Shown piece by piece: positions 1 through 64,000 of a stretch of 64,000 nt of DNA. The translations under genes and the position numbers were made by a program. Origin of the DNA: a virus. Every line of letters starts with the position of its first letter. The first letter of the stretch is position 1. The stretch spans positions 32,001-96,000 of the IMG/VR virus record IMGVR_UViG_3300035704_000001. The stretch is one strand, 5' to 3'. The notes below the pieces were generated by a model that saw only the letters and a program-made list of their open reading frames with translations, ran no database searches and was not told the DNA's origin.

Positions 1-151
1 GCGGGCAGCTGCGGCCACCGACGCGGGGACGGCTGAGCTGTCCTGGCACCCGGGCGACGCGCCCGGCATCGCGGTCTGCGCGCTGCGGATGCCCACGGGG
101 GAGCCGCGCGGATACTCCGTGTTCCCCGTCCGCCGGCCGTAGTAACGGGTA

Positions 152-185
152 GGCCCGCTGCGCGACTTCCCCCGCGCAGCGGGCC
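152..185 (+). terminator. GC-rich hairpin, 13-bp stem
   Basis: GGCCCGCTGCGCG-acttcccc-CGCGCAGCGGGCC just upstream of the promoter at 196. Confidence 0.55.
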
Positions 186-195
186 CGCTGCGCGG

Positions 196-224
196 TTGAC
201 TCAAGTCAGGTAGTCGCATAGGCT
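196..224 (+). promoter_or_regulatory. SigA-type promoter with TGAC-N4-GTCA operator over the -35
   Basis: TTGACT (196-201), 17 nt, TAGGCT (219-224); contains TTGAC-tcaa-GTCAGGT. Confidence 0.8.
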
Positions 225-265
225 GGCCATGCAAGCAACCGAGGGACACAGGGAAGGCACCACCG

Positions 266-736
266 ATGTCTAGCTACCGCACCGCACGCCGGACGTACCC
301 AGCTAAGAACGCGCGCCCGGCCGGCCCGCGCGCTAACAAGTTCGCCGGCGACTGCGCCAGCTGCGGCCAGAACGTCCCCGCGAACGCGGGCATACTCACC
401 GGCCGCCCCGGCGCCTGGACCATCGCGCACGCTCCGCGCCGCTGGGTAGGCGTGCCATGCGGCGGGGACATGATCGGCAAGCCCGGCATGGGCCGCTGGG
501 TCGGCGGGTGCCCGGATAAGGCGAGCACCGACGCGGCCGAGGTCCCGGCCGAGGACGCGGCCCCGGTCGACCTGGTCTGGTGCGAGGCCGACAGCCACCC
601 GGATACCCCGCACGCGCGGGAGTCGAGCTGTGAGCGCCCGGACGCGGTAGTCCCGGGGGACGAGTGGACCAGCTACCGCCAGCGGTGCGAGGACGCCCCG
701 TGCTGCGGTCACCCGCGCTGCGGGTACACCGGCTAG
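266..736 (+). CDS. Cys-rich hypothetical early protein
   Basis: ATG preceded by CAGGGAAGGCAC motif and promoter; CxxC motifs; ends in CEDAPCCG motif. Confidence 0.75.
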   Translation: MSSYRTARRTYPAKNARPAGPRANKFAGDCASCGQNVPANAGILTGRPGAWTIAHAPRRWVGVPCGGDMIGKPGMGRWVGGCPDKASTDAAEVPAEDAAPVDLVWCEADSHPDTPHARESSCERPDAVVPGDEWTSYRQRCEDAPCCGHPRCGYTG

Positions 737-794
737 CCAGCTGCGAACGGCTAGGCCGCGTGCCCCATAACGGCACAGCGGCCTAGCTGTGCTG

Positions 795-823
795 TTGACA
801 CAAGTCAGGTGACCGCATAAGCT
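795..823 (+). promoter_or_regulatory. SigA-type promoter with operator
   Basis: TTGACA-17nt-TAAGCT; TTGAC-acaa-GTCAGGT. Confidence 0.8.
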
Positions 824-858
824 GGAGTCTCAACCACCTACCGCAGGGAAGGCACCAC

Positions 859-1419
859 ATGCCGAGCACCACCGCAACCGCCACGGTTGACGAGATCATC
901 ACGGCCATCACGCACGCCGCGACCATGGCCGACGCGGCCGAGATCATGCGCACCGTGCCCGGGGCCATGGTCCGCACCGTGGCAGACCAGCTGCACATTG
1001 AGGCCGACGGCCACGGGCTGCCATGGCTGCGCCGGGCAGCTGTCCAGGAGGCACGCGCGGGCATGGCCGAGGTACCGGCCGAGGGCCGGCCCGCTACCGA
1101 CGCGCTGGCCGCGAGCACCTGCCCGGCCGAGTGGGGCCCCGCGCACAAGTGGCTGGTCATGGCCAGCTGCCACGGGCCCGCGAGCCCCTACGGCTGCCAG
1201 CACTGCCCGGCCACGGCCACGGGCGCCATGCTGGGCATCCCGTCTGAGGACGAGATGAGGGCAGCTGTCACGATCGCGGGCCGCGAGGATTACGAGCGCG
1301 CATGCGCGGCCGGCGGGAGCTGGATGCCCGGCCGGACCATCCCCAGCACTGTCCGCACCGCGAGCGCGGCAGAGACCCCGGGCAGCATCGCCAGCACGTG
1401 CGCCATGGGATGGAGCTAG
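859..1419 (+). CDS. hypothetical early protein
   Basis: own promoter, CAGGGAAGGCAC at 844-855, hairpin downstream. Confidence 0.75.
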   Translation: MPSTTATATVDEIITAITHAATMADAAEIMRTVPGAMVRTVADQLHIEADGHGLPWLRRAAVQEARAGMAEVPAEGRPATDALAASTCPAEWGPAHKWLVMASCHGPASPYGCQHCPATATGAMLGIPSEDEMRAAVTIAGREDYERACAAGGSWMPGRTIPSTVRTASAAETPGSIASTCAMGWS

Positions 1420-1445
1420 CTGAGCAAGAGCCAAGGGACCTCATG

Positions 1446-1480
1446 AGGGCCCGTGTACCTTCCCCGGGTACACGGGCCCT
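1446..1480. terminator. hairpin, 14-bp stem
   Basis: AGGGCCCGTGTACC-ttccccg-GGTACACGGGCCCT after the 859-1419 gene. Confidence 0.6.
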
Positions 1481-1889
1481 TCCGCGTGCCACGGTAGCGC
1501 GTGCGAGCTGTCCAGGGGAGCGGACACGCGGTGATGGGCCCGGGCCAGCTGCGCAGGCCACGGGGCACGCCGGGAGCTGGCCGGGCAGTGATGAGGGATC
1601 ATGGCGGCCCGGGGGTGATAGCCCGCGCACCGCTCCGGCCGCCTGGAACAGTCGGGAGGGCAGCTCCGGGGCAGCTGGCCAGCTGCCCGGGGGCAGGCAT
1701 GGCCGGGCACGCGGGAGGGTACCGGGCACGATGGGCCGGCCGCTGGCACAGCTGGCCGGCCCGCCAGCTGTACGGGGCACCGGGGACGGGGCTGAGCGCC
1801 GCGGAGCGGCCCGGGGCAGGCCAGGACACGCGGCACAGCGCGCCGGGCCGCCCAGCGGCCCGCACAGCAGCGCGCAGCGGGCATGCGGA

Positions 1890-1918
1890 AGGGCCCGCCC
1901 CCGTGGGGAGCGGGCCCT
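1890..1918. terminator. hairpin downstream of minus-strand gene
   Basis: AGGGCCCGC...GCGGGCCCT. Confidence 0.5.
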
Positions 1919-1931
1919 AGGCCTAGCCTGG

Positions 1932-2195
1932 CTAGTCGAGCAGGTACCCGTGGCTGTCCGGGTCGGCATAGGCGGCCGGCCCTGCTATGCGCATGACCTC
2001 CGCGCCGTAGGGGTCGGACTCGCCGCTGTCCGTGGGCACGTCCACCGTGACCAGCTGGTCACGGCCGAACGTGCGGTGCGAGGACGGGCCCCAGAACGTG
2101 ACGCGCGGGCCGCTGTGGCGTACCCGGTAGATCTGGCCGACGCCGGCCATGGACATTCCGCAGGTGACGTTGCGTGCGAGGTGCGTGGCTTCCAA
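1932..2195 (-). CDS. hypothetical early protein
   Basis: minus-strand CAGGGAAGGCA motif at 2201-2211 precedes a TTG start. Confidence 0.65.
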   Translation of the reverse strand: MEATHLARNVTCGMSMAGVGQIYRVRHSGPRVTFWGPSSHRTFGRDQLVTVDVPTDSGESDPYGAEVMRIAGPAAYADPDSHGYLLD

Positions 2196-2218
2196 TGCCT
2201 TGCCTTCCCTGGTAACCA

Positions 2219-2242
2219 GGGCCCGCCCACCCGGGCGGGCCC
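2219..2242. terminator. hairpin, 10-bp stem
   Basis: GGGCCCGCCC-accc-GGGCGGGCCC between the two minus-strand genes. Confidence 0.5.
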
Positions 2243-2252
2243 GTTCGTGCTG

Positions 2253-2432
2253 CTAAGCGCGTGCCTGCTCGGCTACGAGCCGGCGGAGGGTACGCGGGCC
2301 GGCGCTCTCCCCCGTGTAGAGAAGATCGGCCGCGGCCCGTACCGCGCCGATCGGCGCAGCCGATGCTATGGCCAGCGCAGCGCTGGCCGAGTCCGCCTGC
2401 ACAAGCCGCGTGATGAGCGTGTCGCCTGACAT
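2253..2432 (-). CDS. 59-aa protein, paralogous to N-terminus of 859-1419 (not in ORF track)
   Basis: MSGDTLITRLVQADSASAALAIASAAPIGAVRAAADLLYTGESAGPRTLRRLVAEQARA; CAGGGCAGGCACC directly upstream; promoter at 2481-2509. Confidence 0.7.
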   Translation of the reverse strand: MSGDTLITRLVQADSASAALAIASAAPIGAVRAAADLLYTGESAGPRTLRRLVAEQARA

Positions 2433-2480
2433 GGTGCCTGCCCTGTCTCCCCGCTAGGCCCCGTTGGCCTAGCAAGGCCA

Positions 2481-2509
2481 ACGCTAGTCGCCTACCTGAC
2501 TCAAGTCAA
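2481..2509 (-). promoter_or_regulatory. leftward SigA-type promoter with operator
   Basis: minus strand TTGACT-17nt-TAGCGT; TTGAC-ttga-GTCAGGT. Confidence 0.8.
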
Positions 2510-2577
2510 TACCTAAGGCCCTACCTGGCAGTGACACTAGTCTCACCTTTCTTTCCTGGCCAGACTGCCCATAGCAC

Positions 2578-2606
2578 TTGACTTGTGTCAGGTAGGCGAC
2601 TAGGCT
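2578..2606 (+). promoter_or_regulatory. rightward SigA-type promoter with operator (divergent pair)
   Basis: TTGACT-17nt-TAGGCT; TTGAC-ttgt-GTCAGGT. Confidence 0.8.
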
Positions 2607-2655
2607 TGCCGTTGTACGGCAAGCCACACACGCTCACTCCAGGGAAGGCACCACA

Positions 2656-2901
2656 ATGACGACACGCACCGCAGTCAAGGCCACCGCTGGCAAGACCACT
2701 GCCCACGTGCACGCGGTACAGCTAGATGACAGTCACAAGACGACGCTGTTCATGTGGCGCCTGCTCTCCATCGGCCTGGCCATCGTGCTCTCCGTCGCGA
2801 TGAAGCGCTATGAGGAGTCCGGCCTCATAGCGCTGTTCGGAGAGCACCTAGGCGAGGTAGTGGAGTACGTAGGCGAGTGGTTCGGCCGGCTTGACCTCTA
2901 G
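2656..2901 (+). CDS. small membrane protein
   Basis: CAGGGAAGGCAC at 2640-2651; hydrophobic segment LFMWRLLSIGLAIVLSVAM. Confidence 0.7.
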   Translation: MTTRTAVKATAGKTTAHVHAVQLDDSHKTTLFMWRLLSIGLAIVLSVAMKRYEESGLIALFGEHLGEVVEYVGEWFGRLDL

Positions 2902-2914
2902 GCCGCACGCTCAC

Positions 2915-2940
2915 GGGCCCGCACCGCATGGTGCGGGCCC
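2915..2940 (+). terminator. hairpin, 11-bp stem
   Basis: GGGCCCGCACC-gcat-GGTGCGGGCCC. Confidence 0.6.
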
Positions 2941-3471
2941 TTAGGCATGCCTGCCCGTGGCAGGCACGCACAGCGCACCACAGCGCGCGGCGCGGCCATC
3001 GCTGGCCGCGCGGCCAGCCCCCCCGAAGGACATCCGGCCCCGGGCGCCGCCGGCCAGGTCCCGTCGCCGACACATCGGGAGTCCCGTTCCGCGGCCCGTA
3101 AACCGGCCGCGTAGGGTGTGTCCCGCCCGCGGCCAGGCAGAATATATATCCATGGGGCCCACCCGGGACGCGCTGGAGAAGATCATCCGCGAGCACGAGG
3201 CGGCGCTGGCGGAGGGCCAGTGCGAGCCTGTCGAGACGGACCTGGCGGGGATAATTTCCGGCCGGAGTCCCGTTCCGCCGGATGTTCTTAAAAACCCCCG
3301 CCGGCGGGGGTAAAGATTTTCCTGCCAGATCTCGGTCCGGACACAGGATGCTCGTTCCCCCGCGCCGCCCGGGCCCGGAGTATATATTCGCCGGGACCCG
3401 CGGTTTCCGGGTCGTGCTGCCGATTGGGCCGCTCGCGCGGGTCCGCCCCGCGCTCACCTAAGGAGAAACAC

Positions 3472-4257
3472 ATGCGACTACGGGCTCTTACCCCGCGGCG
3501 CCGGGTCATTGCCGCGGTCATGGCCCTGGGCCTGTGCGGAGGCGGTGCGCTCGCCGGGGCTGCCCAGCCCGCGGGTGCGGTCACGGTGACGTGCCTGTCC
3601 TGCATCCACGTGCAGAACGAGTACGCCTTCCGCGGCGCGCTCGACGCGGTGCACCAGGCGACGGCGGTCAACTCGCCGGTCTCGCTCTGGTTCGAGACGC
3701 CGACCACCACCGATGCCGGGGCTGACCTCCAGGTGGTCTCAGCCGGGACGGTCACCCCTGCGGTTGCTACCGCTGACTTCGGCGTGGTCAACCAGTCGAA
3801 GGTCAACTGGGTCGACTACGAGGGCGACTCGGTGGTCCGGTTCCACTACGACCCGTTCGGCAACGGCGGCGCCAACACCTACATCGGGCTGAACGGCCAG
3901 ATGGGCGACGGCACCTCGGTGGCGCTGCGCAAGGACAACCCGAACTCGATCTGGCAGGAGTTCATCGAAGTCCCGGTCAACGCGGTAGGCCAGCCGAACG
4001 GCAACAACAATAACGGCGGGATCAACAACCTGGGCGGCGTGGCCAACGCCTGCGGCAGCCCGGTGACCCCGACGCCGGGCGCGCAGCACTGCGTCCTGAT
4101 CGACGTCGGGCAGACCCAGAACCCGAACGACCCGTTCGTGCTGACCGACCCGGACAACGCCATCACCGGCTCGCTGGTGCAGCAGCGGGTCGAGCAGGCG
4201 GACATCAACCAGTTCGACGCGGTGAACACCGACCAGGTGTGGCAGTTCCGCAACTAG
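3472..4257 (+). CDS. secreted protein, possibly ricin-B/beta-trefoil-like
   Basis: AAGGAG RBS; Arg-rich plus hydrophobic signal peptide ending AQPAGA; QxW-like motifs (DQVWQF). Confidence 0.75.
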   Translation: MRLRALTPRRRVIAAVMALGLCGGGALAGAAQPAGAVTVTCLSCIHVQNEYAFRGALDAVHQATAVNSPVSLWFETPTTTDAGADLQVVSAGTVTPAVATADFGVVNQSKVNWVDYEGDSVVRFHYDPFGNGGANTYIGLNGQMGDGTSVALRKDNPNSIWQEFIEVPVNAVGQPNGNNNNGGINNLGGVANACGSPVTPTPGAQHCVLIDVGQTQNPNDPFVLTDPDNAITGSLVQQRVEQADINQFDAVNTDQVWQFRN

Positions 4258-4392
4258 CGCGGGCCCGGAAGGCGGCCGCTGCCCTGGGGGCGGTGGCCGC
4301 CTTCCTCGCTGCCTGCCTGGCCCTGGCCGCGGTGCTGGTGCTGACCGGGATGATGCCCTCGTGGTGAGCCGGCCCCGGCGTATACATGGGGT

Positions 4393-4599
4393 ATGGGGAA
4401 CAACGCAAGGCGCCCGCGGCGCCGGTCCGACTGGGGCCCGACCTACGTGCTGTGGTGGCTCATGTGGCTGGTCATCTTGTGGTGGCCGATGCTCGTCAGC
4501 CCGGTGCTGGAGGCCGTATGGCTGCTGGGCTGGGCCGCTTTCGGCCTCGTGCTGCTGAGGCAGCGGGCCCGCCGCCCCGGCCCGCGCGCCCGTCCGTAG
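4393..4599 (+). CDS. small Trp-rich membrane protein
   Basis: two hydrophobic segments; GTATAC upstream element. Confidence 0.55.
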   Translation: MGNNARRPRRRSDWGPTYVLWWLMWLVILWWPMLVSPVLEAVWLLGWAAFGLVLLRQRARRPGPRARP

Positions 4600-4889
4600 T
4601 ACCTACTGAGCCCAGCGGGCCCGCCGGCACGTGCGCAAGGCGGGTCCCTGGGACGGGGATGAGGGAGGGGCGGCAGCACCGCTGGCCCGCCGGGCGCCCT
4701 TTGCGCAAGGGGCCCCGGCACGTATCAGGGCCGAGCCGCGAGCTGTCCCTCCCGATTCCCGTCAGGTGGATCGCTGCACCACCTGCACCTGGCTGGCCCG
4801 GCTGCGGCTCGGCCCGCTGCTGCGGCGCCACCTCGATCGCTCCTACGCGCGGGCGCACCGGACCCCTGTCAGGTCATAATGGACGGGTC

Positions 4890-6170
4890 ATGCGCTTCTT
4901 CCTCTGCCCCGTGTGCGGCTGGTCCTCCTCGAATGAAGGCGACATCGCCGAGGGCTACTGCGGCTCCTGCCACGCCTGGACCGGGCAGCCCGGGGTCACC
5001 CCGGATGCCCCGCTCGCCTCGATGACCGGGTACTGGAACATCAACGTGAACGGGCCGGTCCTGCCCCCGCTGCCGTGGGGGGACCCGGACGCCGACATCC
5101 TGGGTGACATCCGGGCCGAGATGAACGCGGCGCGGGCCCGGTACAGCTACGCGGAGCCCGGCGAGGTGCTGCTGACGCCGGGCGTGCTGATCGACCACCC
5201 CGGCTGGACCTACGTCGGCACTGAGGGCGACGAGGTGCTGTTCCGGCTCGACGAGACGGACTACCCGCGGGTAGCGTCCTGGCGCCCGGACGTCTCGCTC
5301 GGCCGGTGCACCCTGCAGTACACCCGAGGGCAGGCGCCGGAGATCCGGGTCGGCCGCGAGGTGATGGCCCGCGCCGTCATGGAGCGCATCCGCGTCACCG
5401 ACGTCACCCGGGCGTGGAGCTGGGAAGAGCTGGCCGAGCAGGCCGGGCTGGGCTCGGCCCGGTACCGCTGCGGGTCCTGCGGGCACGAGATGGAGGTCCC
5501 GCCCGGCCACGGCCGCCTGGTGCTGTGCGGGAACCACCCGGGCGAGCGGATGCTGCGGACCATGGCCCGGGTCGACCGGGTCCCGCCGGGCCTGGGGCCG
5601 TGGGAGGCGGGCAGCATCGGCGCGGCCGCCCAGGACCCGGGCTGCCTGATCACCGAGGCCATCGAAGGCTGGCAGATCGCCCAGGCGGGCCGGGACATCA
5701 TCGCGGGCGCCGTCCTGGAGTGGGAGGCGGCCCAGGAGCGGGCCCGGGAGAACGTCTTCACCGACCTGAGGCAGGCCCTGGAGGCACGCTCCGGGCTGAC
5801 GGACGCGCAGTACGAAGAGCAGGTCCGCCGGGTAGACAGGCAGATTCGCGCGGGTTACGGGCTCCCGGCCCAGGGCGTGCTCGACCGCAACCCGGACATG
5901 ATGCTGGACACCCAGGTGGCCGCCCGCGCCCGGGAGCTGGAAGAGCAGATGCCGCCGCGGCCGCGCCGGATGACCTCCCGCCAGCATGCCCGCGAGGCCA
6001 GCGACCGCGCCGAGCAGTTCCTGAAACGGCTCGACGGCGAGGGCTACGGCGTCATCGCCAAGGCCAACCAGGTCGACGAGGAGACGGACAGCATCCCCGA
6101 GCTGCCCCTGCTCGGGGTCGAGCAGGGCGGCAACGCCGCGCGGTGGACCCCGGGGAGTCCCATCCTGTAG
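4890..6170 (+). CDS. hypothetical protein with Zn-ribbon motifs
   Basis: ATG 4890 after CATAAT; CPVC, CGSC motifs; high GC3. Confidence 0.65.
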   Translation: MRFFLCPVCGWSSSNEGDIAEGYCGSCHAWTGQPGVTPDAPLASMTGYWNINVNGPVLPPLPWGDPDADILGDIRAEMNAARARYSYAEPGEVLLTPGVLIDHPGWTYVGTEGDEVLFRLDETDYPRVASWRPDVSLGRCTLQYTRGQAPEIRVGREVMARAVMERIRVTDVTRAWSWEELAEQAGLGSARYRCGSCGHEMEVPPGHGRLVLCGNHPGERMLRTMARVDRVPPGLGPWEAGSIGAAAQDPGCLITEAIEGWQIAQAGRDIIAGAVLEWEAAQERARENVFTDLRQALEARSGLTDAQYEEQVRRVDRQIRAGYGLPAQGVLDRNPDMMLDTQVAARARELEEQMPPRPRRMTSRQHAREASDRAEQFLKRLDGEGYGVIAKANQVDEETDSIPELPLLGVEQGGNAARWTPGSPIL

Positions 6171-6188
6171 CAGGCCGATTGCACCGGC

Positions 6189-6461
6189 ATGGCCGTCCAT
6201 GTCCAGTGCGTTGGCTGCGGAGCCTGGGGGATCACCGAGGACCACGCGTTCCCCGACGCCGCCGCCGTCTGCACCTCTGCCGAGAACGAGCCCGAGGGAT
6301 CGCCCGCGGGCAGCTGCTGCCCCGAGCACGAGAGCCTGGAGCACCACCTCGCGGAAGCCCGCGAGACCGGGCTGAGCCACTGCCGCCCGCTCATCGTCAC
6401 CATCATGGGCGCGCAGCACCCGGCCGGGCCCGGCCAGGGCGTCCTGCTGCAGGGAGGCTGA
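6189..6461 (+). CDS. Cys/His-rich hypothetical protein
   Basis: stop overlaps next ATG. Confidence 0.6.
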   Translation: MAVHVQCVGCGAWGITEDHAFPDAAAVCTSAENEPEGSPAGSCCPEHESLEHHLAEARETGLSHCRPLIVTIMGAQHPAGPGQGVLLQGG

Positions 6462-6967
6462 TGATGGGCGACTCCATCCGCGCGGTCGCGGCCCGGGCGC
6501 TGGTCGCCCTCGTCGGCGTGCTGCTGGTGCTCCAGCTGATGACCGGCGCGATGACCGACCGGAACCGGGTCACCTCGCTGCTGAACTCCATCATGGCCGG
6601 GTCTACCTGGCCGGTCGTGCCGACGGGCTGGCGGCTCCGGCTGATGACCGCCAACGGCTCGGGCACGGCCAACGGCACCGAGCTGACCGCCGCGACCGGG
6701 TATACCGCGCTCGGCGCGACCATGGCCGCCTGGACCACCATCTCCGGTACCACCGCGCTCATCTCCGGGCCGTCGGTCGCCGTCTCCTGGACGAACTCGG
6801 GCGGGTCGGCCTGGACCGCGGTGACCGGCGTGGAGGTCTGGGACACGGCCGGCACCCCGCTGCGGTGGTTCTTCGGCTCGCTGACCGGCGGCGCGGTCAC
6901 CATCAACGCCGGGAACACGCTGCAGTTCGCCATCAACTCGATCGGCTTCGACGGCACCGGCTGGTAG
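6461..6967 (+). CDS. putative virion structural (tail-associated) protein
   Basis: GGAGG RBS; T/G/A-rich beta protein (LRLMTANG...GVEVWDTAG...VTINAGNTLQF) typical of phage minor structural proteins. Confidence 0.6.
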   Translation: MMGDSIRAVAARALVALVGVLLVLQLMTGAMTDRNRVTSLLNSIMAGSTWPVVPTGWRLRLMTANGSGTANGTELTAATGYTALGATMAAWTTISGTTALISGPSVAVSWTNSGGSAWTAVTGVEVWDTAGTPLRWFFGSLTGGAVTINAGNTLQFAINSIGFDGTGW

Positions 6968-6999
6968 CCCTGGCCGGCCGCTGAGAGGCGGTCCTCACC

Positions 7000-9900
7000 A
7001 TGCACGGGCTGCCGGACATCAAAGCCGCTGTCAGGCGGCTGCAGGCCCGTCAGCGCGGCTGGGGCCGCGGGCAGGCTTACGCCGGCCAGGTCATCGGGTA
7101 CCGCCGGGACGGGCGGCCCATCCGGCTGGCCTTCGGCGCGGCAGGCCCGGCCGTCGTCCAGACCAAATCCAACTCCGCGACGTCCGGGACCGCGCTCGCG
7201 GTCACCCTGACCTCCACCGGGGCCGGGAACTCGCTGATCGTCTGCGTGGCCACCAACGCGGCGACGTCCGCGAACTTCGCGTCCGGGGTCAAGACCAGCT
7301 CGAACAAGGTGCTGGCTGCCGCGAAGCAGGAGACCGACTCGGCCGGGGCGGCGGCGGAGATCTGGTACGTGGACGGGCTGTCCGCGGGGGACACCTCGGT
7401 CACGATCACCTTCCCGACCGCGCTGTCCCACCAGAACGCGGTCGCGTACGAGGTCTCCGGGCTGGGCGGCGCGGGCGGGTCGCTGGACAAGACCAACGCG
7501 GCGTTCGCTGACGGCGCGTCCCCGACCACCTGGACCTCCGGCGCGACCGGCACGCTCACGCAGGCGTCGGAGTTCGCGGTCGGGTGCTCTTCCCAGGTCG
7601 GCCTGTCGGTCGTGGTCACCCCGCCGTCCAGCCCGTGGACGAACACCTCGATCAGCTCGGCCGGCGGCATCACCGCGGGCGAGCAGGTGGTCAGCGCGAC
7701 CACCAGCCTGACCTACGGCGGCACCAACACCCACTCGGGAACCGGCCACACCGCCACCTGCATCGCCACCTTCAAGGCCTCCACCGCGACCACCACGAAC
7801 GCCACCGTCTCGGCGTCCGGCTCGGGCACCGCCACGGCGGCCGCCCCGCAGAGCCCGGGCGCGGCGGGTTCGGGTTCCGGTACGGTATCCGCGGCCGCGT
7901 CGGTCACTGTGCCGGCCGGCGTGGCCGCATCCGGCTCCGGCGCGGCCTCGCTCGCGGCCGTGACCGGGCCCGGGGTATCCGGCGCGGGTACCGGGGCCGC
8001 GTCCGCGTCCGTCCGGGTTCTTCCGGGAGTCTCCGGAACGGGCGCCGGGGCCGCGTCCGCGGCCGCGTCCGCGGTCATCCCGGGCGGGGTCGCTGCCTCC
8101 GGTGCCGGCACCGGTGCGCTCGCCGTCACCACGAGTCCGGGCGTGGCCGCGTCCGGAACGGGCACGGCATCCGCGGTCCTGGCGGTCCTGCCGGGAGTCT
8201 CGGGCACAGGCACGGGCACGGCCGGCGCCGCCGGGTCGCTCACCGCCGCCGGGGGCGTCTCCGGATCGGGCACCGGCACCGGCTCGGCCGCTGAGGTCAC
8301 CCAGCCCGGGGTGGCTGCGAGCGGCGGCGGCGTGGCATCCGCATCTGCCCAGCAGCTGCCGCAGGTGTCCGGCTCGGGCACCGGAACCGCGAGCGCGGCT
8401 CTTTCCCGGCTCCCGGGCGTGGCCGCATCCGGCGCTGGTACCGTGGCCGTGGCTGCCAGCCTGCAGCCCGGCGTCCCGGCGTCGGGCACGGGTGTCAGCT
8501 CAGCCGCCGCGCCCTCGACACCGGCAGTGGCGGCAAGCGGGCTGGGCGCTGCCGCCGTGGCCGCGCAGGCGCTCGTGCCTGTCGCGGCCGCGGGGTCCGG
8601 CTCCGGTACCGCCAGCCTCGGCCCGGCCCAGGTTCTGGGGGCGGCGGCCTCCGGAACCGGATCGGCCGGCATCGCCCTGGCCCAGCTGCCCGGCGTGGCG
8701 GCCGCGGGCGCCGGCTCGGTGTCCGCGTCTGTCCGTACCGGGCCGGGGGTGTCCGCATCCGGTACCGGGGCGGCCTCGGTGCCCGGGGTGCTCCAGCTCG
8801 CGGTGGTGGCGGGCTCGGGAGCCGGCGTGGCCGCGGCCGGGCTCCAGATCGCCCTGTCCGTGTCCGGCGCGGGATCGGGCTCCGCGTCCGCCGCGGCTGT
8901 CCAGGGCCCGTCAGCGGCCGCCACGGGCTCGGGCACGGCCAGCCTCGGCCTCACGCAGCAGCCGGGGGCCTCCGGCTCCGGCACGGGCACCGCGTCGGCC
9001 GGGCCCCCGGCGGTCACCTCCGGGCTCGGGGTCCTCGCCACGGGCTCGGGGTCGGGCGGCGCCGGCGCGGTCCTGGGGGCGGGGGTCTCCGGGGCCGGCC
9101 TGGGCACCATGTCCGCCGGGGTCACGCAGCGGCCGGCTGTCTCGGCTGCGGGGCTGGGCAGCGCGGCCGCGGCCGCGGCGCAAGACCCCGGGGCGGCCGC
9201 GGCCGGCCAGGGTCAGGCATCGGCCGCCGCCGCTACCGGTCCCGCCATCGCATCCGCGGGCTCAGGCGCGGCTGTGCTCTCCGGTTCCCTCGCCGCACCC
9301 GTTACCGCGTCCGGATCGGGATCGGCTGTCCTGGGGCTCGTACAGGGCCCGGCAGCGGGCGGTGCGGGCACGGGCACCGCGGTGGCCGCCGGCGGGTCGG
9401 CGGTCAGCGCCGGGGTGACGGCCTCCGGTACCGGCGCGGCCATCCTCGCGGCCGTCTCGCTGATCCTGATCACCGACTCCGATTCGTGCCTTGCGAGCGA
9501 GTCCGAGTTCGCCTGGCTGACCGACTCCGACGGGGCGGTGATGGCCGACGGCGGGGAGATCATCGTCATCAGGGACAGAGATTCGTGCGGGATTTCCGAG
9601 CGCGAGCTGACGGCGTGGCCCTCTGACCAGGACTCGTGCACCGCGGACGATGAGGCCATGTCGGCATGGCCGGGAGATTACGACAGGATTTCCGCGGCCG
9701 ACGGCGGGGAGCTGATCACCTTGTCCGGCGGGGCCGAAACGTGCACCGCGACGGACGCCGAGCTGCCCTTGCAGGTGTGGACCTACCCGCCGCTGATCCG
9801 CATCGGCCCAGGTGGGCACTTCGTGGTGCGGTCGCGCGAGGGCCGGGTGGTCGTGACCGGACGGCATGCCGGGGCCGACATCCTGCGGTTCGCGCAGCAG

Positions 9901-10038
9901 CTGTCCGCGGCGGCGGAAACGCTCTGGGTCCTGGATAGCGACGCAGCCCGGATGAGCGAGGCGGAGCAGGTGCCGGACTCGGTGAGCATCGACATCCTGC
10001 CGGCTCTTGATGTCTCCGTACTTGTGTCAGGTGGCTAG
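7000..10038 (+). CDS. 1012-aa Gly/Ala/Ser/Thr repeat protein, probable fibre or surface structural protein
   Basis: ~30 repeats like PGVAASGSGTASAA; N-terminal globular domain; acidic C-terminal D-x-D repeats. Confidence 0.8.
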   Translation: MHGLPDIKAAVRRLQARQRGWGRGQAYAGQVIGYRRDGRPIRLAFGAAGPAVVQTKSNSATSGTALAVTLTSTGAGNSLIVCVATNAATSANFASGVKTSSNKVLAAAKQETDSAGAAAEIWYVDGLSAGDTSVTITFPTALSHQNAVAYEVSGLGGAGGSLDKTNAAFADGASPTTWTSGATGTLTQASEFAVGCSSQVGLSVVVTPPSSPWTNTSISSAGGITAGEQVVSATTSLTYGGTNTHSGTGHTATCIATFKASTATTTNATVSASGSGTATAAAPQSPGAAGSGSGTVSAAASVTVPAGVAASGSGAASLAAVTGPGVSGAGTGAASASVRVLPGVSGTGAGAASAAASAVIPGGVAASGAGTGALAVTTSPGVAASGTGTASAVLAVLPGVSGTGTGTAGAAGSLTAAGGVSGSGTGTGSAAEVTQPGVAASGGGVASASAQQLPQVSGSGTGTASAALSRLPGVAASGAGTVAVAASLQPGVPASGTGVSSAAAPSTPAVAASGLGAAAVAAQALVPVAAAGSGSGTASLGPAQVLGAAASGTGSAGIALAQLPGVAAAGAGSVSASVRTGPGVSASGTGAASVPGVLQLAVVAGSGAGVAAAGLQIALSVSGAGSGSASAAAVQGPSAAATGSGTASLGLTQQPGASGSGTGTASAGPPAVTSGLGVLATGSGSGGAGAVLGAGVSGAGLGTMSAGVTQRPAVSAAGLGSAAAAAAQDPGAAAAGQGQASAAAATGPAIASAGSGAAVLSGSLAAPVTASGSGSAVLGLVQGPAAGGAGTGTAVAAGGSAVSAGVTASGTGAAILAAVSLILITDSDSCLASESEFAWLTDSDGAVMADGGEIIVIRDRDSCGISERELTAWPSDQDSCTADDEAMSAWPGDYDRISAADGGELITLSGGAETCTATDAELPLQVWTYPPLIRIGPGGHFVVRSREGRVVVTGRHAGADILRFAQQLSAAAETLWVLDSDAARMSEAEQVPDSVSIDILPALDVSVLVSGG

Positions 10039-10091
10039 CGGTGCTACCGTAGCGTTTTAGCAGGTCAGAAAAAAGATATCCAGTTTCCTTG

Positions 10092-10107
10092 TGATATCTA
10101 GATATCA
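10092..10107. promoter_or_regulatory. perfect 16-bp palindrome, candidate operator
   Basis: TGATATCTAGATATCA in an AT-rich island 18 nt before a DNA-binding protein gene. Confidence 0.6.
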
Positions 10108-10125
10108 TGTGGTAGAACAGATTCC

Positions 10126-10413
10126 GTGAGCGCCAGCACCCAGAACATGCTTCTGCGGCTCCCGCCGGAGCTGATGGAGGAACTGGAGGCTGCCTGCGAT
10201 GACGAGGGCCTGGACCGCACCGAGCTGGTGATCCAGGGACTTGTCATCCGGCTCCGGATGAAGGACAAGAGCAGGGTCGGCCCGCTGCTGGACGCCTACG
10301 GCTACCAGCCACGACGCAGGCCGGGGCGCCCCCGCAAGGGAGCGGCCGCACTGAACGGATCGGGACCCGGCGGAACACCAGGTGCAACCGGAGGGTTGCA
10401 TGATGAAGCCTGA
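10126..10413 (+). CDS. ribbon-helix-helix-like DNA-binding protein with AT-hook-like motif
   Basis: LLRLPPELMEELEAACDDEGLDRTELV (RHH pattern); RRPGRPRK. Confidence 0.65.
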   Translation: MSASTQNMLLRLPPELMEELEAACDDEGLDRTELVIQGLVIRLRMKDKSRVGPLLDAYGYQPRRRPGRPRKGAAALNGSGPGGTPGATGGLHDEA

Positions 10414-10852
10414 GGAGGGATCAGATGGCTAGCGTTCGACACGGACTGCGACAAAGTTTGGCCCCGTGTAGAAGAACGTATAAAAGCATTGTTCCGCCCC
10501 GGGTAATAATTACAAAACCAGCAGCAAGTTTTCAGAGCTGCGGGCTGCCCGCCCGGGCAACGCTGACCGCCACCCTGGAGAGCCGCGGTACCAACTCCCG
10601 CGGATGCAAGGCGGTACCCGGCTCACACCGGAGCTGGGTGTACCTGACTGAGGAGATCCGCCGCGAGGCGTCGATCCCCGGGGAAAGGTGCCTCAGGCGA
10701 AAGGGACCAGCCGCCGCGAGCGGCAGGGCCGGCATCAGCCGGCCTGGAGCAGCACCCATGACGGACCAGGCAGGCCTCTCTCAGCCGGCCCGGTTCACGA
10801 GGTGTCCCTGTCAGGCGGGCAGCCTGCTCTTTTCTTCCCGCGGAGGTGCGTG

Positions 10853-11125
10853 ATGGCACGCTTGCTGGGATCTGACCCGGCCGCCGACGCGGCCGTGGCG
10901 CACGCGCTGGAGCTGGCCGGCGCGGCCCGGGCGAACTACCGGGGCGAGATCGAGTTCACCGGCCCGGACCCGGCGCTGGTGCCGTTCGCGCTGGCCGAGA
11001 TCTGCGCCATCCTCATGGACCAGCTGGACGCCGCCGGCGGGGACTCCTCCGCGGTGATGATGGACATCTACATGGCAGTGAACGGACGAGACCGGGGGGA
11101 GACTGAGGGAGCGGGACATGGCTAG
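10853..11125 (+). CDS. hypothetical protein
   Basis: GGAGG RBS; coupled to next gene. Confidence 0.6.
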   Translation: MARLLGSDPAADAAVAHALELAGAARANYRGEIEFTGPDPALVPFALAEICAILMDQLDAAGGDSSAVMMDIYMAVNGRDRGETEGAGHG

Positions 11126-11402
11126 AACGCACGACCTGGCCGGCATGACCCCGGGGCAGCTGCACGCCCTGGGCATCGAGACGCTGGACATGTCGCTCAG
11201 CGCCGCGCACGGCGACCTGGGACGGGCGAGCGCCCAGGCGACCCAGGCGATGGCGCTGTTCTTCGCCTCGCTGTCAGCGGACAACCTGGACGAGCTGGCC
11301 GGCTCGCACCGGGCGCCCTCGCTGGACCGGGAGGCCGGCGCGGCGCTGAAGCGGGCGCTGGCGGAGGACAAGACGCTCGGGGAGCGGGTGCACGATGGCT
11401 GA
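11118..11402 (+). CDS. hypothetical protein
   Basis: 8-nt overlap chain. Confidence 0.6.
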   Translation: MARTHDLAGMTPGQLHALGIETLDMSLSAAHGDLGRASAQATQAMALFFASLSADNLDELAGSHRAPSLDREAGAALKRALAEDKTLGERVHDG

Positions 11403-11814
11403 GGCTGGGCCCTACGACCCTGCCCGGGACCTGGCCGTGCTGCTGCACGCGGCCGTCCGGCAGGGGTTCTGGTCGCCGGCTGCCCGCGGTTCCATCGGCC
11501 GGCTGGCCCGGGAGCTGGACGTCGGCGACTTCACCATGGCCTCCGACGTCGAGACCCGGCTGCGCGAGATGCTGGACCGGGCCGGCCGGGAGCGCGCCGG
11601 CCGCGACGAGGCAGCCGCGGCCGCCACCCGGCTGCACGAGGACGCCGCGGCGTTCCGCGCGGAGATGGCCGGCGCGGAGGCGGACCTGGACGGCTTCGTC
11701 AGCCGCACGCTGGCGGCGGCGGCCTCGGAGCTGCCGGAGCACCATCCCATCCGGCGGGTGCTGGCCCGCCGGCCGGACCCGGGCTACCCGGTCAGCTACA
11801 ACGGCGCCATCTGA
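11395..11814 (+). CDS. hypothetical coiled-coil protein
   Basis: overlap chain. Confidence 0.6.
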   Translation: MAEAGPYDPARDLAVLLHAAVRQGFWSPAARGSIGRLARELDVGDFTMASDVETRLREMLDRAGRERAGRDEAAAAATRLHEDAAAFRAEMAGAEADLDGFVSRTLAAAASELPEHHPIRRVLARRPDPGYPVSYNGAI

Positions 11815-12146
11815 TGAAGATCGCGGGCCACTGCCCGATGGGCTGCGGCGAGGGCCTGATCCTGTCCGAGCTGGGCGAGATCTTCTGCGCGGGCCTGCTG
11901 TGCCCCCGGCCCGCCGCGGCCGCGGAGATCCTGGCTGACGCCGAGTCCGGGCACGTGGTCATCATCACCGCGGAGGGCTTCACCATCCGGCACCCGCTGC
12001 GCGAGCGGCTGGACGACGCGCTGATGGACTGCGAGGTCCACGTGAAGTGCGCCCGGTACGGCGATGAGGTCGAGCCGGGCACCTACCGGGCCGCCCGGAA
12101 TGCCCGGGGCGCCTGGGAACTAACCCCGCTTGACGACCGCACTTGA
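11814..12146 (+). CDS. hypothetical protein (CPMGCG Zn motif)
   Basis: TGATG coupling; FTIRHPLRERLDD motif typical of an actinophage family. Confidence 0.65.
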   Translation: MKIAGHCPMGCGEGLILSELGEIFCAGLLCPRPAAAAEILADAESGHVVIITAEGFTIRHPLRERLDDALMDCEVHVKCARYGDEVEPGTYRAARNARGAWELTPLDDRT

Positions 12147-12172
12147 CAGCAGTCAGGTGAAACACGTACGGT
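12143..12172 (+). promoter_or_regulatory. SigA-type promoter with operator
   Basis: TTGACA-18nt-TACGGT; TTGAC-agca-GTCAGGT. Confidence 0.75.
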
Positions 12173-12179
12173 GGCGTGC

Positions 12180-12458
12180 ATGGGGATACTGACAGACGAC
12201 CAGGGCCGGTTCCATGACCCGGACTGCGCCGCCTCGCATGCGTTCTTCGTCGAAGACCGCGGGCACGTCAGCGTGGCGGCGGAGGCGGCGAAGATGATCC
12301 GGGCCGGCGGCATCGCGGCCGTCCGGGCCCGGGTCTGGCTGCACCGCCGGGGCCTGGCCGAGTCCGAGCTGGGCACCGCCGCCGGGCGGGCCCGGGTCAA
12401 CACCATCGCGGCCGGGATGCACGGCTGCTTAACAGCGACAGGGAAGGCACGAAAATGA
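12180..12458 (+). CDS. hypothetical protein (in-frame TTA at 12429)
   Basis: leaderless ATG 7 nt after the -10 box. Confidence 0.55.
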   Translation: MGILTDDQGRFHDPDCAASHAFFVEDRGHVSVAAEAAKMIRAGGIAAVRARVWLHRRGLAESELGTAAGRARVNTIAAGMHGCLTATGKARK

Positions 12459-13318
12459 CCGTGAAGAAGTGGGACGTCTGGAACCTTGACCGCGAGACCA
12501 TGGCCGGCCTGGTGGTCAGCGAGGGCGTCACCGAGAAGGAAGCAAACGCGGACGCGGACAAGCGCAACGCCACCGCGGTGCGGCTGAAGATGCCCGGCAT
12601 CGCGTTCGTGGCGCTGCCCCAGGGCCGTCAGCCTGCCGAGTCGGACCTGCCGCCGCTGCCGGCAGCGGAGAAGGGCGAGCTGCGCGCCGACTGGGCCCGC
12701 GGCCAGGCCGGCAACGGCTACCTCGGCGTCCTGACCCGGCAGCCGCACAACGACCGCTACGTCCTCGCCGACGGCCAGAAGTTCCTCTGGTCCTGCGGGC
12801 ACGTCCACATGCGGCACCGCGAGGCCGTCGCCTGCGCGCAAGCCGAGCTGGACCGCCCGTGGGTGCAGCGGATGAGCCGCGAGGGGCACCAGGTCGGCCG
12901 GTACAGCCGGATCTACTGGGGCAAGCTGCGGACCTCCGCCGACCCGGCCGACCGGGACCTGTACCTGGAGTCGGACAACGGCACGTCCATCGTGTGCTTC
13001 TCTCCCGGCGACATGCCGGCGCTGCGCGCCGCGGTGCTGCCGGAGTCCGAGGTCCTGAAGGCGCTGCAGGACAAGTGGTCGGCCAAGCTGGGCCCGGGCG
13101 GCCGCACGGCTGTCGCCGAGGGGCACATGCAGGGCTACCGGCTGGGTGTCGGCGACATGGAGAACACCCCGGTCTACCGCACCGCCCCGGCGGACGCGGA
13201 CGCCGTGATCAGCTTCCTGACCGGCCTGGCGGGCACGCCGGCAGCCATCCAGGGCGGGAAGCTGGATGCCCTCGGCACGGTGACGGAGTTCCTGGAGCAG
13301 CTGAAGGGCCAGTCCTGA
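12455..13318 (+). CDS. hypothetical protein
   Basis: CAGGGAAGGCAC at 12439-12450; high GC3. Confidence 0.7.
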   Translation: MTVKKWDVWNLDRETMAGLVVSEGVTEKEANADADKRNATAVRLKMPGIAFVALPQGRQPAESDLPPLPAAEKGELRADWARGQAGNGYLGVLTRQPHNDRYVLADGQKFLWSCGHVHMRHREAVACAQAELDRPWVQRMSREGHQVGRYSRIYWGKLRTSADPADRDLYLESDNGTSIVCFSPGDMPALRAAVLPESEVLKALQDKWSAKLGPGGRTAVAEGHMQGYRLGVGDMENTPVYRTAPADADAVISFLTGLAGTPAAIQGGKLDALGTVTEFLEQLKGQS

Positions 13319-13659
13319 TGACCCCGGACATCCAGAGCGAAGTCGCCGACGACCTGAACTACCTGGAGGCGCACGGCGCGCTGGCCGGCGTGGCCGAGGT
13401 GATCCGCGAGCGGCGGCGGCAGATCGAGCAGCTGGGCTACACCGTCACGCACGACGGCACCGAGCACGACGACGGCAACCTGGTGCACCGCGCCGCCGCC
13501 AAGCTGGGCTTCGCCCAGCTGGACCGGGTGACCGGCACTGCTGACCCGGCTTCGGACGAAAGATGGCTGCGCGAGGCCGGCGCGCTGGCCGCGGCCGAGA
13601 TCGACCGCCTGACCCGGCTGCTGGCCCCGGATGACCCCCGAGGAAAGGACCCGTCCTAG
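13318..13659 (+). CDS. conserved phage hypothetical protein
   Basis: ERRRQIEQLGYTVTHD...AGALAAAEIDRL pattern common in phages. Confidence 0.65.
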   Translation: MTPDIQSEVADDLNYLEAHGALAGVAEVIRERRRQIEQLGYTVTHDGTEHDDGNLVHRAAAKLGFAQLDRVTGTADPASDERWLREAGALAAAEIDRLTRLLAPDDPRGKDPS

Positions 13660-13995
13660 ATGGACATCTACGCAGAAGCCAGCGCCACCGCGGTAGCCCT
13701 GGTGAGGGCGGCCGCCCTCGGCCACCGGCGCCGCGACGACGACCGCGACCCCGGCCAGATCACCCGCGAGTACGCGGAGAAGATCTGCCTGGCGCAGGGC
13801 CTGACCGACACCACCCAGCCGCTGGGCCTGCTGGTCGGCGCGCTGGCCCAGCTGGGCGGCGTGGCCGTGCTCGGCCTGCACGTGCAGGCTACCGGGCAGG
13901 GCTACGACCAGATCGACCCGGACCAGCTGCGCGAGAAGCTGGATGACCTGGAGCTGATCTTCATGACCGGGGGAGGGCTGAAGCCGAATGGCTAA
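13660..13995 (+). CDS. hypothetical protein
   Basis: AAAGGA RBS, adjacent to previous stop. Confidence 0.6.
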   Translation: MDIYAEASATAVALVRAAALGHRRRDDDRDPGQITREYAEKICLAQGLTDTTQPLGLLVGALAQLGGVAVLGLHVQATGQGYDQIDPDQLREKLDDLELIFMTGGGLKPNG

Positions 13996-14042
13996 GTACC
14001 TGCTGAGCGAGCCCGGGCAGGTCCGCTGGAGGGAGGCGGGCG

Positions 14043-14435
14043 ATGTACGTTGACCCCCGGGAGCTGACCGCCGGCTACGTGCATCCTCAGGGCCGGGGGG
14101 TGTCGGCCTACCGGGGCGTGCTGCGGGACGGCCGGGCCGAGGTATGGCGGTGCGACCAGATTCCGGGCCACCGGCCGCACATGGCTCCCGTCGTGGCGCT
14201 GCGGTGCGCTCAGGCCGAGCTGACCCGGCGGCTGGAGGGGGCCAAGGTCGTGCTCGACGCGCTGCACTGCGCGCCGTGCTGGCTGTTCTGGGACCTCGGC
14301 CAGACGGCGGCCGGCTCGGGCGCGGATGAGGACGCTGCCAGCTATGTCCTGCGCGGGCTGTGCCCGCGCTGCACCGCCCCGGCCGCCCGGGTCCGGCTCG
14401 CCGTGCTGGAGCGCGAAGAGACGAGCGTACGATAA
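14043..14435 (+). CDS. Cys-containing hypothetical protein
   Basis: GGAGG RBS; CAPC, CPRC. Confidence 0.6.
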   Translation: MYVDPRELTAGYVHPQGRGVSAYRGVLRDGRAEVWRCDQIPGHRPHMAPVVALRCAQAELTRRLEGAKVVLDALHCAPCWLFWDLGQTAAGSGADEDAASYVLRGLCPRCTAPAARVRLAVLEREETSVR

Positions 14436-14956
14436 TGGCGGCTTCCCCGGCCAGGGCCCGCGCGAGCGCGCCCCCGGCCCGGCCGAAGGCCAGGCGCCCG
14501 CTCGACTACACCACCAAGGTGCCGGTCTTCCAGACCGTGGCCGAGTGCAGCTCGGCCCTGGGCCGGGGCGGCGCGGACTCGGTGACGGTGCGGTACGACG
14601 CCGGCGAGGAGGCCGGGCTCGGCTTTTCCCTGGAGACCCCGCACGGCAAGCGCGAGTTCCTGCTGCCGGTCCGGATCGACGGGGTGGCCGCGGTGATCGC
14701 CGACATGCTGGACAACGACCGGCCGGCCGTCTCCGGCTCGATCGCCCGGCTGCGGACCCGCGAGCACGCCGCCGCGGTGGCCTGGCGCCAGGTGCTGCAC
14801 TGGCTGCTGGCCCAGCTGGCCATCATCGACGCGCAGATGGCCTCGCTCGATGAGGTCATGCTGCCCTGGCTGCAGGTGAACGCCGGCGACGGCCAGATGA
14901 CGCTGTACGCCCACTACAAGGCCCAGGAAGCGGCCGCGCTGGAGGCAGGCAAGTGA
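14435..14956 (+). CDS. conserved phage hypothetical protein
   Basis: YTTKVP...VAWRQVLHWLLAQLA family pattern; TAATG coupling. Confidence 0.65.
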   Translation: MAASPARARASAPPARPKARRPLDYTTKVPVFQTVAECSSALGRGGADSVTVRYDAGEEAGLGFSLETPHGKREFLLPVRIDGVAAVIADMLDNDRPAVSGSIARLRTREHAAAVAWRQVLHWLLAQLAIIDAQMASLDEVMLPWLQVNAGDGQMTLYAHYKAQEAAALEAGK

Positions 14957-15267
14957 GCGAGTTCGAGATCTACCCGGGAGGCAGGCAAGTGAGCGAGGAA
15001 ACGGACCAGGCCCAGCGGGACGCGATGCTGGCGGCCGTGCTGGCCGTGGTCGGCGAGCACCCGGAGGGATGCACGTCGCAGGACGTCGAGCATGCGGTGC
15101 CGGGCAAGATGCTGCGGCAGGGACGCCCGGCCGTCACCATGTCCCGGGACCGGGCCAAGGCGCTGCTGCGCGAGCTGGCCGGGCAGGACAAGATCCACAG
15201 CCAGCGCGGCCAGGCCACGGTCCTGTACTTCTCCGGCGCGGCACGGGAGGCCAGCGGTGCGGAATGA
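14953..15267 (+). CDS. hypothetical, possible winged-helix protein
   Basis: GTGA coupling; HPEGCTSQDV...KALLRELA pattern. Confidence 0.5.
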   Translation: MSEFEIYPGGRQVSEETDQAQRDAMLAAVLAVVGEHPEGCTSQDVEHAVPGKMLRQGRPAVTMSRDRAKALLRELAGQDKIHSQRGQATVLYFSGAAREASGAE

Positions 15268-15592
15268 CCCGCAGGGCGACGTCACCGAGCTGCGCGAGCT
15301 GCGGATGGAGATGCTGAAGCTGGGCGCGCAGCTCGGCCAGACCCCGCTCACCACGGACACCGCGGTGGAGTTCGCCGTCCGGTGCCAGCTGCGCGCCCAG
15401 CGGCTGAAGCTGGCTGCCGGCGTCACCTGGGGCGACTACGAGCTGATCAGGGCGCACCGGGGCGAGGCGGTCTTCGCGCTGAAGCAGCCGCCGGAGTCCA
15501 GCCCGCTGGGCGGCCCGCGCTGGAGCATCACCGTCGCGCAGGGCCTGGAGGAGCTGGCCGTCAAGCTGGGGACGTTCGAGGACGGCCGTTAG
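15257..15592 (+). CDS. hypothetical protein
   Basis: GGAGG RBS before GTG. Confidence 0.55.
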   Translation: MRNDPQGDVTELRELRMEMLKLGAQLGQTPLTTDTAVEFAVRCQLRAQRLKLAAGVTWGDYELIRAHRGEAVFALKQPPESSPLGGPRWSITVAQGLEELAVKLGTFEDGR

Positions 15593-15594
15593 CC

Positions 15595-16086
15595 ATGAGC
15601 ACCGCCCTGGCCGGGGGCCGGTACGCGGTCACCGAGGCCGAGGAGACCACCAGGGACTGGATCGCCTACTCGGTGGACTGCCCGATGTGCGGCGAGCCGG
15701 CCGGGTTCCGCTGCATCTACACCTCCGGCCCGGAGACGGAGATCAGCGCCTACGGGCGGACCCGGGACTACCGGCATGCCAAGCTGCGGCTCAAGGGCAC
15801 CATGACCGTCCGCCCGCACTACCGGCGGGTGAACCTGGCCCTGGACAGGGCCCGGCAGCGGGCTCTGCGCGAGCAGCGCGCGGCCGAGCGGGCCCGGCGC
15901 AAGGCTGAGCCTTCCGGTTCTGCCTGGCCGAATGAGGGAACCCGGGAGATCCGCGCCGCGCTGAACGCGTTCGACCGGGCCGAGTACGAGCAGATGCGGG
16001 ACTGGCTGAAGAACCACGGGGCCATCTTGTGGGGCGGGGAGCGCCCGGATGGCAGCCTGCGCGGCGAGACCTACGCGTTCGGATGA
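15595..16086 (+). CDS. Zn-finger hypothetical protein
   Basis: CPMCGEPAGFRC...PHYRR. Confidence 0.6.
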   Translation: MSTALAGGRYAVTEAEETTRDWIAYSVDCPMCGEPAGFRCIYTSGPETEISAYGRTRDYRHAKLRLKGTMTVRPHYRRVNLALDRARQRALREQRAAERARRKAEPSGSAWPNEGTREIRAALNAFDRAEYEQMRDWLKNHGAILWGGERPDGSLRGETYAFG

Positions 16087-16101
16087 GGCGATTGACCGGG
16101 G

Positions 16102-16392
16102 GTGCACGCCGGAGAGACCGTCCTCGTCCGGGTGACCGCCGCCCGGGCGGGCCGCCCGGTCACCGAAGGCCTGGTGACCGCCGAGTTCTGGGCGCCCGGA
16201 CGGGACCCCGAGCACGACCCGGCCGCCCGGGCCGACCCGGACCACGCCGTACCAGCTAGTTTCGACGCGCCGAGCCGCCGGTGGCTGGCCCGGGTCCCCA
16301 CCGCGGGCTGGACTCCCGGCACCTGGACCGTGCGCGGCCGCGTGGCGGGAGATAACGAGACCTGGGCCTGGGTGACCTTCGGCCTGGGCTAG
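16102..16392 (+). CDS. small beta-rich (Ig-like) hypothetical protein
   Basis: VPTAGWTPGTWTVRGRV. Confidence 0.55.
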   Translation: MHAGETVLVRVTAARAGRPVTEGLVTAEFWAPGRDPEHDPAARADPDHAVPASFDAPSRRWLARVPTAGWTPGTWTVRGRVAGDNETWAWVTFGLG

Positions 16393-16402
16393 CTGACCTG
16401 GC

Positions 16403-16432
16403 TTGACTGATGTCAGGCGGGGAGATTAGCCT
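16403..16432 (+). promoter_or_regulatory. SigA-type promoter with operator
   Basis: TTGACT-18nt-TAGCCT; TTGAC-tgat-GTCAGG. Confidence 0.7.
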
Positions 16433-16524
16433 CGGTTTCCAGGACCCGAGAGGCCCAGCCCGTCCCGGCGGGAGGCGCCTCTCTCGTCATAAGCCTTCTG
16501 CGCCCCGAGCAGGAGGCTTTACCC

Positions 16525-16929
16525 GTGAAGCCCGTCAACTCGTTCCCGGCTACCGCCACCACGGTGCTGGGAGCCGCCGCCGCGCTCATCATCGCGTTCG
16601 GCCACCTGTCCGCCGCGTCCTCCGCGCTGGTCATCTCGCTGGCCGGCGCGGTCGGCACCGTGGTGATCACCATCGCCGGCGCCATCGCCGGGAAGCCGGT
16701 CTCGATGCAGGTGGTCACCGGCGTCGCCACCGTGATCTTCTCCGACCTGGCCCTGTTCGGCATCCACATGGACTCGGACCAGCGCGGTGCGCTGGCCGGA
16801 GCCGTCACCGTGGCGCTGGGCATCATGTTCCACCTGCTGCACGTGACCGTCGCCGTCGTCCCGCTGAAGGCCACGGCCGTCACCGCCGACCCGGCGCTGG
16901 CGCCGCTGATCGAGCGGGAGGGGCCCTGA
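16525..16929 (+). CDS. 4-TM membrane protein, holin-like
   Basis: AGGAGG RBS; four hydrophobic helices. Confidence 0.6.
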   Translation: MKPVNSFPATATTVLGAAAALIIAFGHLSAASSALVISLAGAVGTVVITIAGAIAGKPVSMQVVTGVATVIFSDLALFGIHMDSDQRGALAGAVTVALGIMFHLLHVTVAVVPLKATAVTADPALAPLIEREGP

Positions 16930-16964
16930 GCGCGCAGGACCCCGGCCGGCGCGGGGACGGGGCG

Positions 16965-17753
16965 GTGGACCAGATCCCGGACGCGGGCACGGGGCCTGCT
17001 GACGGAACTCCGAAGGCGGAGCCTGATGCCAGTGTGCGCCACGGCGCGGCCGCGCACAACATCGCCGCGGCCTGGCCGTCGCTGGCCGCCCGGCTGGTCG
17101 AGATCGGCGGCGTGCGGCTCAGCTACGCTGAGGCCGTCAAGGCAACCGCGGTCCTGGCGGGGAGCCGCACCTCGGCCATCGCCCCGGTGCTGCGCGCGGC
17201 CGGCTCCCCGCTGGCCGGGTGCGACTACTTCGCGGTGGCGGCCCCGCACCTGGCGGCCGCGCGCCAGCTGCCGAAGACGGGGCGCATCGGGGCGGCCGGC
17301 CGCCACGTCACCAAGATTGCCTTCCTGGAGGCGGCCGGCCAGGTCCTCGCCCGCGCCCGGGCGGCCGAGCTGGCCAGCTGGAACGCGGCCCTGGCCACGG
17401 ACGAGCGGTACGCCGCGGCTATCGCCCGGGACGCGGTGACGCTCCGGCAGCGGGCCCACCTCGCCGGCATCCGGTCCTCGGTCCGCTCCGCGGTCTCCCG
17501 CGCCGTTGCGGCCTGCAACGCCCGGCGCGGCGAGTTCTCCTGCTCCGAGGACACGGCCTGCGGGACCGGCGCGTGCCGGTTCGCGGCGCTCGCCTACGCG
17601 TCGCTGGACGCCCCGGCGCCGCCGGGCAAGGTGATCCGGCCGTTCAACCACGCCAGCCGCGGAGCGGGCTTCTCCGGCGACGCCGCCGCCGACCAGCTGG
17701 CGCAGCTCCGGCCGTGGCGGGCGGGGGTCCCGGTGGCCGACGTCGCCGCCTGA
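16965..17753 (+). CDS. hypothetical protein (start uncertain)
   Basis: 3' part of ORF 16410-17753 has coding-like GC3. Confidence 0.5.
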   Translation: MDQIPDAGTGPADGTPKAEPDASVRHGAAAHNIAAAWPSLAARLVEIGGVRLSYAEAVKATAVLAGSRTSAIAPVLRAAGSPLAGCDYFAVAAPHLAAARQLPKTGRIGAAGRHVTKIAFLEAAGQVLARARAAELASWNAALATDERYAAAIARDAVTLRQRAHLAGIRSSVRSAVSRAVAACNARRGEFSCSEDTACGTGACRFAALAYASLDAPAPPGKVIRPFNHASRGAGFSGDAAADQLAQLRPWRAGVPVADVAA

Positions 17754-17768
17754 CCGAAGGGGCTAGGC

Positions 17769-18077
17769 ATGGGGAACCCGGTCATGCACTTCTTCGGCCT
17801 GGACAACGCGGGCGGGCCGTTCTACCTGTTCTGGTCCGGCATCGCCGGCTCGTTCCTGGTCAACCTGGGGACGTTCTTCCTGGTCCTGTATATCCACCAC
17901 ACCTGCCAGGACTCGTGGCGGTGCCTGCGCTGGGGTAAGTACCCGGCGGCCGGCGGGATGTTCAAGGTCTGCCGTCATCATCACCCGGACCTGAAAGGCG
18001 TCAGGCCGCGCCGGGCGCACATCGCGGCCTGGCACGAGGACTGGCAGCGGAGGGGGAGCGGTGGGCTTCTGGGGTAA
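17769..18077 (+). CDS. membrane protein with Cys/His tail
   Basis: YLFWSGIAGS TM segment; HHTC...CRHHHP. Confidence 0.65.
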   Translation: MGNPVMHFFGLDNAGGPFYLFWSGIAGSFLVNLGTFFLVLYIHHTCQDSWRCLRWGKYPAAGGMFKVCRHHHPDLKGVRPRRAHIAAWHEDWQRRGSGGLLG

Positions 18078-18279
18078 CGTGCTGGCCGAGGCGCTGGGCT
18101 CGGTCCCGGTGTTCGCCGTCGGGCTGTACCTGTCGCACCGCGGGCTGAAGCGCCACCTGACCCGGGTCACCCGCAAGCAGACCGGGGACATCCGGGTCAT
18201 CACCGATGAGCAGACCAGTGAGCTGGAGCGCCGCCGGGCCGCGGGCGCCGGGCGTAATACAGGGCATGGCCCTTCCTGA
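18061..18279 (+). CDS. small membrane protein
   Basis: single TM segment; overlap chain. Confidence 0.5.
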   Translation: MGFWGNVLAEALGSVPVFAVGLYLSHRGLKRHLTRVTRKQTGDIRVITDEQTSELERRRAAGAGRNTGHGPS

Positions 18280-19981
18280 CGTTGCCCTGCTGACCCCGGA
18301 CCAGCGGGAGAAGGCCAGCCTGCGGGTCAAGCGGCTGCGCGACATCATCGACTTCCCCGCCCTGGCCTGGTTCAATTCCGAGCCGTGCCCGCGGCACAAG
18401 GCCGACGGCACGCCCTACCCGCTGTGCCGGGAGTGCGGCATCATCCCGCGCCGCCACCAGCGGATCGGCGCGGCCTGGATGTACCTGGCGATGCGCGGGC
18501 TGCTGTCCGACACGGTGGGCTCGGGGAAGACCGCGCAGGCGCTGATGGTGCTGGCGATGTGCAAGCAGAACGGGGAGCTGGGCTACCACAACCGCGCGGT
18601 GATCATCTGCAAGCCGGCCGCGATGCACGACCCGTGGGCCGACTCGCTGCGCCGGCTCACCCCGGACCTGCACGTCATCGTCGCCGACGGCACCCCGGCG
18701 CAGCGCCGCAAGCTGTACGAGGGGGACTGGGAGGTCGCGGTCGTCTCCGAGCGGACCTTCGCCCCGGCCAAGGGCGCCACGACCTCCCGGCCGGGGGACG
18801 TGGACATCCTGGCCGCCCCGTACCGCCAGGTCGGGATTCTGTTCTACGACGACACCGACGCGATGCGGAACCCGTCCTCGCGGACCTGCCGGGCCATCAC
18901 CCGGCTGGCCAAGCGGTGCACCCGGGTGCACGGCATGCACGCCACCCCGCTGCAGAAGCGGCTGATGGAACTGTGGAGCTTCACCGGGCCGGTCGGCGGG
19001 CACGAGAAGAACCGGCTCGGCTCGGAGTCCCGCTGCCACCAGCGCTACGTCACCACCTCCGCCAAGTGGATCACGATGCCGAGCCGGACGGACCGGACCG
19101 GGCGCGATGTCGTCCGGCAGCGGGTGTTCGTGGATTCGGGGATGACCAAGGACCGGGCACGGGTGCTGGAGTTCCGCCGCGCCATCGCGCCGATCGTGCT
19201 CCGCCGCACCGCTGCCGACCTGGACGACGTGGACCTGCCGGACGTGCAGCTCAACCCGGTGTTCCTGGACCTTCACCCGGTTCAGCGGGCCCGGTACGAG
19301 GAGCTGCGCTCGGGGGTGCTGCGGCGCCTCAAGCCCGGCGGCATCGAGGTCACCCGCGCGGTGGCGGCCGCCGCGTTCACCCGCGGGCAGCAGATCTGCG
19401 GCGGGATGGCCGCGCTCGACGAGGGCGAGGGCACCGACATCTCGGTGAAGCTGGACTGGGTGATGGACGCCCTGACCGGCGACCTGGCCGAGGAGAAGGT
19501 GGTCTGCTTCGTCTACCACCGGGGCAACGTCCGGGCGCTGTCCGCGCGGCTGAAGCGGGAGAAGATCGGCCACGTGATCATGTCCTCGGACATGACCGAC
19601 AAGCGGCGCCGGGCCCGCCGCCTGCAGCTGTTCCGCGATGACCCGCGGGCCCGGGTGCTGATCGGCACCACCACCATCGAGGCGAGCCTGAACCTGCAGA
19701 CCGCCCGGCACCTGATCGCGGTGGACACCATCCTGAACCCGGCCCGGATGGAGCAGCTGGTCGGCCGGGTCCGGCGCCAGGGCTCCGCGTTCGGCATGGT
19801 GTTCCTGCACCAGCTGCTGTGCCGGGGTACCCAGGAGGACGGCTACCTGCCGCTGCTGCGGCGCGAGGCCGAGATAGCCGGCGCGGTCTGGGATGAGGCC
19901 ACCGACATCTTCCGCGCGCTCACGCCCCGCCAGATCATGCGCATGATCGCCGAGGGCACGCCCGGGGCGGCGGCGGCCTGA
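18266..19981 (+). CDS. SNF2-like superfamily 2 helicase
   Basis: LSDTVGSGKT (motif I), degenerate motif II (YDDTD), ATPLQ, SLNLQTA, QLVGRVRRQG. Confidence 0.85.
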   Translation: MALPDVALLTPDQREKASLRVKRLRDIIDFPALAWFNSEPCPRHKADGTPYPLCRECGIIPRRHQRIGAAWMYLAMRGLLSDTVGSGKTAQALMVLAMCKQNGELGYHNRAVIICKPAAMHDPWADSLRRLTPDLHVIVADGTPAQRRKLYEGDWEVAVVSERTFAPAKGATTSRPGDVDILAAPYRQVGILFYDDTDAMRNPSSRTCRAITRLAKRCTRVHGMHATPLQKRLMELWSFTGPVGGHEKNRLGSESRCHQRYVTTSAKWITMPSRTDRTGRDVVRQRVFVDSGMTKDRARVLEFRRAIAPIVLRRTAADLDDVDLPDVQLNPVFLDLHPVQRARYEELRSGVLRRLKPGGIEVTRAVAAAAFTRGQQICGGMAALDEGEGTDISVKLDWVMDALTGDLAEEKVVCFVYHRGNVRALSARLKREKIGHVIMSSDMTDKRRRARRLQLFRDDPRARVLIGTTTIEASLNLQTARHLIAVDTILNPARMEQLVGRVRRQGSAFGMVFLHQLLCRGTQEDGYLPLLRREAEIAGAVWDEATDIFRALTPRQIMRMIAEGTPGAAAA

Positions 19982-20178
19982 TGACCCGGCCCCGGTGCGA
20001 GGAGTGCGGGAAGTTCGTCTACACCTCGCGCAAGGACGCCCACCGCGGCATGGGCAAGCTGAAGAACCAGTTCGCCTACTGGGACCCGGAGTGCAAGGCC
20101 TGGCACACCTCCTCTACCAGGACGGCGGTCAGGGTCCGGCCGCAGCGGGAGATCCGCCACCGGCGCCGGGCCGCGTAA
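19981..20178 (+). CDS. small Zn-finger protein
   Basis: CEECGKFVY...AYWDPECKAWHTS. Confidence 0.65.
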   Translation: MTRPRCEECGKFVYTSRKDAHRGMGKLKNQFAYWDPECKAWHTSSTRTAVRVRPQREIRHRRRAA

Positions 20179-20224
20179 GGGGCACATCTTCCGCCGGTGG
20201 CTAGCGCATGACGATTGCGCCAGC

Positions 20225-20386
20225 ATGCCCAGCACCCGCACCGATCTCTTCCTCGCCGCCAAGCGGGTCCTGCGTGCCCACCGCGAGTGGACCGACGAGC
20301 AGGTGGCCGAGCATATCGGCTGCCACCCCCTCCTCGCCCCCGAGATCATCGGTCCCGCGCGTACCGAAGTCGAGCAGGACGGCTGA
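20225..20386 (+). CDS. 53-aa HTH protein (not in ORF track)
   Basis: MPSTRTDLFLAAKRVLRAHREWTDEQVAEHIGCHPLLAPEIIGPARTEVEQDG. Confidence 0.55.
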   Translation: MPSTRTDLFLAAKRVLRAHREWTDEQVAEHIGCHPLLAPEIIGPARTEVEQDG

Positions 20387-20390
20387 GTTC

Positions 20391-21083
20391 GTGGAGGACC
20401 CCGAGATCACGGCACGGGTCTCGGAGCTGGTGGACGGCATCATGCCGCAGGCCCGGGTGGAGGCGTACAAGGTGTGGCAGCGGGCGCCGCACGCGCTGGA
20501 GCTGGACGAGCTGCACGCCATCGCGCTGAAGGGGCTGGCCGAGGCGGCGGCCCGGTGGCAGCGCTACTGCCACGAGCACCAGCACAGCCCGCGGGCGTTC
20601 GAGTACTTCCCGGCGTACGTGCTGGCCCGGATGCGCGGCGCGATGCTGGACAACCTGCGCAGCCAGGACTGGGTGACCCGCTCGGACCGGACCCGGGCCA
20701 AGGCCATCCGCGACGCCGGCCAGGACCGGGGCGCGTCGGAGGCCGAGCTGGCCCGGGCCACCGGGATGACCGTGGGCGAGGTCCGCTCGACGCTGGCCGC
20801 GGTCTCCGCCCGCCCGGTCTCGATCGACGCCGAGCCGCACGACGTTCCCGACGAGGCTGACGTGGAGTCCCAGGCGGTGGTCTCCGAGGTGCTGGGGGCG
20901 GTCACCGCGGTGACCGCCGGGCTGCCGCCGGACGTGCAGGTGCTGCTGGCCCTGCGGTACTACGCCGGCCGCACGATCGCCGACGCCGCGGCCGCGCTCG
21001 GGATGGACCCGGCCGCCGCGGCCCGCGCGCACACCCGGGCCATCCTGTCCATCCACGATGCGATGATCAAGGCGGTGGCGTGA
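20391..21083 (+). CDS. RNA polymerase sigma factor, FliA/WhiG-like
   Basis: YVLARMRGAMLDNLRSQDWVTRSDR (region 2); LALRYYAGRTIADAAAALG (region 4). Confidence 0.85.
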   Translation: MEDPEITARVSELVDGIMPQARVEAYKVWQRAPHALELDELHAIALKGLAEAAARWQRYCHEHQHSPRAFEYFPAYVLARMRGAMLDNLRSQDWVTRSDRTRAKAIRDAGQDRGASEAELARATGMTVGEVRSTLAAVSARPVSIDAEPHDVPDEADVESQAVVSEVLGAVTAVTAGLPPDVQVLLALRYYAGRTIADAAAALGMDPAAAARAHTRAILSIHDAMIKAVA

Positions 21084-21400
21084 TGCCGGACCGGGCCATG
21101 CAGGCCGAGCGGGCAGGAGACCTGCCGTCCCTGGTGAAGCCCTCCATGACGCCCGGGCAGGCTCCCTCGCGGCTGCTGGAGAACCCGGACGAGGCCCGGG
21201 ACCGGCAGGTGGCCCAGATCGCCGGCGCGGTCAGCGCGCTGGCCCGCAAGGTGGATACGCTCGACCGGCCGCCGGTGACCACCGCGGACCGGCGGGAGGC
21301 GCTGGGCGTGGCGCTGGAGTACTTCACCGGGCTGGGTCATCGCCGAGCGCCGACCGTCAGCGAGATGGTCACAATCTCCAGGTACCTGACCGGGGAGTAG
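21083..21400 (+). CDS. hypothetical protein
   Basis: coupled to sigma stop. Confidence 0.55.
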   Translation: MPDRAMQAERAGDLPSLVKPSMTPGQAPSRLLENPDEARDRQVAQIAGAVSALARKVDTLDRPPVTTADRREALGVALEYFTGLGHRRAPTVSEMVTISRYLTGE

Positions 21401-21408
21401 TACAGGAC

Positions 21409-21828
21409 ATGGCACTGACGGATCTGGGGAAGAAGGCCGGCCGGGTGTTCCGGGCCGGCTGTCAGCACGTGCTCGACGAGATGAATCGGGAGCAGCCCCC
21501 GGCCGGGGAGGCGGACCCGCTGCACCGGGTGGTCCGGCACGCCTGCCCGGCGCAGGGCGGGGCCTCGGTCGGCATCGAGCTGGCCGAGCACCGCGAGATC
21601 AGCCCGCTGTACTGGGTCTGCTACTGCAGCCTCATCGCGCCGTACGTGAAGTACGTCTTCCCGCACGAGGACTGCCAGGGCGGGAAGCTGGCCCTGGAGG
21701 CCGGGTTGCTGACGTTCACCTGGAAGGATGGCCGGTGCCCCGGCTGCGGGCTGGCGCTGCGCAGCTCGCTGGGCCGCGTGGCGCTGACCGCGGAATTGCA
21801 ACCGCTGAAGGAGCGCCACGTTGGCTGA
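21409..21828 (+). CDS. Cys-rich hypothetical protein
   Basis: GTA element at -12. Confidence 0.65.
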   Translation: MALTDLGKKAGRVFRAGCQHVLDEMNREQPPAGEADPLHRVVRHACPAQGGASVGIELAEHREISPLYWVCYCSLIAPYVKYVFPHEDCQGGKLALEAGLLTFTWKDGRCPGCGLALRSSLGRVALTAELQPLKERHVG

Positions 21829-22351
21829 CAAGCCCGCACACATCATCGAGATCTCCGACGCGCTGGGCCGGGACGTGGACCGCTGGAAGGACGGCAAGGG
21901 CGAGGCCCCGCCTATCGACGCGTTCATGTCCGACCAGTCCCTGGAGCAGGCGGCGGCCCAGACCGCCCAGGTGGCCCGCGCGGTGCCGGCCAGCTCGCTG
22001 ACGCCCATTACCAAGGCCCAGGCGGACGGCCTGACCCGGTTCGACGGCGAGACCATGCCGCTGATCCCCCGCACGCAGCGGGTCCTCCCCGACCCGTTCC
22101 GGCGTCCGAGCATCGAGATCAACCACCACGGCCGCCAGTGGCTGCCGACCGCCGTCGAGGACGTCTCCGCCGGCGACACCGTGCCCGGGGTCGGCGTGGT
22201 GGTCAAGGCCGAGACGGTGCGGAGATTGCAGCCGGTTGACGGGTGGGGCGGCGTAGTAGAGGGCATGAAGGTAATCCTCACGGGCCCGAGCGGCACTCCT
22301 GTCTCATTCGACCTCGGCGAGCTGGTGCAGGCGCACCGGCTGCCGGACTAG
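21821..22351 (+). CDS. hypothetical protein
   Basis: AAGGAG RBS, TTG start. Confidence 0.65.
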   Translation: MADKPAHIIEISDALGRDVDRWKDGKGEAPPIDAFMSDQSLEQAAAQTAQVARAVPASSLTPITKAQADGLTRFDGETMPLIPRTQRVLPDPFRRPSIEINHHGRQWLPTAVEDVSAGDTVPGVGVVVKAETVRRLQPVDGWGGVVEGMKVILTGPSGTPVSFDLGELVQAHRLPD

Positions 22352-22353
22352 TC

Positions 22354-23031
22354 ATGTACCGGGTAGCGGACCTCTGCGGCGGGGTCGGGATCTCAGGCGA
22401 CGGCTACCGCAACGCCGGCGTCGAGCCGGTGTGCTTCGATATCGACCCCGGCTGCGCGAAGTACTGCCCGGGCGAGTTCCACTGCCTGGACATCCTGGAG
22501 CTGACCGTCGATGACCTCAAGAACTTCGACCTGATCCACCTGGCCGCGCCGTGCCAGCGCTGGTCGGACATGTGCGCGTGCCGCCCCGACCTGGCTGCGC
22601 AGTACCCGGACCTGATCACCCCGATGCGGCCGGTGCTCGACGAGCTGGCGGAGAAGCACGGCGTGCCCCATGTCATCGAGAACGTCGAGCGGTGCTCGGT
22701 GCTCCGGCCGGGGCGCAGCATCATGCTGTGCGGCACGATGTGGGGCAAGGAGCTGTACCGGCACCGCAAGATCGAGACCGGCGGCGGCCTGGTGGTCCCT
22801 CCGCTGCAGCACCCGAAGCACGTCAAGCGGGCCAGCAAGGCTGGGCACTGGGAGCCGGGTACGGTCATGTCGATCGCCGGGCACATCGCCCCCATCGGGC
22901 TGGCCCGGGAGCTGATGGGGGTCACCCGGTACGTGCCGCGCGAGCGGCTGGTGGAGGCCGCGCCTGCTTACTACATGCAGTACGTGGCCGAGCACGCCCG
23001 CGCCTACCTGTCGAACCGGGAGGCCGCGTGA
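22354..23031 (+). CDS. short DNA (cytosine-5) methyltransferase-like protein
   Basis: DLCGGVG (degenerate motif I), APCQ (motif IV), VIENV (motif VI), YRHR. Confidence 0.8.
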   Translation: MYRVADLCGGVGISGDGYRNAGVEPVCFDIDPGCAKYCPGEFHCLDILELTVDDLKNFDLIHLAAPCQRWSDMCACRPDLAAQYPDLITPMRPVLDELAEKHGVPHVIENVERCSVLRPGRSIMLCGTMWGKELYRHRKIETGGGLVVPPLQHPKHVKRASKAGHWEPGTVMSIAGHIAPIGLARELMGVTRYVPRERLVEAAPAYYMQYVAEHARAYLSNREAA

Positions 23032-24488
23032 GAGGCGCCAGGGAGCACGGCGAGCTGGTGCTGTCCGCAGTCATCGGCGGCCGCGGGTCGGTCCGGGCGC
23101 TGGACTACGTGATGTCGCGGCTCGGCCCGGACCAGTTCGAGGACACCCGGCAGCAGACCCTGCTGACGCTGCTGAACGGCTACGCCATGAGCACTCACGG
23201 CATCATGACGTCGGATGCGCTGGAGGACCTGCTGCGGGACAAGCCGGCCGGCTCCCGGGCGGACCTGGTGGCCTACTACGCCCTGCTGGCCGGCAGGCCG
23301 CTGCCGGAAGGGCACGCCTTCAAGCACTCGGTCGAGCAGCTGTCCGAGCTAGCCGCCAAGAGGTCCACCGGCACGGCGATGTCGGCTGCGCTGGAGATCC
23401 TGAACCACGGCGTCTGGGAGGACGAGCACACCCACCTCAAGGGCCACGAGGACGCCCGCAGCTACCTGCTGGCCGAGTTCGCCCGCATCGAAGCCGAGAT
23501 GCACCTGTCCGACTCGCCCGAGGGCGACGCGCACGACGACGCCTTCTCTGTGCTTGACGGCTATGCCAAGGCCAAGGCGCTGCGGGCGTCCGGGCAGGCC
23601 CTCGGGGTCAGGGTCGGCATCCCGTCGCTCGACGCCTACCTGGATGGCGGGCTGGGCAATGGCGAGATGGCCGTCATCCGGGCCGGGACCACGATCGGCA
23701 AGAGCCGGTTCTGCATCCAGTGGGCCTGGGACGCCAGCATCAAGCAGGGCAAGAACGTCATCTACTTCACCACCGAGACGCTGCGCCCGGAGATCTGTAT
23801 CAACCTGATCGCCCGGCACTCCCGCGAGCCTCAGTTCGGGCTGGCCGACGGGCTCAACTCCCGGTCCATCCGGGCCGGCCGGCTGAGTGCCGCGGAGGAG
23901 ACCGCGCTGGACGCGGTGGTCACCGACTTCAAGGGCGGGGACTACGGCCGGCTCCGGGTGGTGCAGATGCCGGAGAACTGCACCATGACCGCGCTGTCCA
24001 GCCGGTACGCGGCCATCGAGAAGATGTTCGCCCCGGACATGGTGTTCGCTGACTACCTGCAGCTGTTCGAGCCGGAGAAGCGCAGCAAGGACGCCCGGGA
24101 TTTCGAGAACCTGGCCGGCATCCTCAAGCGGGCCGAGCGCTGGTGCGGGACGTGCAGCAACGGCCGGGGCGTGGCGTTCGCCACCCCGTGGCAGGTGAAC
24201 CGCGGCGGCCGCGCCAACCTGCGCGCGTCGGGCGGCTACACCCTGGAGGACTCGGCCGGCTCGCAGGAGGCATCGAACACCCCGGACCTGGTGCTGGACC
24301 TGCTGGACCGCGAGGAGGACACCTCCAACGGCCGCCGGGCCCCGCTGGAGGTCCAGGTCAAGAAGAGCCGCAGCGGTCCCCGGGGCAAGCGGTTCCCGGT
24401 GGAAGCCGACTACGCTACCTGCTACTTCTCCGAGCGCGACCTGGGCGGCACGGAGATGGAGATGGTCCTGGAGGACGCTGATGCCTAG
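23028..24488 (+). CDS. DnaB-like replicative helicase
   Basis: AGTTIGKS Walker A, YFTTE, FADYLQL, WQVNR, KSRSG. Confidence 0.88.
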   Translation: MRGAREHGELVLSAVIGGRGSVRALDYVMSRLGPDQFEDTRQQTLLTLLNGYAMSTHGIMTSDALEDLLRDKPAGSRADLVAYYALLAGRPLPEGHAFKHSVEQLSELAAKRSTGTAMSAALEILNHGVWEDEHTHLKGHEDARSYLLAEFARIEAEMHLSDSPEGDAHDDAFSVLDGYAKAKALRASGQALGVRVGIPSLDAYLDGGLGNGEMAVIRAGTTIGKSRFCIQWAWDASIKQGKNVIYFTTETLRPEICINLIARHSREPQFGLADGLNSRSIRAGRLSAAEETALDAVVTDFKGGDYGRLRVVQMPENCTMTALSSRYAAIEKMFAPDMVFADYLQLFEPEKRSKDARDFENLAGILKRAERWCGTCSNGRGVAFATPWQVNRGGRANLRASGGYTLEDSAGSQEASNTPDLVLDLLDREEDTSNGRRAPLEVQVKKSRSGPRGKRFPVEADYATCYFSERDLGGTEMEMVLEDADA

Positions 24489-24684
24489 GCCCGGAGAGTT
24501 CGTCGGCTGCCCGGAGTGCTCGACTGAGGTGTTCGCGATCGTTCAGTGCGAGCGTGAGTTCGAGCTGCAGTGCGTAGCCGGGCACGTTATCCGCCGGTTC
24601 TTCGTCCTCGTCCCGCCCGACCCGCCCGCCCGCGAGCCCAGGAGCCCGCATGCTGCCGCGCACGCCGCTCGCCCGGATAGCTAA
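24481..24684 (+). CDS. small Zn-ribbon protein
   Basis: CPEC...CVAGH. Confidence 0.45.
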   Translation: MPRPGEFVGCPECSTEVFAIVQCEREFELQCVAGHVIRRFFVLVPPDPPAREPRSPHAAAHAARPDS

Positions 24685-25180
24685 TGAGCAGGTCCCGTTC
24701 TCCCAGGCAGCCAGCTGGGCCGGGCTGCGGGGAGTATCCGACCGGGGTACCCGGGATACCTGCCCGAAGTGCGGGCACGAGGCCTCGTTCCGCGGCTATC
24801 TCGACCACGGGTTCTGTCACCAGTGCCGGACGTATTTCTCGACGGTGACCCTGCTGGCCGTGAAGTGGGAGATGACGAACTTCGATGCGGCCCGAAGGGC
24901 GCTGGACCAGATCGGCTACGTGCCGCTGGACTACGCCGGGGAGTGGGAGCACGCGCAGCGCGAGCCCGAGCTTGACACCCCGGCGCTGGCCCGCGCGCTG
25001 CGCACCTGGTGCGCAGCGAACCTTCCCGGCTGGGAGTCGAAACAGCTCGATCCGGGCCCGGCTCATGTGCTGGCCCGCTGTCTCGGCCTGCTGCCGCGCG
25101 TGAAGACGGAACAAGATTGCGACGAGTGGCTGCGCCGGTGCACCCAGGTCATGGGCCGGCTGTTCGGGAAAGCTACCTGA
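24650..25180 (+). CDS. primase Zn-binding-domain-like protein
   Basis: CPKCGHEASFRGY..HGFCHQC...MTNFDAARRAL resembles a CHC2 primase Zn finger; next to DnaB. Confidence 0.6.
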   Translation: MLPRTPLARIANEQVPFSQAASWAGLRGVSDRGTRDTCPKCGHEASFRGYLDHGFCHQCRTYFSTVTLLAVKWEMTNFDAARRALDQIGYVPLDYAGEWEHAQREPELDTPALARALRTWCAANLPGWESKQLDPGPAHVLARCLGLLPRVKTEQDCDEWLRRCTQVMGRLFGKAT

Positions 25181-25240
25181 CTCGTGTTAGTGTTATAGTT
25201 ATCCCGGGAACACCAGAAGATGAAGGAAAGGAGGCAAGCC

Positions 25241-25594
25241 ATGCCAAGCCCGAGAGTTGCAGACCGGGGAGAACTCCCCGTGCTGGGAGGATGGACTGCT
25301 GTACCGGTTGCAGGCCAGATGATCGGCGTGTCCCGGCAGTGGATCTTCGACATGATCACGGCCGGCAAGATCAAGACCGCGCGCCGGGTCCCCGGTACCG
25401 GTGACCGCCCGGCGGCCATCGTGATGCGGACGGCGGAGGTCGAGCAGCTGGCGGCGCTGCGGGCCGCCTCCGAGTCCTGCGCCGAGTGCAAGAAGCTGCG
25501 GAACCTGGGCAAGCAGCCCAGTCTCTGCGAGCACACCGAGCGCGAGGAGATCCGCGTGCCGGAAGAGGACCTGGAAGCCGCTGCGTTCGGCTAG
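25241..25594 (+). CDS. HTH (excisionase/MerR-like) DNA-binding protein
   Basis: VAGQMIGVSRQWIFDMITAGKI; AGGAGG RBS; TATAGT promoter upstream. Confidence 0.7.
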   Translation: MPSPRVADRGELPVLGGWTAVPVAGQMIGVSRQWIFDMITAGKIKTARRVPGTGDRPAAIVMRTAEVEQLAALRAASESCAECKKLRNLGKQPSLCEHTEREEIRVPEEDLEAAAFG

Positions 25595-25609
25595 AGCGTA
25601 GTAACGGGC

Positions 25610-25870
25610 ATGAGGTACTGCGGAAGCCCTTACCCTCCGGCGCCGACGGTGCACCGGGTCCCGCTCACCGGCAAGGTGTCGTGGAACGTGACCTCCGAGA
25701 CGCACTCGGACGTCACGTACACGGTCACCCGCTTCCCCGACGGCCACTGGGAGTGCGACTGCCTGGGCTGCCACTACGGCGCCCGGCCGGACGGGGAGTG
25801 CAAGCACATCGACCGGATTCGCGGCTGGCTGGCCGGGGACGTCGCGGCCGCCCTGGCCGCGGCCGCGTGA
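25610..25870 (+). CDS. SWIM zinc-finger protein
   Basis: YTVT...WECDC...ECKHI. Confidence 0.75.
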   Translation: MRYCGSPYPPAPTVHRVPLTGKVSWNVTSETHSDVTYTVTRFPDGHWECDCLGCHYGARPDGECKHIDRIRGWLAGDVAAALAAAA

Positions 25871-26157
25871 TCATGCTTATCCTGGACAGCAGGGGCACTG
25901 CAGGAGTGAGCATGAGCGTGGATACCGAGTTCCTGGCCGCTCGCGGCTGGGACATGAGCGCTCCCGTCGACCTCTGCTACCTGGACTGCCCGGCGCCGGG
26001 CCACCTCAAGGTCGTGGCCGGGACGGAAATCATTCTGTGCCCGGCCCACGCCATGGTGCTGGAGGCAGGCGCCTGGCACGGCGACTACACCGGGGCCGAG
26101 ACCCCGGCCGGCTCGATGGCCGGGGAGTGGCCCTGGATGCCCGCGCAGGTGGCCTGA
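25867..26157 (+). CDS. hypothetical protein (start uncertain)
   Basis: GTGA coupling; LCPAH. Confidence 0.5.
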   Translation: MIMLILDSRGTAGVSMSVDTEFLAARGWDMSAPVDLCYLDCPAPGHLKVVAGTEIILCPAHAMVLEAGAWHGDYTGAETPAGSMAGEWPWMPAQVA

Positions 26158-26381
26158 TGGCCGTGGTGTGGAACGAGGACCCGCTGGGACAGCTCGGGCC
26201 GCAGGCGAAGTGCCAGGGCTGTGAGAAGGGCCTGTGGCCGCGCGGGGAGAACTGGTCGGACGCGGACGGGTTCGAGGTCTGCATCAAGGTCCCGCTGAAA
26301 GACACCGGGACCGGGCAGCGCCCGGACTACGTGCTGCACCAGCCGATGCCGGCCGGCCTGCGCGGCGCCCCGGCCGTATAA
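26157..26381 (+). CDS. hypothetical protein
   Basis: TGATG coupling. Confidence 0.55.
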   Translation: MAVVWNEDPLGQLGPQAKCQGCEKGLWPRGENWSDADGFEVCIKVPLKDTGTGQRPDYVLHQPMPAGLRGAPAV

Positions 26382-26387
26382 AAGGAC

Positions 26388-26687
26388 ATGACCGCACCCC
26401 AGGGCCGGTGCGCCGGCTGCCAGGAGAACGGGCCGGTGCGCGAGGTCATCATGCACATCGTGAGCTGCGACGGGTTCGCCCTGCTGATACAGCAGGGCCT
26501 GCACCCGCTGGACCCGGCCCCGGAGTACGCCCGCTGGCTGGCCCAGGACCGCGACCGCGAGCACGCTGAGGATCTGCGGGGCCGCGTGGACGATACCGTC
26601 CGGCGCAGGGACCTGTCCGCGGACCGGTTCGCCGGCGATGACCTCCTGGGAGACAACGACGATGAGCAGCACCGGCAGATGGTCTGA
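26388..26687 (+). CDS. hypothetical protein
   Basis: GTA element at -12; CAGC...HIVSC. Confidence 0.65.
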   Translation: MTAPQGRCAGCQENGPVREVIMHIVSCDGFALLIQQGLHPLDPAPEYARWLAQDRDREHAEDLRGRVDDTVRRRDLSADRFAGDDLLGDNDDEQHRQMV

Positions 26688-26961
26688 GCTGTTCGGTGAC
26701 GGGCGCAAGTGGCGGGTGCTGGAAGAGGCTACCGGGCAGGTAAACCAGGGCGGAGCGGTTGTCGAGTTCCGCCGCGGCCGGTTCGAGGTCAAGACGTCCG
26801 GGCACGCTTACGCCTCGCCGCTGTCCACCAACCTGGCGCTGCGCGGAGTGGTGCTCCAGGAGACCGACGACTCCGGAGCGCACGATATCCCCGGGTCGCG
26901 GGTCGCGGTCGGCCAGCCCGCCGTCAAGACCGCCCGGGCCGAGTTCGGGGCCATCTGGTGA
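26662..26961 (+). CDS. hypothetical protein
   Basis: GGGAG RBS. Confidence 0.6.
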   Translation: MSSTGRWSELFGDGRKWRVLEEATGQVNQGGAVVEFRRGRFEVKTSGHAYASPLSTNLALRGVVLQETDDSGAHDIPGSRVAVGQPAVKTARAEFGAIW

Positions 26962-27155
26962 GCGCCGGGAGACGGTGGTGGTCCGAGCCCTGCGCGGGCG
27001 CGTGCCGCCACACCATCATGGTGTTCGCCGAGCAGCCCGGCACGGTGGTGGTGCACGCCGACTGCCCGCTGCCCGAATCTCCTGAAAATGCCCGGCCGCC
27101 CGTGCACTATGTGAAGGACTTTGATACCTGCCGGGCGGAAGACGGGCAGTCCTGA
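26958..27155 (+). CDS. hypothetical protein
   Basis: GTGA coupling. Confidence 0.45.
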   Translation: MSAGRRWWSEPCAGACRHTIMVFAEQPGTVVVHADCPLPESPENARPPVHYVKDFDTCRAEDGQS

Positions 27156-27194
27156 CGCAAGTCAGCTTGACTAGTGTCAGGTGAATGATACGAT
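27152..27194 (+). promoter_or_regulatory. tandem double operator and promoter
   Basis: CTGAC-gcaa-GTCAG-c-TTGAC-tagt-GTCAGGT then TACGAT. Confidence 0.75.
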
Positions 27195-28336
27195 CTTCCT
27201 ATCGGTGGATCAGGCCCCAGAGGCGGGTGGAGCGGTTGGCTGCAGCATCTCTTTGCACGGTCCCTGCCAGCTACGATGAGCTGGCCCGGGTCTACGGCCC
27301 CAGCATTTCCGCGGTCGTGCGGCGGTGCATCCCGTGGGCTAAGCCCTGGGATCGCGAGGACGTCGAGCAGTACATTCTCCAGCAGTTCGTGGCCAATGAC
27401 GTGATCGCGCAATTCGACCCGGCCAAGGTGGCCGACCGGGCCCGGGACCCGTTCCGGGCCCTCATCCTGGCCAAGGCCACGCTGTACTGCCGGGGCAAGG
27501 CCCAGGCGCTGGCCACCCGGTACGGCCGCGAGCTGTCGATCGCCGATGCCGAGGTGGGGGACGGCTCCTCTGCCTGGATCGACCAGGTGACGGACGGCGC
27601 GGTCGAGGACGACTACGGCCTGGACGACGACCAGACCGTGGAGCGGCTGCGCGCGTACCTGGCGACCCGCCCGCCGGCCGACGGCCAGCCGCACCTGCTG
27701 GAGATGTTCGACGACCTCGCGGCCCGCGCGGCAGCGGGCGAGCCGGTCAACTCCGTGGTGGTCCGGAGGAAGTTCGGCGGCACCCCGAAGCAGGCAGCGG
27801 GCTACCTGGCCCGGCTGCGGGCTGAACTGCGCGAGGCGGCCAGGGTCCGCCCCGCCGCCGCGGCGGACGAGGAGCCGGAGCCGCCGGAGCCGGAGCTGCC
27901 CGACTTCGAGGTGGATCTCGGGGTGACCGTGCTGATGGCGTCGGAGGTGCTGTGCGCGGCCGACATCCTCAAGGAGGCCTCGGGTAACCAGGTGGTCGGG
28001 TACTGGAGCGCGGCTGAGCATCCGCTGGCCGGGTTCGGCAGGACCTGGTACCTGAAGCCGGCTAAAGCCGAGCTGCGGCGGTACGCGCACCTGCGCGGGG
28101 AGAAGGGCGGCCACTACGAGGGCGGCCACGGGAGCCCGGTCAGGCGCGGGCTGATCCACTGGCTGGAGCGCATCGGCGGCCGGCCGGTGCCGCCGCCGCC
28201 GCGGGTGCGCCCGGCCGAGCGGAGGCCGCGGGCCGTGCACTTCGATCAGCTGGAGGCTGCCCTGTGGCAGATGCCAGGATCGAATCAGGCCAAGGTCGAC
28301 AAGATGCTCGCAATGGCGCGAGGGGTGTTCACGTGA
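27185..28336 (+). CDS. second sigma-factor-like protein (true start probably 27227-27236)
   Basis: YDELARVYGPSISAVVRR...REDVEQ...FDPAK...FRALI resembles sigma region 2; HTH-like segment later. Confidence 0.55.
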   Translation: MIRSSYRWIRPQRRVERLAAASLCTVPASYDELARVYGPSISAVVRRCIPWAKPWDREDVEQYILQQFVANDVIAQFDPAKVADRARDPFRALILAKATLYCRGKAQALATRYGRELSIADAEVGDGSSAWIDQVTDGAVEDDYGLDDDQTVERLRAYLATRPPADGQPHLLEMFDDLAARAAAGEPVNSVVVRRKFGGTPKQAAGYLARLRAELREAARVRPAAAADEEPEPPEPELPDFEVDLGVTVLMASEVLCAADILKEASGNQVVGYWSAAEHPLAGFGRTWYLKPAKAELRRYAHLRGEKGGHYEGGHGSPVRRGLIHWLERIGGRPVPPPPRVRPAERRPRAVHFDQLEAALWQMPGSNQAKVDKMLAMARGVFT

Positions 28337-28791
28337 CGAAGCTGGTGCTGCGGATGCTGACCGGGCAGGAGATGGCTGACGAGGATGCCTGGCGGTACCA
28401 GCAGGAGGTGGACCTCGCCTGGCACCGGTGGAAACTGGCCAGCTGCGAGGAGCGGGGCGGGCACTGGTGGTTCCTGGAGATCCACCCGGACGACGGTATC
28501 TACCTGAGCTGCCTCGGCTGCGGCGCCGACGTCGATGACCTCATCCCCGACGGGTCCGACCTGATGACCGGCACGTTCAGGGTCATGGAAGGCTACGACC
28601 TGACCCTGGACATGGGCGATGTCATCGTCAACGGGCGGTACCAGGATCGCGGCGGCTACTGGGCCTGCGGCGGGATGAACATCGTCTACGGCTGGCGCGG
28701 CCCGGTGACCGCGAGCATCCGCACCGAGAAGTACGGCGGCTACTTCGAGCCGGCGGAATATGACGTCTGGATCGACCTGGAGGCCGTGTGA
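28333..28791 (+). CDS. hypothetical protein
   Basis: GTGA coupling. Confidence 0.6.
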   Translation: MTKLVLRMLTGQEMADEDAWRYQQEVDLAWHRWKLASCEERGGHWWFLEIHPDDGIYLSCLGCGADVDDLIPDGSDLMTGTFRVMEGYDLTLDMGDVIVNGRYQDRGGYWACGGMNIVYGWRGPVTASIRTEKYGGYFEPAEYDVWIDLEAV

Positions 28792-29615
28792 CCCCTGACG
28801 AGACGTTCGCCGCGCTGCCTCCCGCCCTGCTGCTGCTCGGGCCCGGGAGCTGGGACGCCGCGCTGAGCCTGTACGAGGCGAATCGGTCCTCGTTCAGCAC
28901 CAAGGTGGAGAAGCTGGACATCGAGCTGGCCCGCTACGTCCGGGCCCAGGCCTACATCAAGCCGTTCGGCCGGGAGGTCAAGGTCATCCTCATCGGCCTG
29001 GACGGCGCCTCCGCGGCCGCCCAGGACACCCTGCTGAAGCTGCTGGAGGAGCCGCCCTCTTACGTCCGGCTCATCCTGGCTGCGGCGCTGCCGCCGGCCG
29101 ACACCGTGGTGTCCCGGTGCCGGGTGCTCGTGCAGGGGACCGCCCCCGAGCCCGGTACCGACCCCGAGACCGATGCCGCCCGGCAGACGGTGGCGGCCGC
29201 GGTCCGCGCCGCCCGCGACGGGCATGCCGAGCTGCTGGCCGCGACGACGGCCAAGTGGGGCGACGTGCACACCGCGCAGCTCCGGGCCTGGGCGGCTGAG
29301 CGGGCCGCTGACCGCTGGCTGCAGTTCCCCGAGGACTTCATCACCGGCGTCTCCATCCCGCAGGCCCTGGTCATCCTGGCGGCGCTGACCGCCTTCTCCG
29401 GGTCGCGCACCTCTCACCTGGTCGCGTTCGACCGGGCGTTCCGGAGATTACAGAGATTCGCACGGGTTTTTCCCGGGCCCGCGGCCGATGGGTTAGCCCA
29501 TGACACGAGTCAACGGTCACGGGTCCCAGAAGAAGCCTGCCCAGCCGCAGCAGGTCCCGCCGCCGCCCCAGATCCCGCTGGAGCAGCTGCAGCAGCAGTT
29601 CGAGGCCGTCCGTGA
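28788..29615 (+). CDS. DNA Pol III delta'-like clamp-loader subunit (homology appears to end at TTA 29448)
   Basis: KVILIGLDGASAAAQDTLLKLLEEPPSYVRLIL...TVVSRC. Confidence 0.8.
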   Translation: MTPDETFAALPPALLLLGPGSWDAALSLYEANRSSFSTKVEKLDIELARYVRAQAYIKPFGREVKVILIGLDGASAAAQDTLLKLLEEPPSYVRLILAAALPPADTVVSRCRVLVQGTAPEPGTDPETDAARQTVAAAVRAARDGHAELLAATTAKWGDVHTAQLRAWAAERAADRWLQFPEDFITGVSIPQALVILAALTAFSGSRTSHLVAFDRAFRRLQRFARVFPGPAADGLAHDTSQRSRVPEEACPAAAGPAAAPDPAGAAAAAVRGRP

Positions 29616-29907
29616 CGAGAACCAGGAGCGGCTGGCCCATCTTGGCCAGCTCGGGGCCGAGATGGACCCGCTGTCGTTCGTGCACGCCCGGATGGACTGC
29701 CTGATCGACTCCATCTCCCGGTTCGCCGGGCCTAACGGGCCGCGCTGGGCCATCATCACCCGGCTGGAGTTCGAGCAGCACATCGCCCGGGAGCTGGATA
29801 CCATCGAGAAGGAAGCCACTACGGCCCAGCTGGCCCAGGGAGCGCTGTGGACGCCTTCGATGATCTCCCGGTATGCCCGGGAGACCGGCCTGTTCAGGCG
29901 CCCGTAG
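29500..29907 (+). CDS. hypothetical protein
   Basis: high GC3; Q/P-rich N-terminus. Confidence 0.65.
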   Translation: MTRVNGHGSQKKPAQPQQVPPPPQIPLEQLQQQFEAVRDENQERLAHLGQLGAEMDPLSFVHARMDCLIDSISRFAGPNGPRWAIITRLEFEQHIARELDTIEKEATTAQLAQGALWTPSMISRYARETGLFRRP

Positions 29908-29915
29908 TAAGGGGC

Positions 29916-30866
29916 ATGGCAACTTACTCGCAGTGGGCCCGGACCGGACCTCTCAAGCCTGTGACCTGGCTGTGCGGCGACGAGGCCGCCCTGATCCGCC
30001 TCGTACTCGACGCGTACCGCGCGGACACCCCCGGAGACTGCCAGTTCGCGCTGTTCGCCGCCGCCGGGGACAGCGGATGGCTCTGGGACGCGCTGCTGAC
30101 CGACTCCCTGCCCGAGTTCCCCCGGCTGACCATCGTGTACGGCGCGGAGAAGCTGACCAGCCTGGCGCCGATGGCGGCGCTGCTAGACGGCGCGGCCGCC
30201 GGCGGGTCCCGGGTCGTGTTCGTGTCCGCGGCCGCTGACTTCGACCAGGACAAGGAAAAGCACCTGGCGCCGCACCTGGCCGTCATCAAGGGGCACAAGT
30301 CGCGTCTCGGCCAGCTGATCCGGTGCTGTGCCCCGTCCAAGTCCGAGGACCAGGTGGCGCTGATCGCGTCCTGGTGGCCGGGGCTGACCCGCAACCAGGC
30401 CTGGACGGTGCTCCGCCGGTGCGGCCGCCTGACCCTGGCCGCGGAGGCGTGCGACAAGGCGGTGCGGGCCGGGCTGGCGCCGTCCGAGACGGCCATCACC
30501 GTGGTGTGCGAGGCCGAACCGGGTGCCGCGTTCGCCGAGGCCCTGGTGAAAGGCGACAAGGCCGGCGCGATGGCCGCGGCTCAGCTAGCCGGGCACGGCG
30601 AGACCGGCTACGGACTGGCCGTGCTGATCACTAAGCTGGGCCAGCTGGGTGCTATCTGCGCTGCGCAGAAGGCCGGAGCGGGCCCGCGCGATCTCGCGGC
30701 CCGGACCGGGATGGGCCGCTGGGTCGTGAGCCAGCTGGCCCCGTACGCCATCTCCTACGACGCCGGGCGGGTGGCCCGGTGCCGGGAGCTGCTGGCCATG
30801 GCCGAGTCCCGGCACCGCACCGGGGCGCAGGCCGGGGTGGCCCAGGCTGTCGTAGCCTGCTGGTAA
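29916..30866 (+). CDS. DNA Pol III delta-like (HolA) clamp-loader subunit
   Basis: LKPVTWLCGDEAALI, RLTIVYGAEKL, C-terminal helical collar; context of delta' and DnaX. Confidence 0.65.
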   Translation: MATYSQWARTGPLKPVTWLCGDEAALIRLVLDAYRADTPGDCQFALFAAAGDSGWLWDALLTDSLPEFPRLTIVYGAEKLTSLAPMAALLDGAAAGGSRVVFVSAAADFDQDKEKHLAPHLAVIKGHKSRLGQLIRCCAPSKSEDQVALIASWWPGLTRNQAWTVLRRCGRLTLAAEACDKAVRAGLAPSETAITVVCEAEPGAAFAEALVKGDKAGAMAAAQLAGHGETGYGLAVLITKLGQLGAICAAQKAGAGPRDLAARTGMGRWVVSQLAPYAISYDAGRVARCRELLAMAESRHRTGAQAGVAQAVVACW

Positions 30867-30881
30867 TCCGTAGTAACGGGC

Positions 30882-31235
30882 ATGTACCGCGTCTATTGCC
30901 GGCAGTGGCTGTCGTTCCTCACGTCCTCGGGGGTGGGGGAGGAAGGCCGTCTGGAGTGCCAGGTCCGGTTCCGTGACAAGTACCAGGGCCGGGTGCTCGA
31001 CGAAGACTGGCGGATCGTCGCGCCGGACAACGGCTACGGGCGTAGTTTTCTCATGCTGAAGCTGCCGAATTGCTGCGGCGAGTTCACCGGCGAGGGAGAT
31101 GCCCAGGCGCGAGCAGGGGAGAACGGGCACGAAGACCACCCGCACCAGGTAGTAGTGGCTGGTAGCGCGGAGGAGCGGGAACTGCTGGCATATGGGCGCA
31201 GACGACTCCGGGGAGCTGAAGATGGCACTCGCTGA
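30882..31235 (+). CDS. hypothetical protein
   Basis: GTA element at -12. Confidence 0.55.
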   Translation: MYRVYCRQWLSFLTSSGVGEEGRLECQVRFRDKYQGRVLDEDWRIVAPDNGYGRSFLMLKLPNCCGEFTGEGDAQARAGENGHEDHPHQVVVAGSAEERELLAYGRRRLRGAEDGTR

Positions 31236-31360
31236 GGTGGACAGGCTGACCAAGGAGAACGAATCGCTGCGGATCATCGCGCAGGTCACGATGTCCGAGC
31301 TGACCCCGGCCCAGATGGGCCGCGTGCGGGCACGGCTGGAGCCGCTGGACGCGGGAGCGG

Positions 31361-31603
31361 GTGCTGATGCCGCCTCCCAGTGAGCTGATCGTGGCCGTGG
31401 AGGTAGTTCCGGACGAGATTACACCGGAAAACGTGCTCGACGAGTTCATCGCGACCATGGACGAATGGGGACATCCGCCCTGGACGGACCCGGCTAGCGT
31501 GCCGATCGGAGAGCAGGTCATGCTGCCTGAGCCGGGGGTCCTGGCTGCCTGGGCCGGCTGGGGCAGCCGGCTGGCCCGGGCTGTCGGCTCCGGACGTATC
31601 TAA
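31361..31603 (+). CDS. hypothetical protein
   Basis: GGGAG RBS. Confidence 0.45.
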   Translation: MLMPPPSELIVAVEVVPDEITPENVLDEFIATMDEWGHPPWTDPASVPIGEQVMLPEPGVLAAWAGWGSRLARAVGSGRI

Positions 31604-31607
31604 GGGC

Positions 31608-34073
31608 ATGCCTGCTACTGCACCGAGCTACGAGCGGATCGACGACCTCGCCGAGTTCAGGACGCTGTGCGACCGGCTGGGGTCGGAGAAAAAGCCCATC
31701 GGCTATGACGTCGAGACCGGCTACCTCGGCCCGGACCTGTGGCACGGGGCGCTGCGGGCCGAGATCAACTACCTGGTCTCCGCGCAGCTGACCAACTCCC
31801 CTGACTGGGCCCGGATGGTGCCGCTGGCTTTCGATCACGGCGCCAATCTCGACAACAGGGCAGTAGCCGCGCTGCTGTGGGTGCTGTTTCACCTCACCGA
31901 CGACGAGGGGCTGCCGCTGGTGGTGGCGCACAACGCCTTCGCCGAGCTGCGGTGGACCGCCCGGTTCTTCCTCCGCAACCTGTGGGATCACCCGCTGTTC
32001 GGCCGCCAGGTGATCGCGGCGCGCGGCTACTTCCCGATCCGGTCGGACACCCTGCTGGAGTCGTTCGTCGAGGCCCGGCATCCCAAGCACGGCCTCAAGG
32101 ACATCACGCTGTGGGACTTCGGCCACCAGATGGCCGAGATCGAGTCCCTGTTCCCCAGCCTGACCAAGAAGCAGAAGGACTGCCTGCGGTTCTCCACGCT
32201 CGACCCGGGCCGGCCCGATGTCGTGGACTACGCCTGCGAGGACGCGCTGTGGTGCCTCCAGGCGCACCTGCTGCGCTGGGCCGAGCTGCGCAAGGACCCC
32301 ATCTTCAAGATGGAGATGCAGATCCTGCCCATCGTCTGCGACATGGCCGACGAGGGCTTCGAGATGGACTGGGACTACATCCGCCGCGGGGCCCGGGAGG
32401 CGCGCGAGTTCGAGCAGCTGTTCCTGGCCGAGATCCGCGAGGACTTCGCTGAGCTGCTGGGCCGGGAGCTGCCGGTCACGTTCAACTTCAACTCCTCCCA
32501 GCAGCTCTCCAAGCTGTTCTACGAGGACCTGAAGCTGCCGGTGGTGCACTGGACCAAGGGCACCGACAACAGCCCGCCCAAGCCGTCGGTGGACGCCAAG
32601 AACGCGCTGCCCAAGCTGTCCAAACTGTGCCCGGCGGTGGCCCGGTACTGGAAGTACTCCAAGCTGGTCACGCTGCGCACCAAGTACCTGGAGCTGTACG
32701 ACGTCAAGTACCTGTGGGCGGATGACTACCGGGCCCACTGCACCCTGCTCCAGTACGGCACGATTGCCGGCCGGTTCAGCTGCGAGGACTTCAACTACCA
32801 GCAGATGTCGGCGCCGTTCAAGGCCGAGCTGCGCGACGGCACGACCTTCGAGTTCCGGCTGCGCGACGCCATCAAGGCCCCGCTGCCCGGCGCCCGGCCG
32901 TGGTGGGAGCTGGTGCTGGAAGAGGCCGGCGCCCCGGTGGCGGAGCTGTGCCCGCCCGAGGAGGGCCGCGAGCTGGGCTGGTACATCCTGGGCGGCGACT
33001 ACAGCCAGATCGAGCTGCGGGTCATGGCCAGCCAGGCGAACTGCACCCGGCTGATTGCCGACTACCGGGCCGGGGCCGACGTGCACCGCCGCACTGCGGC
33101 GCTGATGCTCGGCATCACCGAGGACGCGGTGTCCGACGAGGAGCGGGCCAAGGGCAAGACCCGCAACTTCGCCAACATCTACGGCCAGGGCTTCAAGGCG
33201 CTGGCCGACCAGCTCGGCATCTCCGAGGACGAGGCCCGGCTGAAGGACCAGCAGTACCGGACGCTGTACCCCGAGCTGAAGCCGTACCGCGAGCGGGAGA
33301 TCGCCCAGGCCCGGCGGCAGGGCTACCTCCGGACGCACTTCGGCCGGAAGGTCACCATCCACGAGTACAAGGACCCGGATGAGAAAATCCGGGCCAAGGG
33401 CGACATGACCGCCGGGAATGCGTGCATCCAGGGCCCGGCGACGGGAGATTACGTCAAGCTTGCGATGATCCGGGCCGTCCGGTTCCTGCACCGGGCCGGG
33501 CTCGGGAGCAAGGTCAAGCTGATCATGAACGTGCACGACGAGCTGCAGTTCGCGGTGCGCAAGGACGTCACGCCGGCCGAGGTCATCGCGGTGCTGACGC
33601 CGGCGGTCATCTTCGACGTCAAGGGCTGGCTGCCCATGGAGATGGAGTGGAAGATGGGCCGTACCTGGGGCTCGGTGAAGAAGCTGGAGCTGGGCGCGGA
33701 CGGCAGCGTGCACCTCAAGGGCAAGGTGCCCGCGCACCTGAAGCTGCCGGATGCCCCGCCCGAGCCCGTCCTGGTGCCCGTGGCCGCCGCCGCGGAGCCC
33801 GCCTCGTCCGGGCCGGCCCGGACCGTGATCATCACCGCCGACGACGTGCCCGGCACCGCCGACGCGGAGCGGCTGAAGGCGCTGCTGGCCTCGCTGCCCG
33901 GGCCGAACACGGTCCTGCTCCGGGTGCCTGGCGGAGACGTGCAGGTCAGGGGGACGTCCGGGCTGACGCCGGAGCACGAGGCCCGGATCGCCACCATCCT
34001 GCCGGGCGCGCTGGTCTGCTATGACCTGGACTCAGTGGACCGCGAGATGCTGGTCAGGGACCTTCGGCTGTAA
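31608..34073 (+). CDS. polA: family A DNA polymerase with 3'-5' exonuclease and extra C-terminal domain
   Basis: YDVET/AHNA/YACEDA (Exo I-III); DYSQIELR (motif A); RAKGKTRNFANIYG (B); NVHDEL (C). Confidence 0.93.
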   Translation: MPATAPSYERIDDLAEFRTLCDRLGSEKKPIGYDVETGYLGPDLWHGALRAEINYLVSAQLTNSPDWARMVPLAFDHGANLDNRAVAALLWVLFHLTDDEGLPLVVAHNAFAELRWTARFFLRNLWDHPLFGRQVIAARGYFPIRSDTLLESFVEARHPKHGLKDITLWDFGHQMAEIESLFPSLTKKQKDCLRFSTLDPGRPDVVDYACEDALWCLQAHLLRWAELRKDPIFKMEMQILPIVCDMADEGFEMDWDYIRRGAREAREFEQLFLAEIREDFAELLGRELPVTFNFNSSQQLSKLFYEDLKLPVVHWTKGTDNSPPKPSVDAKNALPKLSKLCPAVARYWKYSKLVTLRTKYLELYDVKYLWADDYRAHCTLLQYGTIAGRFSCEDFNYQQMSAPFKAELRDGTTFEFRLRDAIKAPLPGARPWWELVLEEAGAPVAELCPPEEGRELGWYILGGDYSQIELRVMASQANCTRLIADYRAGADVHRRTAALMLGITEDAVSDEERAKGKTRNFANIYGQGFKALADQLGISEDEARLKDQQYRTLYPELKPYREREIAQARRQGYLRTHFGRKVTIHEYKDPDEKIRAKGDMTAGNACIQGPATGDYVKLAMIRAVRFLHRAGLGSKVKLIMNVHDELQFAVRKDVTPAEVIAVLTPAVIFDVKGWLPMEMEWKMGRTWGSVKKLELGADGSVHLKGKVPAHLKLPDAPPEPVLVPVAAAAEPASSGPARTVIITADDVPGTADAERLKALLASLPGPNTVLLRVPGGDVQVRGTSGLTPEHEARIATILPGALVCYDLDSVDREMLVRDLRL

Positions 34074-34081
34074 TAAGGGGC

Positions 34082-34435
34082 ATGACAGCAATCAAGGCGG
34101 GCTGGGCCCGCAAGGATTACGGACGGGATCGCTACGACGTCGAGGTGGACCTGGCAGACCTGCCGGACATCCTCGCCGAGCATGGCGTGGACCCCGTGAA
34201 GACCGATGCCATCCCCTACAGCCGCCGGCTGACCATCCTCCGGCTGGTCGCGGAGACCCATTCCACCGACGTCTACGCGCGGCGCGAGATCGTGGATGCC
34301 GGGTGGGATCAGACGGGCGCCCCGCCTGCGGCCGTGGCCGACGTCCTGCGCCGGCTCAAGACCGTCAAGGCGCAGCTGGACAAGATCCTGGCCGACTACA
34401 AGCCGGCGGAGGCCCCGGAGCCGGCGGGCACGTGA
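34082..34435 (+). CDS. hypothetical protein
   Basis: GTA element at -12. Confidence 0.65.
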   Translation: MTAIKAGWARKDYGRDRYDVEVDLADLPDILAEHGVDPVKTDAIPYSRRLTILRLVAETHSTDVYARREIVDAGWDQTGAPPAAVADVLRRLKTVKAQLDKILADYKPAEAPEPAGT

Positions 34436-34956
34436 GCCAGCCCCTGCCCGGCATCCTGGGTCAGGTCGAGGCGCTGACCGCGCAGTGGGGCGATGCGATG
34501 GCCCGGCTGCGGTTCGGCACCGAGGAAGTGCCGCTGGAGGTGCCGGGTGCCGATGCCGAGGGTCACGAGGTGCACGAGGCGCTGCTGGCCGTCCGGGCCC
34601 GGCTCGACATGGCCGAGCAGCTGCTGAAGGGCGCCCGGATCGAGCGGCGCCGGTTCCGGGCCCGGGCCAAGATCCGCGCCCAGGAGCGGGACGACGAGTA
34701 CGACAGGCGGCTGGCCAAGCTGGGCGAGGGGGCGGTGCGCCGGGAGTACGAGGGCGCGCAGGAGCGGATGGCCAAGGCCCGGCTCGACGTGGTGGAGCTG
34801 ACCCGCACGGCCCGCACGGCCGAGGCGGTGCGGGATCTGGTCGATGACGCTTATGAGGGCCTGCGCGACCAGTTCTTCGGCCTGCTGAACATCCGGCAGG
34901 AGCTGCTGGACCGGCTGCGTGAGCTGCAGTGGGAATCTTCCATGGAGCGCGGGTGA
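34432..34956 (+). CDS. coiled-coil protein, possibly UvsY-like recombination mediator
   Basis: helical charged protein upstream of SSB/RecA; function is inference. Confidence 0.55.
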   Translation: MSQPLPGILGQVEALTAQWGDAMARLRFGTEEVPLEVPGADAEGHEVHEALLAVRARLDMAEQLLKGARIERRRFRARAKIRAQERDDEYDRRLAKLGEGAVRREYEGAQERMAKARLDVVELTRTARTAEAVRDLVDDAYEGLRDQFFGLLNIRQELLDRLRELQWESSMERG

Positions 34957-35291
34957 GCGGGCTGGTCTGCGCCTTCGGCCCGTGCCGTAAGGCGGTTACC
35001 GGCGAGGTCCGGATCGAGGTGCACCGGGCCGGGGACGCCGACGTGGCGTTCGGGCCCGGCATCCGCGGTTTCCCGCTGGCCGCCGCCGCCGGCCCGCTGG
35101 TCGATGTCTTCCACACCCGGTGCTGGTGGGCTCAGGTCAAGCGGAACCGCCTGGCCGCGGCGAAGCTCGCCGATCCTGCCGGGTATTCCGGTCCCGCGCC
35201 TGACTGGCGCGAGCCGGTGACCTGCGATGTGGAGGATCTGCTCGGTGGAGTCTCACGAGATTATCGAGGAGCTGGAACGGCTCCAGACTGA
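34953..35291 (+). CDS. hypothetical protein
   Basis: GTGA coupling. Confidence 0.5.
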   Translation: MSGLVCAFGPCRKAVTGEVRIEVHRAGDADVAFGPGIRGFPLAAAAGPLVDVFHTRCWWAQVKRNRLAAAKLADPAGYSGPAPDWREPVTCDVEDLLGGVSRDYRGAGTAPD

Positions 35292-35406
35292 GTTCGGGCC
35301 GGGCCGGTGCCAGTTTCCGGACCCGCTGGAGGCCTGGTGGAACGACATCGACCATATCCAGTTCGATTCGGTCACCCAGACTTACCGGTTCGTCCCGGCT
35401 AGCTAG
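35245..35406 (+). CDS. 53-aa hypothetical protein (not in ORF track)
   Basis: GGAGG upstream; MESHEIIEELERLQTEFG... Confidence 0.4.
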   Translation: MESHEIIEELERLQTEFGPGRCQFPDPLEAWWNDIDHIQFDSVTQTYRFVPAS

Positions 35407-35475
35407 CGTCAGTGTCGGACCTCGCCCGTATAACAGGGTGAAGCGCATTCGCGGACCGAGCAAAGCAGGAGAGAC

Positions 35476-36702
35476 ATGAAGGTAGCACTCGGCGACAAGA
35501 CCAGCGCCAGCACGGGGCCGGACCTGTTCGAGAAGCTGGAGCTGTCCACTGACGAGGTGGCCCGGCTGATCATCCCGGTGGATGACGCGGACAAGGTGTT
35601 CGTCCACACCATGGAGGCGCCTGTCGTCTCCGGTGGCGAGATCAAGATGGAGACCAAGACCCGCAAGGACAAGTCCACCTACGACGTCATCGCCACCACG
35701 TTCGTGGGCCGGCGGCAGTGCCTGGGCGACCCGGACATCATGAAGGCCAACGGCGGCATCGACGAGGCCAACTGCCCGATGTGCGCGGCGGCCAAGGACC
35801 TGGGGGTGCCCGAGCTGATCCCCGAGCCCCGGTTCGCCCTGCCGGTCATCCGGGTCACCTGCACGTCCAAGACCTCCAGCGAGCCGCAGGACCCGCCGGG
35901 CGCGAAGGTCCTCGTGCTCACCCTGACCATCAAGCAGTACTCCGCCCTGCAGTCCAACTTCGACTCGATCCGCGAGCTGTACGACTGGCCCTCGGACCAC
36001 GAGGTCAAGCCCAACAACGCGGACATCATCGTCAAGTGCGCGGACGGGGACTGGAAGCGGTACGAATTCCAGCCGCCGAAGCGCCGGTGCTGGCAGCAGG
36101 GCAAGAACCCGGAGATGTTCGAGCTGATCAGGCGGCTGTGGGGGAACGCGGCCAACCGGCCCACTGACGAGCAGCTGGAAGCGGCCATCGCCCGCCCGGC
36201 CGACCGCCGCTGGGTCGAGATCGACCTGGAGAAGGTCACCAGCGCCTGGGCCGAGGTCCGTTCCATCCAGCGCGGCGGCTCCGGCGAGCGCCGTAACCAG
36301 CAGCCGGCCGAGACCGCCGGGGCCAATGTCAGTGCCGAGGCCGACCTGGCCGGCGCGCTCGACGACCTGGACGACATCGACGGCCTGCTGGGCGAGACTC
36401 CGGAGGAGGGCACTGCCGGCGAGCCGGACATGGCCGGGCTCGACGAGTTCGCCCCCGGCACGACCTCCAACCCTGCTCCCAACGGCAACGGCAGGGGTCC
36501 CGCGGCCGCGGCCGAGCCGGACCTGGCCGGCGCGCTCGACGACGTGCCGGACGACAGCTCCGGGGCTCCGTCGGCGGAGGACGAGGGCGAGCTGTTCGGC
36601 GACCCGGCTCCGGCTGCTGCCCCGGCCAAGCCGGCCGCCGCCAAGGCTGCTGCCCCGGCGGAGGAGACGGCGGACTTCGACTCGATCCTGGGCGGCCTGT
36701 AG
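35476..36702 (+). CDS. T4 gp32-like single-stranded DNA-binding protein
   Basis: H...C...CPMC Zn site; long acidic tail ending DFDSILGGL; AGGAG RBS. Confidence 0.75.
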   Translation: MKVALGDKTSASTGPDLFEKLELSTDEVARLIIPVDDADKVFVHTMEAPVVSGGEIKMETKTRKDKSTYDVIATTFVGRRQCLGDPDIMKANGGIDEANCPMCAAAKDLGVPELIPEPRFALPVIRVTCTSKTSSEPQDPPGAKVLVLTLTIKQYSALQSNFDSIRELYDWPSDHEVKPNNADIIVKCADGDWKRYEFQPPKRRCWQQGKNPEMFELIRRLWGNAANRPTDEQLEAAIARPADRRWVEIDLEKVTSAWAEVRSIQRGGSGERRNQQPAETAGANVSAEADLAGALDDLDDIDGLLGETPEEGTAGEPDMAGLDEFAPGTTSNPAPNGNGRGPAAAAEPDLAGALDDVPDDSSGAPSAEDEGELFGDPAPAAAPAKPAAAKAAAPAEETADFDSILGGL

Positions 36703-36704
36703 CC

Positions 36705-37277
36705 GTGCTTACCATCGTGGCGCTCGGTGCGCCGAAGACCCAGGGCAGCGTCAAGGCCGTGGTGTCTCGGAGCACCGGGCGCCCCATGATCAAGAAGGAC
36801 AACGAGAAGTCCCAGAACGAGTGGCGTGCCAACGTCCGGGACCAGGCTCGCGAGGTCATGGGCGACCGGGACCCGATGGAGGGCCCGGTTGTCCTGGCCA
36901 TCACCTTCACCCGGGACAAGCCGGGCTCTGCGCCGAAGCGCAAGCCCAGCTGGCCGTTTCAGAAGCCGGACTGGGACAAGCTGGCCCGGGCCATCTCTGA
37001 CGGACTGAAGGATGGCGGGGCGTACCGGGATGATGCCCAGGTGGTGTGGGCTATCGTCGCCAAGCACTACCCGATCAGCTCCGACGGACGCGAGCCGCTG
37101 CACGCCGGAGGTGACGCGGAGTTCATTCGCTGGCTGGCGACGCCCGGGAGCACCCTGGACGTCCTCAACGTCCCGGGCGTGGTGGTCCGGCTGGCACACC
37201 TGACCGAGTTCGACGGAATCCGCAAGCAGCTGGCTGACGCTGGCTACGAGCCGAAGGACGTGACTGGCGGTGCCTAA
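36705..37277 (+). CDS. RusA-like Holliday junction resolvase
   Basis: PKTQGS; [15 protein letters not shown]...YRDDAQVV. Confidence 0.88.
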
Positions 37278-38334
37278 GGCAAGCGGGTCCGGGAAGAAGA
37301 CGGGCACCGGGCTCATCAAGGCGATGGAGCAGATCAACCGGGCCTACGGGGACGGGTCCATCCGCCGCATGGGCGACTCCGAGCGGGTGGCCGTCGAGGT
37401 GATTCCCACCGGTTCGCTCGCGCTGAACCGCGCGCTCGGAGTCGGCGGGTTCCCCCGTGGCCGGATCGTCGAGGGGTACGGGCCGGAGTCCTCCGGTAAG
37501 ACCTCGGTGGCCCTGCACGCCATCGCCAACCTGCAGAAGGCCGGCGGGACAGCCGCGTTCGTCGACGCCGAGCACGCGCTGGACCCGGAATGGGCCGAGA
37601 CGCTGGGCGTTAATGTCGATGACCTGCTGGTCTCCCAGCCGGATACGGGTGAGGAGGCTCTGGAGTCAGTAGACATCCTCACCCGGTCGGGCGAGGTGGG
37701 CCTGATCGTCGTTGACTCGGTGGCCGCACTGGTGCCCCGGGCAGAGATCGAGGGCGACATGGGGGACAGTCACGTCGGCCTCCAGGCCCGGCTGATGTCC
37801 CAGGCCCTGCGCAAGCTGACCGCCATCGCCGCGGAGAGCAACACCACGATCTACTTCATCAACCAGCTGCGCGAGAAGGTCGGCGTCATGTTCGGAAATC
37901 CCGAGACCACCTCGGGAGGCAAGGCGCTGAAGTACTACGCGTCGGTGCGGCTGGACATCCGCCGGATCGAGACCCTGAAAGACGGCACCGATGCCGTCGG
38001 CAACCGGGTCCGGGTCAAGGTGGTCAAGAACAAGATGGCCCGGCCATTCCAGGTGGCCGAGTTCGACTTCCTGTATACCTGCGGGATCTCCCGGGGCGGG
38101 GAGCTGGTCGACCTCGGGGTGGAGATGGGCATCGTCAAGAAATCCGGGGCGTACTACACCTACGACGGGACTAGCTTCGCCCAGGGCAAGCAGAACGCGG
38201 CTGCGTACCTGCAGGCTCACGGCGACATGGGGGACAAGATCGAGGCCGCCATCATGGCCGAGATGAGCCCGGCGGCCAAGGCGGCCGCGGCCGCGGAGGC
38301 CGAGACCGTGCCGTGGACCGAGGCAAAGCCGTAG
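37270..38334 (+). CDS. recA: RecA recombinase
   Basis: [47 protein letters not shown]. Confidence 0.97.
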
Positions 38335-38377
38335 TAACTGGGTGAGACCGAGCCCACGATAAGACCGGGAGACCCAG

Positions 38378-39523
38378 ATGGCCGACCTGCTCACCCTGAC
38401 GGAGGCGCGCGAGGCCTTCGCCGCTACCGAGCCGCTGGCTTCGGCCGCGTTCGCGGTCGATCCGGAGATGACCGACGCCCAGCGCCCGTACGTCACGTTC
38501 GACGAGAAGTGGCGCCTGCATGGCGAGGACGTGGCCGCGACCGTGCCGGTAGAGGCCTGGCTGACCGTGCCCGAGATGGACGGCCAGCGGTTCCAGTTCA
38601 CGTACCAGGCCGCCCGCCAGCTGGGCAGCACCGCCCGCCAGCCGCAGGATCTCCAGGTCTCGCACCCTGCCGAGCTGCACGAGAGGATCGTCAACTGGTG
38701 GCTGTCCCGCGGGCTCGGGGTGCGCAAGATCAAGCTGCTGCTGTCCCCGCACCAGGGTGAGGGCCCGGACGGGGAGCGGGTGCCGCTCGTGGTCGCGCAG
38801 ACCCGGGACACGGTGACTCCGTTCAGCAACATGGCCCTGCTGGACGAGGTGCTGAAGGTGCTCACCTTCAAGTACGGCAGGGAGGCTGCCCAGCGGGCCA
38901 TGGTGCACTTCGCCATGAGCCATGACCTGGAGCACACCGACTGCACCGTGGTGGTCCCGCAGGCCGGCAAGGACATCGCCGGGCAGACCTGGGTACCGGG
39001 CACGTCGTTCACCAACTCGTGCATCGGGCTCAAGCAGACCACCGTGACCGGCGTCCTGATGAAGGCCGACGTGGCCGGGGTCGCGCTCGACGGGGCGCAC
39101 AGCGCCGGCGGCTTCAAGCGGAAGAACTCCAATCCCGAGGATGCGTACGAGTGGGCCGCGGAGTCCACGGACGAGGTGCTGGGCGCGCTGGAGATCGCCT
39201 GGGACAACGTGGCCCGGCTGCAGCACATGCCGGTCGGCATCCAGCCGGGCACGTTCGTGGAGTCGCTGTGCAGCGAGTTCAAGGTGCCCAAGTCGTCGAT
39301 GCAGCGGCTCACCGCGGTGCTGGAGGAATGGCCGGCCGAGCTGACCATGGCCTCCCTGGTCGAGATCACGGCGCGCTGCGCCAACATGGAGGACCTGCCG
39401 TGGCGGACGGTCGGCCAGCTGCAGGAGATGGCCGGCCACATCATCCACTCCGAGGGCGGCCGGTGCTCCAAGGACAACCCGTGCTACCGCGCCTACCCGC
39501 AGGGCTTCGAACCTCTCTCTTGA
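38378..39523 (+). CDS. conserved phage protein, DUF932-like
   Basis: size and GTSFTNSCIG segment resemble DUF932-type proteins; tentative. Confidence 0.55.
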   Translation: MADLLTLTEAREAFAATEPLASAAFAVDPEMTDAQRPYVTFDEKWRLHGEDVAATVPVEAWLTVPEMDGQRFQFTYQAARQLGSTARQPQDLQVSHPAELHERIVNWWLSRGLGVRKIKLLLSPHQGEGPDGERVPLVVAQTRDTVTPFSNMALLDEVLKVLTFKYGREAAQRAMVHFAMSHDLEHTDCTVVVPQAGKDIAGQTWVPGTSFTNSCIGLKQTTVTGVLMKADVAGVALDGAHSAGGFKRKNSNPEDAYEWAAESTDEVLGALEIAWDNVARLQHMPVGIQPGTFVESLCSEFKVPKSSMQRLTAVLEEWPAELTMASLVEITARCANMEDLPWRTVGQLQEMAGHIIHSEGGRCSKDNPCYRAYPQGFEPLS

Positions 39524-39524
39524 C

Positions 39525-39552
39525 TTGACTCTAGTCAGGTAAAGAGTATCCT
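39525..39552 (+). promoter_or_regulatory. promoter with operator
   Basis: TTGACT-16nt-TATCCT; TTGAC-tcta-GTCAGGT. Confidence 0.7.
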
Positions 39553-39614
39553 GGTGACAAGGGCGGGCCGTGGCGTTATCGCAGGCGGCCCGCTCATCCA
39601 GAGGGAGATGGCTG

Positions 39615-39917
39615 ATGGCATCACGGTTCGATCTCAGCCTCCAGGTCAAGCAGTTCGTGGCCGAGCTGAACGGGGCCTTCGGCTCCCGCTGGCGGGTGTT
39701 CCGCACCGGTACCGCGGCCTACCTGTTCGTGCTCGTGCAGAACCCGGACATCTACCGGGTGGCGCACCCGCGCGAGCTGCAGCCGCAGGTGCGCAGCGCG
39801 CTGGCGCACGGCTGGGGACATGCAGACAATCGCTGCTCGAATTGCGGTCAGCTGGTGCGTGATCACTGCACGATCCACCTCATCCCGTGCTGCCCGGGCC
39901 GGTGCCCTGATGCCTAG
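39615..39917 (+). CDS. hypothetical protein with Cys-rich C-terminus
   Basis: GGGAG RBS. Confidence 0.6.
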   Translation: MASRFDLSLQVKQFVAELNGAFGSRWRVFRTGTAAYLFVLVQNPDIYRVAHPRELQPQVRSALAHGWGHADNRCSNCGQLVRDHCTIHLIPCCPGRCPDA

Positions 39918-40089
39918 GGCGCTGACCGCCGTCTACACCTGCGAGGGCTGCGCCGAGGAGGTCGAGGGTACCTGGCCGGCCCCGGAGGACCAGGACGACG
40001 ACGTGTCCGAGACTGTCCAGGAATGTCCATGCGGGCATCCCCAGGTCGTGGCCTATCCTGGCTACTCGTTCCGGACGGAGGCAGGATGA
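39910..40089 (+). CDS. small Zn-ribbon protein
   Basis: CEGC...CPCGH. Confidence 0.55.
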   Translation: MPRALTAVYTCEGCAEEVEGTWPAPEDQDDDVSETVQECPCGHPQVVAYPGYSFRTEAG

Positions 40090-40310
40090 ACGGATTGTTC
40101 TGGGCCTTGCTGGCCGTCTGGTCGTGGCTGACTGTCTTCCTCGTGCTCAACGTGTGGTTCCCCCGTCCGGTGAAGCTGTGGGAGCGGGGCCGGTGGGCCC
40201 TGATCTTCGAGCCCTGTGACTGCTGGGTGGGCGGCTACTACGACCGCGAGGACCGGCGGGTGTACCTGATCGCGGTGCCGACGCTGGCGCTGCGCTACTC
40301 CCGGCCGTAG
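40086..40310 (+). CDS. small membrane protein
   Basis: GGAGG RBS; N-terminal TM segment. Confidence 0.55.
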   Translation: MNGLFWALLAVWSWLTVFLVLNVWFPRPVKLWERGRWALIFEPCDCWVGGYYDREDRRVYLIAVPTLALRYSRP

Positions 40311-40318
40311 TAACGGGC

Positions 40319-41272
40319 ATGACGCTCACGCGCATCGACATCGCCGACTTCCAGAGCCTGCAGCGGGCCACCATCCCGGTGGGGAGGCTGACCACCGTCA
40401 CCGGACCGACCGGCGCGGGCAAGTCCTCGGTCCGCCGGGCCGCCCTGCTGGCCGCCCAGAACGCCCGGGGCGTGGACTTCATCCGCCGCGGCGCCGCCCG
40501 GGCCGCCGTGGTGCTGTCCTTCGACAGCCCCGAGGGCCCGTTCACCGTGGCCATCCGCCGCACCGCCGCCGGACGCGGGGACCTGTACCGGGTCACCCGG
40601 GCCGACGGCACGTCAAAGGAGTACACCAAGCTGGGGGGCGGGGTGCCGGATGCGGTGGCGGACCTGCTGCGGCTGGGCCCGCTCAACTTCGTCGGCCAGC
40701 TCGACCCGCCGTACCTGCTGAGCGCTACCGGCACCGACGTGGCCCGGACGCTGGGCGAGCTGACTAACGTCTCGCTGGTGTTCCGCGCGGCCGCCGAGGC
40801 CGGCCGGCGCCGCAAGGGCTTCGACCGGGACGCCAAGTCCGCGGATACCCGGCTGGAGGCGCTGCGGGCAGAGGAGGAGGGCTTCGCCGGCCTGCCGGCC
40901 CAGCTCGACGCGATCCGGCAGGCCGCCGACGGCGTGGGCCACATGACCCGGATGGAGGGGGACCTGCTGCGGCTGGGCGGGCTGATCTGCCGGATGGACG
41001 AGCTGGCCGGCAAGCTGGCCGCTGCCAGGGCCGCTGCCGCCAGGGCCGCTCCGCCGGACCTGGGACGGCTGGAGCGCGGCCTGGCCACGTACCAGCGGCT
41101 GCAGGGGCTGATCGGCCGCCAGGAAGCGGCTGAGGCCGAGCTGGCCCGGTGCCAGGCCCGCGCAGCCGACGCCCTGTGCCGTGAGAAGCAGGCGCACACG
41201 GCGTTCCGTACCGAGCTGGAGGCGGCCGGGACGTGCCCGTTGTGCGAACAGGGCATCCCCGCGGCCGGCTAG
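40319..41272 (+). CDS. SbcC/Rad50 N-terminal half (Walker A, coiled coil, Zn hook)
   Basis: IADFQS, GPTGAGKS, Q-loop GQLD, ends CPLCEQ; no Walker B. Confidence 0.85.
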   Translation: MTLTRIDIADFQSLQRATIPVGRLTTVTGPTGAGKSSVRRAALLAAQNARGVDFIRRGAARAAVVLSFDSPEGPFTVAIRRTAAGRGDLYRVTRADGTSKEYTKLGGGVPDAVADLLRLGPLNFVGQLDPPYLLSATGTDVARTLGELTNVSLVFRAAAEAGRRRKGFDRDAKSADTRLEALRAEEEGFAGLPAQLDAIRQAADGVGHMTRMEGDLLRLGGLICRMDELAGKLAAARAAAARAAPPDLGRLERGLATYQRLQGLIGRQEAAEAELARCQARAADALCREKQAHTAFRTELEAAGTCPLCEQGIPAAG

Positions 41273-41287
41273 GCGATAGCATGGGGC

Positions 41288-42334
41288 GTGGGATACGCAA
41301 CCGGCGAAGACCGGTCTGACTTCCAGGCTGGGGGCCAGCCCTGGGGGGCCAACGACTTCGGCTTTACCAAGTTCACCGAGAGTGACAACTGGAAGGCCAG
41401 GACCGCGAAGGGCAACTGGTCGGCCATGCGGGCCGCGGGCATCCACCGCGGTGCCTATCACTTCTTCCACCCGGCTGTCTCGGCCGTGGCGCAGGCCAAC
41501 TTCTTCATCAGCGCGGTGCGGGCCGCCGGGGGCTGGGAGGACGGCGACATGTTCGCCGGGGACTTCGAGATCGCCCTGGGCGAAGGCGGCGCGGAAGTGG
41601 CCGGGGAGCCCGCGCTGCGCCGGATGCACGCTCCGCTGCTGGCGCTGTCGGCACACCGGATGGGCACCACGGTGGGCTCGGGCGCGCTGCAGTTCCTCAA
41701 CCGGGTGGCCGAGCTGGTCGGCCCGGCCTGCCCGGTGGTGGCGTACACCTACAGCGCGTTCCGGTCGAACGTGGCCAGCTGTGTCAGGTACCCGCTGTGG
41801 ATCGCCTCGTACTCGATGTCCCCGCCGGCCTCGGTCAGCCCGTGGCGCGACTGGACGATGTGGCAGAACTCTGACCACGGAGGCCAGGGCGGCGGGGACA
41901 CCAACCGGTTCAACGGCAACGCGGGGGCGCTGCAGAGCTGGCTGGACTCGCTTGCTCCCGCCCCCGCCAGCTGGACGGAGACCACCTTGAGCGAGCTGCC
42001 CACCCTGACCCAGGGCATGAAGGACCAGCCCGGGGCCAATACGGCCGTCGGCAAGATGCAGGCCCTGGTCGCGCACGTCGGCCGGAAGAACAACCTGGCC
42101 AAGTCGAAGGTGCTCGCCGACGACGGCGTTTTCGGCGCGACCACCAAGGCCGCGGTCACCGAGATCCAGGCGTTCTTCAAGATCACCGGCGGCAACGGCG
42201 AGTGCGGAAAGCGCACCTGGGAAGCCCTGCTGCTGGGTCACGTCTCGTTATGTCGGTGCCTCGTGCGTAGATACAGGTGTGGCAACTTATGGGCTTCTCT
42301 CCGACATTCACCTGACCCGGCGGGCTCCGGTTAA
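41288..42334 (+). CDS. endolysin: GH25 lysozyme plus peptidoglycan-binding domain (domain ends at TTA 42248)
   Basis: DRSDFQ, KFTE, GAYHFF, DFE, LWIASY, MWQ, DTN; DGVFGATTKAAV...TWEAL. Confidence 0.88.
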   Translation: MGYATGEDRSDFQAGGQPWGANDFGFTKFTESDNWKARTAKGNWSAMRAAGIHRGAYHFFHPAVSAVAQANFFISAVRAAGGWEDGDMFAGDFEIALGEGGAEVAGEPALRRMHAPLLALSAHRMGTTVGSGALQFLNRVAELVGPACPVVAYTYSAFRSNVASCVRYPLWIASYSMSPPASVSPWRDWTMWQNSDHGGQGGGDTNRFNGNAGALQSWLDSLAPAPASWTETTLSELPTLTQGMKDQPGANTAVGKMQALVAHVGRKNNLAKSKVLADDGVFGATTKAAVTEIQAFFKITGGNGECGKRTWEALLLGHVSLCRCLVRRYRCGNLWASLRHSPDPAGSG

Positions 42335-43277
42335 CTGCACCGAGTCCTACCTGGAGGACCTGTTCGACCTCCTCCGGCAGGCGTTCGCGGTGTTCGCGCG
42401 GCGCAAGGTGGCCGCCGCTCTCGTCGCCGGCGACCTGTTCCACCACAAGGCGCCGACCCGGACCGATCACGAGATCGTCGGCACGCTGGCCGAGATGTTC
42501 CAGTCCCTGGACTACCCGGTGTGGATCGTCCCGGGCAATCACGACATGCAGAACGACCGGATCGAGTCGGTGGGCAAGACCCAGCCGCTGGGGGTGCTCT
42601 ACAAGGACCGCAGCGCGTACTGCCTGGACGGCTGGATGGGCGGGGAGCACCCGGTGTTCGGGGTGCCGTGGCAGCAGCACTGGTCCGAGGAGCGGATCGC
42701 GGAGTGCCTGCGCCCCTGGCGCGAGTACACGCCGTTCGAGGCGACGAGCGAGAGCTACCTGATCGTCACCCACGCGCCGATCTACCCGCCGTCCTGTGAG
42801 CCCCGCTACGAGGGCGCGGAACTGACCCCAGCCGACTGGTGGGCCGAAGCCGCGGGAGGCAGCCCCGGCGCGCACAGCGTGTTCTATGGCCATATCCACG
42901 AGCGCCACGGAACCTGGGAGCGCGGCGGGGTCACCTTCTGCAACAACGGGGCCCTGTCGCGCGGCTCGATCGGCGAGGACAACCTGACCCGGGCCATCGG
43001 GGCGACGCTGTGGACCCCGGGCGAGGGCTTCGAGTTCGTGCCGCTGGACGCCAAGCCGGCCGCGGAGGTGTTCCGGCTGCGCGAGCACGGGCAGGCGGTC
43101 ACCTCGCAGATGAGCCTGGACACGTTCATGGCCGGGCTCGGGTCTACCGTGCTGCCGCGGCTGGAGCCGGAGTCGGTGCTGGCCCGGTTCCGCGAGGACG
43201 ATGCCGGCGCGGACGAGATCGCCCTGGCCGAGGAGCTGCTGGACTGGGCCGGCGCCGAGGGGAAGGTAAAGCGATGA
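42279..43277 (+). CDS. SbcD/Mre11-like metallophosphoesterase nuclease
   Basis: SDIHL, AGDLFH, PGNHD, THAP, GHIH, GALSR. Confidence 0.9.
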   Translation: MATYGLLSDIHLTRRAPVNCTESYLEDLFDLLRQAFAVFARRKVAAALVAGDLFHHKAPTRTDHEIVGTLAEMFQSLDYPVWIVPGNHDMQNDRIESVGKTQPLGVLYKDRSAYCLDGWMGGEHPVFGVPWQQHWSEERIAECLRPWREYTPFEATSESYLIVTHAPIYPPSCEPRYEGAELTPADWWAEAAGGSPGAHSVFYGHIHERHGTWERGGVTFCNNGALSRGSIGEDNLTRAIGATLWTPGEGFEFVPLDAKPAAEVFRLREHGQAVTSQMSLDTFMAGLGSTVLPRLEPESVLARFREDDAGADEIALAEELLDWAGAEGKVKR

Positions 43278-43438
43278 GCAGCCAGGATGGCTGGAGGGAC
43301 CGGTTCGCGCCGGACTACGACAAGTGCGCCTCACCGCGCTGCCAGGTGCCCGGGGGGATCATCGAGCCCGCCGACACGGTGCTCTACGACGGCGCCGGGC
43401 TGCAGGTGCACGAGGATTGCGAGGTGCCCGGTGCGTAG
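43274..43438 (+). CDS. small hypothetical protein
   Basis: ATGA coupling; C..C...HEDC. Confidence 0.5.
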   Translation: MSSQDGWRDRFAPDYDKCASPRCQVPGGIIEPADTVLYDGAGLQVHEDCEVPGA

Positions 43439-43661
43439 TCTCCGGCTGACCTATACCGTCGAGGCCTCGTACGACGATGAGCCGCCTGAGATCAAGGTGT
43501 TCCGGTTCCCGTCAAAACCCTGGTGGGGCTGCGTCGTCATGCTCTACCTCGGGCGCCTGGCCGCCATTGCCGGCCCGGCGAGACTGAAGGGCGGGACCAT
43601 CGTGACGCGCCTGGCGGATGGCTCGGTCGAGTACCTGGAGCGGAGGAAGCCCGATGCCTGA
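43431..43661 (+). CDS. hypothetical protein
   Basis: GAGG RBS, overlap chain. Confidence 0.5.
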   Translation: MRSLRLTYTVEASYDDEPPEIKVFRFPSKPWWGCVVMLYLGRLAAIAGPARLKGGTIVTRLADGSVEYLERRKPDA

Positions 43662-44526
43662 CACCGGCTACAAGCCCATCCGGCTGTCCTGGTCCCGGCT
43701 GCGGGTGCACGACGAGTGCCCGGCCAAGGGCGACCTGATCTCGAAGCGGCAGAAGGGCGCGCTCACCGACACCCGCAACTTCCTGCACGGCAATGTCTGC
43801 GACCTCGCCATGCGGCGGTTCCTGAGCCTGGAGGCGCCCGCGGATGAGCTGGGCTGGATGGCCCGCCAGGTAGACGAACTCTTCGACGAGTGGATAGAGA
43901 TTGCGAAGAGTTCCGGGGACGGGATCATCAAGTGGCGCCACGCTGCCGACCAGGCCGAGGTGCGCGAATTCTGCCGGGAGGCGGTGACCCGGCTCGAAGA
44001 GCTGCTGGTCAGGTTCGTGCTGCCGTTCGACTGGTATCCGGCGTGGCGCTTCAACGTCCCGGTGAAGATCCATTACGGCCACGAGATCCGCGAGATTACG
44101 CTGACTGGCGAGGCCGACCTGCTGGTGTTCGACAAGCACGGCCGGATCTTCATCTGGGACCTCAAGGCGACCAAGGACGACAGCTACTGGCGCAAGACGC
44201 TGGCGCAGCTGGCGTTCTACGCGCTCGCGGTGAAGTGCGAGCGGGAGGAGGCCCTGCCGGAGGAGGAGAAGAAGCTGGGCCGGTGGCCGTACCGGGCCGG
44301 CCTGCTCCAGCCGATGTGCACCGAGCGGTTCCTGACGTTCGACGTCATGGCCGACGGCGGCCAGGCCATCCGCGAGATGACGAGCCGGATCGAGCGCGTG
44401 TCCGCGGACATCTGGGCAGGGCGCCTGGACCCTAAGCCGCAGGAGTGGTGCAACCGGTGCGAGGTGCGCCACGCCTGCCCGCTGTTCGCGCCGGGTTCCG
44501 GCCGCAAGGTGAAGATGGCGGCGTAG
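43654..44526 (+). CDS. PD-(D/E)XK RecB/Cas4-like exonuclease with Fe-S cysteines
   Basis: LSWSRL..HDECP; GEAD...IWDLKAT; QLAFY; CNRCEVRHACP. Confidence 0.85.
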   Translation: MPDTGYKPIRLSWSRLRVHDECPAKGDLISKRQKGALTDTRNFLHGNVCDLAMRRFLSLEAPADELGWMARQVDELFDEWIEIAKSSGDGIIKWRHAADQAEVREFCREAVTRLEELLVRFVLPFDWYPAWRFNVPVKIHYGHEIREITLTGEADLLVFDKHGRIFIWDLKATKDDSYWRKTLAQLAFYALAVKCEREEALPEEEKKLGRWPYRAGLLQPMCTERFLTFDVMADGGQAIREMTSRIERVSADIWAGRLDPKPQEWCNRCEVRHACPLFAPGSGRKVKMAA

Positions 44527-44534
44527 TACAGGGC

Positions 44535-44660
44535 ATGAGCGCATCCGCAATCACCGAGTTCCAGGGCGAGTGGCGCCGGCTATCCAACTTCTGCAACAAC
44601 GGCCTGAACTACCTCGGGCGCATCCTGACGATGGTCCGTGACATCGTGCGGGAGGACTAG
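44535..44660 (+). pseudogene. internally deleted NADAR (YbiA-like) remnant
   Basis: 41 aa joining ITEFQGEWRRLSNF (N-terminal motif) to GLNYLGRILTMVR (C-terminal motif). Confidence 0.7.
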
Positions 44661-44914
44661 TGGCGGACATCGCAGGCCAGGTAGGCCAGCTCAAGACCCT
44701 GGCGGACAGGGCCACCGAGGCGCGGCACCGCGCCGACGCCGCGGTGGAAGCCGTCTCGGCCCGGCTGGAGGAAACGCAGCAGGAGCTGCGGACCGAATTC
44801 GACGTGGAGAACCTGGCGGAGGCCAGGGCAAAGGAGAAGCGGATGGAGACGGCGCTGGAGGCCGAGGCAGCCCGGGTAAGCGGGCTGCTGCAGCAGGCCG
44901 GAGGACGCGCGTGA
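44660..44914 (+). CDS. short coiled-coil protein, possible SbcC middle segment
   Basis: pure heptad pattern. Confidence 0.65.
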   Translation: MADIAGQVGQLKTLADRATEARHRADAAVEAVSARLEETQQELRTEFDVENLAEARAKEKRMETALEAEAARVSGLLQQAGGRA

Positions 44915-46062
44915 GCGGCCTGACGGTGGACTACGGCAAGCACGAGTTCACGGTCAGGAGGGTCATCCTGGCCCAGCTGGCCGCGCAGGCCGCGGTGGCG
45001 GTGCCGAGCCGCGAATCGCTCGCGGTGCACGGCAGCTTCCGGGTCACCGTGGCCCCCGGCCGGCTGGAGCTGGCCGCCACTGACAGCCAGCTGACCGTGC
45101 TGGCCGCCACCAAGTCGGTGGACACGCACGACACCGCGGTGCTGTTCCTGCCGGCCAAGCGGCTCAAGGACATCATTGACGCGGCCCCCGACGGCGACGT
45201 CACCATCTCGGTATCCGGCAACATGGCCCGGGTCAAGGCCGGCGGCCCGTCCTGGGACATGAAGCTGCCCAACCCCAAGGGCTATTCCGTGCTGATCGAC
45301 CCGGCTAAGGTCACCTTCGCCGCGGTGCCGCGCGAGTCGTTCCTGGCGGCCCTGCACACCATCCGGCACGCGGTCTGCAAGGACGTCTCGCGACCGCACT
45401 ACGCGCAGGTCCAGCTGGCCAAGGACGGCGAGCACGTCTGGGCGACGGCGTTCGACGGCCCGCAGATGTGCCGGGCCAGGGTGCCCGGCTTCCCGTTCGA
45501 GACGCTGATGCCGGCTGCCATGCTGCCCGAGCTGATCAAGCTGGCCGGGCGCAGCCAGGCCGACGACATCGAGGTAGGCGAGCTGGAGGGCACCGTGGTG
45601 GTCCGCTCCGGGCATACCGTGCTGGCCTGCACGCCGATGGGCGCGGAGTTCCCCAACGTGGCCCAGCTGATGCTCGGCCCGACCTCCGGCTACGACCTGG
45701 AGCTGGCGGTGGACGGCGCCGAGCTGGCCCAGGCCATCAACCGGGTCTCGGTCAACGCCCACCCCACCACCTCGGCCATGGCGCTGACGGCGGACGGCAG
45801 GCAGCTGACCGTGCAGGCCCAGGACGACGACGACAACAGGGCCGAGGAGATCATCAGCTGCACCTGGGCCGGGGACAGCCGCACCGTCGTGATCAACCAC
45901 AAGCACCTCGCCGCGATGCTGGCCGTGCACCCGCCGGGCACCTGCACGTTCCGGCTCGGGCTCGACGTGGGCCGGCGCCGGTCCATGGTCCGGCTGGAGG
46001 ACGAGGACGGCGCCATGATCGCGGTCATCCCGCAGATGAACCCCAGTGCGGCGGGCCGCTGA
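44911..46062 (+). CDS. dnaN: DNA Pol III beta sliding clamp
   Basis: 383 aa; LELAATD, AVCKDVSRP, ATAFDGPQM, EFPN, three-domain spacing. Confidence 0.85.
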   Translation: MSGLTVDYGKHEFTVRRVILAQLAAQAAVAVPSRESLAVHGSFRVTVAPGRLELAATDSQLTVLAATKSVDTHDTAVLFLPAKRLKDIIDAAPDGDVTISVSGNMARVKAGGPSWDMKLPNPKGYSVLIDPAKVTFAAVPRESFLAALHTIRHAVCKDVSRPHYAQVQLAKDGEHVWATAFDGPQMCRARVPGFPFETLMPAAMLPELIKLAGRSQADDIEVGELEGTVVVRSGHTVLACTPMGAEFPNVAQLMLGPTSGYDLELAVDGAELAQAINRVSVNAHPTTSAMALTADGRQLTVQAQDDDDNRAEEIISCTWAGDSRTVVINHKHLAAMLAVHPPGTCTFRLGLDVGRRRSMVRLEDEDGAMIAVIPQMNPSAAGR

Positions 46063-46063
46063 C

Positions 46064-46420
46064 ATGGCTGAGGGCGCCGTCAAGTGGTACGACGACAGCA
46101 AGGGCTTCGGCTTCATCGAGCGCGAGGGCCAGGAGGACATCTGGTTCCACGCCCGGGACCGGTCCGGCAGCGTGGACGAGGCCCAGTTCCTGCCCGGTGC
46201 CCGCGTCGTGTTCACCGAGGAACTGGTCCGGGGCCGGGCCAAGGCGAACATCACCGCCGTCCTGGGCGGGTCCCGGGGCGAGCCCGAGCCGGAGCCGGAG
46301 TCCGAGCCCGCCCAGGAGTACACCGTGGATGAGGTCATCAAGGGGCTGGAGGGCGTTTTCCTGGCCGGCCTGGAGTGGCTGGACATCCTGAAGCAAGTGG
46401 CCAAGAACGGGCAGGCGTAG
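46064..46420 (+). CDS. cold-shock domain protein
   Basis: GAVKWYDDSKGFGFI...DIWFH. Confidence 0.88.
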   Translation: MAEGAVKWYDDSKGFGFIEREGQEDIWFHARDRSGSVDEAQFLPGARVVFTEELVRGRAKANITAVLGGSRGEPEPEPESEPAQEYTVDEVIKGLEGVFLAGLEWLDILKQVAKNGQA

Positions 46421-46428
46421 TAACGGGC

Positions 46429-47019
46429 ATGAGCACAGACACCGCATCCAAGTCCCTGGCCCAGATGCAGGCCGAGGTCGTCGAGTACAACCACGCGATG
46501 GGCTGGCGCGAGAACGACGTCACGTTCGGCGAGGCCATGGCCCTGCTGCACACCGAGGTGGCCGAGGCCTCCGATGCCTGGCGCCGGTGGGGTACCGACG
46601 ACGCCACTCAGGACACCCTGTATACGGCCGGACTGGGTACCCGGATACCGAATCCCAAGCCCGAGGGTGTCGGGTCGGAGTTCGCCGACGTCTTCATCCG
46701 GCTGCTCGACGACTGCGACCTGTACGAGGTCGATCTCCAGGCTGCTGTGGACCGGCATACTGGTCTCTTCGGCGTCAACGAGTCGTTCCTGGAGAACACC
46801 AACCACCTGCACACGATGATCGCCAGGGCGTCTATGGTGTTCGAGCTGGCGTGGGATGAGCCTGACCCGGCGTATGCCCTGGCGAGGGAGTTCGCCGGCA
46901 TCCTGGTGTTCCTCCGCCAGCTGTGCGAGCGCTACGGCATCGACCTGATGGCCGAGTACGAGCGCAAGATGGCCTACAACCGCACCCGGCCTTACAGGCA
47001 CGGCGGGAAGCGGCAGTGA
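46429..47019 (+). CDS. MazG-like NTP pyrophosphohydrolase
   Basis: ALLHTEVAEA...SEFADVFIRLLD; KMAYNRTRPYRHGGK. Confidence 0.85.
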   Translation: MSTDTASKSLAQMQAEVVEYNHAMGWRENDVTFGEAMALLHTEVAEASDAWRRWGTDDATQDTLYTAGLGTRIPNPKPEGVGSEFADVFIRLLDDCDLYEVDLQAAVDRHTGLFGVNESFLENTNHLHTMIARASMVFELAWDEPDPAYALAREFAGILVFLRQLCERYGIDLMAEYERKMAYNRTRPYRHGGKRQ

Positions 47020-47426
47020 GCCCGGGGAAGATCTACCTGGCTGCTGCCTACCAGCGCATCGACGAGATGCGCGGCGTTCGCGATGTGCTCGGTGCGCTGG
47101 GATACCAGGTCACCTCGCGCTGGATCGACCAGCGGGGCAAGGGGGAGGGCCTGGGGACGGCCGATCTTGCCGACAACCCGGAGCAGGGCATTCAGTATGC
47201 CGAGCTTGACCTGGAGGACCTGCGCGCAGCCGAGACGGTGATCTCGTTCACCGGAGCCAGCGGGCGCGGCGGGCGTCATGTCGAGTTCGGCGCAGCCCTC
47301 GCTCTGGGCAAGCACCTCATCATCGTCGGGCCGCGCGAACACGTGTTCCATACGCTGCCCGCCATCGAGTGGTATCCGGACTGGCCTCGCCTGGTCATGG
47401 CCCTGTCCCCGGCTGTCCGGGCGTGA
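47016..47426 (+). CDS. nucleoside 2-deoxyribosyltransferase-like protein
   Basis: KIYLAA, VTSRW, DLEDLRAAE, GGRHVEFGAALALGK. Confidence 0.8.
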   Translation: MSPGKIYLAAAYQRIDEMRGVRDVLGALGYQVTSRWIDQRGKGEGLGTADLADNPEQGIQYAELDLEDLRAAETVISFTGASGRGGRHVEFGAALALGKHLIIVGPREHVFHTLPAIEWYPDWPRLVMALSPAVRA

Positions 47427-48079
47427 CCGGCACCGCCGAGCTGGCCCGGGCCGTCGAGCGCCGCCGGTCTGAGCTGGACCGGCGGGCCGGGCAGCTGGAG
47501 CAGCTGCAGCACCAGATCGGCGTGACCGAGACCGAGCTGGCCGGCCTCCGGGCCCAGGCCGGGCTGCATGCCAGGGTGGCCCTGCGCCTGACCGCTACCG
47601 GCGAGCTGGCGCAGGAGACCGCCCGGGCCAAGGTGGAGGACCTGGCCACCCGGGCACTGGCGGTCATCTTCGGCCCGGAGCACGCGTTCGTGCTCAAGCC
47701 GGGGGACCGTGGCGGGCAGGCCACGCTGGACCTGCTGGTGCGCTCGGCCTACCCGGACGGCAAGATCGTCGAGACCGGCATCCTGGAGGCGCGCGGCGGC
47801 GGCATGGCGGCGGTGCTCGGCTACGTGCTGCGGCTGGTGAAGCTGCTGCTGACACCGGAGATCCGCAACATCCTGTTCCTGGACGAGACCTTCGGCCACG
47901 TCTCGGCCAGCGTCGAGCCGCGGGTGGCCGAGTTCCTGCGGCTGGTCTCGGACCGGACTGGCGTGCAGCACGTGCTGATCACTCACTCGACGGTCTACGG
48001 CGACTTCGCCGACCAGGCCGTCCGGCTGGAGCAGGGCGCCGACGGGATCACCGTCGTCCACCGCGGGGAGAGCGAATGA
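47423..48079 (+). CDS. SbcC/Rad50 C-terminal half (coiled coil, signature, Walker B, H-loop)
   Basis: ARGGG signature, LFLDETFGHV, LITHS. Confidence 0.85.
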   Translation: MTGTAELARAVERRRSELDRRAGQLEQLQHQIGVTETELAGLRAQAGLHARVALRLTATGELAQETARAKVEDLATRALAVIFGPEHAFVLKPGDRGGQATLDLLVRSAYPDGKIVETGILEARGGGMAAVLGYVLRLVKLLLTPEIRNILFLDETFGHVSASVEPRVAEFLRLVSDRTGVQHVLITHSTVYGDFADQAVRLEQGADGITVVHRGESE

Positions 48080-48516
48080 GCGGCGAGCTGGAGCCTTACG
48101 AGCAGAGTCCGGCCGAGCTGGCCTCGGCGTTCGAGGAGCTGCCCGAGGAAATACGCCGGGCGTGCCTGAACTACGCCCGGAGGATCGCCCTGGCCGAGGC
48201 TGCCGCCGAGACCGGGGAGGCCCCGCAGTTCATCATCCTCGGCTATGACGGCGGGACCCTGGTCTGGAGCACGGACGTGGAGTACACCCAGATGGCCCGC
48301 CGCATCGACGGGGTTGACCGGGTGCCGCTCGGGCCCGGGCCCAATGCACCCGTCGCCCGGGTGCCCCGGTGGACCATCGCCATCGGCGCGAAACTCCGCT
48401 CGTTCGAGCAGCACATCGGCGAGGACTACGGATCGGCGCTGTCCACGCTGCTCACGGACTTGCGGCGGCGGCAGCAGGCAGGCTCCCCGCCCTCCGCACT
48501 GCCTCCAGGCGAATGA
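48076..48516 (+). CDS. hypothetical protein
   Basis: ATGA coupling. Confidence 0.6.
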   Translation: MSGELEPYEQSPAELASAFEELPEEIRRACLNYARRIALAEAAAETGEAPQFIILGYDGGTLVWSTDVEYTQMARRIDGVDRVPLGPGPNAPVARVPRWTIAIGAKLRSFEQHIGEDYGSALSTLLTDLRRRQQAGSPPSALPPGE

Positions 48517-48558
48517 CCCGCCGCGGCCGGCCCGATGTAACCCGTATGAGGAGCTGCG

Positions 48559-51500
48559 ATGACCAGGACTGCTGAAGCCGCCGGCCGGTGGCTGGACGAG
48601 AACCTGTACCGGTTCGACGGCCCCGGCCAGTTCCTCGGGGACGAGCCCGGCTCCCAGCTGGCCTCGCTGGGCATGGACCGGGCCGCGCTGTGGGACTACG
48701 GCAAGGTCCGGGTGTGCCTGGCCGCGTCCTGGGACTACGCGCAGGCCTCGGGCAACATCGCCATCCCGGCGGTGCTCAATGCCATCCGGGTGGCCGGGGA
48801 GTACGTGGCCGACCGGTTCTACCTGCCGTCCACCTCGCGCGACTGGTCGATGCTGGTCAAGGGCGGGCTCGGCTGCTTCGGCATCGAGACCCGGCACCCG
48901 CTGCGGGACTTCGACGTGGTGGCCACGAGCATCAGCTACACCGTGCTGTTCCAGAACTTCAGCGCCTACCTGACGGCCTCCGGCATCCCGCTGCGCCGCG
49001 CCGACCGGGAGAAGAACCCGGAGGCCTGGCCCCTGGTGATGGCCGGCGGGCAGGCCTACTGCGCGCCCGAGTTCATGTCCGCCGTCTTCGACTGCATCTG
49101 GCTGGGGGAGGCGGAGGACGAGGAAGGCGAGTCCGGCGGCATCGGCGAGGTGTGCGGGGTCATCGCCGCGTGCAAGGCCGATGGCTGCTGGCAGCGTGAC
49201 CGGCTCGGCTGCTACCGCATGCTGGCCCGCCGGTTCAGCCACCTGTACTTCCCGCAGTTCACGGCGTTCACCTACCGCTACGAGGACCGCGGGCTGGAGC
49301 ATCCCACCAAGATGGTGGCCGGGCACTGGCCGGTGCTCGACGGCATGCGCTACCCGCACCAGCGCCGGTACATCAAGAACCTGGACAAGATGTGCCCGCT
49401 GTGCTCGGCCCCGCTGCTGTATACCGACCCGGGGATGGGCGCCGGGGACTCCGAGATCGCCCGCGGCTGCACCTGCTGGTGCCCGTTCTGCCGGCTGTCC
49501 TGGGTGACCAAGCCGTACCGGCAGCACGACGTGGACTACTCGATCCGCCAGATGCAGCTGTGGCGGCAGGCCATGGGCTCGGTGGACATCTCGCTGGTGG
49601 CCCCGGACCCGCCGGTACACACCCAGATGAAAGAGCTGCTGGCTCGCATCCTGGGCGAGGTCACCGACGAGGTGGACGCGTCGTCCATGCGGATCGACGA
49701 CTACCTGGCCGACCACGACTTCGCGCTGCTGATGACGATCGCCGGCGCCGACTCGCTCACGCTCGGGCTGGAGGGCAACTCCCAGCGGATGCGCGACCTG
49801 GCCGGCAAGGGCACCTCCGACGACGACGTGTGCGAGGTGGTCACCCGGGCCATCCGGGCCGGCATCAGGCGGATCAAGCTCTACATGATCACGAACTGGC
49901 CGGGGGAGACGGCCGCTGACGTCATGCGGATCGTTGAGCTGGGCCGCCGGCTGGCTGCCATCCGCGCGGACTTCGACGCCCAGAAGGTCCGCATCCAGTT
50001 CAGCTGGACCCCGCTGCTCATCGAGGCGCAGACCCCGCTGCAGTGGTTCGAGGTCACCGCGCCGGACTACCGGCTGCAGCAGGCCCTGGACGAGCTGCGC
50101 GACCTCGGCATCTCGATGAAGATCGGCTCGAAGGCCAACCCCGACAAGCTGGCGTTCTTCCAGGCCTGCCAGCGGGCCAGCCGCGACGCCGGGGAGGCGC
50201 TGGCGGATGTCGTCGAGGGGATCGGCGAGCCGTCCTGGGGCGGGTTCCCCAAGGACATGCAGGACCGGCTCGACGTCGCGCTTATGTCGCACGGCTTCCT
50301 CAACGGGCTGGCCGACCTGTTCGGCGAGCGGTTCCGCAGCGACCTGCTGGGCTGGGAGCACATCGACACGGGCGTGTCCACGGACCTGATGTGGCAGGTC
50401 TACGCGGACATGGTGGCGTTCCTCAAGGGCACCGACCCGGAGACCTACGACGATGCCGAGCGCGGCGCGGCCAGCGGCAACGAGTGGGTCGGCCGGTGCG
50501 ATCAGACCTGCCAGGGCGCGGCGTGCGGGGCGTGCGACCACGATGACCTCAAGCTGCGCAAGGACTACATCACCGCCACCGACCGGGACCTGGAGGCCGA
50601 GCCGGTCGACCCGGTCGACCACACCACGGTGTCCCGCCGTCTCCGCCTGCGGCTGTACCGGCCGCAGGAGTACCGGTTCGCCTCGTCCGAGTTCCTGCGC
50701 TTCCACATCCGCGCGGCCGCGTTCCGGGCGTGCGACGCCACCGGGTTCCCGGCCATCGCCAAGCGCACCGTGGGGCTGGCCTCCGACGCCACCGCCTACC
50801 GGGACCGGTCCTCGGGGGTGGAGTACGCCGAGTTCGGCGTCACCCGGCCCGTGACGGCCGGGGAGGAGCTGGAGCGGTTCCTGGACGCTCTCGGGTCCGG
50901 GCTGGCGCCCTGGCTGGAGCTGGAGGCCTGCCAGGTGCTGCCCGCGGCCGCGCGCATGCCGTCCCGGCCGGTCGGGCTGTGGGAGGTCGAGACCGACCTG
51001 ACCGAGGACGAGCTGGCCGCGCTGCTGCGCGGGTGGGACAAGGCCGGGACGGTCCGGTTCCTGCTGAAGTCGGACAGCTTCTACGCCGGCGAGCAAGCCG
51101 TGTGGATCAACGCCAAGGACCACGTGACCGACCTGTGGGCGACCCGCGCCGGGCACCGGGTAGTGGTCCGGATGCTGCTGGGCGGCAAGCTGGGCCCGTA
51201 CCAGGTCATGCAGGCGCTGCTGGGCAAGAACTCGTGGATGCCGCTGGCCAGGCACCCGGCGGTCCGGCTCGGGTTCTTCCGGCCTGGCCAGGAGGCGGGC
51301 CCGCTGCCCTGCACCGGCTGCGGGCTGCCGGTGCCCGAGGGCCTGCTCGGCGAGATCCCCGACTGCGACTGGTGCCCGCGCTGCCGTGACGAGGAGGCGG
51401 GAGAGATTATCGCCGGTCTGGCCCGCGTGGGCGTATTACAGGGCACGGAAGTTAACACCTGGGGAGAAGCCTGTGGACGCCATTCCGATGTTCGAGGACG

Positions 51501-51603
51501 TGGACGAGCTGAGAGCGGCCGCGGAGGCCGGGACCGTCGATGTGCACGTAGCGGCAGCAGCGGCCATCTTCGGCCTGGAATCGGCCCAGGTCGGCCCGGC
51601 TGA
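48559..51603 (+). CDS. large radical SAM protein (TIGR03960-like, fused C-terminal domain; apparent end at TTA 51436)
   Basis: EIARGCTCWCPFC (CxxxCxxC); FGIETRHPLRDFDVVA; GLEGNSQRMR; IKLYMITNWPGE; WEHIDTGV; CGAC. Confidence 0.85.
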   Translation: MTRTAEAAGRWLDENLYRFDGPGQFLGDEPGSQLASLGMDRAALWDYGKVRVCLAASWDYAQASGNIAIPAVLNAIRVAGEYVADRFYLPSTSRDWSMLVKGGLGCFGIETRHPLRDFDVVATSISYTVLFQNFSAYLTASGIPLRRADREKNPEAWPLVMAGGQAYCAPEFMSAVFDCIWLGEAEDEEGESGGIGEVCGVIAACKADGCWQRDRLGCYRMLARRFSHLYFPQFTAFTYRYEDRGLEHPTKMVAGHWPVLDGMRYPHQRRYIKNLDKMCPLCSAPLLYTDPGMGAGDSEIARGCTCWCPFCRLSWVTKPYRQHDVDYSIRQMQLWRQAMGSVDISLVAPDPPVHTQMKELLARILGEVTDEVDASSMRIDDYLADHDFALLMTIAGADSLTLGLEGNSQRMRDLAGKGTSDDDVCEVVTRAIRAGIRRIKLYMITNWPGETAADVMRIVELGRRLAAIRADFDAQKVRIQFSWTPLLIEAQTPLQWFEVTAPDYRLQQALDELRDLGISMKIGSKANPDKLAFFQACQRASRDAGEALADVVEGIGEPSWGGFPKDMQDRLDVALMSHGFLNGLADLFGERFRSDLLGWEHIDTGVSTDLMWQVYADMVAFLKGTDPETYDDAERGAASGNEWVGRCDQTCQGAACGACDHDDLKLRKDYITATDRDLEAEPVDPVDHTTVSRRLRLRLYRPQEYRFASSEFLRFHIRAAAFRACDATGFPAIAKRTVGLASDATAYRDRSSGVEYAEFGVTRPVTAGEELERFLDALGSGLAPWLELEACQVLPAAARMPSRPVGLWEVETDLTEDELAALLRGWDKAGTVRFLLKSDSFYAGEQAVWINAKDHVTDLWATRAGHRVVVRMLLGGKLGPYQVMQALLGKNSWMPLARHPAVRLGFFRPGQEAGPLPCTGCGLPVPEGLLGEIPDCDWCPRCRDEEAGEIIAGLARVGVLQGTEVNTWGEACGRHSDVRGRGRAESGRGGRDRRCARSGSSGHLRPGIGPGRPG

Positions 51604-51739
51604 ACGCCGGTGGGGCAAATGGCTGAACATGGCGGCCCTGCTCGGGCTGAGCGAGGCGGGGCTGGCCGACCTGTGCCAGGCTCCGCGGGAGAAGGTCCGC
51701 GAGATGCTGGACCGGTACCGCGTCATGGTCTTGATGTGA
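51473..51739 (+). CDS. standalone PolA fingers (O-helix)-like protein
   Basis: DVHVAAAAAIFG...ERRWGKWLNMAALLGLSEAGLA...EMLDRY aligns with PolA motif B; GGAG RBS. Confidence 0.65.
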   Translation: MDAIPMFEDVDELRAAAEAGTVDVHVAAAAAIFGLESAQVGPAERRWGKWLNMAALLGLSEAGLADLCQAPREKVREMLDRYRVMVLM

Positions 51740-51996
51740 GCCGGGCTGTCGAAGACGAGTCCAGGCCCTGCCCTTTCAGCACCGAGGCCGGGGAGTGCCC
51801 CGGCCGGCAGGAATCCGAGATCGAGGACGGGCTTGTGGAGTGGGTCTGCACCCACTGCCAGGGGACGAGCTACGGCCAGCGGGTGCAGCAGGCCGAAGGT
51901 GCCTGCCAGATCGGGGTGCCTGCATCGCAGCAGCAGGCCAGCGCCCCCAGTACGACGACATTCCTTGGAACGACGATCGGACGGAGGCCTCAATGA
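51736..51996 (+). CDS. Zn-ribbon hypothetical protein
   Basis: GTGA coupling; CTHC...CQIGVP. Confidence 0.6.
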   Translation: MSRAVEDESRPCPFSTEAGECPGRQESEIEDGLVEWVCTHCQGTSYGQRVQQAEGACQIGVPASQQQASAPSTTTFLGTTIGRRPQ

Positions 51997-53171
51997 CCGA
52001 GCCCCTGCAGTGGGCGCTGAAGTACCGGCCCGACACCTTCGGAGCCTTCTCCGGGCAGCGGCCGAGCACGGCCGTGCTGTTCCGGATGGCGCAGCGCGGC
52101 ACCGTGCCGAACGCGGTCCTGCTGCACGGCGAGCGCGGCTGCGGCAAGACCTCCATGGCCCGGGTGCTGGCCAAGGCGCTGAACTGCCACGCTGCCCCGG
52201 GCAAGGCGGGCGAGTGGCCGTGCTGCGCGTGCCCGAGCTGCCTGGCCATCGCTGCGGGCGCCAGCCCGGACGTGACCGAGATCGACGCCGCCTCCCACGG
52301 CAACGTGGACTCGATACGCGAGCTGATCCTGAAATCCAGTTACGGCACCGCCGGGGAGTACCGGGTCTACATCATCGACGAGGCGCACGGCATCTCCGGG
52401 CCCGGCTTCGAGGAGTTCCTGAAGACGCTGGAAGAGCCGTCCTCCGCGCAGACGGTGTTCATCTTCTGCACCACGCGGCTGGACAAGATCCCCCAGACGG
52501 TCAGGGACCGGTGCCACCGGTTCCGGTTCGCCCCGCTGAGCCCGGACCTGATCCGCAAGCGGCTGGAGGAGATCTGCAGGGCGGAGAACTTCGATGCGGA
52601 GCCCGAGCTGCTGAGCGCCATCTCCGAGGCGGCGGACGGCGGGATGCGCGACGCCATCATGCAGCTCGACCAGCTGGCGTCGGTGGGCATCACCACCGCG
52701 GCGATGTGGCGTCAGCTCACCGGGCAGCGCGACTTCGCGCCGGAGCTGCTGGAGGCGGCCGCCTCCGCGGACTACCCGGCGCTGTTCGCGGTGCTCGACA
52801 GCGCGCTGGCCGGCGGTGACCCCGGCTACGTGGCCGGGCATCTCGTCCGCACCCTGACGGACGTGCTGGTGCTGACCGCGCCGGGCGGCAGGACCGGGCA
52901 TGCCGGCCAGGCCCTGGCGGCCCGGCAGGCCCTGGCCGAGCGGCTGGGCGCCACCCGGGCCACCGCGGCGCTGCAGGTGCTCTGGGAGCTGCAGGCCAAG
53001 GTCCGCACCGGTGACCCGAAGGCGGACCTGCTGCTGGCCGTCTCCCAGATCGCCCGCCGGATGAACCTCCAGATCGCGGCCGCGCGGACGATTGCGCCGG
53101 CTGATAGCCGGGCGGCCATCGCCGGGCTGCGCAATGTGCTGGGAGCGCCCGCGAATGGTGGACCTGACTGA
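51993..53171 (+). CDS. dnaX: DNA Pol III gamma/tau clamp-loader ATPase
   Basis: KYRPDTF, GERGCGKTS, Zn module, EIDAASH, IIDEAH, LKTLEEP, GGMRDA. Confidence 0.93.
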   Translation: MTEPLQWALKYRPDTFGAFSGQRPSTAVLFRMAQRGTVPNAVLLHGERGCGKTSMARVLAKALNCHAAPGKAGEWPCCACPSCLAIAAGASPDVTEIDAASHGNVDSIRELILKSSYGTAGEYRVYIIDEAHGISGPGFEEFLKTLEEPSSAQTVFIFCTTRLDKIPQTVRDRCHRFRFAPLSPDLIRKRLEEICRAENFDAEPELLSAISEAADGGMRDAIMQLDQLASVGITTAAMWRQLTGQRDFAPELLEAAASADYPALFAVLDSALAGGDPGYVAGHLVRTLTDVLVLTAPGGRTGHAGQALAARQALAERLGATRATAALQVLWELQAKVRTGDPKADLLLAVSQIARRMNLQIAAARTIAPADSRAAIAGLRNVLGAPANGGPD

Positions 53172-53394
53172 CCGGCATCCTGCTACCCGGCAGGCCATGC
53201 TGCGGCTGACCCCGAACCCGAACCTGACCGGGCCTGCCGGGATCGTGGCCCAGACGCTGTGGGAGGCCGGCAAGGACATGGCGTCCGTCCTGAAGGACGG
53301 CCCTGAGCTGACCGACGGCCTGCGCAAGCTGTGGGAGGCCAAGAACTGCCTGGTGTTCCAGGCGCTGCTGGACACTGGCCAGGTCCATGACTGA
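53155..53394 (+). CDS. small helical-hairpin phage protein
   Basis: DGPELTDGLRKLWEAKNC motif. Confidence 0.7.
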   Translation: MVDLTDRHPATRQAMLRLTPNPNLTGPAGIVAQTLWEAGKDMASVLKDGPELTDGLRKLWEAKNCLVFQALLDTGQVHD

Positions 53395-54061
53395 GCCGGC
53401 TATCTCGCTGGTGTTCACCTCGCGCGGCCGCCCGCACGACCTCCAGGAGACGCTGGCCGGACTGAATGCCCTGGCTGATGAGCCGACCCGGGTAGAGGCC
53501 ATCGTCGCGGTGGACCCGGACGACACGGAGACGCTGGCCATCGACCGGCAGCTGCCCCGGTCGATGGCCCAGGCCCGGCTGTGGATCGCGCCGGAGCGGT
53601 ACGGCTACCGGAACCTGCACCTGTACCTCAACCAGCTGGCGAAGCGGGCTCGCGGGGACTGGCTGATGTGGTGGAACGACGACATGCGGATGCAGACCCA
53701 GGGCTGGGACACCGTGATCCGCAGCTACCGGCAGGGCGTGCTGTGGCCGGCCGCCAACCACGTCCAGCACGCCAACATCGTGCCGATCTGGCCGCGAGCC
53801 TGGTCCGACGCGGCCGGCATGGTCTGCCCGACGATGCACATGGACACCTGGCTGCAGTACGCCGGGGAGGCCCTGGGCCGGCATTTCCAGATCCCCGTCG
53901 AGGTGGTCCACCACCGGGCCGACGTCACCGGCGAGCACGACGACGCCACTTACCGCGAGGGCCGGTACCTGATGGGCTCCGAGGGCATGCACCCGGACTT
54001 CCAGCAGGCGCTCGGGCAGCTGCCCGGCTGGATCGAGGCCGTCCGCCGGGTGATGGTGTGA
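53387..54061 (+). CDS. GT-A fold glycosyltransferase
   Basis: SRGRP, VDPDD, ARGDWLMWWNDD. Confidence 0.8.
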   Translation: MTEPAISLVFTSRGRPHDLQETLAGLNALADEPTRVEAIVAVDPDDTETLAIDRQLPRSMAQARLWIAPERYGYRNLHLYLNQLAKRARGDWLMWWNDDMRMQTQGWDTVIRSYRQGVLWPAANHVQHANIVPIWPRAWSDAAGMVCPTMHMDTWLQYAGEALGRHFQIPVEVVHHRADVTGEHDDATYREGRYLMGSEGMHPDFQQALGQLPGWIEAVRRVMV

Positions 54062-54642
54062 GGACTCGCCTGCGCGAGGCGCATAGCCCGGAAGAACTAG
54101 CCCGGCTGTACGCCGTCCCGCACCGGCACGACCGTTGGCCGGATCACCGCCTCCGGGTAGCCGAGACCATCACGGCGGGCTGGGAGCTGGGCGTGCCGTC
54201 TGTCCTGGCGGACCTGTCCTGCGGGGATGCGGTGATTCCCCGGACCCTGGCTTTCGCCGCGATGCGCAAGCACGGGGCCAGCCGGGTCATCCTGGGCGAC
54301 ATTGCCCCGGGGTACGAGATGCACGGGCCGATCGAGACCACCTTGAGCCAGATCACGCACGTGGGCCTGTTCATCTGCGCCGAGACTGCCGAGCACCTGG
54401 ATGACCCGGATGCGGTGCTGGTCCGGATCAGGGACAAGGCCGACGCGCTGCTGCTGTCCACCCCGCTGGGGGAGACCGGCGGCCGCAACCCGGAGCACTA
54501 CTGGGGCTGGGACGAGACCGGGGTCCGGGAGATGCTGGAGGGCGCGGGCTGGCGCCCGGAGATCTACCGGGACGTGGCCTACCGGCCGGCCCGGGCCGAG
54601 CCCTGGCTTCCGGCGGACTACCAGATCTGGGGATGCCGGTGA
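54058..54642 (+). CDS. class I SAM-dependent methyltransferase-like protein
   Basis: ADLSCGD, ETAEHLDDP, LLSTP, NPEHYWGW. Confidence 0.75.
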   Translation: MRTRLREAHSPEELARLYAVPHRHDRWPDHRLRVAETITAGWELGVPSVLADLSCGDAVIPRTLAFAAMRKHGASRVILGDIAPGYEMHGPIETTLSQITHVGLFICAETAEHLDDPDAVLVRIRDKADALLLSTPLGETGGRNPEHYWGWDETGVREMLEGAGWRPEIYRDVAYRPARAEPWLPADYQIWGCR

Positions 54643-55553
54643 CCGGCCTGGCCCTGGTCACCGGGGCCGCCGGGTTCGTGGGCCGGCACTTCTCCCGGCA
54701 CCTGCGCGACGCCGGCTGGGAAGTCGTCGGGATCGACACCGAGCTGGCTCCGCACACCGCCCTCATCGACGCCCGGGACTTCTTCCGCGGCAAGGGCGGG
54801 CCCCGGGCGGCCGGGTACGACCTGGTGGTCCACTGCGCCGCGGTGGTCGGCGGCCGCCAGGTCATCGAGACGGACCCGCTGGCGCAGGCCGTCAACTTCG
54901 AGATCGACGCGGCCATGTTCCGGTGGGCCCGGATCTGCCGTCCGGGCCGGATCATCTACTTCTCCAGCTCGGCCGCGTACCCGGTGATCCTCCAGGACGG
55001 GTACCCGCCCATGTCGATGGGCGAGGACGAGATCAAGTTCGAGGGGCTGGCCGGCGTGCCGGACCAGCTGTACGGCTGGGCCAAGCTGACCGGCGAGTTC
55101 CTTGCCCGGCAGGCCATCGCGGACGGGCTGCCGGTCACCGTGGTGCGGCCGTTCTCCGGCTACGGCTCCGACCAGGACCCCAGCTACCCGTTCCCCGCGT
55201 TCGTCGATCGCGCGCTCAGGCGGGAGGACCCGTTCCTCATCTGGGGCGACGGCGGCCAGCAGCGGGACTTCATCCACATCGACGACATCGTGGGCGCGGT
55301 GATGGAGCTGTACCGGGGCGAGTGGCCGGGCCCGTACAACCTGGCCTCCGGCCGGGCGGTCTCGGTGCGGACGCTGGCCCGGATGATCTGCGACCAGGCC
55401 GGCTACGAGCCCGGGTTCGAGTGCGCGCCGGCGGCGCCGTCCGGGGTGCGGTACCGGGTGGCCAACGCCTGGAAGCTGCAGCAGGTCTACCGGTGCAAGG
55501 TCACCCTGGAGGAGGGCATCCGCCGGGCCCTGGAGGACCGCGCCCGGGCGTAG
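54633..55553 (+). CDS. NAD-dependent sugar epimerase/dehydratase
   Basis: TGAAGFVG, FSSSAAY, YGWAK, RPFSGYG, QQRDFIHIDD. Confidence 0.92.
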   Translation: MPVTGLALVTGAAGFVGRHFSRHLRDAGWEVVGIDTELAPHTALIDARDFFRGKGGPRAAGYDLVVHCAAVVGGRQVIETDPLAQAVNFEIDAAMFRWARICRPGRIIYFSSSAAYPVILQDGYPPMSMGEDEIKFEGLAGVPDQLYGWAKLTGEFLARQAIADGLPVTVVRPFSGYGSDQDPSYPFPAFVDRALRREDPFLIWGDGGQQRDFIHIDDIVGAVMELYRGEWPGPYNLASGRAVSVRTLARMICDQAGYEPGFECAPAAPSGVRYRVANAWKLQQVYRCKVTLEEGIRRALEDRARA

Positions 55554-55749
55554 TAACCAGTGTGACTATCGTCCGGATCTCCTGCGGGTGCCTGTTCTAC
55601 GGCGACGGGGCCCCGGACTGGCGGGACAGCCAGCAGCTGCGCTGGTGCCGGCAGCACGAGCTGGCGGACAGGCTCCGCGGGATGCGCGAGCTGGCTGCCC
55701 GCGGCATCAGCGTGGGCGAGTGGGCCCGGCACCCGACGATTACCCCGGC

Positions 55750-56187
55750 ATGGCCGACTGGACCAAGTTCGACAACCTCTTCACCTGCCCTGCCGCTGTT
55801 ACCGACCAGGACCTGCGGACGGCGTACGAGGAGCTGTATACCGCGGCCAAGCGCGAGTGCGAGGGCCTGGACCTGTCCTCGGCCCAGATCATGCGCACGA
55901 GCGTGATGCTCGGCTGGTACTTCAAGCACCAGCAGACCTCGCGGGTGGCCTACGGCGACAAGGCCGGCTACCAGCACCCGGGCCAGGAGAAGGACGCGCT
56001 GCTGGCGTGGGAGTCGATCGCCCGGTCCTGGGACGAGGTGCGGCGCAAGGCGCAGCCGGCCATCGCGGGCGGGCTCACTCCCGAGACGGTGCGGGATATC
56101 TTCGTGCACGTGCTCGGCCAGGTCGATGACGCCGGCCTGCGGGCCCGGCTGCAGGACAGCTTCGTCGAGGCCCTGAGCGCGGCCTGA
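55750..56187 (+). CDS. hypothetical protein
   Basis: high GC3; TGATG coupling to next gene. Confidence 0.6.
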   Translation: MADWTKFDNLFTCPAAVTDQDLRTAYEELYTAAKRECEGLDLSSAQIMRTSVMLGWYFKHQQTSRVAYGDKAGYQHPGQEKDALLAWESIARSWDEVRRKAQPAIAGGLTPETVRDIFVHVLGQVDDAGLRARLQDSFVEALSAA

Positions 56188-57287
56188 TGGTCTCCGCGGT
56201 GGACCTGCTTCAGCAGGTCACGGAAGACGACGAGGCACACGCGCACCTGCACCGCGACTGCCCGTGGTTCCGGCACGTCCACGACGGCGGAGGCGGCGAG
56301 CCCGAGGGCCACTGCCGCCCCGGCGGCCGCGTCGAGTCCGGTGCGCTGGTCAAGTTCTCGGCTGACGGCGTGCTGTGGGAGATGACGCCGCGCACCCCGG
56401 AGGCCTCCACCGTGGTGCAGCCGACCGTCCCGCCGGGCGGGCCCGGGCTCTTCCACATGAAGGGCCGCCACCTCCCGCCCTACGTCGAGCACCTGTATAA
56501 GCACCTGGTCGGCCGGTACGGCAAGCACGGCGCCTACCGGGTGGCGGTCGGGGTGGTCAAGAAGTGGGCCGCGGGGGTCAATCCCGGCGGGTGGGATACC
56601 AAGAGCGGTAAGGGCAAGCGGACTCATCCCGACGTCCGGGCAGCCGCGCAGAAGAACGTGGCCGAGTGGGAGCAGGACAAGGCCGACGCGCACGAGCACC
56701 ACGGCGGCGAGCAGAAGGTGAAGGCGGCCGGCCCCGCCATGACCCCGGGCGCGCAGTCGCAGTACGGGCTGTGGCAGCACCCGGCGCAGTCGGTCAGCCC
56801 GAGCCCGCCGCTGCCGCCGCGCGCCGAGCCGCCCACGCCGGCCGAGATCCGGGTGCTGATGGGCCTGGTGCCGGGCGGGGCCGCGGACGCGAGCCTGAGC
56901 CGCACCGTGCGCAAGTTCCTGGAGACTGCCGCGGTGAAGATGGAGAAGGAATCCCCGCTCGACGCGCTGGCTTCGCTCCGCGGCGCTCAGGCGGCCGTGT
57001 ACGCCGCGCACAAGAAGGACGTCACCGAGGCCCCCCCGTTCCCCTGGAGTGCGCCAGCGCCCGCCCTGGTGCCGCCGGCGGCCCAGTCCTCGGCGACGTC
57101 TGACATGCTCCAGACGCGGACCAGGACGCTGGCCTACCGCAAGCTCGACCAGCAGGTGGCCGCGCTGGCCGACCGGCTCCGGCGCAATTACTTCAACCAG
57201 GTGCCGGGCAACGGGGTCTACGGCGGGCCGAATCAGCCGGCCAGGCTGTCCGCGGTCGAGAAGCTGGTCCGATTGTCCCAGGCGTAG
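56187..57287 (+). CDS. hypothetical protein
   Basis: LPPYVEHL...AVGVVKKWA...AQKNVAEWE pattern seen in phage head-region proteins. Confidence 0.65.
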   Translation: MVSAVDLLQQVTEDDEAHAHLHRDCPWFRHVHDGGGGEPEGHCRPGGRVESGALVKFSADGVLWEMTPRTPEASTVVQPTVPPGGPGLFHMKGRHLPPYVEHLYKHLVGRYGKHGAYRVAVGVVKKWAAGVNPGGWDTKSGKGKRTHPDVRAAAQKNVAEWEQDKADAHEHHGGEQKVKAAGPAMTPGAQSQYGLWQHPAQSVSPSPPLPPRAEPPTPAEIRVLMGLVPGGAADASLSRTVRKFLETAAVKMEKESPLDALASLRGAQAAVYAAHKKDVTEAPPFPWSAPAPALVPPAAQSSATSDMLQTRTRTLAYRKLDQQVAALADRLRRNYFNQVPGNGVYGGPNQPARLSAVEKLVRLSQA

Positions 57288-57305
57288 AGGACGCCTGGAG
57301 GTGCT

Positions 57306-57959
57306 GTGAGCGCGGTCGACAAGCTGCTGGCCCTGACCGGTAACGGGCCCGAGGTCCCGGACCCGGACACCGAGCTGCTGCGCGCCGCGCAGCAGCAGGC
57401 CCGGGAGCTGGAGGCGCTGGTCTGCCTGGCCTGGGACGACGATGACGACAAGGACGGCGGCGGAGGCGGGGATCATTCCGGGCATTCCACCTACAAGGCC
57501 CTGATCAAGAAGAAGATGGACCCGAAGCGGGCCGCGTCGATGTGCGCCCGGTCGGACAAGAACGTCAAGGCCTCCCAGCTGGCCCGCTCCCTCGTGCTCA
57601 TGCTGTCCGGCGAGCCCGGCCGGGACCTGGTGCTCACCCTGACCGCCGGGGAGCACGAGCGCCGCGCGGCCGCGCAGCACGAGGTGACCCAGGCTGAGGA
57701 GGCGGCCGCCCTGGCGGCCCAGCTGCCCGGGATCACCGTCTCTCCTGCCGGGCTGGAAGAGGTCGCTGAGCTGGCCGCCAAGGCGATGGGCGACGGCGGC
57801 ATCATCATGAACCACGGCCCGTTTACCGGCGAGCACGCGCACGGGCACTTCCAGTCGAACGTGCATGCCCATCCGCACAAGCACTTCGGCGATAACCGCC
57901 ATGACGGCGGACCTCAGCACCGGCCGGGCAGTCAGCCCGGCGGCCGGGCCGGCTGGTAG
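57306..57959 (+). CDS. His-rich hypothetical protein
   Basis: GGAGG RBS; HxHxH repeats at C-terminus. Confidence 0.6.
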   Translation: MSAVDKLLALTGNGPEVPDPDTELLRAAQQQARELEALVCLAWDDDDDKDGGGGGDHSGHSTYKALIKKKMDPKRAASMCARSDKNVKASQLARSLVLMLSGEPGRDLVLTLTAGEHERRAAAQHEVTQAEEAAALAAQLPGITVSPAGLEEVAELAAKAMGDGGIIMNHGPFTGEHAHGHFQSNVHAHPHKHFGDNRHDGGPQHRPGSQPGGRAGW

Positions 57960-57967
57960 GAGACACC

Positions 57968-58135
57968 ATGTTCGCTGTTGTCGGTCTCATCTGCGGCATT
58001 GTCGCCGCGATCCTGAACCTGACCAATCAGCATGTCGGGATCATCACCTGGCTGCTGATCATCGCCGCCATCTGCTTCGGCATCGAGCTGGTCTGGTCCT
58101 GGCACCGCGGCGGTTACTACCACCGCGCCCCGTGA
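57968..58135 (+). CDS. 55-aa two-TM membrane protein (not in ORF track)
   Basis: AGGAG RBS; MFAVVGLICGIVAAILNL...IITWLLIIAAICFGIELVW. Confidence 0.65.
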   Translation: MFAVVGLICGIVAAILNLTNQHVGIITWLLIIAAICFGIELVWSWHRGGYYHRAP

Positions 58136-60087
58136 CCGGGGCAGGCGCCGCGGCCGCGCGGCTCCTGCTGGCAGGTGACTCGGCCGCCTCCTACGGCGAC
58201 CGCCAGTCCGGCTCGATCGCGTTCACCGAGGAGCCGGTGCCGCTGACGGTGTTCGTCCAGGACAAGGGCTACCTGGCCAACCCGCCGCTGTCCCCGGTGC
58301 AGTACGAGGCGGTGCTGCATGCCGAGCGGGTCTATTACCCGTCCGCCTACGAGGTGCTGGCGCAGTCCGCGGACCGCAAGATCCGCGAGTACTGGAAGCA
58401 GACCGTCCGGATGGTCAACTTCCTGGAGCTGGAGTGGGGCAAGGGCGGCGGCAAGGACCACACCTGCCGGATGATCGCCATGCGGGTCTGCTACCTGCTG
58501 CTGTGCCTGCGCAGCCCGCAGGACTACTACGGCATGCCCGCCCAGGACAGCATCCACTGCCTGAACGTGGCCAGTTCCTCCAAGCAGGCCCAGCGCGCGT
58601 TCTTCGCCCCGATGCGGCGCGCGGTGACCCGCCCCGGGAGCTGGTTCCAGCGCCGGTCGGGGGTGGACATCCTGGACTCGGCCGAGCGGCGCAGCGGGCC
58701 GGCCAAGACCACCGCCCTGCTGGACACCATCCGGTTCGAGCACAACATCGAGGCGGTCTCCGGGCACTCCGACGCGGACAGCCAGGAGGGGCTGAACCTC
58801 ATGCTCGGCATCGCGGATGAGGTGGACGCCTTCAAGAGCCGGGCCGAGCTGGCCAAGTCCACCGGCGCCAAGCAGCGCGAGTCATCCAGCTCGGCCGAGT
58901 CCATCCTGGAGATGCTGCGCACATCGGCGTCTACCCGGTTTCCCGAGGTGTATAAAAACGTCCACATCAGCTATCCCAGGTACCTCGGGTCAGTGATCCA
59001 GCAGCAGGTGGCGAGGGGTAAGGCTGATATCGCCGCCAAGGGCGACGCCTCGCACTACTACGTGTCCGGCCCGCTGTGCACCTGGGAGGCCAACCCGCGG
59101 GTGCCCGGCAAGCAGGCCTTCGCCGAGGACTACGAGCGGGACCCGGCCATGGCCGAGGCCAAGTACGAGTGCAAGCCCCGCCGGGCCATCAACCCCTACT
59201 TCAGCAACGAGCAGGCGCTGCGGGACTGCACGTACGAGGCCAGCCAGTATCCCGTCGAGGTGGACTACACCCGCGAGGGCGCCACCTGGAAGCCGGTCTA
59301 TGTCTTCAGCGGCGACTTCTTCCCGGTCAAGGGCGCGCTGTACGCGATGCACGCCGACCTGTCGGTGACCGGTGACCGGGCCGGCGTCACCCTGGCGCAC
59401 GTCAAGCGGTGGCAGGACCACACGGTGACCGCCACCGAGGAGGACGGCATCGAGGTGCAGCTGACCGAGCGGCGGCCGGTGGTCAAGATCGACTTCACCA
59501 TCAGCTACTCGGCCAGCGTGGGCGCGGTGCCGCCGCGGGAGATCCAGATTAGATGGGCCCGGATGCTGGCGCTGGAGCTGCGCCGGCTGGGCTTCCCCAT
59601 CATGCGGTTCACGTTCGACCAGTACCAGAGCAAGGATTCCATGCAGATCCTGGAGTCTCACGGCATCGAGACCGACCGGTTCTCCACCGACGTGAGCGAG
59701 GAAGGCTGGCGGACCCTGCGGGACGTGATGTACGAGGGCCGGCTGGAGATGCCGGCCCGCGAGCTGCTGATCAACGAGCTGCTGGGGCTCTCGCGGCTGC
59801 CGAACGGCAAGATCGATCATCTGGGCGACTCCTCCAAGGACGAGGCCGACAGCCTAGCCGGGGCGGTAGCCGGCGCGCTGGAACTCGGGGGAGCAGAGGA
59901 CCCGTCCGGCAAGCGCGCGTACTTCGGCACGCACAAGTTCTGGGAGCCGGACGGCATAGCCGAGGAGCTGAGCCCGCTCGGGATGCTGCCGGCCCCGGCT
60001 ATGCTCGGCCCCGGCGAGCCGCTGCCCGAGTACCGCGGCGGCATGGAGTACAGCGGCGAGCTGAACTACTGGGGGCCCGAGATATGA
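58132..60087 (+). CDS. terminase large subunit
   Basis: WGKGGGKD Walker A, IADEVD Walker B, HADLSVTGDRAG and KDEADSLAG nuclease motifs. Confidence 0.88.
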   Translation: MTGAGAAAARLLLAGDSAASYGDRQSGSIAFTEEPVPLTVFVQDKGYLANPPLSPVQYEAVLHAERVYYPSAYEVLAQSADRKIREYWKQTVRMVNFLELEWGKGGGKDHTCRMIAMRVCYLLLCLRSPQDYYGMPAQDSIHCLNVASSSKQAQRAFFAPMRRAVTRPGSWFQRRSGVDILDSAERRSGPAKTTALLDTIRFEHNIEAVSGHSDADSQEGLNLMLGIADEVDAFKSRAELAKSTGAKQRESSSSAESILEMLRTSASTRFPEVYKNVHISYPRYLGSVIQQQVARGKADIAAKGDASHYYVSGPLCTWEANPRVPGKQAFAEDYERDPAMAEAKYECKPRRAINPYFSNEQALRDCTYEASQYPVEVDYTREGATWKPVYVFSGDFFPVKGALYAMHADLSVTGDRAGVTLAHVKRWQDHTVTATEEDGIEVQLTERRPVVKIDFTISYSASVGAVPPREIQIRWARMLALELRRLGFPIMRFTFDQYQSKDSMQILESHGIETDRFSTDVSEEGWRTLRDVMYEGRLEMPARELLINELLGLSRLPNGKIDHLGDSSKDEADSLAGAVAGALELGGAEDPSGKRAYFGTHKFWEPDGIAEELSPLGMLPAPAMLGPGEPLPEYRGGMEYSGELNYWGPEI

Positions 60088-60341
60088 CGCAGATGCCGTT
60101 CGAGCGGCTGATGGAGTACGCCGCCAGCCTGACCGAAGAGGACCGGGACAAGGGCATGGGGGAGCTGGCCGCGCGGGTGGACGAGAAAGCCGCGCGGCTG
60201 GCTGATGCCGTCACCGCGGTCCGGGTCCTAGGCGGAGAACGGACCTACGTCGGCCTGGAGATCCGGGCTGACGAGGAACCGGTCGTGCGGAGGGCCCTGG
60301 CCCGGGACCGCGGGACGCCCATGAGCGGCTGCTCAGGCTGA
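60084..60341 (+). CDS. hypothetical protein
   Basis: ATGA coupling. Confidence 0.5.
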   Translation: MTQMPFERLMEYAASLTEEDRDKGMGELAARVDEKAARLADAVTAVRVLGGERTYVGLEIRADEEPVVRRALARDRGTPMSGCSG

Positions 60342-60518
60342 GAGGACCGCCAGTTCCTCGGAAGTGTGCACCTCGTTGTAGTGCGCGGTCAGTACCGCTG
60401 ACGCGGCGCCTTTCCTGCGCTGGTGCACCATCGGGCGGCCGCATACCCTGCAGCGGACGACCGGCAGGTGCCTGGTGTGAACGGCATGGGTTTCGGGGCG
60501 TGTCTTCGTCTGTGCCAC
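60333..60518 (-). CDS. C2H2 Zn-finger-like small protein
   Basis: CRVC...LTAHYNEVH. Confidence 0.5.
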   Translation of the reverse strand: MAQTKTRPETHAVHTRHLPVVRCRVCGRPMVHQRRKGAASAVLTAHYNEVHTSEELAVLSA

Positions 60519-60581
60519 GTGGTCATCGAACCACGGGCAGTGACCGCTGACCAGGCCCAAGAGGAAAGTCCGGAATCCTAC

Positions 60582-60610
60582 TTGACACCGGTCAGGTGCC
60601 CGCGTAGAGT
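60582..60610 (+). promoter_or_regulatory. promoter with operator driving the tRNA array
   Basis: TTGACA-17nt-TAGAGT; TTGAC-accg-GTCAGGT. Confidence 0.78.
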
Positions 60611-60851
60611 GAGACTCACGACGCCAAACCGGTTGTCCGATAAGACGGACAGCGGCAAGATGGAGGACATGATGTTCAGGTCACTAGAGCAGCGATACGG
60701 GTTCAATCACCCGTGCATCACGCTGCCTGCGTGGACCGAAGACGCCATGGGCGCCGAGGCGGGACCTGGATAGGGAACAAAAGCCCAGACAGGAGCCGCC
60801 ACCGGACACCGGGAGGCGGCTCTCAGCTTGTGAGGGACAACTGAATATCGA

Positions 60852-60924
60852 GGGAGCGTGGCACAGCGGCAACTGCAGTGGCCTCCAAAACCACCAACCG
60901 AGGGTTCGAGTCCTTCCGCTCCTG
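60852..60924 (+). tRNA. tRNA-Trp(CCA)
   Basis: cloverleaf; loop CT-CCA-AA. Confidence 0.85.
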
Positions 60925-61081
60925 CGACCATCGTCAACGCGAGAGCCGCGACGGTGCCTGTCACCTGGCAGTACTTGAGAACTCCACAGCGTGAGCATCG
61001 AGCAGGCTAGCCAGCCTGCTCAGTTAGACGTGCTGGGCTGGCCGCAACCGGGACTCCCCGGGGAAGCCAGCCCAGCGCACT

Positions 61082-61154
61082 GGGGCTATAGCGCAGCTGG
61101 TAGCGCACCTCCATGGCATGGAGGGGGTCAGGAGTTCGAATCTCCTTAGCTCCA
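61082..61154 (+). tRNA. tRNA-Ala(GGC)
   Basis: GGGGCTA...TAGCTCCA; CCTCC-at-GGC-at-GGAGG. Confidence 0.93.
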
Positions 61155-61256
61155 CTGGTGCTGCTGACATGTGTAGAGGGCCGTGACGGGTACCTCAGCG
61201 GCGGTTATGCCGAAGGCCGGGTGTCTCCGGCGGCAAATAGGCGGCGGCACCAGCCT

Positions 61257-61329
61257 GGGGCTGAAGCACAACTGGTTGTGCATCGGTGTCGCAAGCCGAC
61301 GGGTGCGGGTTCGAGTCCCGCCAGCTCCA
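61257..61329 (+). tRNA. tRNA-Ala(CGC)
   Basis: GGGGCTG/CAGCTCC; TCGGT-gt-CGC-aa-GCCGA; A at position 8. Confidence 0.85.
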
Positions 61330-61330
61330 C

Positions 61331-61463
61331 TAGCCGGGAGATGCGGGTTCGAATCCCGTCAGCTATGCAGCCGTCGCCTTCAGCAGTGCACCTGGAGGCG
61401 GCCCGCTCGGCCGAGCGGGCAGGCAGCCAGCTGTAGCTCAACTGGCAGAGCCCCGGCGTTAAA
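61331..61463 (+). ncRNA. circularly permuted tRNA-like RNA (YrlA/Y-RNA-like topology)
   Basis: GCCGG, T arm, CAGCT, structured linker, AGCTG, D arm, CCGGC-GTTAAA; outer and acceptor stems are complementary. Confidence 0.7.
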
Positions 61464-61538
61464 CGGGAAGTGGCGCAGCTTGGCTAGCGCGCCGCGTTCG
61501 GGACGCGGAGGTCGTGGGTTCGAATCCCGCCTTCCCGA
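61464..61538 (+). tRNA. tRNA-Pro(CGG)
   Basis: CCGCG-tt-CGG-ga-CGCGG. Confidence 0.93.
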
Positions 61539-61582
61539 CTAGGCCGGCAAGCGGGGCCGAGAGGCCAGCGCACGGCCACCAA

Positions 61583-61658
61583 CGGGCTGTGGCGCAGTTT
61601 GGCTCAGCGCACCTGTCTGGGGGACAGGGGGTCATCGGTTCGAATCCGGTCAGCCCGA
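61583..61658 (+). tRNA. tRNA-Pro(GGG)
   Basis: CCTGT-ct-GGG-gg-ACAGG. Confidence 0.92.
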
Positions 61659-61776
61659 CTAGGCAGGTCCGACGCAGGCGCCGCCTTTAAGCGGTTCGCG
61701 GCGGAAGCGAGGACGCTCGTCTCGTGTGGTACCGGGGTACCGGGTTCCCCGGACGACATGGGTGGCCTGCCTTTCA

Positions 61777-61848
61777 CGGGATGTGGTGTAAGGGTCAGCG
61801 TGCCTGCTTTGGAAGCAGGAGGATGAGGTTCGAGTCCTTGCATCCCGA
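61777..61848 (+). tRNA. tRNA-Pro(TGG)
   Basis: CCTGC-tt-TGG-aa-GCAGG. Confidence 0.9.
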
Positions 61849-61914
61849 CTGAGGGGAGGAACCCCCGGCACGGGTAGCGCGGAGGGGTCCGCGTCCGGCC
61901 GCCTCCCCCGACAT

Positions 61915-61988
61915 GGAGCTGTAGCTCAGTTGGTAAGAGCGCCCGTCTGAAAAGCGGGAGGTCGGTGTGTCGAGTACACCTGGCTCCA
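61915..61988 (+). tRNA. tRNA-Phe(GAA)
   Basis: CCCGT-ct-GAA-aa-GCGGG; atypical T loop GTCGAGT. Confidence 0.85.
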
Positions 61989-62173
61989 CGATGGACTGAC
62001 GTCTGGCGGCAGCCGAAAGGCCGAGCAACCGGGTGACTGATCTGGAGGCCTCCAGTACCCAGTAAGCCGCGCAGCTGCAGCTGCGCGGTATCAGCCCACC
62101 CCGGGACATCCACTCCGGGGCGCGAGGACGACCGGCGGACCCAGGCGTTACTGGGGGCTTGAGCCGGGACCCT

Positions 62174-62246
62174 GCGGACGAGTCCCAACTGGCCGGGTAC
62201 CAGCCCTCCAAGCTGGTTGTTGCGGGTTCGACTCCCGTCGTCCGCT
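62174..62246 (+). tRNA. tRNA-Gly(TCC), C33
   Basis: GCGGACG/CGTCCGC-T; CCAGC-cc-TCC-aa-GCTGG. Confidence 0.8.
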
Positions 62247-62365
62247 CTTAGGATGTGAAGAGGTACGGGCCCGGATGCTACTCCGGGTTGCGTGCAAGCG
62301 GCTGTCGGGTCGCGGCCGGGCGGGGTGGTGAGGCCGACATCTTGCCACCCCGCGCCGGTTTTCAT

Positions 62366-62437
62366 GCTCCGTTAGCTCAGTGGCAGAGCGGTGGGCTCTT
62401 AACCCGCGCGTCCGGGGTCCGATTCCCTGACGGAGCA
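62366..62437 (+). tRNA. tRNA-Lys(CTT)
   Basis: GTGGG-ct-CTT-aa-CCCGC. Confidence 0.88.
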
Positions 62438-62443
62438 CAGCAC

Positions 62444-62516
62444 GGGCGGGTAGGCCAGCGGGAGAGTCAGCCGCCCCAAAAGCGGTAGTGCGCGGGTTCG
62501 AATCCCGCCCCGCCCA
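62444..62516 (+). tRNA. tRNA with CAA anticodon (nominal Leu), short variable arm, C33
   Basis: GGGCGGG/CCCGCCC-A; GCCGC-cc-CAA-aa-GCGGT; 5-nt variable loop. Confidence 0.75.
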
Positions 62517-62614
62517 CGAACGGATGACACGGCCGTCCTGCGAATCCGTGTCCGGTCCCTCCCTGGGGAGGAACAAGGCCGTTACTCCGGGGAGAGCAAA
62601 GACCCCCGGCGCGA

Positions 62615-62686
62615 TGGGGTATGGGGTAACCGGCAGCCCGGCGGACTCTGAATCCGTCAGTCTTGGTTCGAATCCAGGTACCTCAG
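62615..62686 (+). tRNA. tRNA-Gln(CTG)
   Basis: GCGGA-ct-CTG-aa-TCCGT. Confidence 0.92.
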
Positions 62687-63157
62687 CTAGCTGGCCGCCG
62701 GCCAGCTGGACACGTCGTTCACGGCGGTGTGGATCGTGTCGCTCAGCGGGGTCGGCCAGGGCACCGTGGGCAGGATGTAGCCGCGGAGCCGGATGGCGCC
62801 GTAGGCCTCGATCAGCCAGCGCAGGTAGGGCAGCGCCTGGAACTGCATCAGCTGGATCATGTCCGGGCTGGTGTACGGGCCGCCGCCGTCACTGACAGGC
62901 GGGCTGGTGGCTTCCAGCTCGCTGTCGGACGATCCGGTCTCCCCGGTCGAGACGGGCGGGAAGCCCTCGAAGTGCTTCCCGCCGGCGTTGTCGGTGTAGG
63001 CGACGACCCAGATCACGGTGTCACCGGAGCCGGCCAGGGAGGCCACCTCGACGGGGCTCTGGGCCATGTTGAACATGGCCGCGAAGTTGATCCCGTCACC
63101 GGTGTCCGAATTCATGAAGGTGTCGATCTCGGCGTCAGTCGGAGGGGCGGTAGCCAT
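62687..63157 (-). CDS. hypothetical protein inserted antisense in the tRNA array
   Basis: 156 aa, high GC3, TAGGG upstream of ATG; fills the gap between tRNA-Gln and tRNA-Thr. Confidence 0.7.
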   Translation of the reverse strand: MATAPPTDAEIDTFMNSDTGDGINFAAMFNMAQSPVEVASLAGSGDTVIWVVAYTDNAGGKHFEGFPPVSTGETGSSDSELEATSPPVSDGGGPYTSPDMIQLMQFQALPYLRWLIEAYGAIRLRGYILPTVPWPTPLSDTIHTAVNDVSSWPAAS

Positions 63158-63206
63158 GGCCCTACCCTGGCCGGCTTCCGCGCCGCGCGCAATTGCGCGA
63201 GGTCAC

Positions 63207-63279
63207 GCCGGGGTAGCTCAAATGGCAGAGCAGGCGTCTCGTAAACGTCAGGTTGAGGGTTCGATCCCGTCCTCCGGCT
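63207..63279 (+). tRNA. tRNA-Thr(CGT)
   Basis: GGCGT-ct-CGT-aa-ACGTC. Confidence 0.9.
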
Positions 63280-63287
63280 CGATACAC

Positions 63288-63373
63288 GTCCGCGTGGCGG
63301 AATAGGCATACGCGCAGCCTTGAGGTGGCTGTGCTCCTAGCGGAGCGTGAGAGTTCAAGTCTCTCCGCGGACA
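63288..63373 (+). tRNA. tRNA-Leu(GAG)
   Basis: long variable arm; CAGCC-tt-GAG-gt-GGCTG. Confidence 0.92.
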
Positions 63374-63378
63374 CACGG

Positions 63379-63451
63379 TGGGGGTTAGCTCAATAGGCCG
63401 AGCAGCGGTCCTTGGTACCGCGGGATCGGGGTTCGAGTCCCTGGCCCCCAG
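63379..63451 (+). tRNA. tRNA-Gln(TTG), C33
   Basis: GCGGT-cc-TTG-gt-ACCGC. Confidence 0.82.
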
Positions 63452-63697
63452 CAGAATCAATCGCGGGCTGCGTGTCAGGAATCGTCAGGCCGGCGACAGA
63501 TAGCTAGTAGGACCTGCCCTTCGGACCGGCGTCCGCGTGTCTTCGGTAAGGACGCGCCGCCCGGATCGGCACCGGGGAAGGGCTCAAGAGGGGGCGGCGC
63601 GTTCCGGCCTTCTGCCTCGTGCGGACGAGACTGGTCTCTCCCCGTGCAGGTTGTCTCTGGTGGTGGTTAGGCCAGCACCGCCGGACAGGGGCGCAAT

Positions 63698-63771
63698 GCG
63701 GACGTGGCTCAGTCGGTTACGGCGCCACGTTGCCAACGTGGAGATCGCGAGTTCGAATCTCGCCGTCCGCA
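63698..63771 (+). tRNA. tRNA-Gly(GCC)
   Basis: CCACG-tt-GCC-aa-CGTGG. Confidence 0.92.
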
Positions 63772-63773
63772 CT

Positions 63774-63827
63774 CAGGGATGAAACAGCAGCGGGCTGTAA
63801 AGCCGGTTCGACTCCGGTGATCCCTGT
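63774..63827 (+). pseudogene. truncated tRNA-like element (Tyr GTA-like loop)
   Basis: CAGGGAT/ATCCCTG acceptor, CTGTAAA loop sequence, intact T arm, no D arm. Confidence 0.5.
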
Positions 63828-63831
63828 TCGA

Positions 63832-63914
63832 GCGCTCGTGGCGAAACGGCATACGCGCACGGTTCAGGTCCGTGTGCCCGCGAGGGCGTAAGGGTTCAAA
63901 TCCCTTCGAGCGCA
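63832..63914 (+). tRNA. tRNA-Leu(CAG)
   Basis: long variable arm; CACGG-tt-CAG-gt-CCGTG. Confidence 0.92.
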
Positions 63915-63975
63915 CGACATCCTGGCCGCTTCGACGGCCAGGACGCGGGCCCTGGCTCTGGCCAGGGCCCAGCAC

Positions 63976-64000
63976 GGAGGGCTGGCTCAGCGGCTACAGC
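63976..64000 (+). tRNA. 5' end of a further tRNA, cut by the window edge
   Basis: GGAGGGC-TG-GCTCAGCGG. Confidence 0.5.

What the first reader, a model, noticed from the sequence alone, without database searches (positions are those of the whole stretch)
12429..51438. In-frame TTA codons occur only where proteins appear to end: UUA may act as a stop or stall codon
Seen: scanning every TTA by eye, I found it in frame in only four credible genes, each at the apparent C-terminus. These are 12429 (12180 gene, right before the next gene's CAGGGAAGGCAC start motif), 29448 (delta', after AFDRAFRR, with a second TTA at 29493), 42248 (endolysin, right after the PG-binding domain end TWEALLLGHVS) and 51436 (radical SAM, after GLARVGV). 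In the last three, reading through TTA gives a junk-looking low-GC3 tail that overlaps the next gene by 116, 56 and 131 nt. Most genes here overlap by only 1-8 nt, although a few small hypotheticals overlap by up to ~47 nt. No TTA lies inside any conserved domain. Known: TTA is the rarest codon in high-GC actinobacteria, and in Streptomyces it depends on the bldA tRNA. Inference: the phage treats UUA as a terminator (sense-to-stop reassignment, or stall plus ribosome rescue) or as a conditional readthrough switch. A single TAA/TGA-to-TTA mutation could explain one case but hardly four.
Basis: partly seen in the sequence, partly recalled or inferred. Interest (0 to 1): 0.92.

Follow-up and report, generated by a model that had tools for sequence, protein, structure and literature searches.

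The report
TTA ends genes in soil phages
In this 150-kb high-GC soil phage and several of its relatives, the leucine codon TTA never occurs inside genes and sits exactly where related phages have TAA, TGA or TAG, so it acts as an extra stop signal, a change so far published only for mitochondria and plastids.

Summary
The window lies in a complete 150,822-bp phage genome (71% GC, 36 tRNAs, WhiB gene; host unknown, probably an actinobacterium). Across the genome no TTA lies inside a well-supported gene. Eight ORFs carry an in-frame TTA, and in seven the coding signal stops within 0-4 codons of it.

Orthologues settle the meaning. The lysin ends in TTA here and in TAA in a close relative, and the next 30 nt are identical. 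About half of the rSAM homologues end exactly there; the rest continue 'L' plus unrelated tails of varying length and frame. Of 67 delta' homologues, 54 end within one residue.

Whole genomes of three relatives show the same pattern (29 terminal TTAs, none internal). A 60%-GC relative uses TTA as Leu inside conserved motifs. An independent assembly rules out sequence error.

No phage here encodes tRNA-Leu(UAA). Only this one has a stand-alone GGQ release-factor domain, so release is probably done by the host. The release mechanism is inferred, not shown.

Earlier unchecked AI notes from this scan report the same behaviour in a 435-kb soil megaphage and in another high-GC phage group. I found no paper reporting it for phages or bacteria.

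The parts
12171..12431 (+). Small gene (86 aa) that ends at TTA 12429. The standard stop, TGA 12456-12458, lies 9 codons further on and overlaps the next ATG at 12455.
   Evidence: The coding score peaks 1 codon before the TTA and tail GC3 is 0.38. There is no Pfam hit and no homologue in the relatives searched. This is the weakest of the four cases.
28788..29450 (+). Clamp-loader delta'-like gene (220 aa) that ends at TTA 29448. A second TTA at 29493 lies in the untranslated tail. The next gene starts at ATG 29500, and the read-through stop is at 29615.
   Evidence: Pfam DNA_pol3_delta2. The coding score falls by 55 units after the TTA. Of 67 homologues, 54 end 0-1 residue after the aligned position. 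The closest relatives have L plus tails of 1, 15, 20 or 55 residues.
41288..42250 (+). Endolysin (GH25 plus PG_binding_1, 320 aa) that ends at TTA 42248. A second TTA at 42287 lies in the tail. The next gene starts at GTG 42279.
   Evidence: Pfam domains end at residue 314. The close relative L062 has TAA at exactly this codon, and the following 30 nt are identical. L006 and L007 lysins end within a few residues.
48559..51438 (+). Radical SAM protein (YgiQ-like, 959 aa) that ends at TTA 51436. The next gene starts at GTG 51473, and the read-through stop is at 51603.
   Evidence: Of 100 homologues, about half end at ...GV. The others continue L plus unrelated tails, and some fuse in frame to the next gene. 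At the DNA level the aligned codon is TTA or TAA. A 1-nt indel lies 7 nt after the TTA in L062. On the tree, 35 rows are TTA-like and 20 end in a stop, with at least 4 switches.
60852..64000 (+). Start of the phage tRNA array (36 tRNAs, genome 92852-98910). It holds Leu anticodons CAA, GAG and CAG but not UAA. Lys, Glu, Gln and Arg(AGR) each have both the NNA and the NNG reader.
   Evidence: ARAGORN and Rfam. The arrays of relatives G001, G002 and L061 also lack Leu-UAA.
61331..61463 (+). Circularly permuted tRNA-like element between tRNA-Ala(CGC) and tRNA-Pro(CGG). Its anticodon-loop position is open, and a UAA anticodon appears only for some assumed junctions.
   Evidence: ARAGORN calls a tRNA once the two halves are swapped, and the anticodon depends on the junction chosen. 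The element is conserved in L061 with compensating changes in both stems, but the loop there is CAC/CGC, not UUAA. It is therefore unlikely to decode UUA.
55562..55801 (+). Small ORF unique to this phage. Its coding signal ends near 55745, with no in-frame stop or TTA there. The first in-frame TTA is at 55799, 52 nt inside the next gene (ATG 55750).
   Evidence: The conserved motif CGATTA(C/G)CCCGGCATGG ends the epimerase gene in frame in L062, but here it lies in the +1 frame. This case is unexplained.

Best explanation
In this phage lineage UUA is a functional translation terminator. Genes that carry an in-frame TTA end there, and the sequence up to the next canonical stop is spacer, ribosome-binding site or the start of the next gene.

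The most likely course of events is this. Strong GC pressure removed TTA from coding sequence. No tRNA-Leu(UAA) is supplied by the phage, and the host's is presumably absent or scarce. TAA-to-TTA changes at gene ends then became nearly neutral, because a ribosome with UUA in the A site is released rather than elongating.

Release is probably done by the host, either by an RF2-type factor that accepts UUA or by a GGQ rescue factor. Related phages use TTA in the same way but have no release-factor-like gene. This phage's own stand-alone GGQ protein (genome 16933-17646) may add to that.

Shown: TTA is evolutionarily equivalent to stop codons, it is absent from gene interiors, and no phage tRNA(UAA) exists. 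Inferred: UUA is not decoded in the infected cell, and which factor releases the peptide.
For: 1. Whole genome: 0 internal and 8 terminal TTA-bearing ORFs. The coding score peaks 0-4 codons before the TTA in 7 of them. Fisher p = 3e-7 against other rare codons. Five of the seven largest non-coding-looking tails start at a TTA.
2. Orthologues: lysin TTA against TAA in L062, in otherwise identical context. rSAM TTA against TAA. The delta' family ends at the TTA position. The clamp, an AAA-like gene, the epimerase, the DNA polymerase and a 2893-aa tail gene end in TTA in one phage and in a canonical stop in others. At 102 aligned positions I counted TTA 44, canonical stop 33 and sense 25.
3. Tails are unconstrained. 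They run from 1 to about 140 residues (526 in one fusion), carry frame-changing indels between close relatives, and sometimes fuse in frame to the next gene.
4. TTA at the rSAM end has persisted through a clade at 50-90% identity, with at least 4 switches. It is therefore not a transient defect.
5. Complete relatives G001, G002 and G010 have 29 terminal and 0 true internal TTAs. The TTA:TAA ratio among gene ends is about 0.3-0.7.
6. Contrast: G008 (60% GC), L033, L035 and L040 use TTA as Leu inside conserved motifs, for example FNA[L]LKTLEEPP.
7. No tRNA-Leu(UAA) in any of the phage tRNA sets.
8. The +4 base and the last-codon bias at TTA sites resemble those at canonical stops.
9. Independent assemblies agree.
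Against: There is no protein-level or ribosome-level evidence, and no RNA run holds the stretch. The host is unknown, so whether it lacks tRNA-Leu(UAA) or has an altered RF2 cannot be checked.

In Streptomyces, a plausible host group, UUA is decoded by the bldA tRNA later in growth (PMC10732093). Some read-through is therefore likely if the host is of that kind.

Short tails cannot be judged by codon statistics. This applies to 12429, genome 15473, and genome 137080, whose tail has GC3 of 1.0. The ORF at 55562 ends its coding signal without an in-frame TTA or stop. The phage GGQ protein is missing from ten complete relatives, three of which I showed to use TTA the same way, so it cannot be the general mechanism.
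Confidence: 0.78

Rival explanations
1. Conditional stall or read-through switch. UUA is a very slow sense codon, read by a scarce bldA-type host tRNA. Placing it at gene ends lets the phage sense host physiology. A ribosome paused on UUA, or reading through into the next gene's start region, would tune translation of the downstream gene. Both short and extended proteins would be made.
For: UUA pausing and a uORF UUA 5-6 nt upstream of the adpA start are documented in Streptomyces (PMC10732093). Here the next start lies 2-49 nt after the TTA. The phage has a WhiB gene, which fits an actinobacterial host.
Against: The genes affected have no common theme: lysin, clamp, clamp loader, DNA polymerase, rSAM, a tail gene. 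TTA swaps freely with TAA, TGA and TAG at the same site between relatives. This fits a plain stop better than a conserved regulatory device. The tails show no conservation, and no backup stops appear to be selected.
Confidence: 0.14
2. Tolerated stop-loss. TTA is read normally as Leu and the junk tails are really translated. TTA is seen only there because anywhere else it would be selected against.
For: One mutation turns TAA or TGA into TTA. C-terminal extensions are often harmless. The tail at genome 137080 looks like coding sequence.
Against: If TTA were an ordinary sense codon, other single-step stop-loss codons (CAA, AAA, GAA, TCA, TGG and so on) should show the same pattern, and they do not. 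TTA has persisted at the rSAM end across a deep clade while the tails drift and change frame. There are 37 terminal cases in four genomes and none internal.
Confidence: 0.04
3. Recoding at UUA. A hungry-codon +1 frameshift into an overlapping stop, or translational bypassing as proposed for the phage Hau3 terminase.
For: Bypassing stimulated by UUA has experimental support in a Streptomyces phage (PMC10732093). Two sites here are TTA-A or TTA-G, where a +1 shift gives TAA or TAG.
Against: Six of the eight sites have C or T after the TTA and no nearby out-of-frame stop. Protein conservation ends at the TTA instead of resuming downstream, and orthologues simply stop there.
Confidence: 0.03
4. 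Sequencing or assembly artefact, for example miscalls at modified bases. The phage encodes DpdA, which places 7-deazaguanine in DNA.
For: A DpdA gene is present.
Against: An independent Logan assembly of run X1 is identical over 20 kb, including four of the TTAs. The same TTA is seen in many separate metagenome assemblies, including a 147.5-kb relative recovered from about 25 samples. The sites share no sequence context.
Confidence: 0.01

Closest known systems
UUA as a stop codon in organelles: labyrinthulean/Thraustochytrium mitochondria (NCBI table 23), peDinoflagellate plastids, and Marsupiomonadales and Pseudoscourfieldia mitochondria (PMC12574857)
   Same: TTA is absent from gene interiors. 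It stands where orthologues have canonical stops. Earlier annotations carry false C-terminal extensions and false gene overlaps. No cognate tRNA(UAA) is encoded.
   Different: Those are small AT-rich organelle genomes with their own altered RF2 or RF1 (a Ser204 substitution, per PMC12574857). This is a high-GC phage that must use a bacterial host's release factors. No altered codon-reading factor is known here, and the phage has no PCRF domain. TTA ends only about 3-6% of genes, against up to half in those plastids.
bldA-dependent UUA in Streptomyces: the adpA uORF with UUA 5-6 nt before the main start, and UUA-triggered bypassing in the phage Hau3 terminase (Antonov et al. 2023, PMC10732093)
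   Same: A high-GC actinobacterial setting. UUA is extremely rare and ribosomes pause on it. UUA lies at the 3' end of an ORF just upstream of the next start codon.
   Different: There UUA is a regulated sense codon or a take-off site, and the ORF has a canonical stop 2 codons later or resumes after a gap. Here TTA replaces the stop of ordinary structural and replication genes and swaps with TAA, TGA and TAG between relatives. Conservation never resumes downstream.
Stop-codon-recoded phages (TAG to Gln, TGA to Trp; crAss-like and Lak phages; 10.1101/2021.08.26.457843)
   Same: A phage whose effective genetic code differs from the standard one, so that standard gene calling gives wrong protein ends.
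   Different: The direction is opposite: sense to stop rather than stop to sense. There is no suppressor tRNA, and TAA, TAG and TGA all remain stops.
Unassigned codons resolved by rescue: E. coli lacking RF1 (PMC6207430); codon-capture examples in Micrococcus luteus (AGA and AUA, as cited in PMC4695839)
   Same: A codon with no efficient decoder ends elongation and is resolved by rescue, frameshifting or near-cognate reading. GC pressure removes the codon first.
   Different: In those systems unassigned codons are harmful to incoming viruses. Here the virus itself places the codon at gene ends and keeps it over long evolutionary times.

Membership tests
UUA sense-to-stop genetic code (NCBI table 23 type) | No in-frame TTA inside conserved coding sequence | tested here: met
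   There are 0 well-supported internal TTAs in G000, G001, G002 and G010. Apparent internal cases are two genes fused in frame.
UUA sense-to-stop genetic code (NCBI table 23 type) | TTA occupies positions aligned with canonical stop codons of orthologues | tested here: met
   Shown for lysin, rSAM, delta', clamp, an AAA-like gene, epimerase, DNA polymerase and a tail gene. At 102 aligned positions: TTA 44, canonical stop 33.
UUA sense-to-stop genetic code (NCBI table 23 type) | No tRNA with anticodon UAA available to the translation system | tested here: inconclusive
   The phage tRNA sets lack it. The permuted tRNA-like element is unlikely to decode. The host is unknown, so its tRNAs could not be examined.
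UUA sense-to-stop genetic code (NCBI table 23 type) | A class-I release factor with altered codon recognition (RF2 SPF region or RF1) that reads UUA | not testable with these tools
   The phage has no PCRF domain. The host RF2 is unknown. In organelles this link is made in PMC12574857.
UUA sense-to-stop genetic code (NCBI table 23 type) | Proteins shown to end at the residue before UUA | not testable with these tools
   No proteome or ribosome-profiling data are available, and no RNA run is listed.
UUA-stimulated translational bypassing or frameshifting (Hau3 terminase type) | Protein conservation resumes after a short non-coding gap that follows the UUA | tested here: not met
   Homology ends at the TTA and orthologues terminate there.
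ArfB/ICT1-type stand-alone GGQ rescue factor (for the phage protein at genome 16933-17646) | RF domain 3 with a GGQ motif and no codon-recognition domains | tested here: met
   Pfam RF-1, E = 3.7e-15, residues 103-171. PDB matches cover only domain 3 of RF1, RF2 and PrfH. No PCRF domain.
ArfB/ICT1-type stand-alone GGQ rescue factor (for the phage protein at genome 16933-17646) | Basic C-terminal helix that probes the empty mRNA channel | tested here: inconclusive
   The C-terminal region differs among the few homologues. The AlphaFold model is poor, with pLDDT 60.
ArfB/ICT1-type stand-alone GGQ rescue factor (for the phage protein at genome 16933-17646) | Found together with TTA-terminated genes, if it is the releasing factor | tested here: not met
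   No RF-1 domain in ten complete relatives, including the TTA users G001, G002 and G010.

The most novel reading that the evidence does not exclude
The bacterial host, a soil actinobacterium, itself treats UUA as a stop codon or as an unassigned codon with release. Its own release factor would end translation at UUA. Several unrelated lineages of high-GC soil phages would then simply be written in their hosts' four-stop code. That would be the first sense-to-stop code change in a free-living organism.
Probability: 0.25. Interest if true: 0.95.

Novelty: new variant of a known kind. Interest (0 to 1): 0.86.

Why it matters
A sense codon turned into a stop has been published only for organelles. 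Finding it in phages of free-living bacteria would show that the bacterial translation apparatus can end proteins at UUA. It would also give the codon-capture idea a testable case: GC pressure removes a codon, which then returns with a new meaning.

It matters in practice too. Standard gene callers give these phages false C-terminal tails, false long overlaps and false gene fusions. Examples are the 1,449-aa 'rSAM-DnaX' protein and the rSAM-next-gene fusion in G001. Screens for alternative codes such as Codetta only test which amino acid a codon encodes, so they would probably miss this change (my understanding of the method, not checked here).

The effect is easy to test with TTA-versus-TAA reporters in Streptomyces or related hosts, with and without the bldA tRNA.

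Tried and rejected
- Megablast of 18 kb against the phage collection: no match.
- tblastn of lysin, rSAM and DNA polymerase against the phage collection: only remote hits, the best being Microbacterium phage Magritte at 34%.
- Single-protein scans of viral contigs: nothing. The alignment-based scans did work.
- Genome-contig scans with a TraB-like protein and with the rSAM alignment: no relatives, so no host or prophage clue.
- Sequencing runs: no RNA holder listed. Contigs cannot show expression.
- Looking up L006 TerL failed, apparently because of its GTG start. I used a neighbouring ATG gene instead.
- The AlphaFold model of the GGQ protein reached only pLDDT 60, so I ran no fold search.
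- My first sliding-window codon classification was noisy, with a baseline 'terminal' fraction of 0.2-0.45. I replaced it with cumulative-score tests.
- Neutralising all rare codons in the gene caller produced spurious extra in-frame TTAs. On inspection these lay upstream of true starts or in very weak ORFs.
- Considered and rejected: a modified-base miscall linked to DpdA, because the sites share no motif and independent assemblies agree; the permuted tRNA-like element as a UUA decoder, because its loop is not conserved; the phage GGQ protein as the general release factor, because the relatives lack it.
- AGA showed a high 'terminal' fraction in the noisy test but not in the cleaner one. The phage also carries tRNA-Arg(UCU).

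Full report
**What the window is.** The window is bases 32001-96000 of a single 150,822-bp contig with 70.9% GC. CheckV rates the contig 100% complete. It is a tailed phage with DNA polymerase, DnaB, clamp, clamp loader, terminase and major head protein. It carries 36 tRNAs in one array, a WhiB-family gene and a DpdA gene. The WhiB gene points to an actinobacterial host, but that is an inference. No host or prophage relative was found. The source is soil metagenomes.

**Checking the observation.** I trained a codon log-odds model on the long ORFs, set TTA to neutral and called 224 genes, 216 of them on the + strand.

- In-frame TTA occurs in seven called genes, always within the last 55 codons. 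An eighth ORF (genome 102441-103061) had been missed.
- In seven of the eight ORFs the cumulative coding score peaks 0-4 codons before the TTA and then falls. GC3 drops from 0.8-1.0 to 0.38-0.56.
- The eighth ORF (genome 137080, minus strand) has a 10-codon tail that still looks coding. It is ambiguous.
- Extra 'internal' TTAs appeared when all rare codons were neutralised. They lay upstream of true starts or in very weak ORFs.
- Among robust genes TTA is terminal 10 times and internal 0 times. All other rare codons together are 270 to 953 (Fisher p = 3e-7).
- Five of the seven largest non-coding-looking tails in the genome begin at a TTA.
- After each TTA the next gene's ribosome-binding site and start follow within 2-49 nt. 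This removes the otherwise exceptional overlaps of 116, 56, 131, 163 and 38 nt.

**Not a sequence error.** Logan's independent contigs of run X1 match window 29400-37800 and 37947-49399 without a single difference, at about 15x depth. The same TTAs recur in many separate assemblies.

**Comparison with relatives.** The rSAM protein has about 100 homologues, many on metagenome contigs of about 150 kb.

- About half of the homologues end exactly at ...GV, the residue before the TTA. The others continue with L and then unrelated tails of 1 to about 140 residues. Some of these fuse in frame to the next gene or to the one after it.
- At the DNA level the aligned codon is TTA or TAA.
- In the close relative L062 (a 147.5-kb genome seen in about 25 samples), the lysin ends ...GCG TAA TGTCGG... 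where the window has ...TCG TTA TGTCGG.... The next 30 nt are identical.
- In the same relative the rSAM tail has a 1-nt indel 7 nt after the TTA.
- Of 67 delta' homologues, 54 end 0-1 residue after the position before the TTA.
- Other genes end in TTA in one phage and in a canonical stop in others: the clamp (L006), an AAA-like gene (L010, L021, L051), the epimerase (L062), the DNA polymerase (G010) and a 2893-aa tail gene (G001).
- Across 102 aligned positions the codon opposite a TTA is TTA 44 times, a canonical stop 33 times and a sense codon 25 times. The sense cases are mostly ends that differ by a residue or two.
- On an rSAM tree the TTA state (35 rows) and the stop state (20 rows) need at least four switches. 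TTA has therefore been kept through deep divergence while the tails drift.

**Whole genomes.** I fetched four complete IMG/VR relatives and retrained the model on each one.

| Genome | Size, GC | tRNAs | Terminal TTA | Internal TTA |
|---|---|---|---|---|
| G001 | 152 kb, 70% | 35 | 10 | 0 |
| G002 | 151 kb, 68% | 37 | 6 | 0 |
| G010 | 140 kb, 67% | 1 | 13 | 0 |
| G008 | 134 kb, 60% | 1 | 3 | 10 |

- The five apparent internal cases in G001, G002 and G010 are two genes that happen to be in the same frame. Homology of the first part ends at the TTA, and a ribosome-binding site and a start codon follow.
- Other distant relatives place TTA at conserved Leu or hydrophobic positions. One example is FNA[L]LKTLEEPP in a clamp loader.
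- The change in how TTA is used is therefore specific to certain lineages and is seen only in the higher-GC members sampled.
- The TTA:TAA ratio among gene ends is about 0.3-0.7. This is what near-equivalence of two AT-only stop signals would give.

**Mechanism.**

- No phage in the family encodes tRNA-Leu(UAA). In this phage the other two-codon NNR boxes (Lys, Glu, Gln, Arg) have both readers, while Leu UUR has only CAA.
- The permuted tRNA-like element at 61331-61463 is real and conserved. However, its anticodon-loop position is open and is not conserved, so it is an unlikely decoder.
- The phage has one RF-1 (GGQ) domain protein, at genome 16933-17646. It has no codon-reading domain. None of ten complete relatives has an RF-1 domain, and full-length homologues are confined to a few close relatives. 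Release at UUA must therefore rest on the host apparatus or on an unrecognised factor.
- Context at TTA sites resembles that at canonical stops: the +4 base is C, T, G, then A in decreasing frequency, and A-ending last codons are enriched. This is weak support.
- I cannot tell release-factor reading of UUA from stalling followed by rescue. Some growth-stage-dependent read-through remains possible if the host has a bldA-type tRNA (PMC10732093).

**Comparison with what is known.** UUA as a stop codon is published for labyrinthulean mitochondria (table 23), peDinoflagellate plastids and some green-algal mitochondria. In those cases it is tied to altered RF2 or RF1 (PMC12574857). In Streptomyces, UUA is a rare regulated sense codon that causes pausing. 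It lies near the end of the adpA uORF and may trigger bypassing in phage Hau3 (PMC10732093). Full-text searches found no report of TTA acting as a stop in phages or bacteria. Unchecked AI notes from this scan report the same pattern in a 435-kb soil megaphage and in another group of high-GC soil phages. A reader of the neighbouring window of this genome noted it too.

**Verdict.** The biochemical mechanism is open. I class it as a new variant of a known kind, namely a UUA sense-to-stop change now seen in phages of free-living bacteria.

Noticed in passing
window 61331-61463; L061:11416-11546: A circularly permuted tRNA-like element lies between tRNA-Ala(CGC) and tRNA-Pro. The 3' half, with the T arm, comes first, then a roughly 64-nt hairpin, then the 5' half with the D arm. 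It is conserved in a relative at 61% protein identity, with compensating changes in the acceptor and anticodon stems, but the loop differs. Its function is unknown.
   Followed up: partly
window 55562-55906: A small high-GC3 ORF that is an insertion relative to L062. Its coding signal ends at about 55745, just before the next gene's ATG (55750), with no in-frame stop or TTA there. The ancestral CGATTA terminator motif is still present but lies in the +1 frame.
   Followed up: partly
genome 16933-17646 (L001:3933-4646), outside the window: A stand-alone GGQ (RF-1 domain 3) protein with an unknown N-terminal domain of about 100 aa. It is found only in this phage and a few close relatives. One homologue (P0107) keeps the N-terminal domain but lacks the GGQ part.
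   Followed up: partly
genome 18786-19649 (L001:5786-6649), outside the window: A DpdA homologue (Pfam E = 4e-77). The phage probably places a 7-deazaguanine base in its DNA.
   Followed up: no
window 48559-51435 and homologues P0001-P0100: A radical SAM protein of about 955 aa (YgiQ-like N-terminus, CxxC motifs near the C-terminus) is conserved in a large family of 130-155-kb soil phages. In some relatives it carries intein-like insertions (PF14528, PF14890). Its function is unknown.
   Followed up: no
many TTA sites, e.g. genome 104210, L062:17819, L013:10683, L017:16263: The codon just before a terminal TTA is often a rare A-ending codon (CGA, AGA, GTA), which gives a recurring (C/A)GATTA or GTATTA motif. 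Canonical stops show a weaker bias of the same kind: 14% of last codons end in A.
   Followed up: partly
window 37404-38070 and 32735-33401: Contig depth rises 5- to 30-fold in all four soil runs over parts of the 37270-38334 gene (its counterpart in L006 has RecA domains) and of the DNA polymerase gene. This is probably cross-matching of conserved segments from other organisms.
   Followed up: no
genome 15473-15510 (outside the window): The terminal TTA of gene 15182-15475 abuts a TTGACA...TATAG promoter-like site. That site precedes a 1.4-kb stretch with no gene, which another reader proposed to be a large non-coding RNA.
   Followed up: no

What the first reader, a model, noticed from the sequence alone, without database searches (positions are those of the whole stretch)
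61331..61463. Circularly permuted tRNA-like RNA with a closed acceptor stem and a possible UAA anticodon
Seen: wedged exactly between tRNA-Ala(CGC) and tRNA-Pro(CGG), a tRNA 3' half comes first: GCCGG 61333-37, 5-nt variable loop, T arm GCGGG-TTCGAAT-CCCGT, CAGCT 61360-64. The matching 5' half comes second: AGCTG 61429-33, TA, D arm GCTC-AACTGGCA-GAGC, C, CCGGC 61453-57, GTTAAA. CCGGC/GCCGG form a perfect anticodon stem and AGCTG/CAGCT a 5-bp acceptor stem. The acceptor is closed by a 64-nt linker with two hairpins (61375-61400, 61401-61420). Numbered as a tRNA, the residual loop is G32 U33 U34 A35 A36 A37, i.e. anticodon UAA, which reads UUA. Known: bacterial YrlA Y RNAs have this T arm/closed acceptor/D arm topology, and permuted tRNA genes exist in red algae and some archaea. 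Here there is no room for the long Ro-binding stem. Inference: processing of the flanking tRNAs would release this RNA with both ends in the anticodon loop. If ligated it would be either a permuted tRNA(UAA) or a non-chargeable UUA decoder that might explain the TTA pattern above. The anticodon call depends on an unknown junction, so this link is speculative.
Basis: partly seen in the sequence, partly recalled or inferred. Interest (0 to 1): 0.88.

Follow-up and report, generated by a model that had tools for sequence, protein, structure and literature searches.

The report
Handle-less Y-RNA-type tRNA mimic
Between two tRNA genes this soil phage encodes a small RNA shaped like a tRNA with a sealed amino-acid end and no anticodon loop; it is the tRNA-like "head" of the known bacterial YrlA Y RNAs, here without their Ro60-binding stem or any Ro60 gene, and it is not a hidden leucine (UUA) decoder.

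Summary
Window 61333-61457 folds as a back-to-front cloverleaf: T arm, closed acceptor arm, D arm, with the two ends paired in an anticodon-stem-like helix.

A covariance model built only from phage copies that lie beside Ro60 genes finds it at 56.6 bits (E 2e-14). Tandem tRNA junctions score at most 33.7 bits in the window and 48.9 bits in relatives.

The same element, wedged between tRNAs, occurs in related 150-kb soil phages, in other tRNA-array phages, and in cultured Streptomyces phage Immanuel3, where it is unannotated. The closing stem and the acceptor stem covary. The T and D stems are nearly invariant, as in YrlA.

This phage and the relatives checked have no detectable TROVE/Ro60, RtcB, Rnl2-family RNA ligase (PF09414) or CCA-adding enzyme.

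The 3' tail is not conserved (GTTAAA, GTTT, ATCT, ATAA and others). By homology GTTAA is a relic of an Asn-type anticodon loop. The UAA-anticodon and TTA link is therefore not supported.

Best reading: a handle-less YrlA-type tRNA mimic, released from the tRNA operon by RNase P and RNase Z. It is a new variant of a known kind and its function is untested.

The scan has already reported this class on other DNA (e1-5347618, e1-5669323).

The parts
60582..60610 (+). Only sigma-70-like promoter match upstream of the tRNA array (TTGACA-17-TAGAGT). It is the probable start of the transcript that carries the element.
   Evidence: No promoter-like or terminator-like site on the + strand between it and 62300.
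61257..61329 (+). tRNA-Ala(CGC). Its 3' processing would set the element's 5' end.
   Evidence: 58.5 bits to the Rfam tRNA model.
61330..61332 (+). 3-nt 5' spacer CTA. Relatives have CGA, CG or CA.
61333..61337 (+). First strand of the closing, anticodon-stem-like helix (GCCGG). G61338 pairs additionally in the MFE fold.
   Evidence: All 5 pairs of this helix covary in the family.
61338..61342 (+). Variable loop GAGAT. It ends in a pyrimidine, as in YrlA; A15-U48 is Levitt-type.
   Evidence: YrlA features from Wang 2018.
61343..61359 (+). T arm GCGGG-TTCGAAT-CCCGT.
61360..61364 (+). Acceptor-stem 3'-type strand CAGCT. It forms 5 pairs; positions 1-72 and 2-71 are mismatched.
61365..61428 (+). 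64-nt insert that closes the acceptor arm: a 2+3-bp helix extension and two hairpins (61375-61400, 61401-61420). It is lineage-specific; relatives have 6 to 74 nt here.
   Evidence: z = -2.7. It is unique in the genome and in the fetched loci.
61429..61433 (+). Acceptor-stem 5'-type strand AGCTG.
61434..61435 (+). UA dinucleotide (tRNA positions 8-9), conserved in YrlA.
61436..61451 (+). D arm GCTC-AACTGGCA-GAGC.
61452..61457 (+). C26 followed by the second strand of the closing helix (CCGGC).
61458..61463 (+). 6-nt single-stranded tail GTTAAA. It is the 5' leader of tRNA-Pro and, by homology, a relic of an Asn-type anticodon loop.
   Evidence: It is not conserved in relatives.
61464..61538 (+). 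tRNA-Pro(CGG). RNase P cleavage at its 5' end would set the element's 3' end.
   Evidence: 62.5 bits.

Best explanation
The element is a handle-less YrlA-type tRNA mimic. It is a roughly 130-nt non-coding RNA that folds into the tRNA L-shape, with an intact T-loop/D-loop elbow. Its acceptor end is sealed by a hairpin, here enlarged by a 64-nt insert. It has no anticodon loop, because its own 5' and 3' ends pair where the anticodon stem would be. It is co-transcribed with the phage tRNA array and cut out by the enzymes that mature its neighbours: RNase Z or equivalent after tRNA-Ala, and RNase P before tRNA-Pro (inferred). That would leave 5'-pCUA...GUUAAA-OH-3'. It can neither be charged nor decode. 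Its selected features are the two variable helices and a sequence-conserved elbow, the part of YrlA proposed to bind a still unknown tRNA-binding effector. The most likely mode of action (inferred, not shown) is as a stable ligand or decoy for a host protein that recognises the tRNA elbow. It would act without Ro60 and might compete with the host's own Ro60-YrlA particle. Shown here: the structure, the family, the covariation, and the absence of detectable Ro60 or ligase genes. Inferred: the processing. Speculative: the target.
For: The MFE fold equals the proposed structure, z = -3.2. Model R1, built only from 13 Ro60-adjacent phage elements, scores it 56.6 bits, E 2e-14, over its full length. 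In 238 kb of relatives every hit at 50.7 bits or more is an orphan element and every tandem-tRNA junction scores 48.9 or less. On 18 family members 96.8% of cells pair, against 76.2% in shuffles and 37-48% in slid controls, and 15 of 21 pairs change on both sides. The closing helix covaries at 5 of 5 pairs and the acceptor at 6 of 7, while the T and D stems are almost invariant. The combination GCTC + GCGGG occurs in only 19 of 345 tRNAs of the same arrays. Short-loop relatives match the Rfam YrlA core at 30 and 25.8 bits. A Ro60-adjacent phage copy scores 43 bits and lies just upstream of TROVE, RtcB and HD genes. In at least 9 loci copies sit 1-3 nt after one tRNA and 4-8 nt before the next. 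There is one promoter-like site upstream of the array and no + strand terminator-like site through 62300. TROVE, vWA_Ro60, DUF2828, RtcB, Rnl2-type ligase and class II nucleotidyltransferase are undetected in this complete genome and in near-complete relatives. Streptomyces genomes carry canonical copies (65-75 bits); in S. californicus the copy lies directly beside a TROVE gene. The published YrlA description matches: closed acceptor, 'circularly permuted tRNA', conserved T and D stems, variable acceptor length.
Against: The Rfam YrlA model itself does not hit the window copy, probably because of the 64-nt insert. The alignment used for covariation was fitted to the model, which favours pairing. 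The element is dispensable: none was detected in the complete relative G005/L011 or in L005, and L009 holds weak or decayed copies. That pattern fits an accessory function but also fits neutral turnover. The host, and whether it has Ro60, is unknown. GCTC and GCGGG are also the commonest stems among ordinary tRNAs, so shared ancestry with YrlA rather than convergence is not proven.
Confidence: 0.62

Rival explanations
1. Neutral by-product. Recombination or duplication among neighbouring tRNA genes left a 3' half followed by a 5' half. It persists only because it folds well and is harmless as a spacer.
For: Most copies lie between isoacceptor pairs such as Ala/Ala and Pro/Pro. Among this phage's own tRNAs the window copy is most like the adjacent tRNA-Ala(CGC). 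Presence and absence vary among close relatives, and some copies are decayed. The published origin model for YrlA is a dimeric tRNA transcript.
Against: The two helices unique to the permuted form covary across phage lineages. The T and D stem sequences are far more uniform than in array tRNAs. The copy between two Pro tRNAs does not resemble tRNA-Pro. The same element recurs in a distant 46-kb cultured Streptomyces phage. Scores exceed those of every real tandem junction.
Confidence: 0.17
2. RNase P substrate that becomes a two-piece tRNA-like RNA, as shown for M. smegmatis YrlA. The acceptor loop is cut, the 3' strand is trimmed and CCA-tailed, and the result is a nicked tRNA-like duplex, perhaps one that mimics a tRNA cut by an anticodon nuclease.
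For: M. smegmatis YrlA, which has a 7-bp acceptor, is cleaved by RNase P and CCA-tailed in vivo. Many relatives have perfect 7-bp acceptor hairpins. In the window copy an internal loop lies exactly at positions 1-2/71-72. Nicked tRNAs are known signals for the rtc repair operon (title and abstract of PMC10159003).
Against: The window copy has only 5 acceptor pairs and then continues as a helix. No identity elements are conserved; G3.U70 occurs only in L004 and L008a. The phage encodes no CCA-adding enzyme. Most YrlAs are thought to be poor RNase P substrates.
Confidence: 0.1
3. Ordinary Y RNA that works with a Ro60 protein supplied by the host.
For: Streptomyces and other actinomycetes carry canonical copies, and the one checked lies directly beside a TROVE gene. 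The tRNA-like core is the same.
Against: The Ro-binding module is absent. There are only 3 nt before and 6 nt after a 5-6-bp stem, and no GNCGAAN0-1G motif. The canonical Streptomyces copies carry long paired flanks.
Confidence: 0.06
4. True circularly permuted tRNA gene. The ends are ligated into an anticodon loop (UAA or another) and the acceptor is opened, giving a decoder, or a non-chargeable decoder, of UUA.
For: The gene order is that of permuted tRNA genes. The phage has no tRNA-Leu(UAA).
Against: The tails are not conserved, and joined loops would be 9 nt here and mostly about 6 nt elsewhere. By homology GTT is the anticodon position. There is no BHB motif, no splicing endonuclease in bacteria (established knowledge), and no RtcB or Rnl2-family ligase. 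RNase P and RNase Z ends (3'-OH, 5'-P) are not RtcB substrates (established enzymology). The acceptor has 5 bp plus 2 mismatches. L011, which has no detectable element, shows the same terminal-TTA pattern; this last point is weak.
Confidence: 0.03

Closest known systems
YrlA (Y RNA-like A; Rfam RF02553; Chen et al. 2014 PMC4201824; structure in Wang et al. 2018, bioRxiv 10.1101/312249)
   Same: The order is T arm, closed acceptor stem-loop, UA, D arm, all enclosed by a helix made from the 5' and 3' segments. The T and D stems and the tertiary-contact nucleotides are conserved. The acceptor arm varies in length. It is found in actinomycetes and in phages.
   Different: There is no Ro60-binding handle and no GNCGAAN0-1G motif. 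There is no Ro60 gene in the genome. The termini are set by flanking tRNAs rather than by the element's own transcript ends. A 64-nt two-hairpin insert sits in the acceptor loop. The Rfam score is below the gathering cut-off.
M. smegmatis YrlA
   Same: Actinobacterial. Its acceptor-like hairpin can be opened by RNase P and CCA-tailed, showing that such RNAs enter tRNA-processing pathways.
   Different: It is bound by Rsr and encoded next to rsr. The window copy has only a 5-bp acceptor.
Circularly permuted tRNA genes (Cyanidioschyzon merolae, Soma 2007; Thermofilum pendens, Chan 2011; both cited)
   Same: The 3' half precedes the 5' half, the acceptor is initially closed, and the ends pair in the anticodon-stem region.
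   Different: Those genes have a BHB motif, are cut and ligated by the splicing machinery, and yield a normal 7-nt anticodon loop and a chargeable tRNA. None of these features is present or conserved here.
mascRNA / MEN-beta tRNA-like RNAs
   Same: A small tRNA-shaped RNA released from a longer transcript by RNase P and RNase Z, which does not decode.
   Different: They are eukaryotic, have the normal tRNA strand order and an open acceptor end.
Two-piece (permuted) tmRNA
   Same: A permuted gene order of tRNA-like halves in bacteria.
   Different: tmRNA has a tag reading frame, pseudoknots and an Ala-chargeable CCA end. The only weak Rfam tmRNA hits in the region fall on the neighbouring tRNA-Ala or on the element's T arm alone (12.4 bits), all far below the gathering cut-off.

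Membership tests
YrlA (Rfam RF02553 / Chen 2014) | tRNA-like domain in the order T arm, closed acceptor stem-loop, UA, D arm, enclosed by a 5'/3' helix | tested here: met
   MFE fold. Full-length alignment to model R1, built from Ro60-adjacent copies, at 56.6 bits.
YrlA (Rfam RF02553 / Chen 2014) | Conserved T and D stem sequences and tertiary-contact nucleotides (UA at 8-9, GG in the D loop, UUCGA T loop, pyrimidine at the end of the variable loop) | tested here: met
   Sequence matches the Rfam consensus shown. The stems are nearly invariant in 18 family members but occur together in only 5.5% of array tRNAs.
YrlA (Rfam RF02553 / Chen 2014) | Ro60-binding module: a long terminal helix with the GNCGAAN0-1G motif near the 5' end | tested here: not met
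   Only 3 nt and 6 nt separate the 5-6-bp closing helix from the flanking tRNAs. There is no such motif in the 45 nt upstream.
YrlA (Rfam RF02553 / Chen 2014) | Encoded within about 4 kb of a Ro60/TROVE gene on the same strand | tested here: not met
   No TROVE or vWA_Ro60 match in the complete 150.8-kb genome. No TROVE match in G001-G005 and no vWA_Ro60 match in G002-G005. DUF2828 was also undetected, but the positive control did not ring.
YrlA (Rfam RF02553 / Chen 2014) | Score at or above the Rfam gathering cut-off (69 bits) | tested here: not met
   No hit on the element. Short-loop relatives score 30 and 25.8 bits. A genuine Ro60-adjacent phage copy also reaches only 43 bits, so this cut-off is not decisive for phage copies.
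YrlA (Rfam RF02553 / Chen 2014) | Bound by Ro60/Rsr; modified by TruB and DusA | not testable with these tools
   Needs immunoprecipitation and modification mapping.
Circularly permuted tRNA gene | The 3' half is encoded upstream of the matching 5' half | tested here: met
Circularly permuted tRNA gene | The joined termini restore a conserved 7-nt anticodon loop (U33, purine 37) with a defined anticodon | tested here: not met
   9 nt here, and about 6 nt in most relatives with short tails. Tail sequences differ even in the orthologous slot.
Circularly permuted tRNA gene | BHB motif and splicing endonuclease/ligase for circularisation | tested here: not met
   There is no second helix or pair of bulges at the termini. 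RtcB and Rnl2-type ligase are absent from the phage clade. T4 Rnl1-type ligase was not searched.
Circularly permuted tRNA gene | A 7-bp acceptor stem that can be opened to give a chargeable end | tested here: inconclusive
   The window copy has 5 bp plus two mismatches. Several relatives have 7 bp. Cleavage was not tested.
tmRNA (one- or two-piece) | Tag reading frame, pseudoknots, Ala identity and CCA end | tested here: not met
   The 133 nt hold no such parts. ARAGORN finds no tmRNA. Rfam tmRNA hits fall on the neighbouring tRNA or on the T arm alone.

The most novel reading that the evidence does not exclude
Handle-less YrlA 'heads' embedded in phage tRNA operons form a functional class of their own. 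They would be phage-made decoys that occupy the still unidentified tRNA-elbow-binding effector of the host Ro60-YrlA particle, or another tRNA-recognising defence or repair factor, without tethering it to Ro60. That would disarm a host RNA-surveillance pathway during infection. They would also be living examples of the proposed origin of Y RNAs from dimeric tRNA transcripts.
Probability: 0.2. Interest if true: 0.75.

Novelty: new variant of a known kind. Interest (0 to 1): 0.48.

Why it matters
YrlA RNAs have so far been defined by their partnership with Ro60, and the protein that binds their tRNA-like domain is unknown. Copies that keep only that domain show that the tRNA-like head is selected for on its own. 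They sit inside phage tRNA operons, are cut out by tRNA-processing enzymes, and occur in genomes with no detectable Ro60. They also offer a simple bait for finding the effector. One copy lies in a cultured phage, Streptomyces phage Immanuel3 on S. griseus, so the question can be tested at the bench. For annotation, these elements explain tRNA-sized unannotated gaps in phage tRNA arrays. For this genome, the result removes the proposed link between this RNA and the TTA-codon anomaly.

Tried and rejected
There is therefore no expression or end data.
- Close orthologues of the long-linker form: two metagenome pattern scans found nothing, and an exact-motif viral scan found only ordinary tandem tRNAs. 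The 64-nt insert could not be tested for conservation. It is unique in the genome and in the fetched loci.
- The search for related loci with a phage Ro60 protein against bacterial genomes found nothing. A DNA pattern scan replaced it.
- The Rfam gathering search shows only tRNAs.
- The DUF2828 search is uninformative, because its positive control rang nowhere.
- TTA co-occurrence: the crude ORF test is confounded by antisense shadow ORFs and gives only one or two cases per locus. Four Immanuel3 genes contain no TTA at all, which is uninformative.
- attP relic: rejected. A matching 5' half follows the 3' half, there are several copies per array, and an earlier unchecked scan note reports no lysogeny genes.
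- Protein-coding reading: ORFs 61113-61436 and 61183-61542 run through tRNA genes and are spurious.
- Literature: searches found no description of handle-less copies embedded in tRNA arrays. The library is incomplete.

Full report
**1. What is in the sequence**

The window is part of a complete 150,822-bp phage record with 70.9% G+C. It carries a 36-gene tRNA array on the + strand and has no tRNA-Leu(UAA).

Folded without constraints, 61331-61463 gives the following:
- a 6-bp closing helix (61333-38 with 61452-57);
- a 5-nt variable loop;
- a T arm;
- a 5-bp acceptor helix, which continues through an internal loop into 2+3 further pairs and two hairpins;
- UA;
- a D arm;
- a free 6-nt tail.

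The energy is -68.8 kcal/mol with z = -3.2, and no shuffle of 200 folds as well. The tRNA tertiary-contact nucleotides are present: U8-A9, A14, G18-G19, a T loop of UUCGAAU, and A15/U48.

**2. It belongs to a family**

I used the 740-aa gene upstream of the array to fetch 12 related loci at 70-78% amino-acid identity. Their arrays are syntenic with this one.

Orphan T loops in those loci turned out to be the same back-to-front cloverleaf. The copies sit in these slots:

| Locus | Upstream tRNA | Downstream tRNA | 3' tail |
|---|---|---|---|
| L004, L007, L008a | Ala(GGC) | Ala(CGC) | ATCT |
| L006a | Ala(GGC) | Ala(CGC), 82 nt further on | GTTAAC... |
| L012 | Pro(CGG) | Pro(TGG) | ATAA |
| L008b | Gln(CTG) | Thr(CGT) | AACCCC..., next tRNA 36 nt away |
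| L009 13230-13299 | Ala(CGC) | Pro(CGG) | GTTT |
| Window | Ala(CGC) | Pro(CGG) | GTTAAA |

The L009 copy lies in the same slot as the window copy but has a 6-nt acceptor loop. The loop that closes the acceptor ranges from 6 to 74 nt across the family.

**3. It is the YrlA tRNA-like domain**

A degenerate pattern scan of viral contigs returned 119 loci, of which 94 matches were not inside ARAGORN tRNAs.
- One of them (L025) matches the core of Rfam YrlA at 43 bits and lies just upstream of TROVE (Ro60), RtcB and HD genes.
- Short-loop relatives of the window phage match the same core at 30 and 25.8 bits.

The literature describes YrlA as a circularly permuted tRNA with a closed acceptor. It has conserved T and D stems, a variable acceptor length, and a separate Ro60-binding helix carrying a GNCGAAN0-1G motif. 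Its proposed origin is a dimeric tRNA transcript (Chen 2014; Wang 2018).

I built model R1 from 13 phage copies whose contigs carry a TROVE gene, adjacent to the element wherever I mapped both.
- R1 finds the window element full length at 56.6 bits, E 2e-14, and treats the 64 nt as an insert.
- Chen et al. warned that tandem tRNA junctions are false positives for this topology. They score at most 33.7 bits in the window and at most 48.9 bits in 238 kb of relatives.
- Every hit at 50.7 bits or more is an orphan element.

**4. Selection**

On 18 aligned family members:
- 96.8% of cells pair, against 76.2% in shuffles and 37-48% in slid registers;
- 15 of 21 pairs change on both sides;
- the closing helix covaries at 5 of 5 pairs and the acceptor helix at 6 of 7;
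- the T and D stems hardly vary.

The caveat is that this alignment was fitted to the model.

The stem pair GCTC + GCGGG, typical of the elements, occurs together in only 19 of 345 tRNAs of the same arrays. The pattern is therefore variable helices around a sequence-fixed elbow, as described for YrlA.

**5. What is missing**

- TROVE is absent from this genome and from five relatives, four of which are at least 97% complete.
- Also undetected in this genome and four near-complete relatives: vWA_Ro60, DUF2828 (control uninformative), RtcB, Rnl2-type RNA ligase and class II nucleotidyltransferase.
- There is no room for a Ro-binding handle, because tRNAs lie 3 and 6 nt from the closing helix.
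- Among 50 viral contigs with such elements, 22 have TROVE. Among those at least 90% complete, 11 of 21 do. Ro60-less carriers are therefore common.

Cultured Streptomyces phage Immanuel3 (46 kb) has a 61.2-bit copy in the unannotated gap between tRNA-Pro and tRNA-Gly, and it has no TROVE.

Streptomyces, Nocardia and other actinomycete genomes carry canonical copies at 65-75 bits. In S. californicus the copy lies directly beside a TROVE gene, and the Streptomyces copies have long paired flanks.

**6. The UAA/TTA idea**

- The tail is not conserved. Besides the tails in the table above, L125 has CGTTAA, L134 CGGTAAT, L053 ATCCA and Immanuel3 CGTGACTT.
- The 5' half of the window element is identical to a mycobacteriophage tRNA-Asn apart from two 1-nt deletions. 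GTT therefore aligns with the Asn anticodon and AA with positions 37-38.
- Streptomyces YrlAs carry CUGUUAA-type loops on the other side of the core.
- The ARAGORN anticodon of an artificial join changes with the junction chosen.
- L011, which comes from a complete relative, has no detectable element. It still shows + strand in-frame TTA only at ORF ends. This last point is weak.

The link to the TTA anomaly noted by others is not supported.

**7. Mechanism**

- Shown: the structure, the family membership, the covariation, the context, and the absence of detectable partner genes.
- Inferred from established tRNA processing: the element is co-transcribed with the array, since there is one promoter-like site at 60582-60610 and no + strand terminator-like site through 62300. 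RNase Z and RNase P then release it as a linear RNA with 5'-P and 3'-OH ends. Those ends are not RtcB substrates.
- Speculative: it acts as a ligand or decoy for a tRNA-elbow-binding host factor.

Rivals are a neutral relic, an RNase P-opened two-piece RNA, a partner of host Ro60, and a true permuted tRNA. Each is weighed in its own section.

**8. Novelty**

The held literature does not describe handle-less copies embedded in tRNA arrays. Other agents of this scan have already reported the same class on other phages (e1-5347618, e1-5669323). I rate it a new variant of a known kind, of moderate interest.

Noticed in passing
window 62518-62614: The 96-103-nt spacer between tRNA-Leu(CAA) and tRNA-Gln(CTG) is conserved in all eight related arrays. 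It forms three hairpins whose stems change on both sides (for example CACGG/CCGTG, CAAGG/CCTTG, CAGGG/CCCTG) around an invariant loop CCGUCCUGCGAAUCC. ARAGORN finds no tRNA in it. It is probably another conserved small RNA of the array.
   Followed up: partly
window 61156-61256; L011 13185-13319: The Ala(GGC)-Ala(CGC) spacer holds no tRNA mimic in this phage. Instead it shares a conserved stretch of about 70 nt (ATGTGTAGAGGGCCGTGACGGGTACCTCAGCGGCGGTTA...) with relative L011. In other relatives the same slot is occupied by the tRNA mimic.
   Followed up: partly
L004 13241-13374, L006 9556-9679, L007 13216-13356: The long inserts in the acceptor loops of these three copies share a conserved motif, AGTACGC-T-GCGGAA-GCC. 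This suggests the insert is itself a conserved module in that sub-lineage. It is unrelated to the window's 64-nt insert.
   Followed up: no
L064 4055-4200 (- strand): Two tRNA mimics lie head to tail with no spacer (59.3 and 59.0 bits). L009 has up to four copies or remnants in one array. Copy number is very fluid.
   Followed up: partly
L008, between Glu(TTC) and Asn(GTT); L007; L011: In relatives ARAGORN calls a tRNA with anticodon TCA (labelled SeC, a UGA reader) where the other arrays have Met(CAT). It also calls His(ATG) and Ile(TAT) tRNAs. These are possible suppressor or unusual decoders and may be worth checking against the codon-usage anomalies noted for this clade.
   Followed up: no
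L159, L173, L178, L200 (Streptomyces YrlA loci): Canonical Streptomyces YrlAs carry a 5-bp hairpin with a 7-nt anticodon-like loop (CUGUUAA, CUGUCAA or CUGUUCA, that is Asn-like) just 5' of the tRNA-like core. The motif in their terminal helix is GGUGCGCAGG rather than GNCGAAN0-1G. Together with the Asn-like 5' half of the window element, this hints at a tRNA-Asn ancestry for this branch of YrlA.
   Followed up: partly
window 60582-60610: The only sigma-70-like promoter match in 60300-62300 (TTGACA-17-TAGAGT) lies upstream of tRNA-Trp and of the leader region that another note describes as an attenuator.
   Followed up: no
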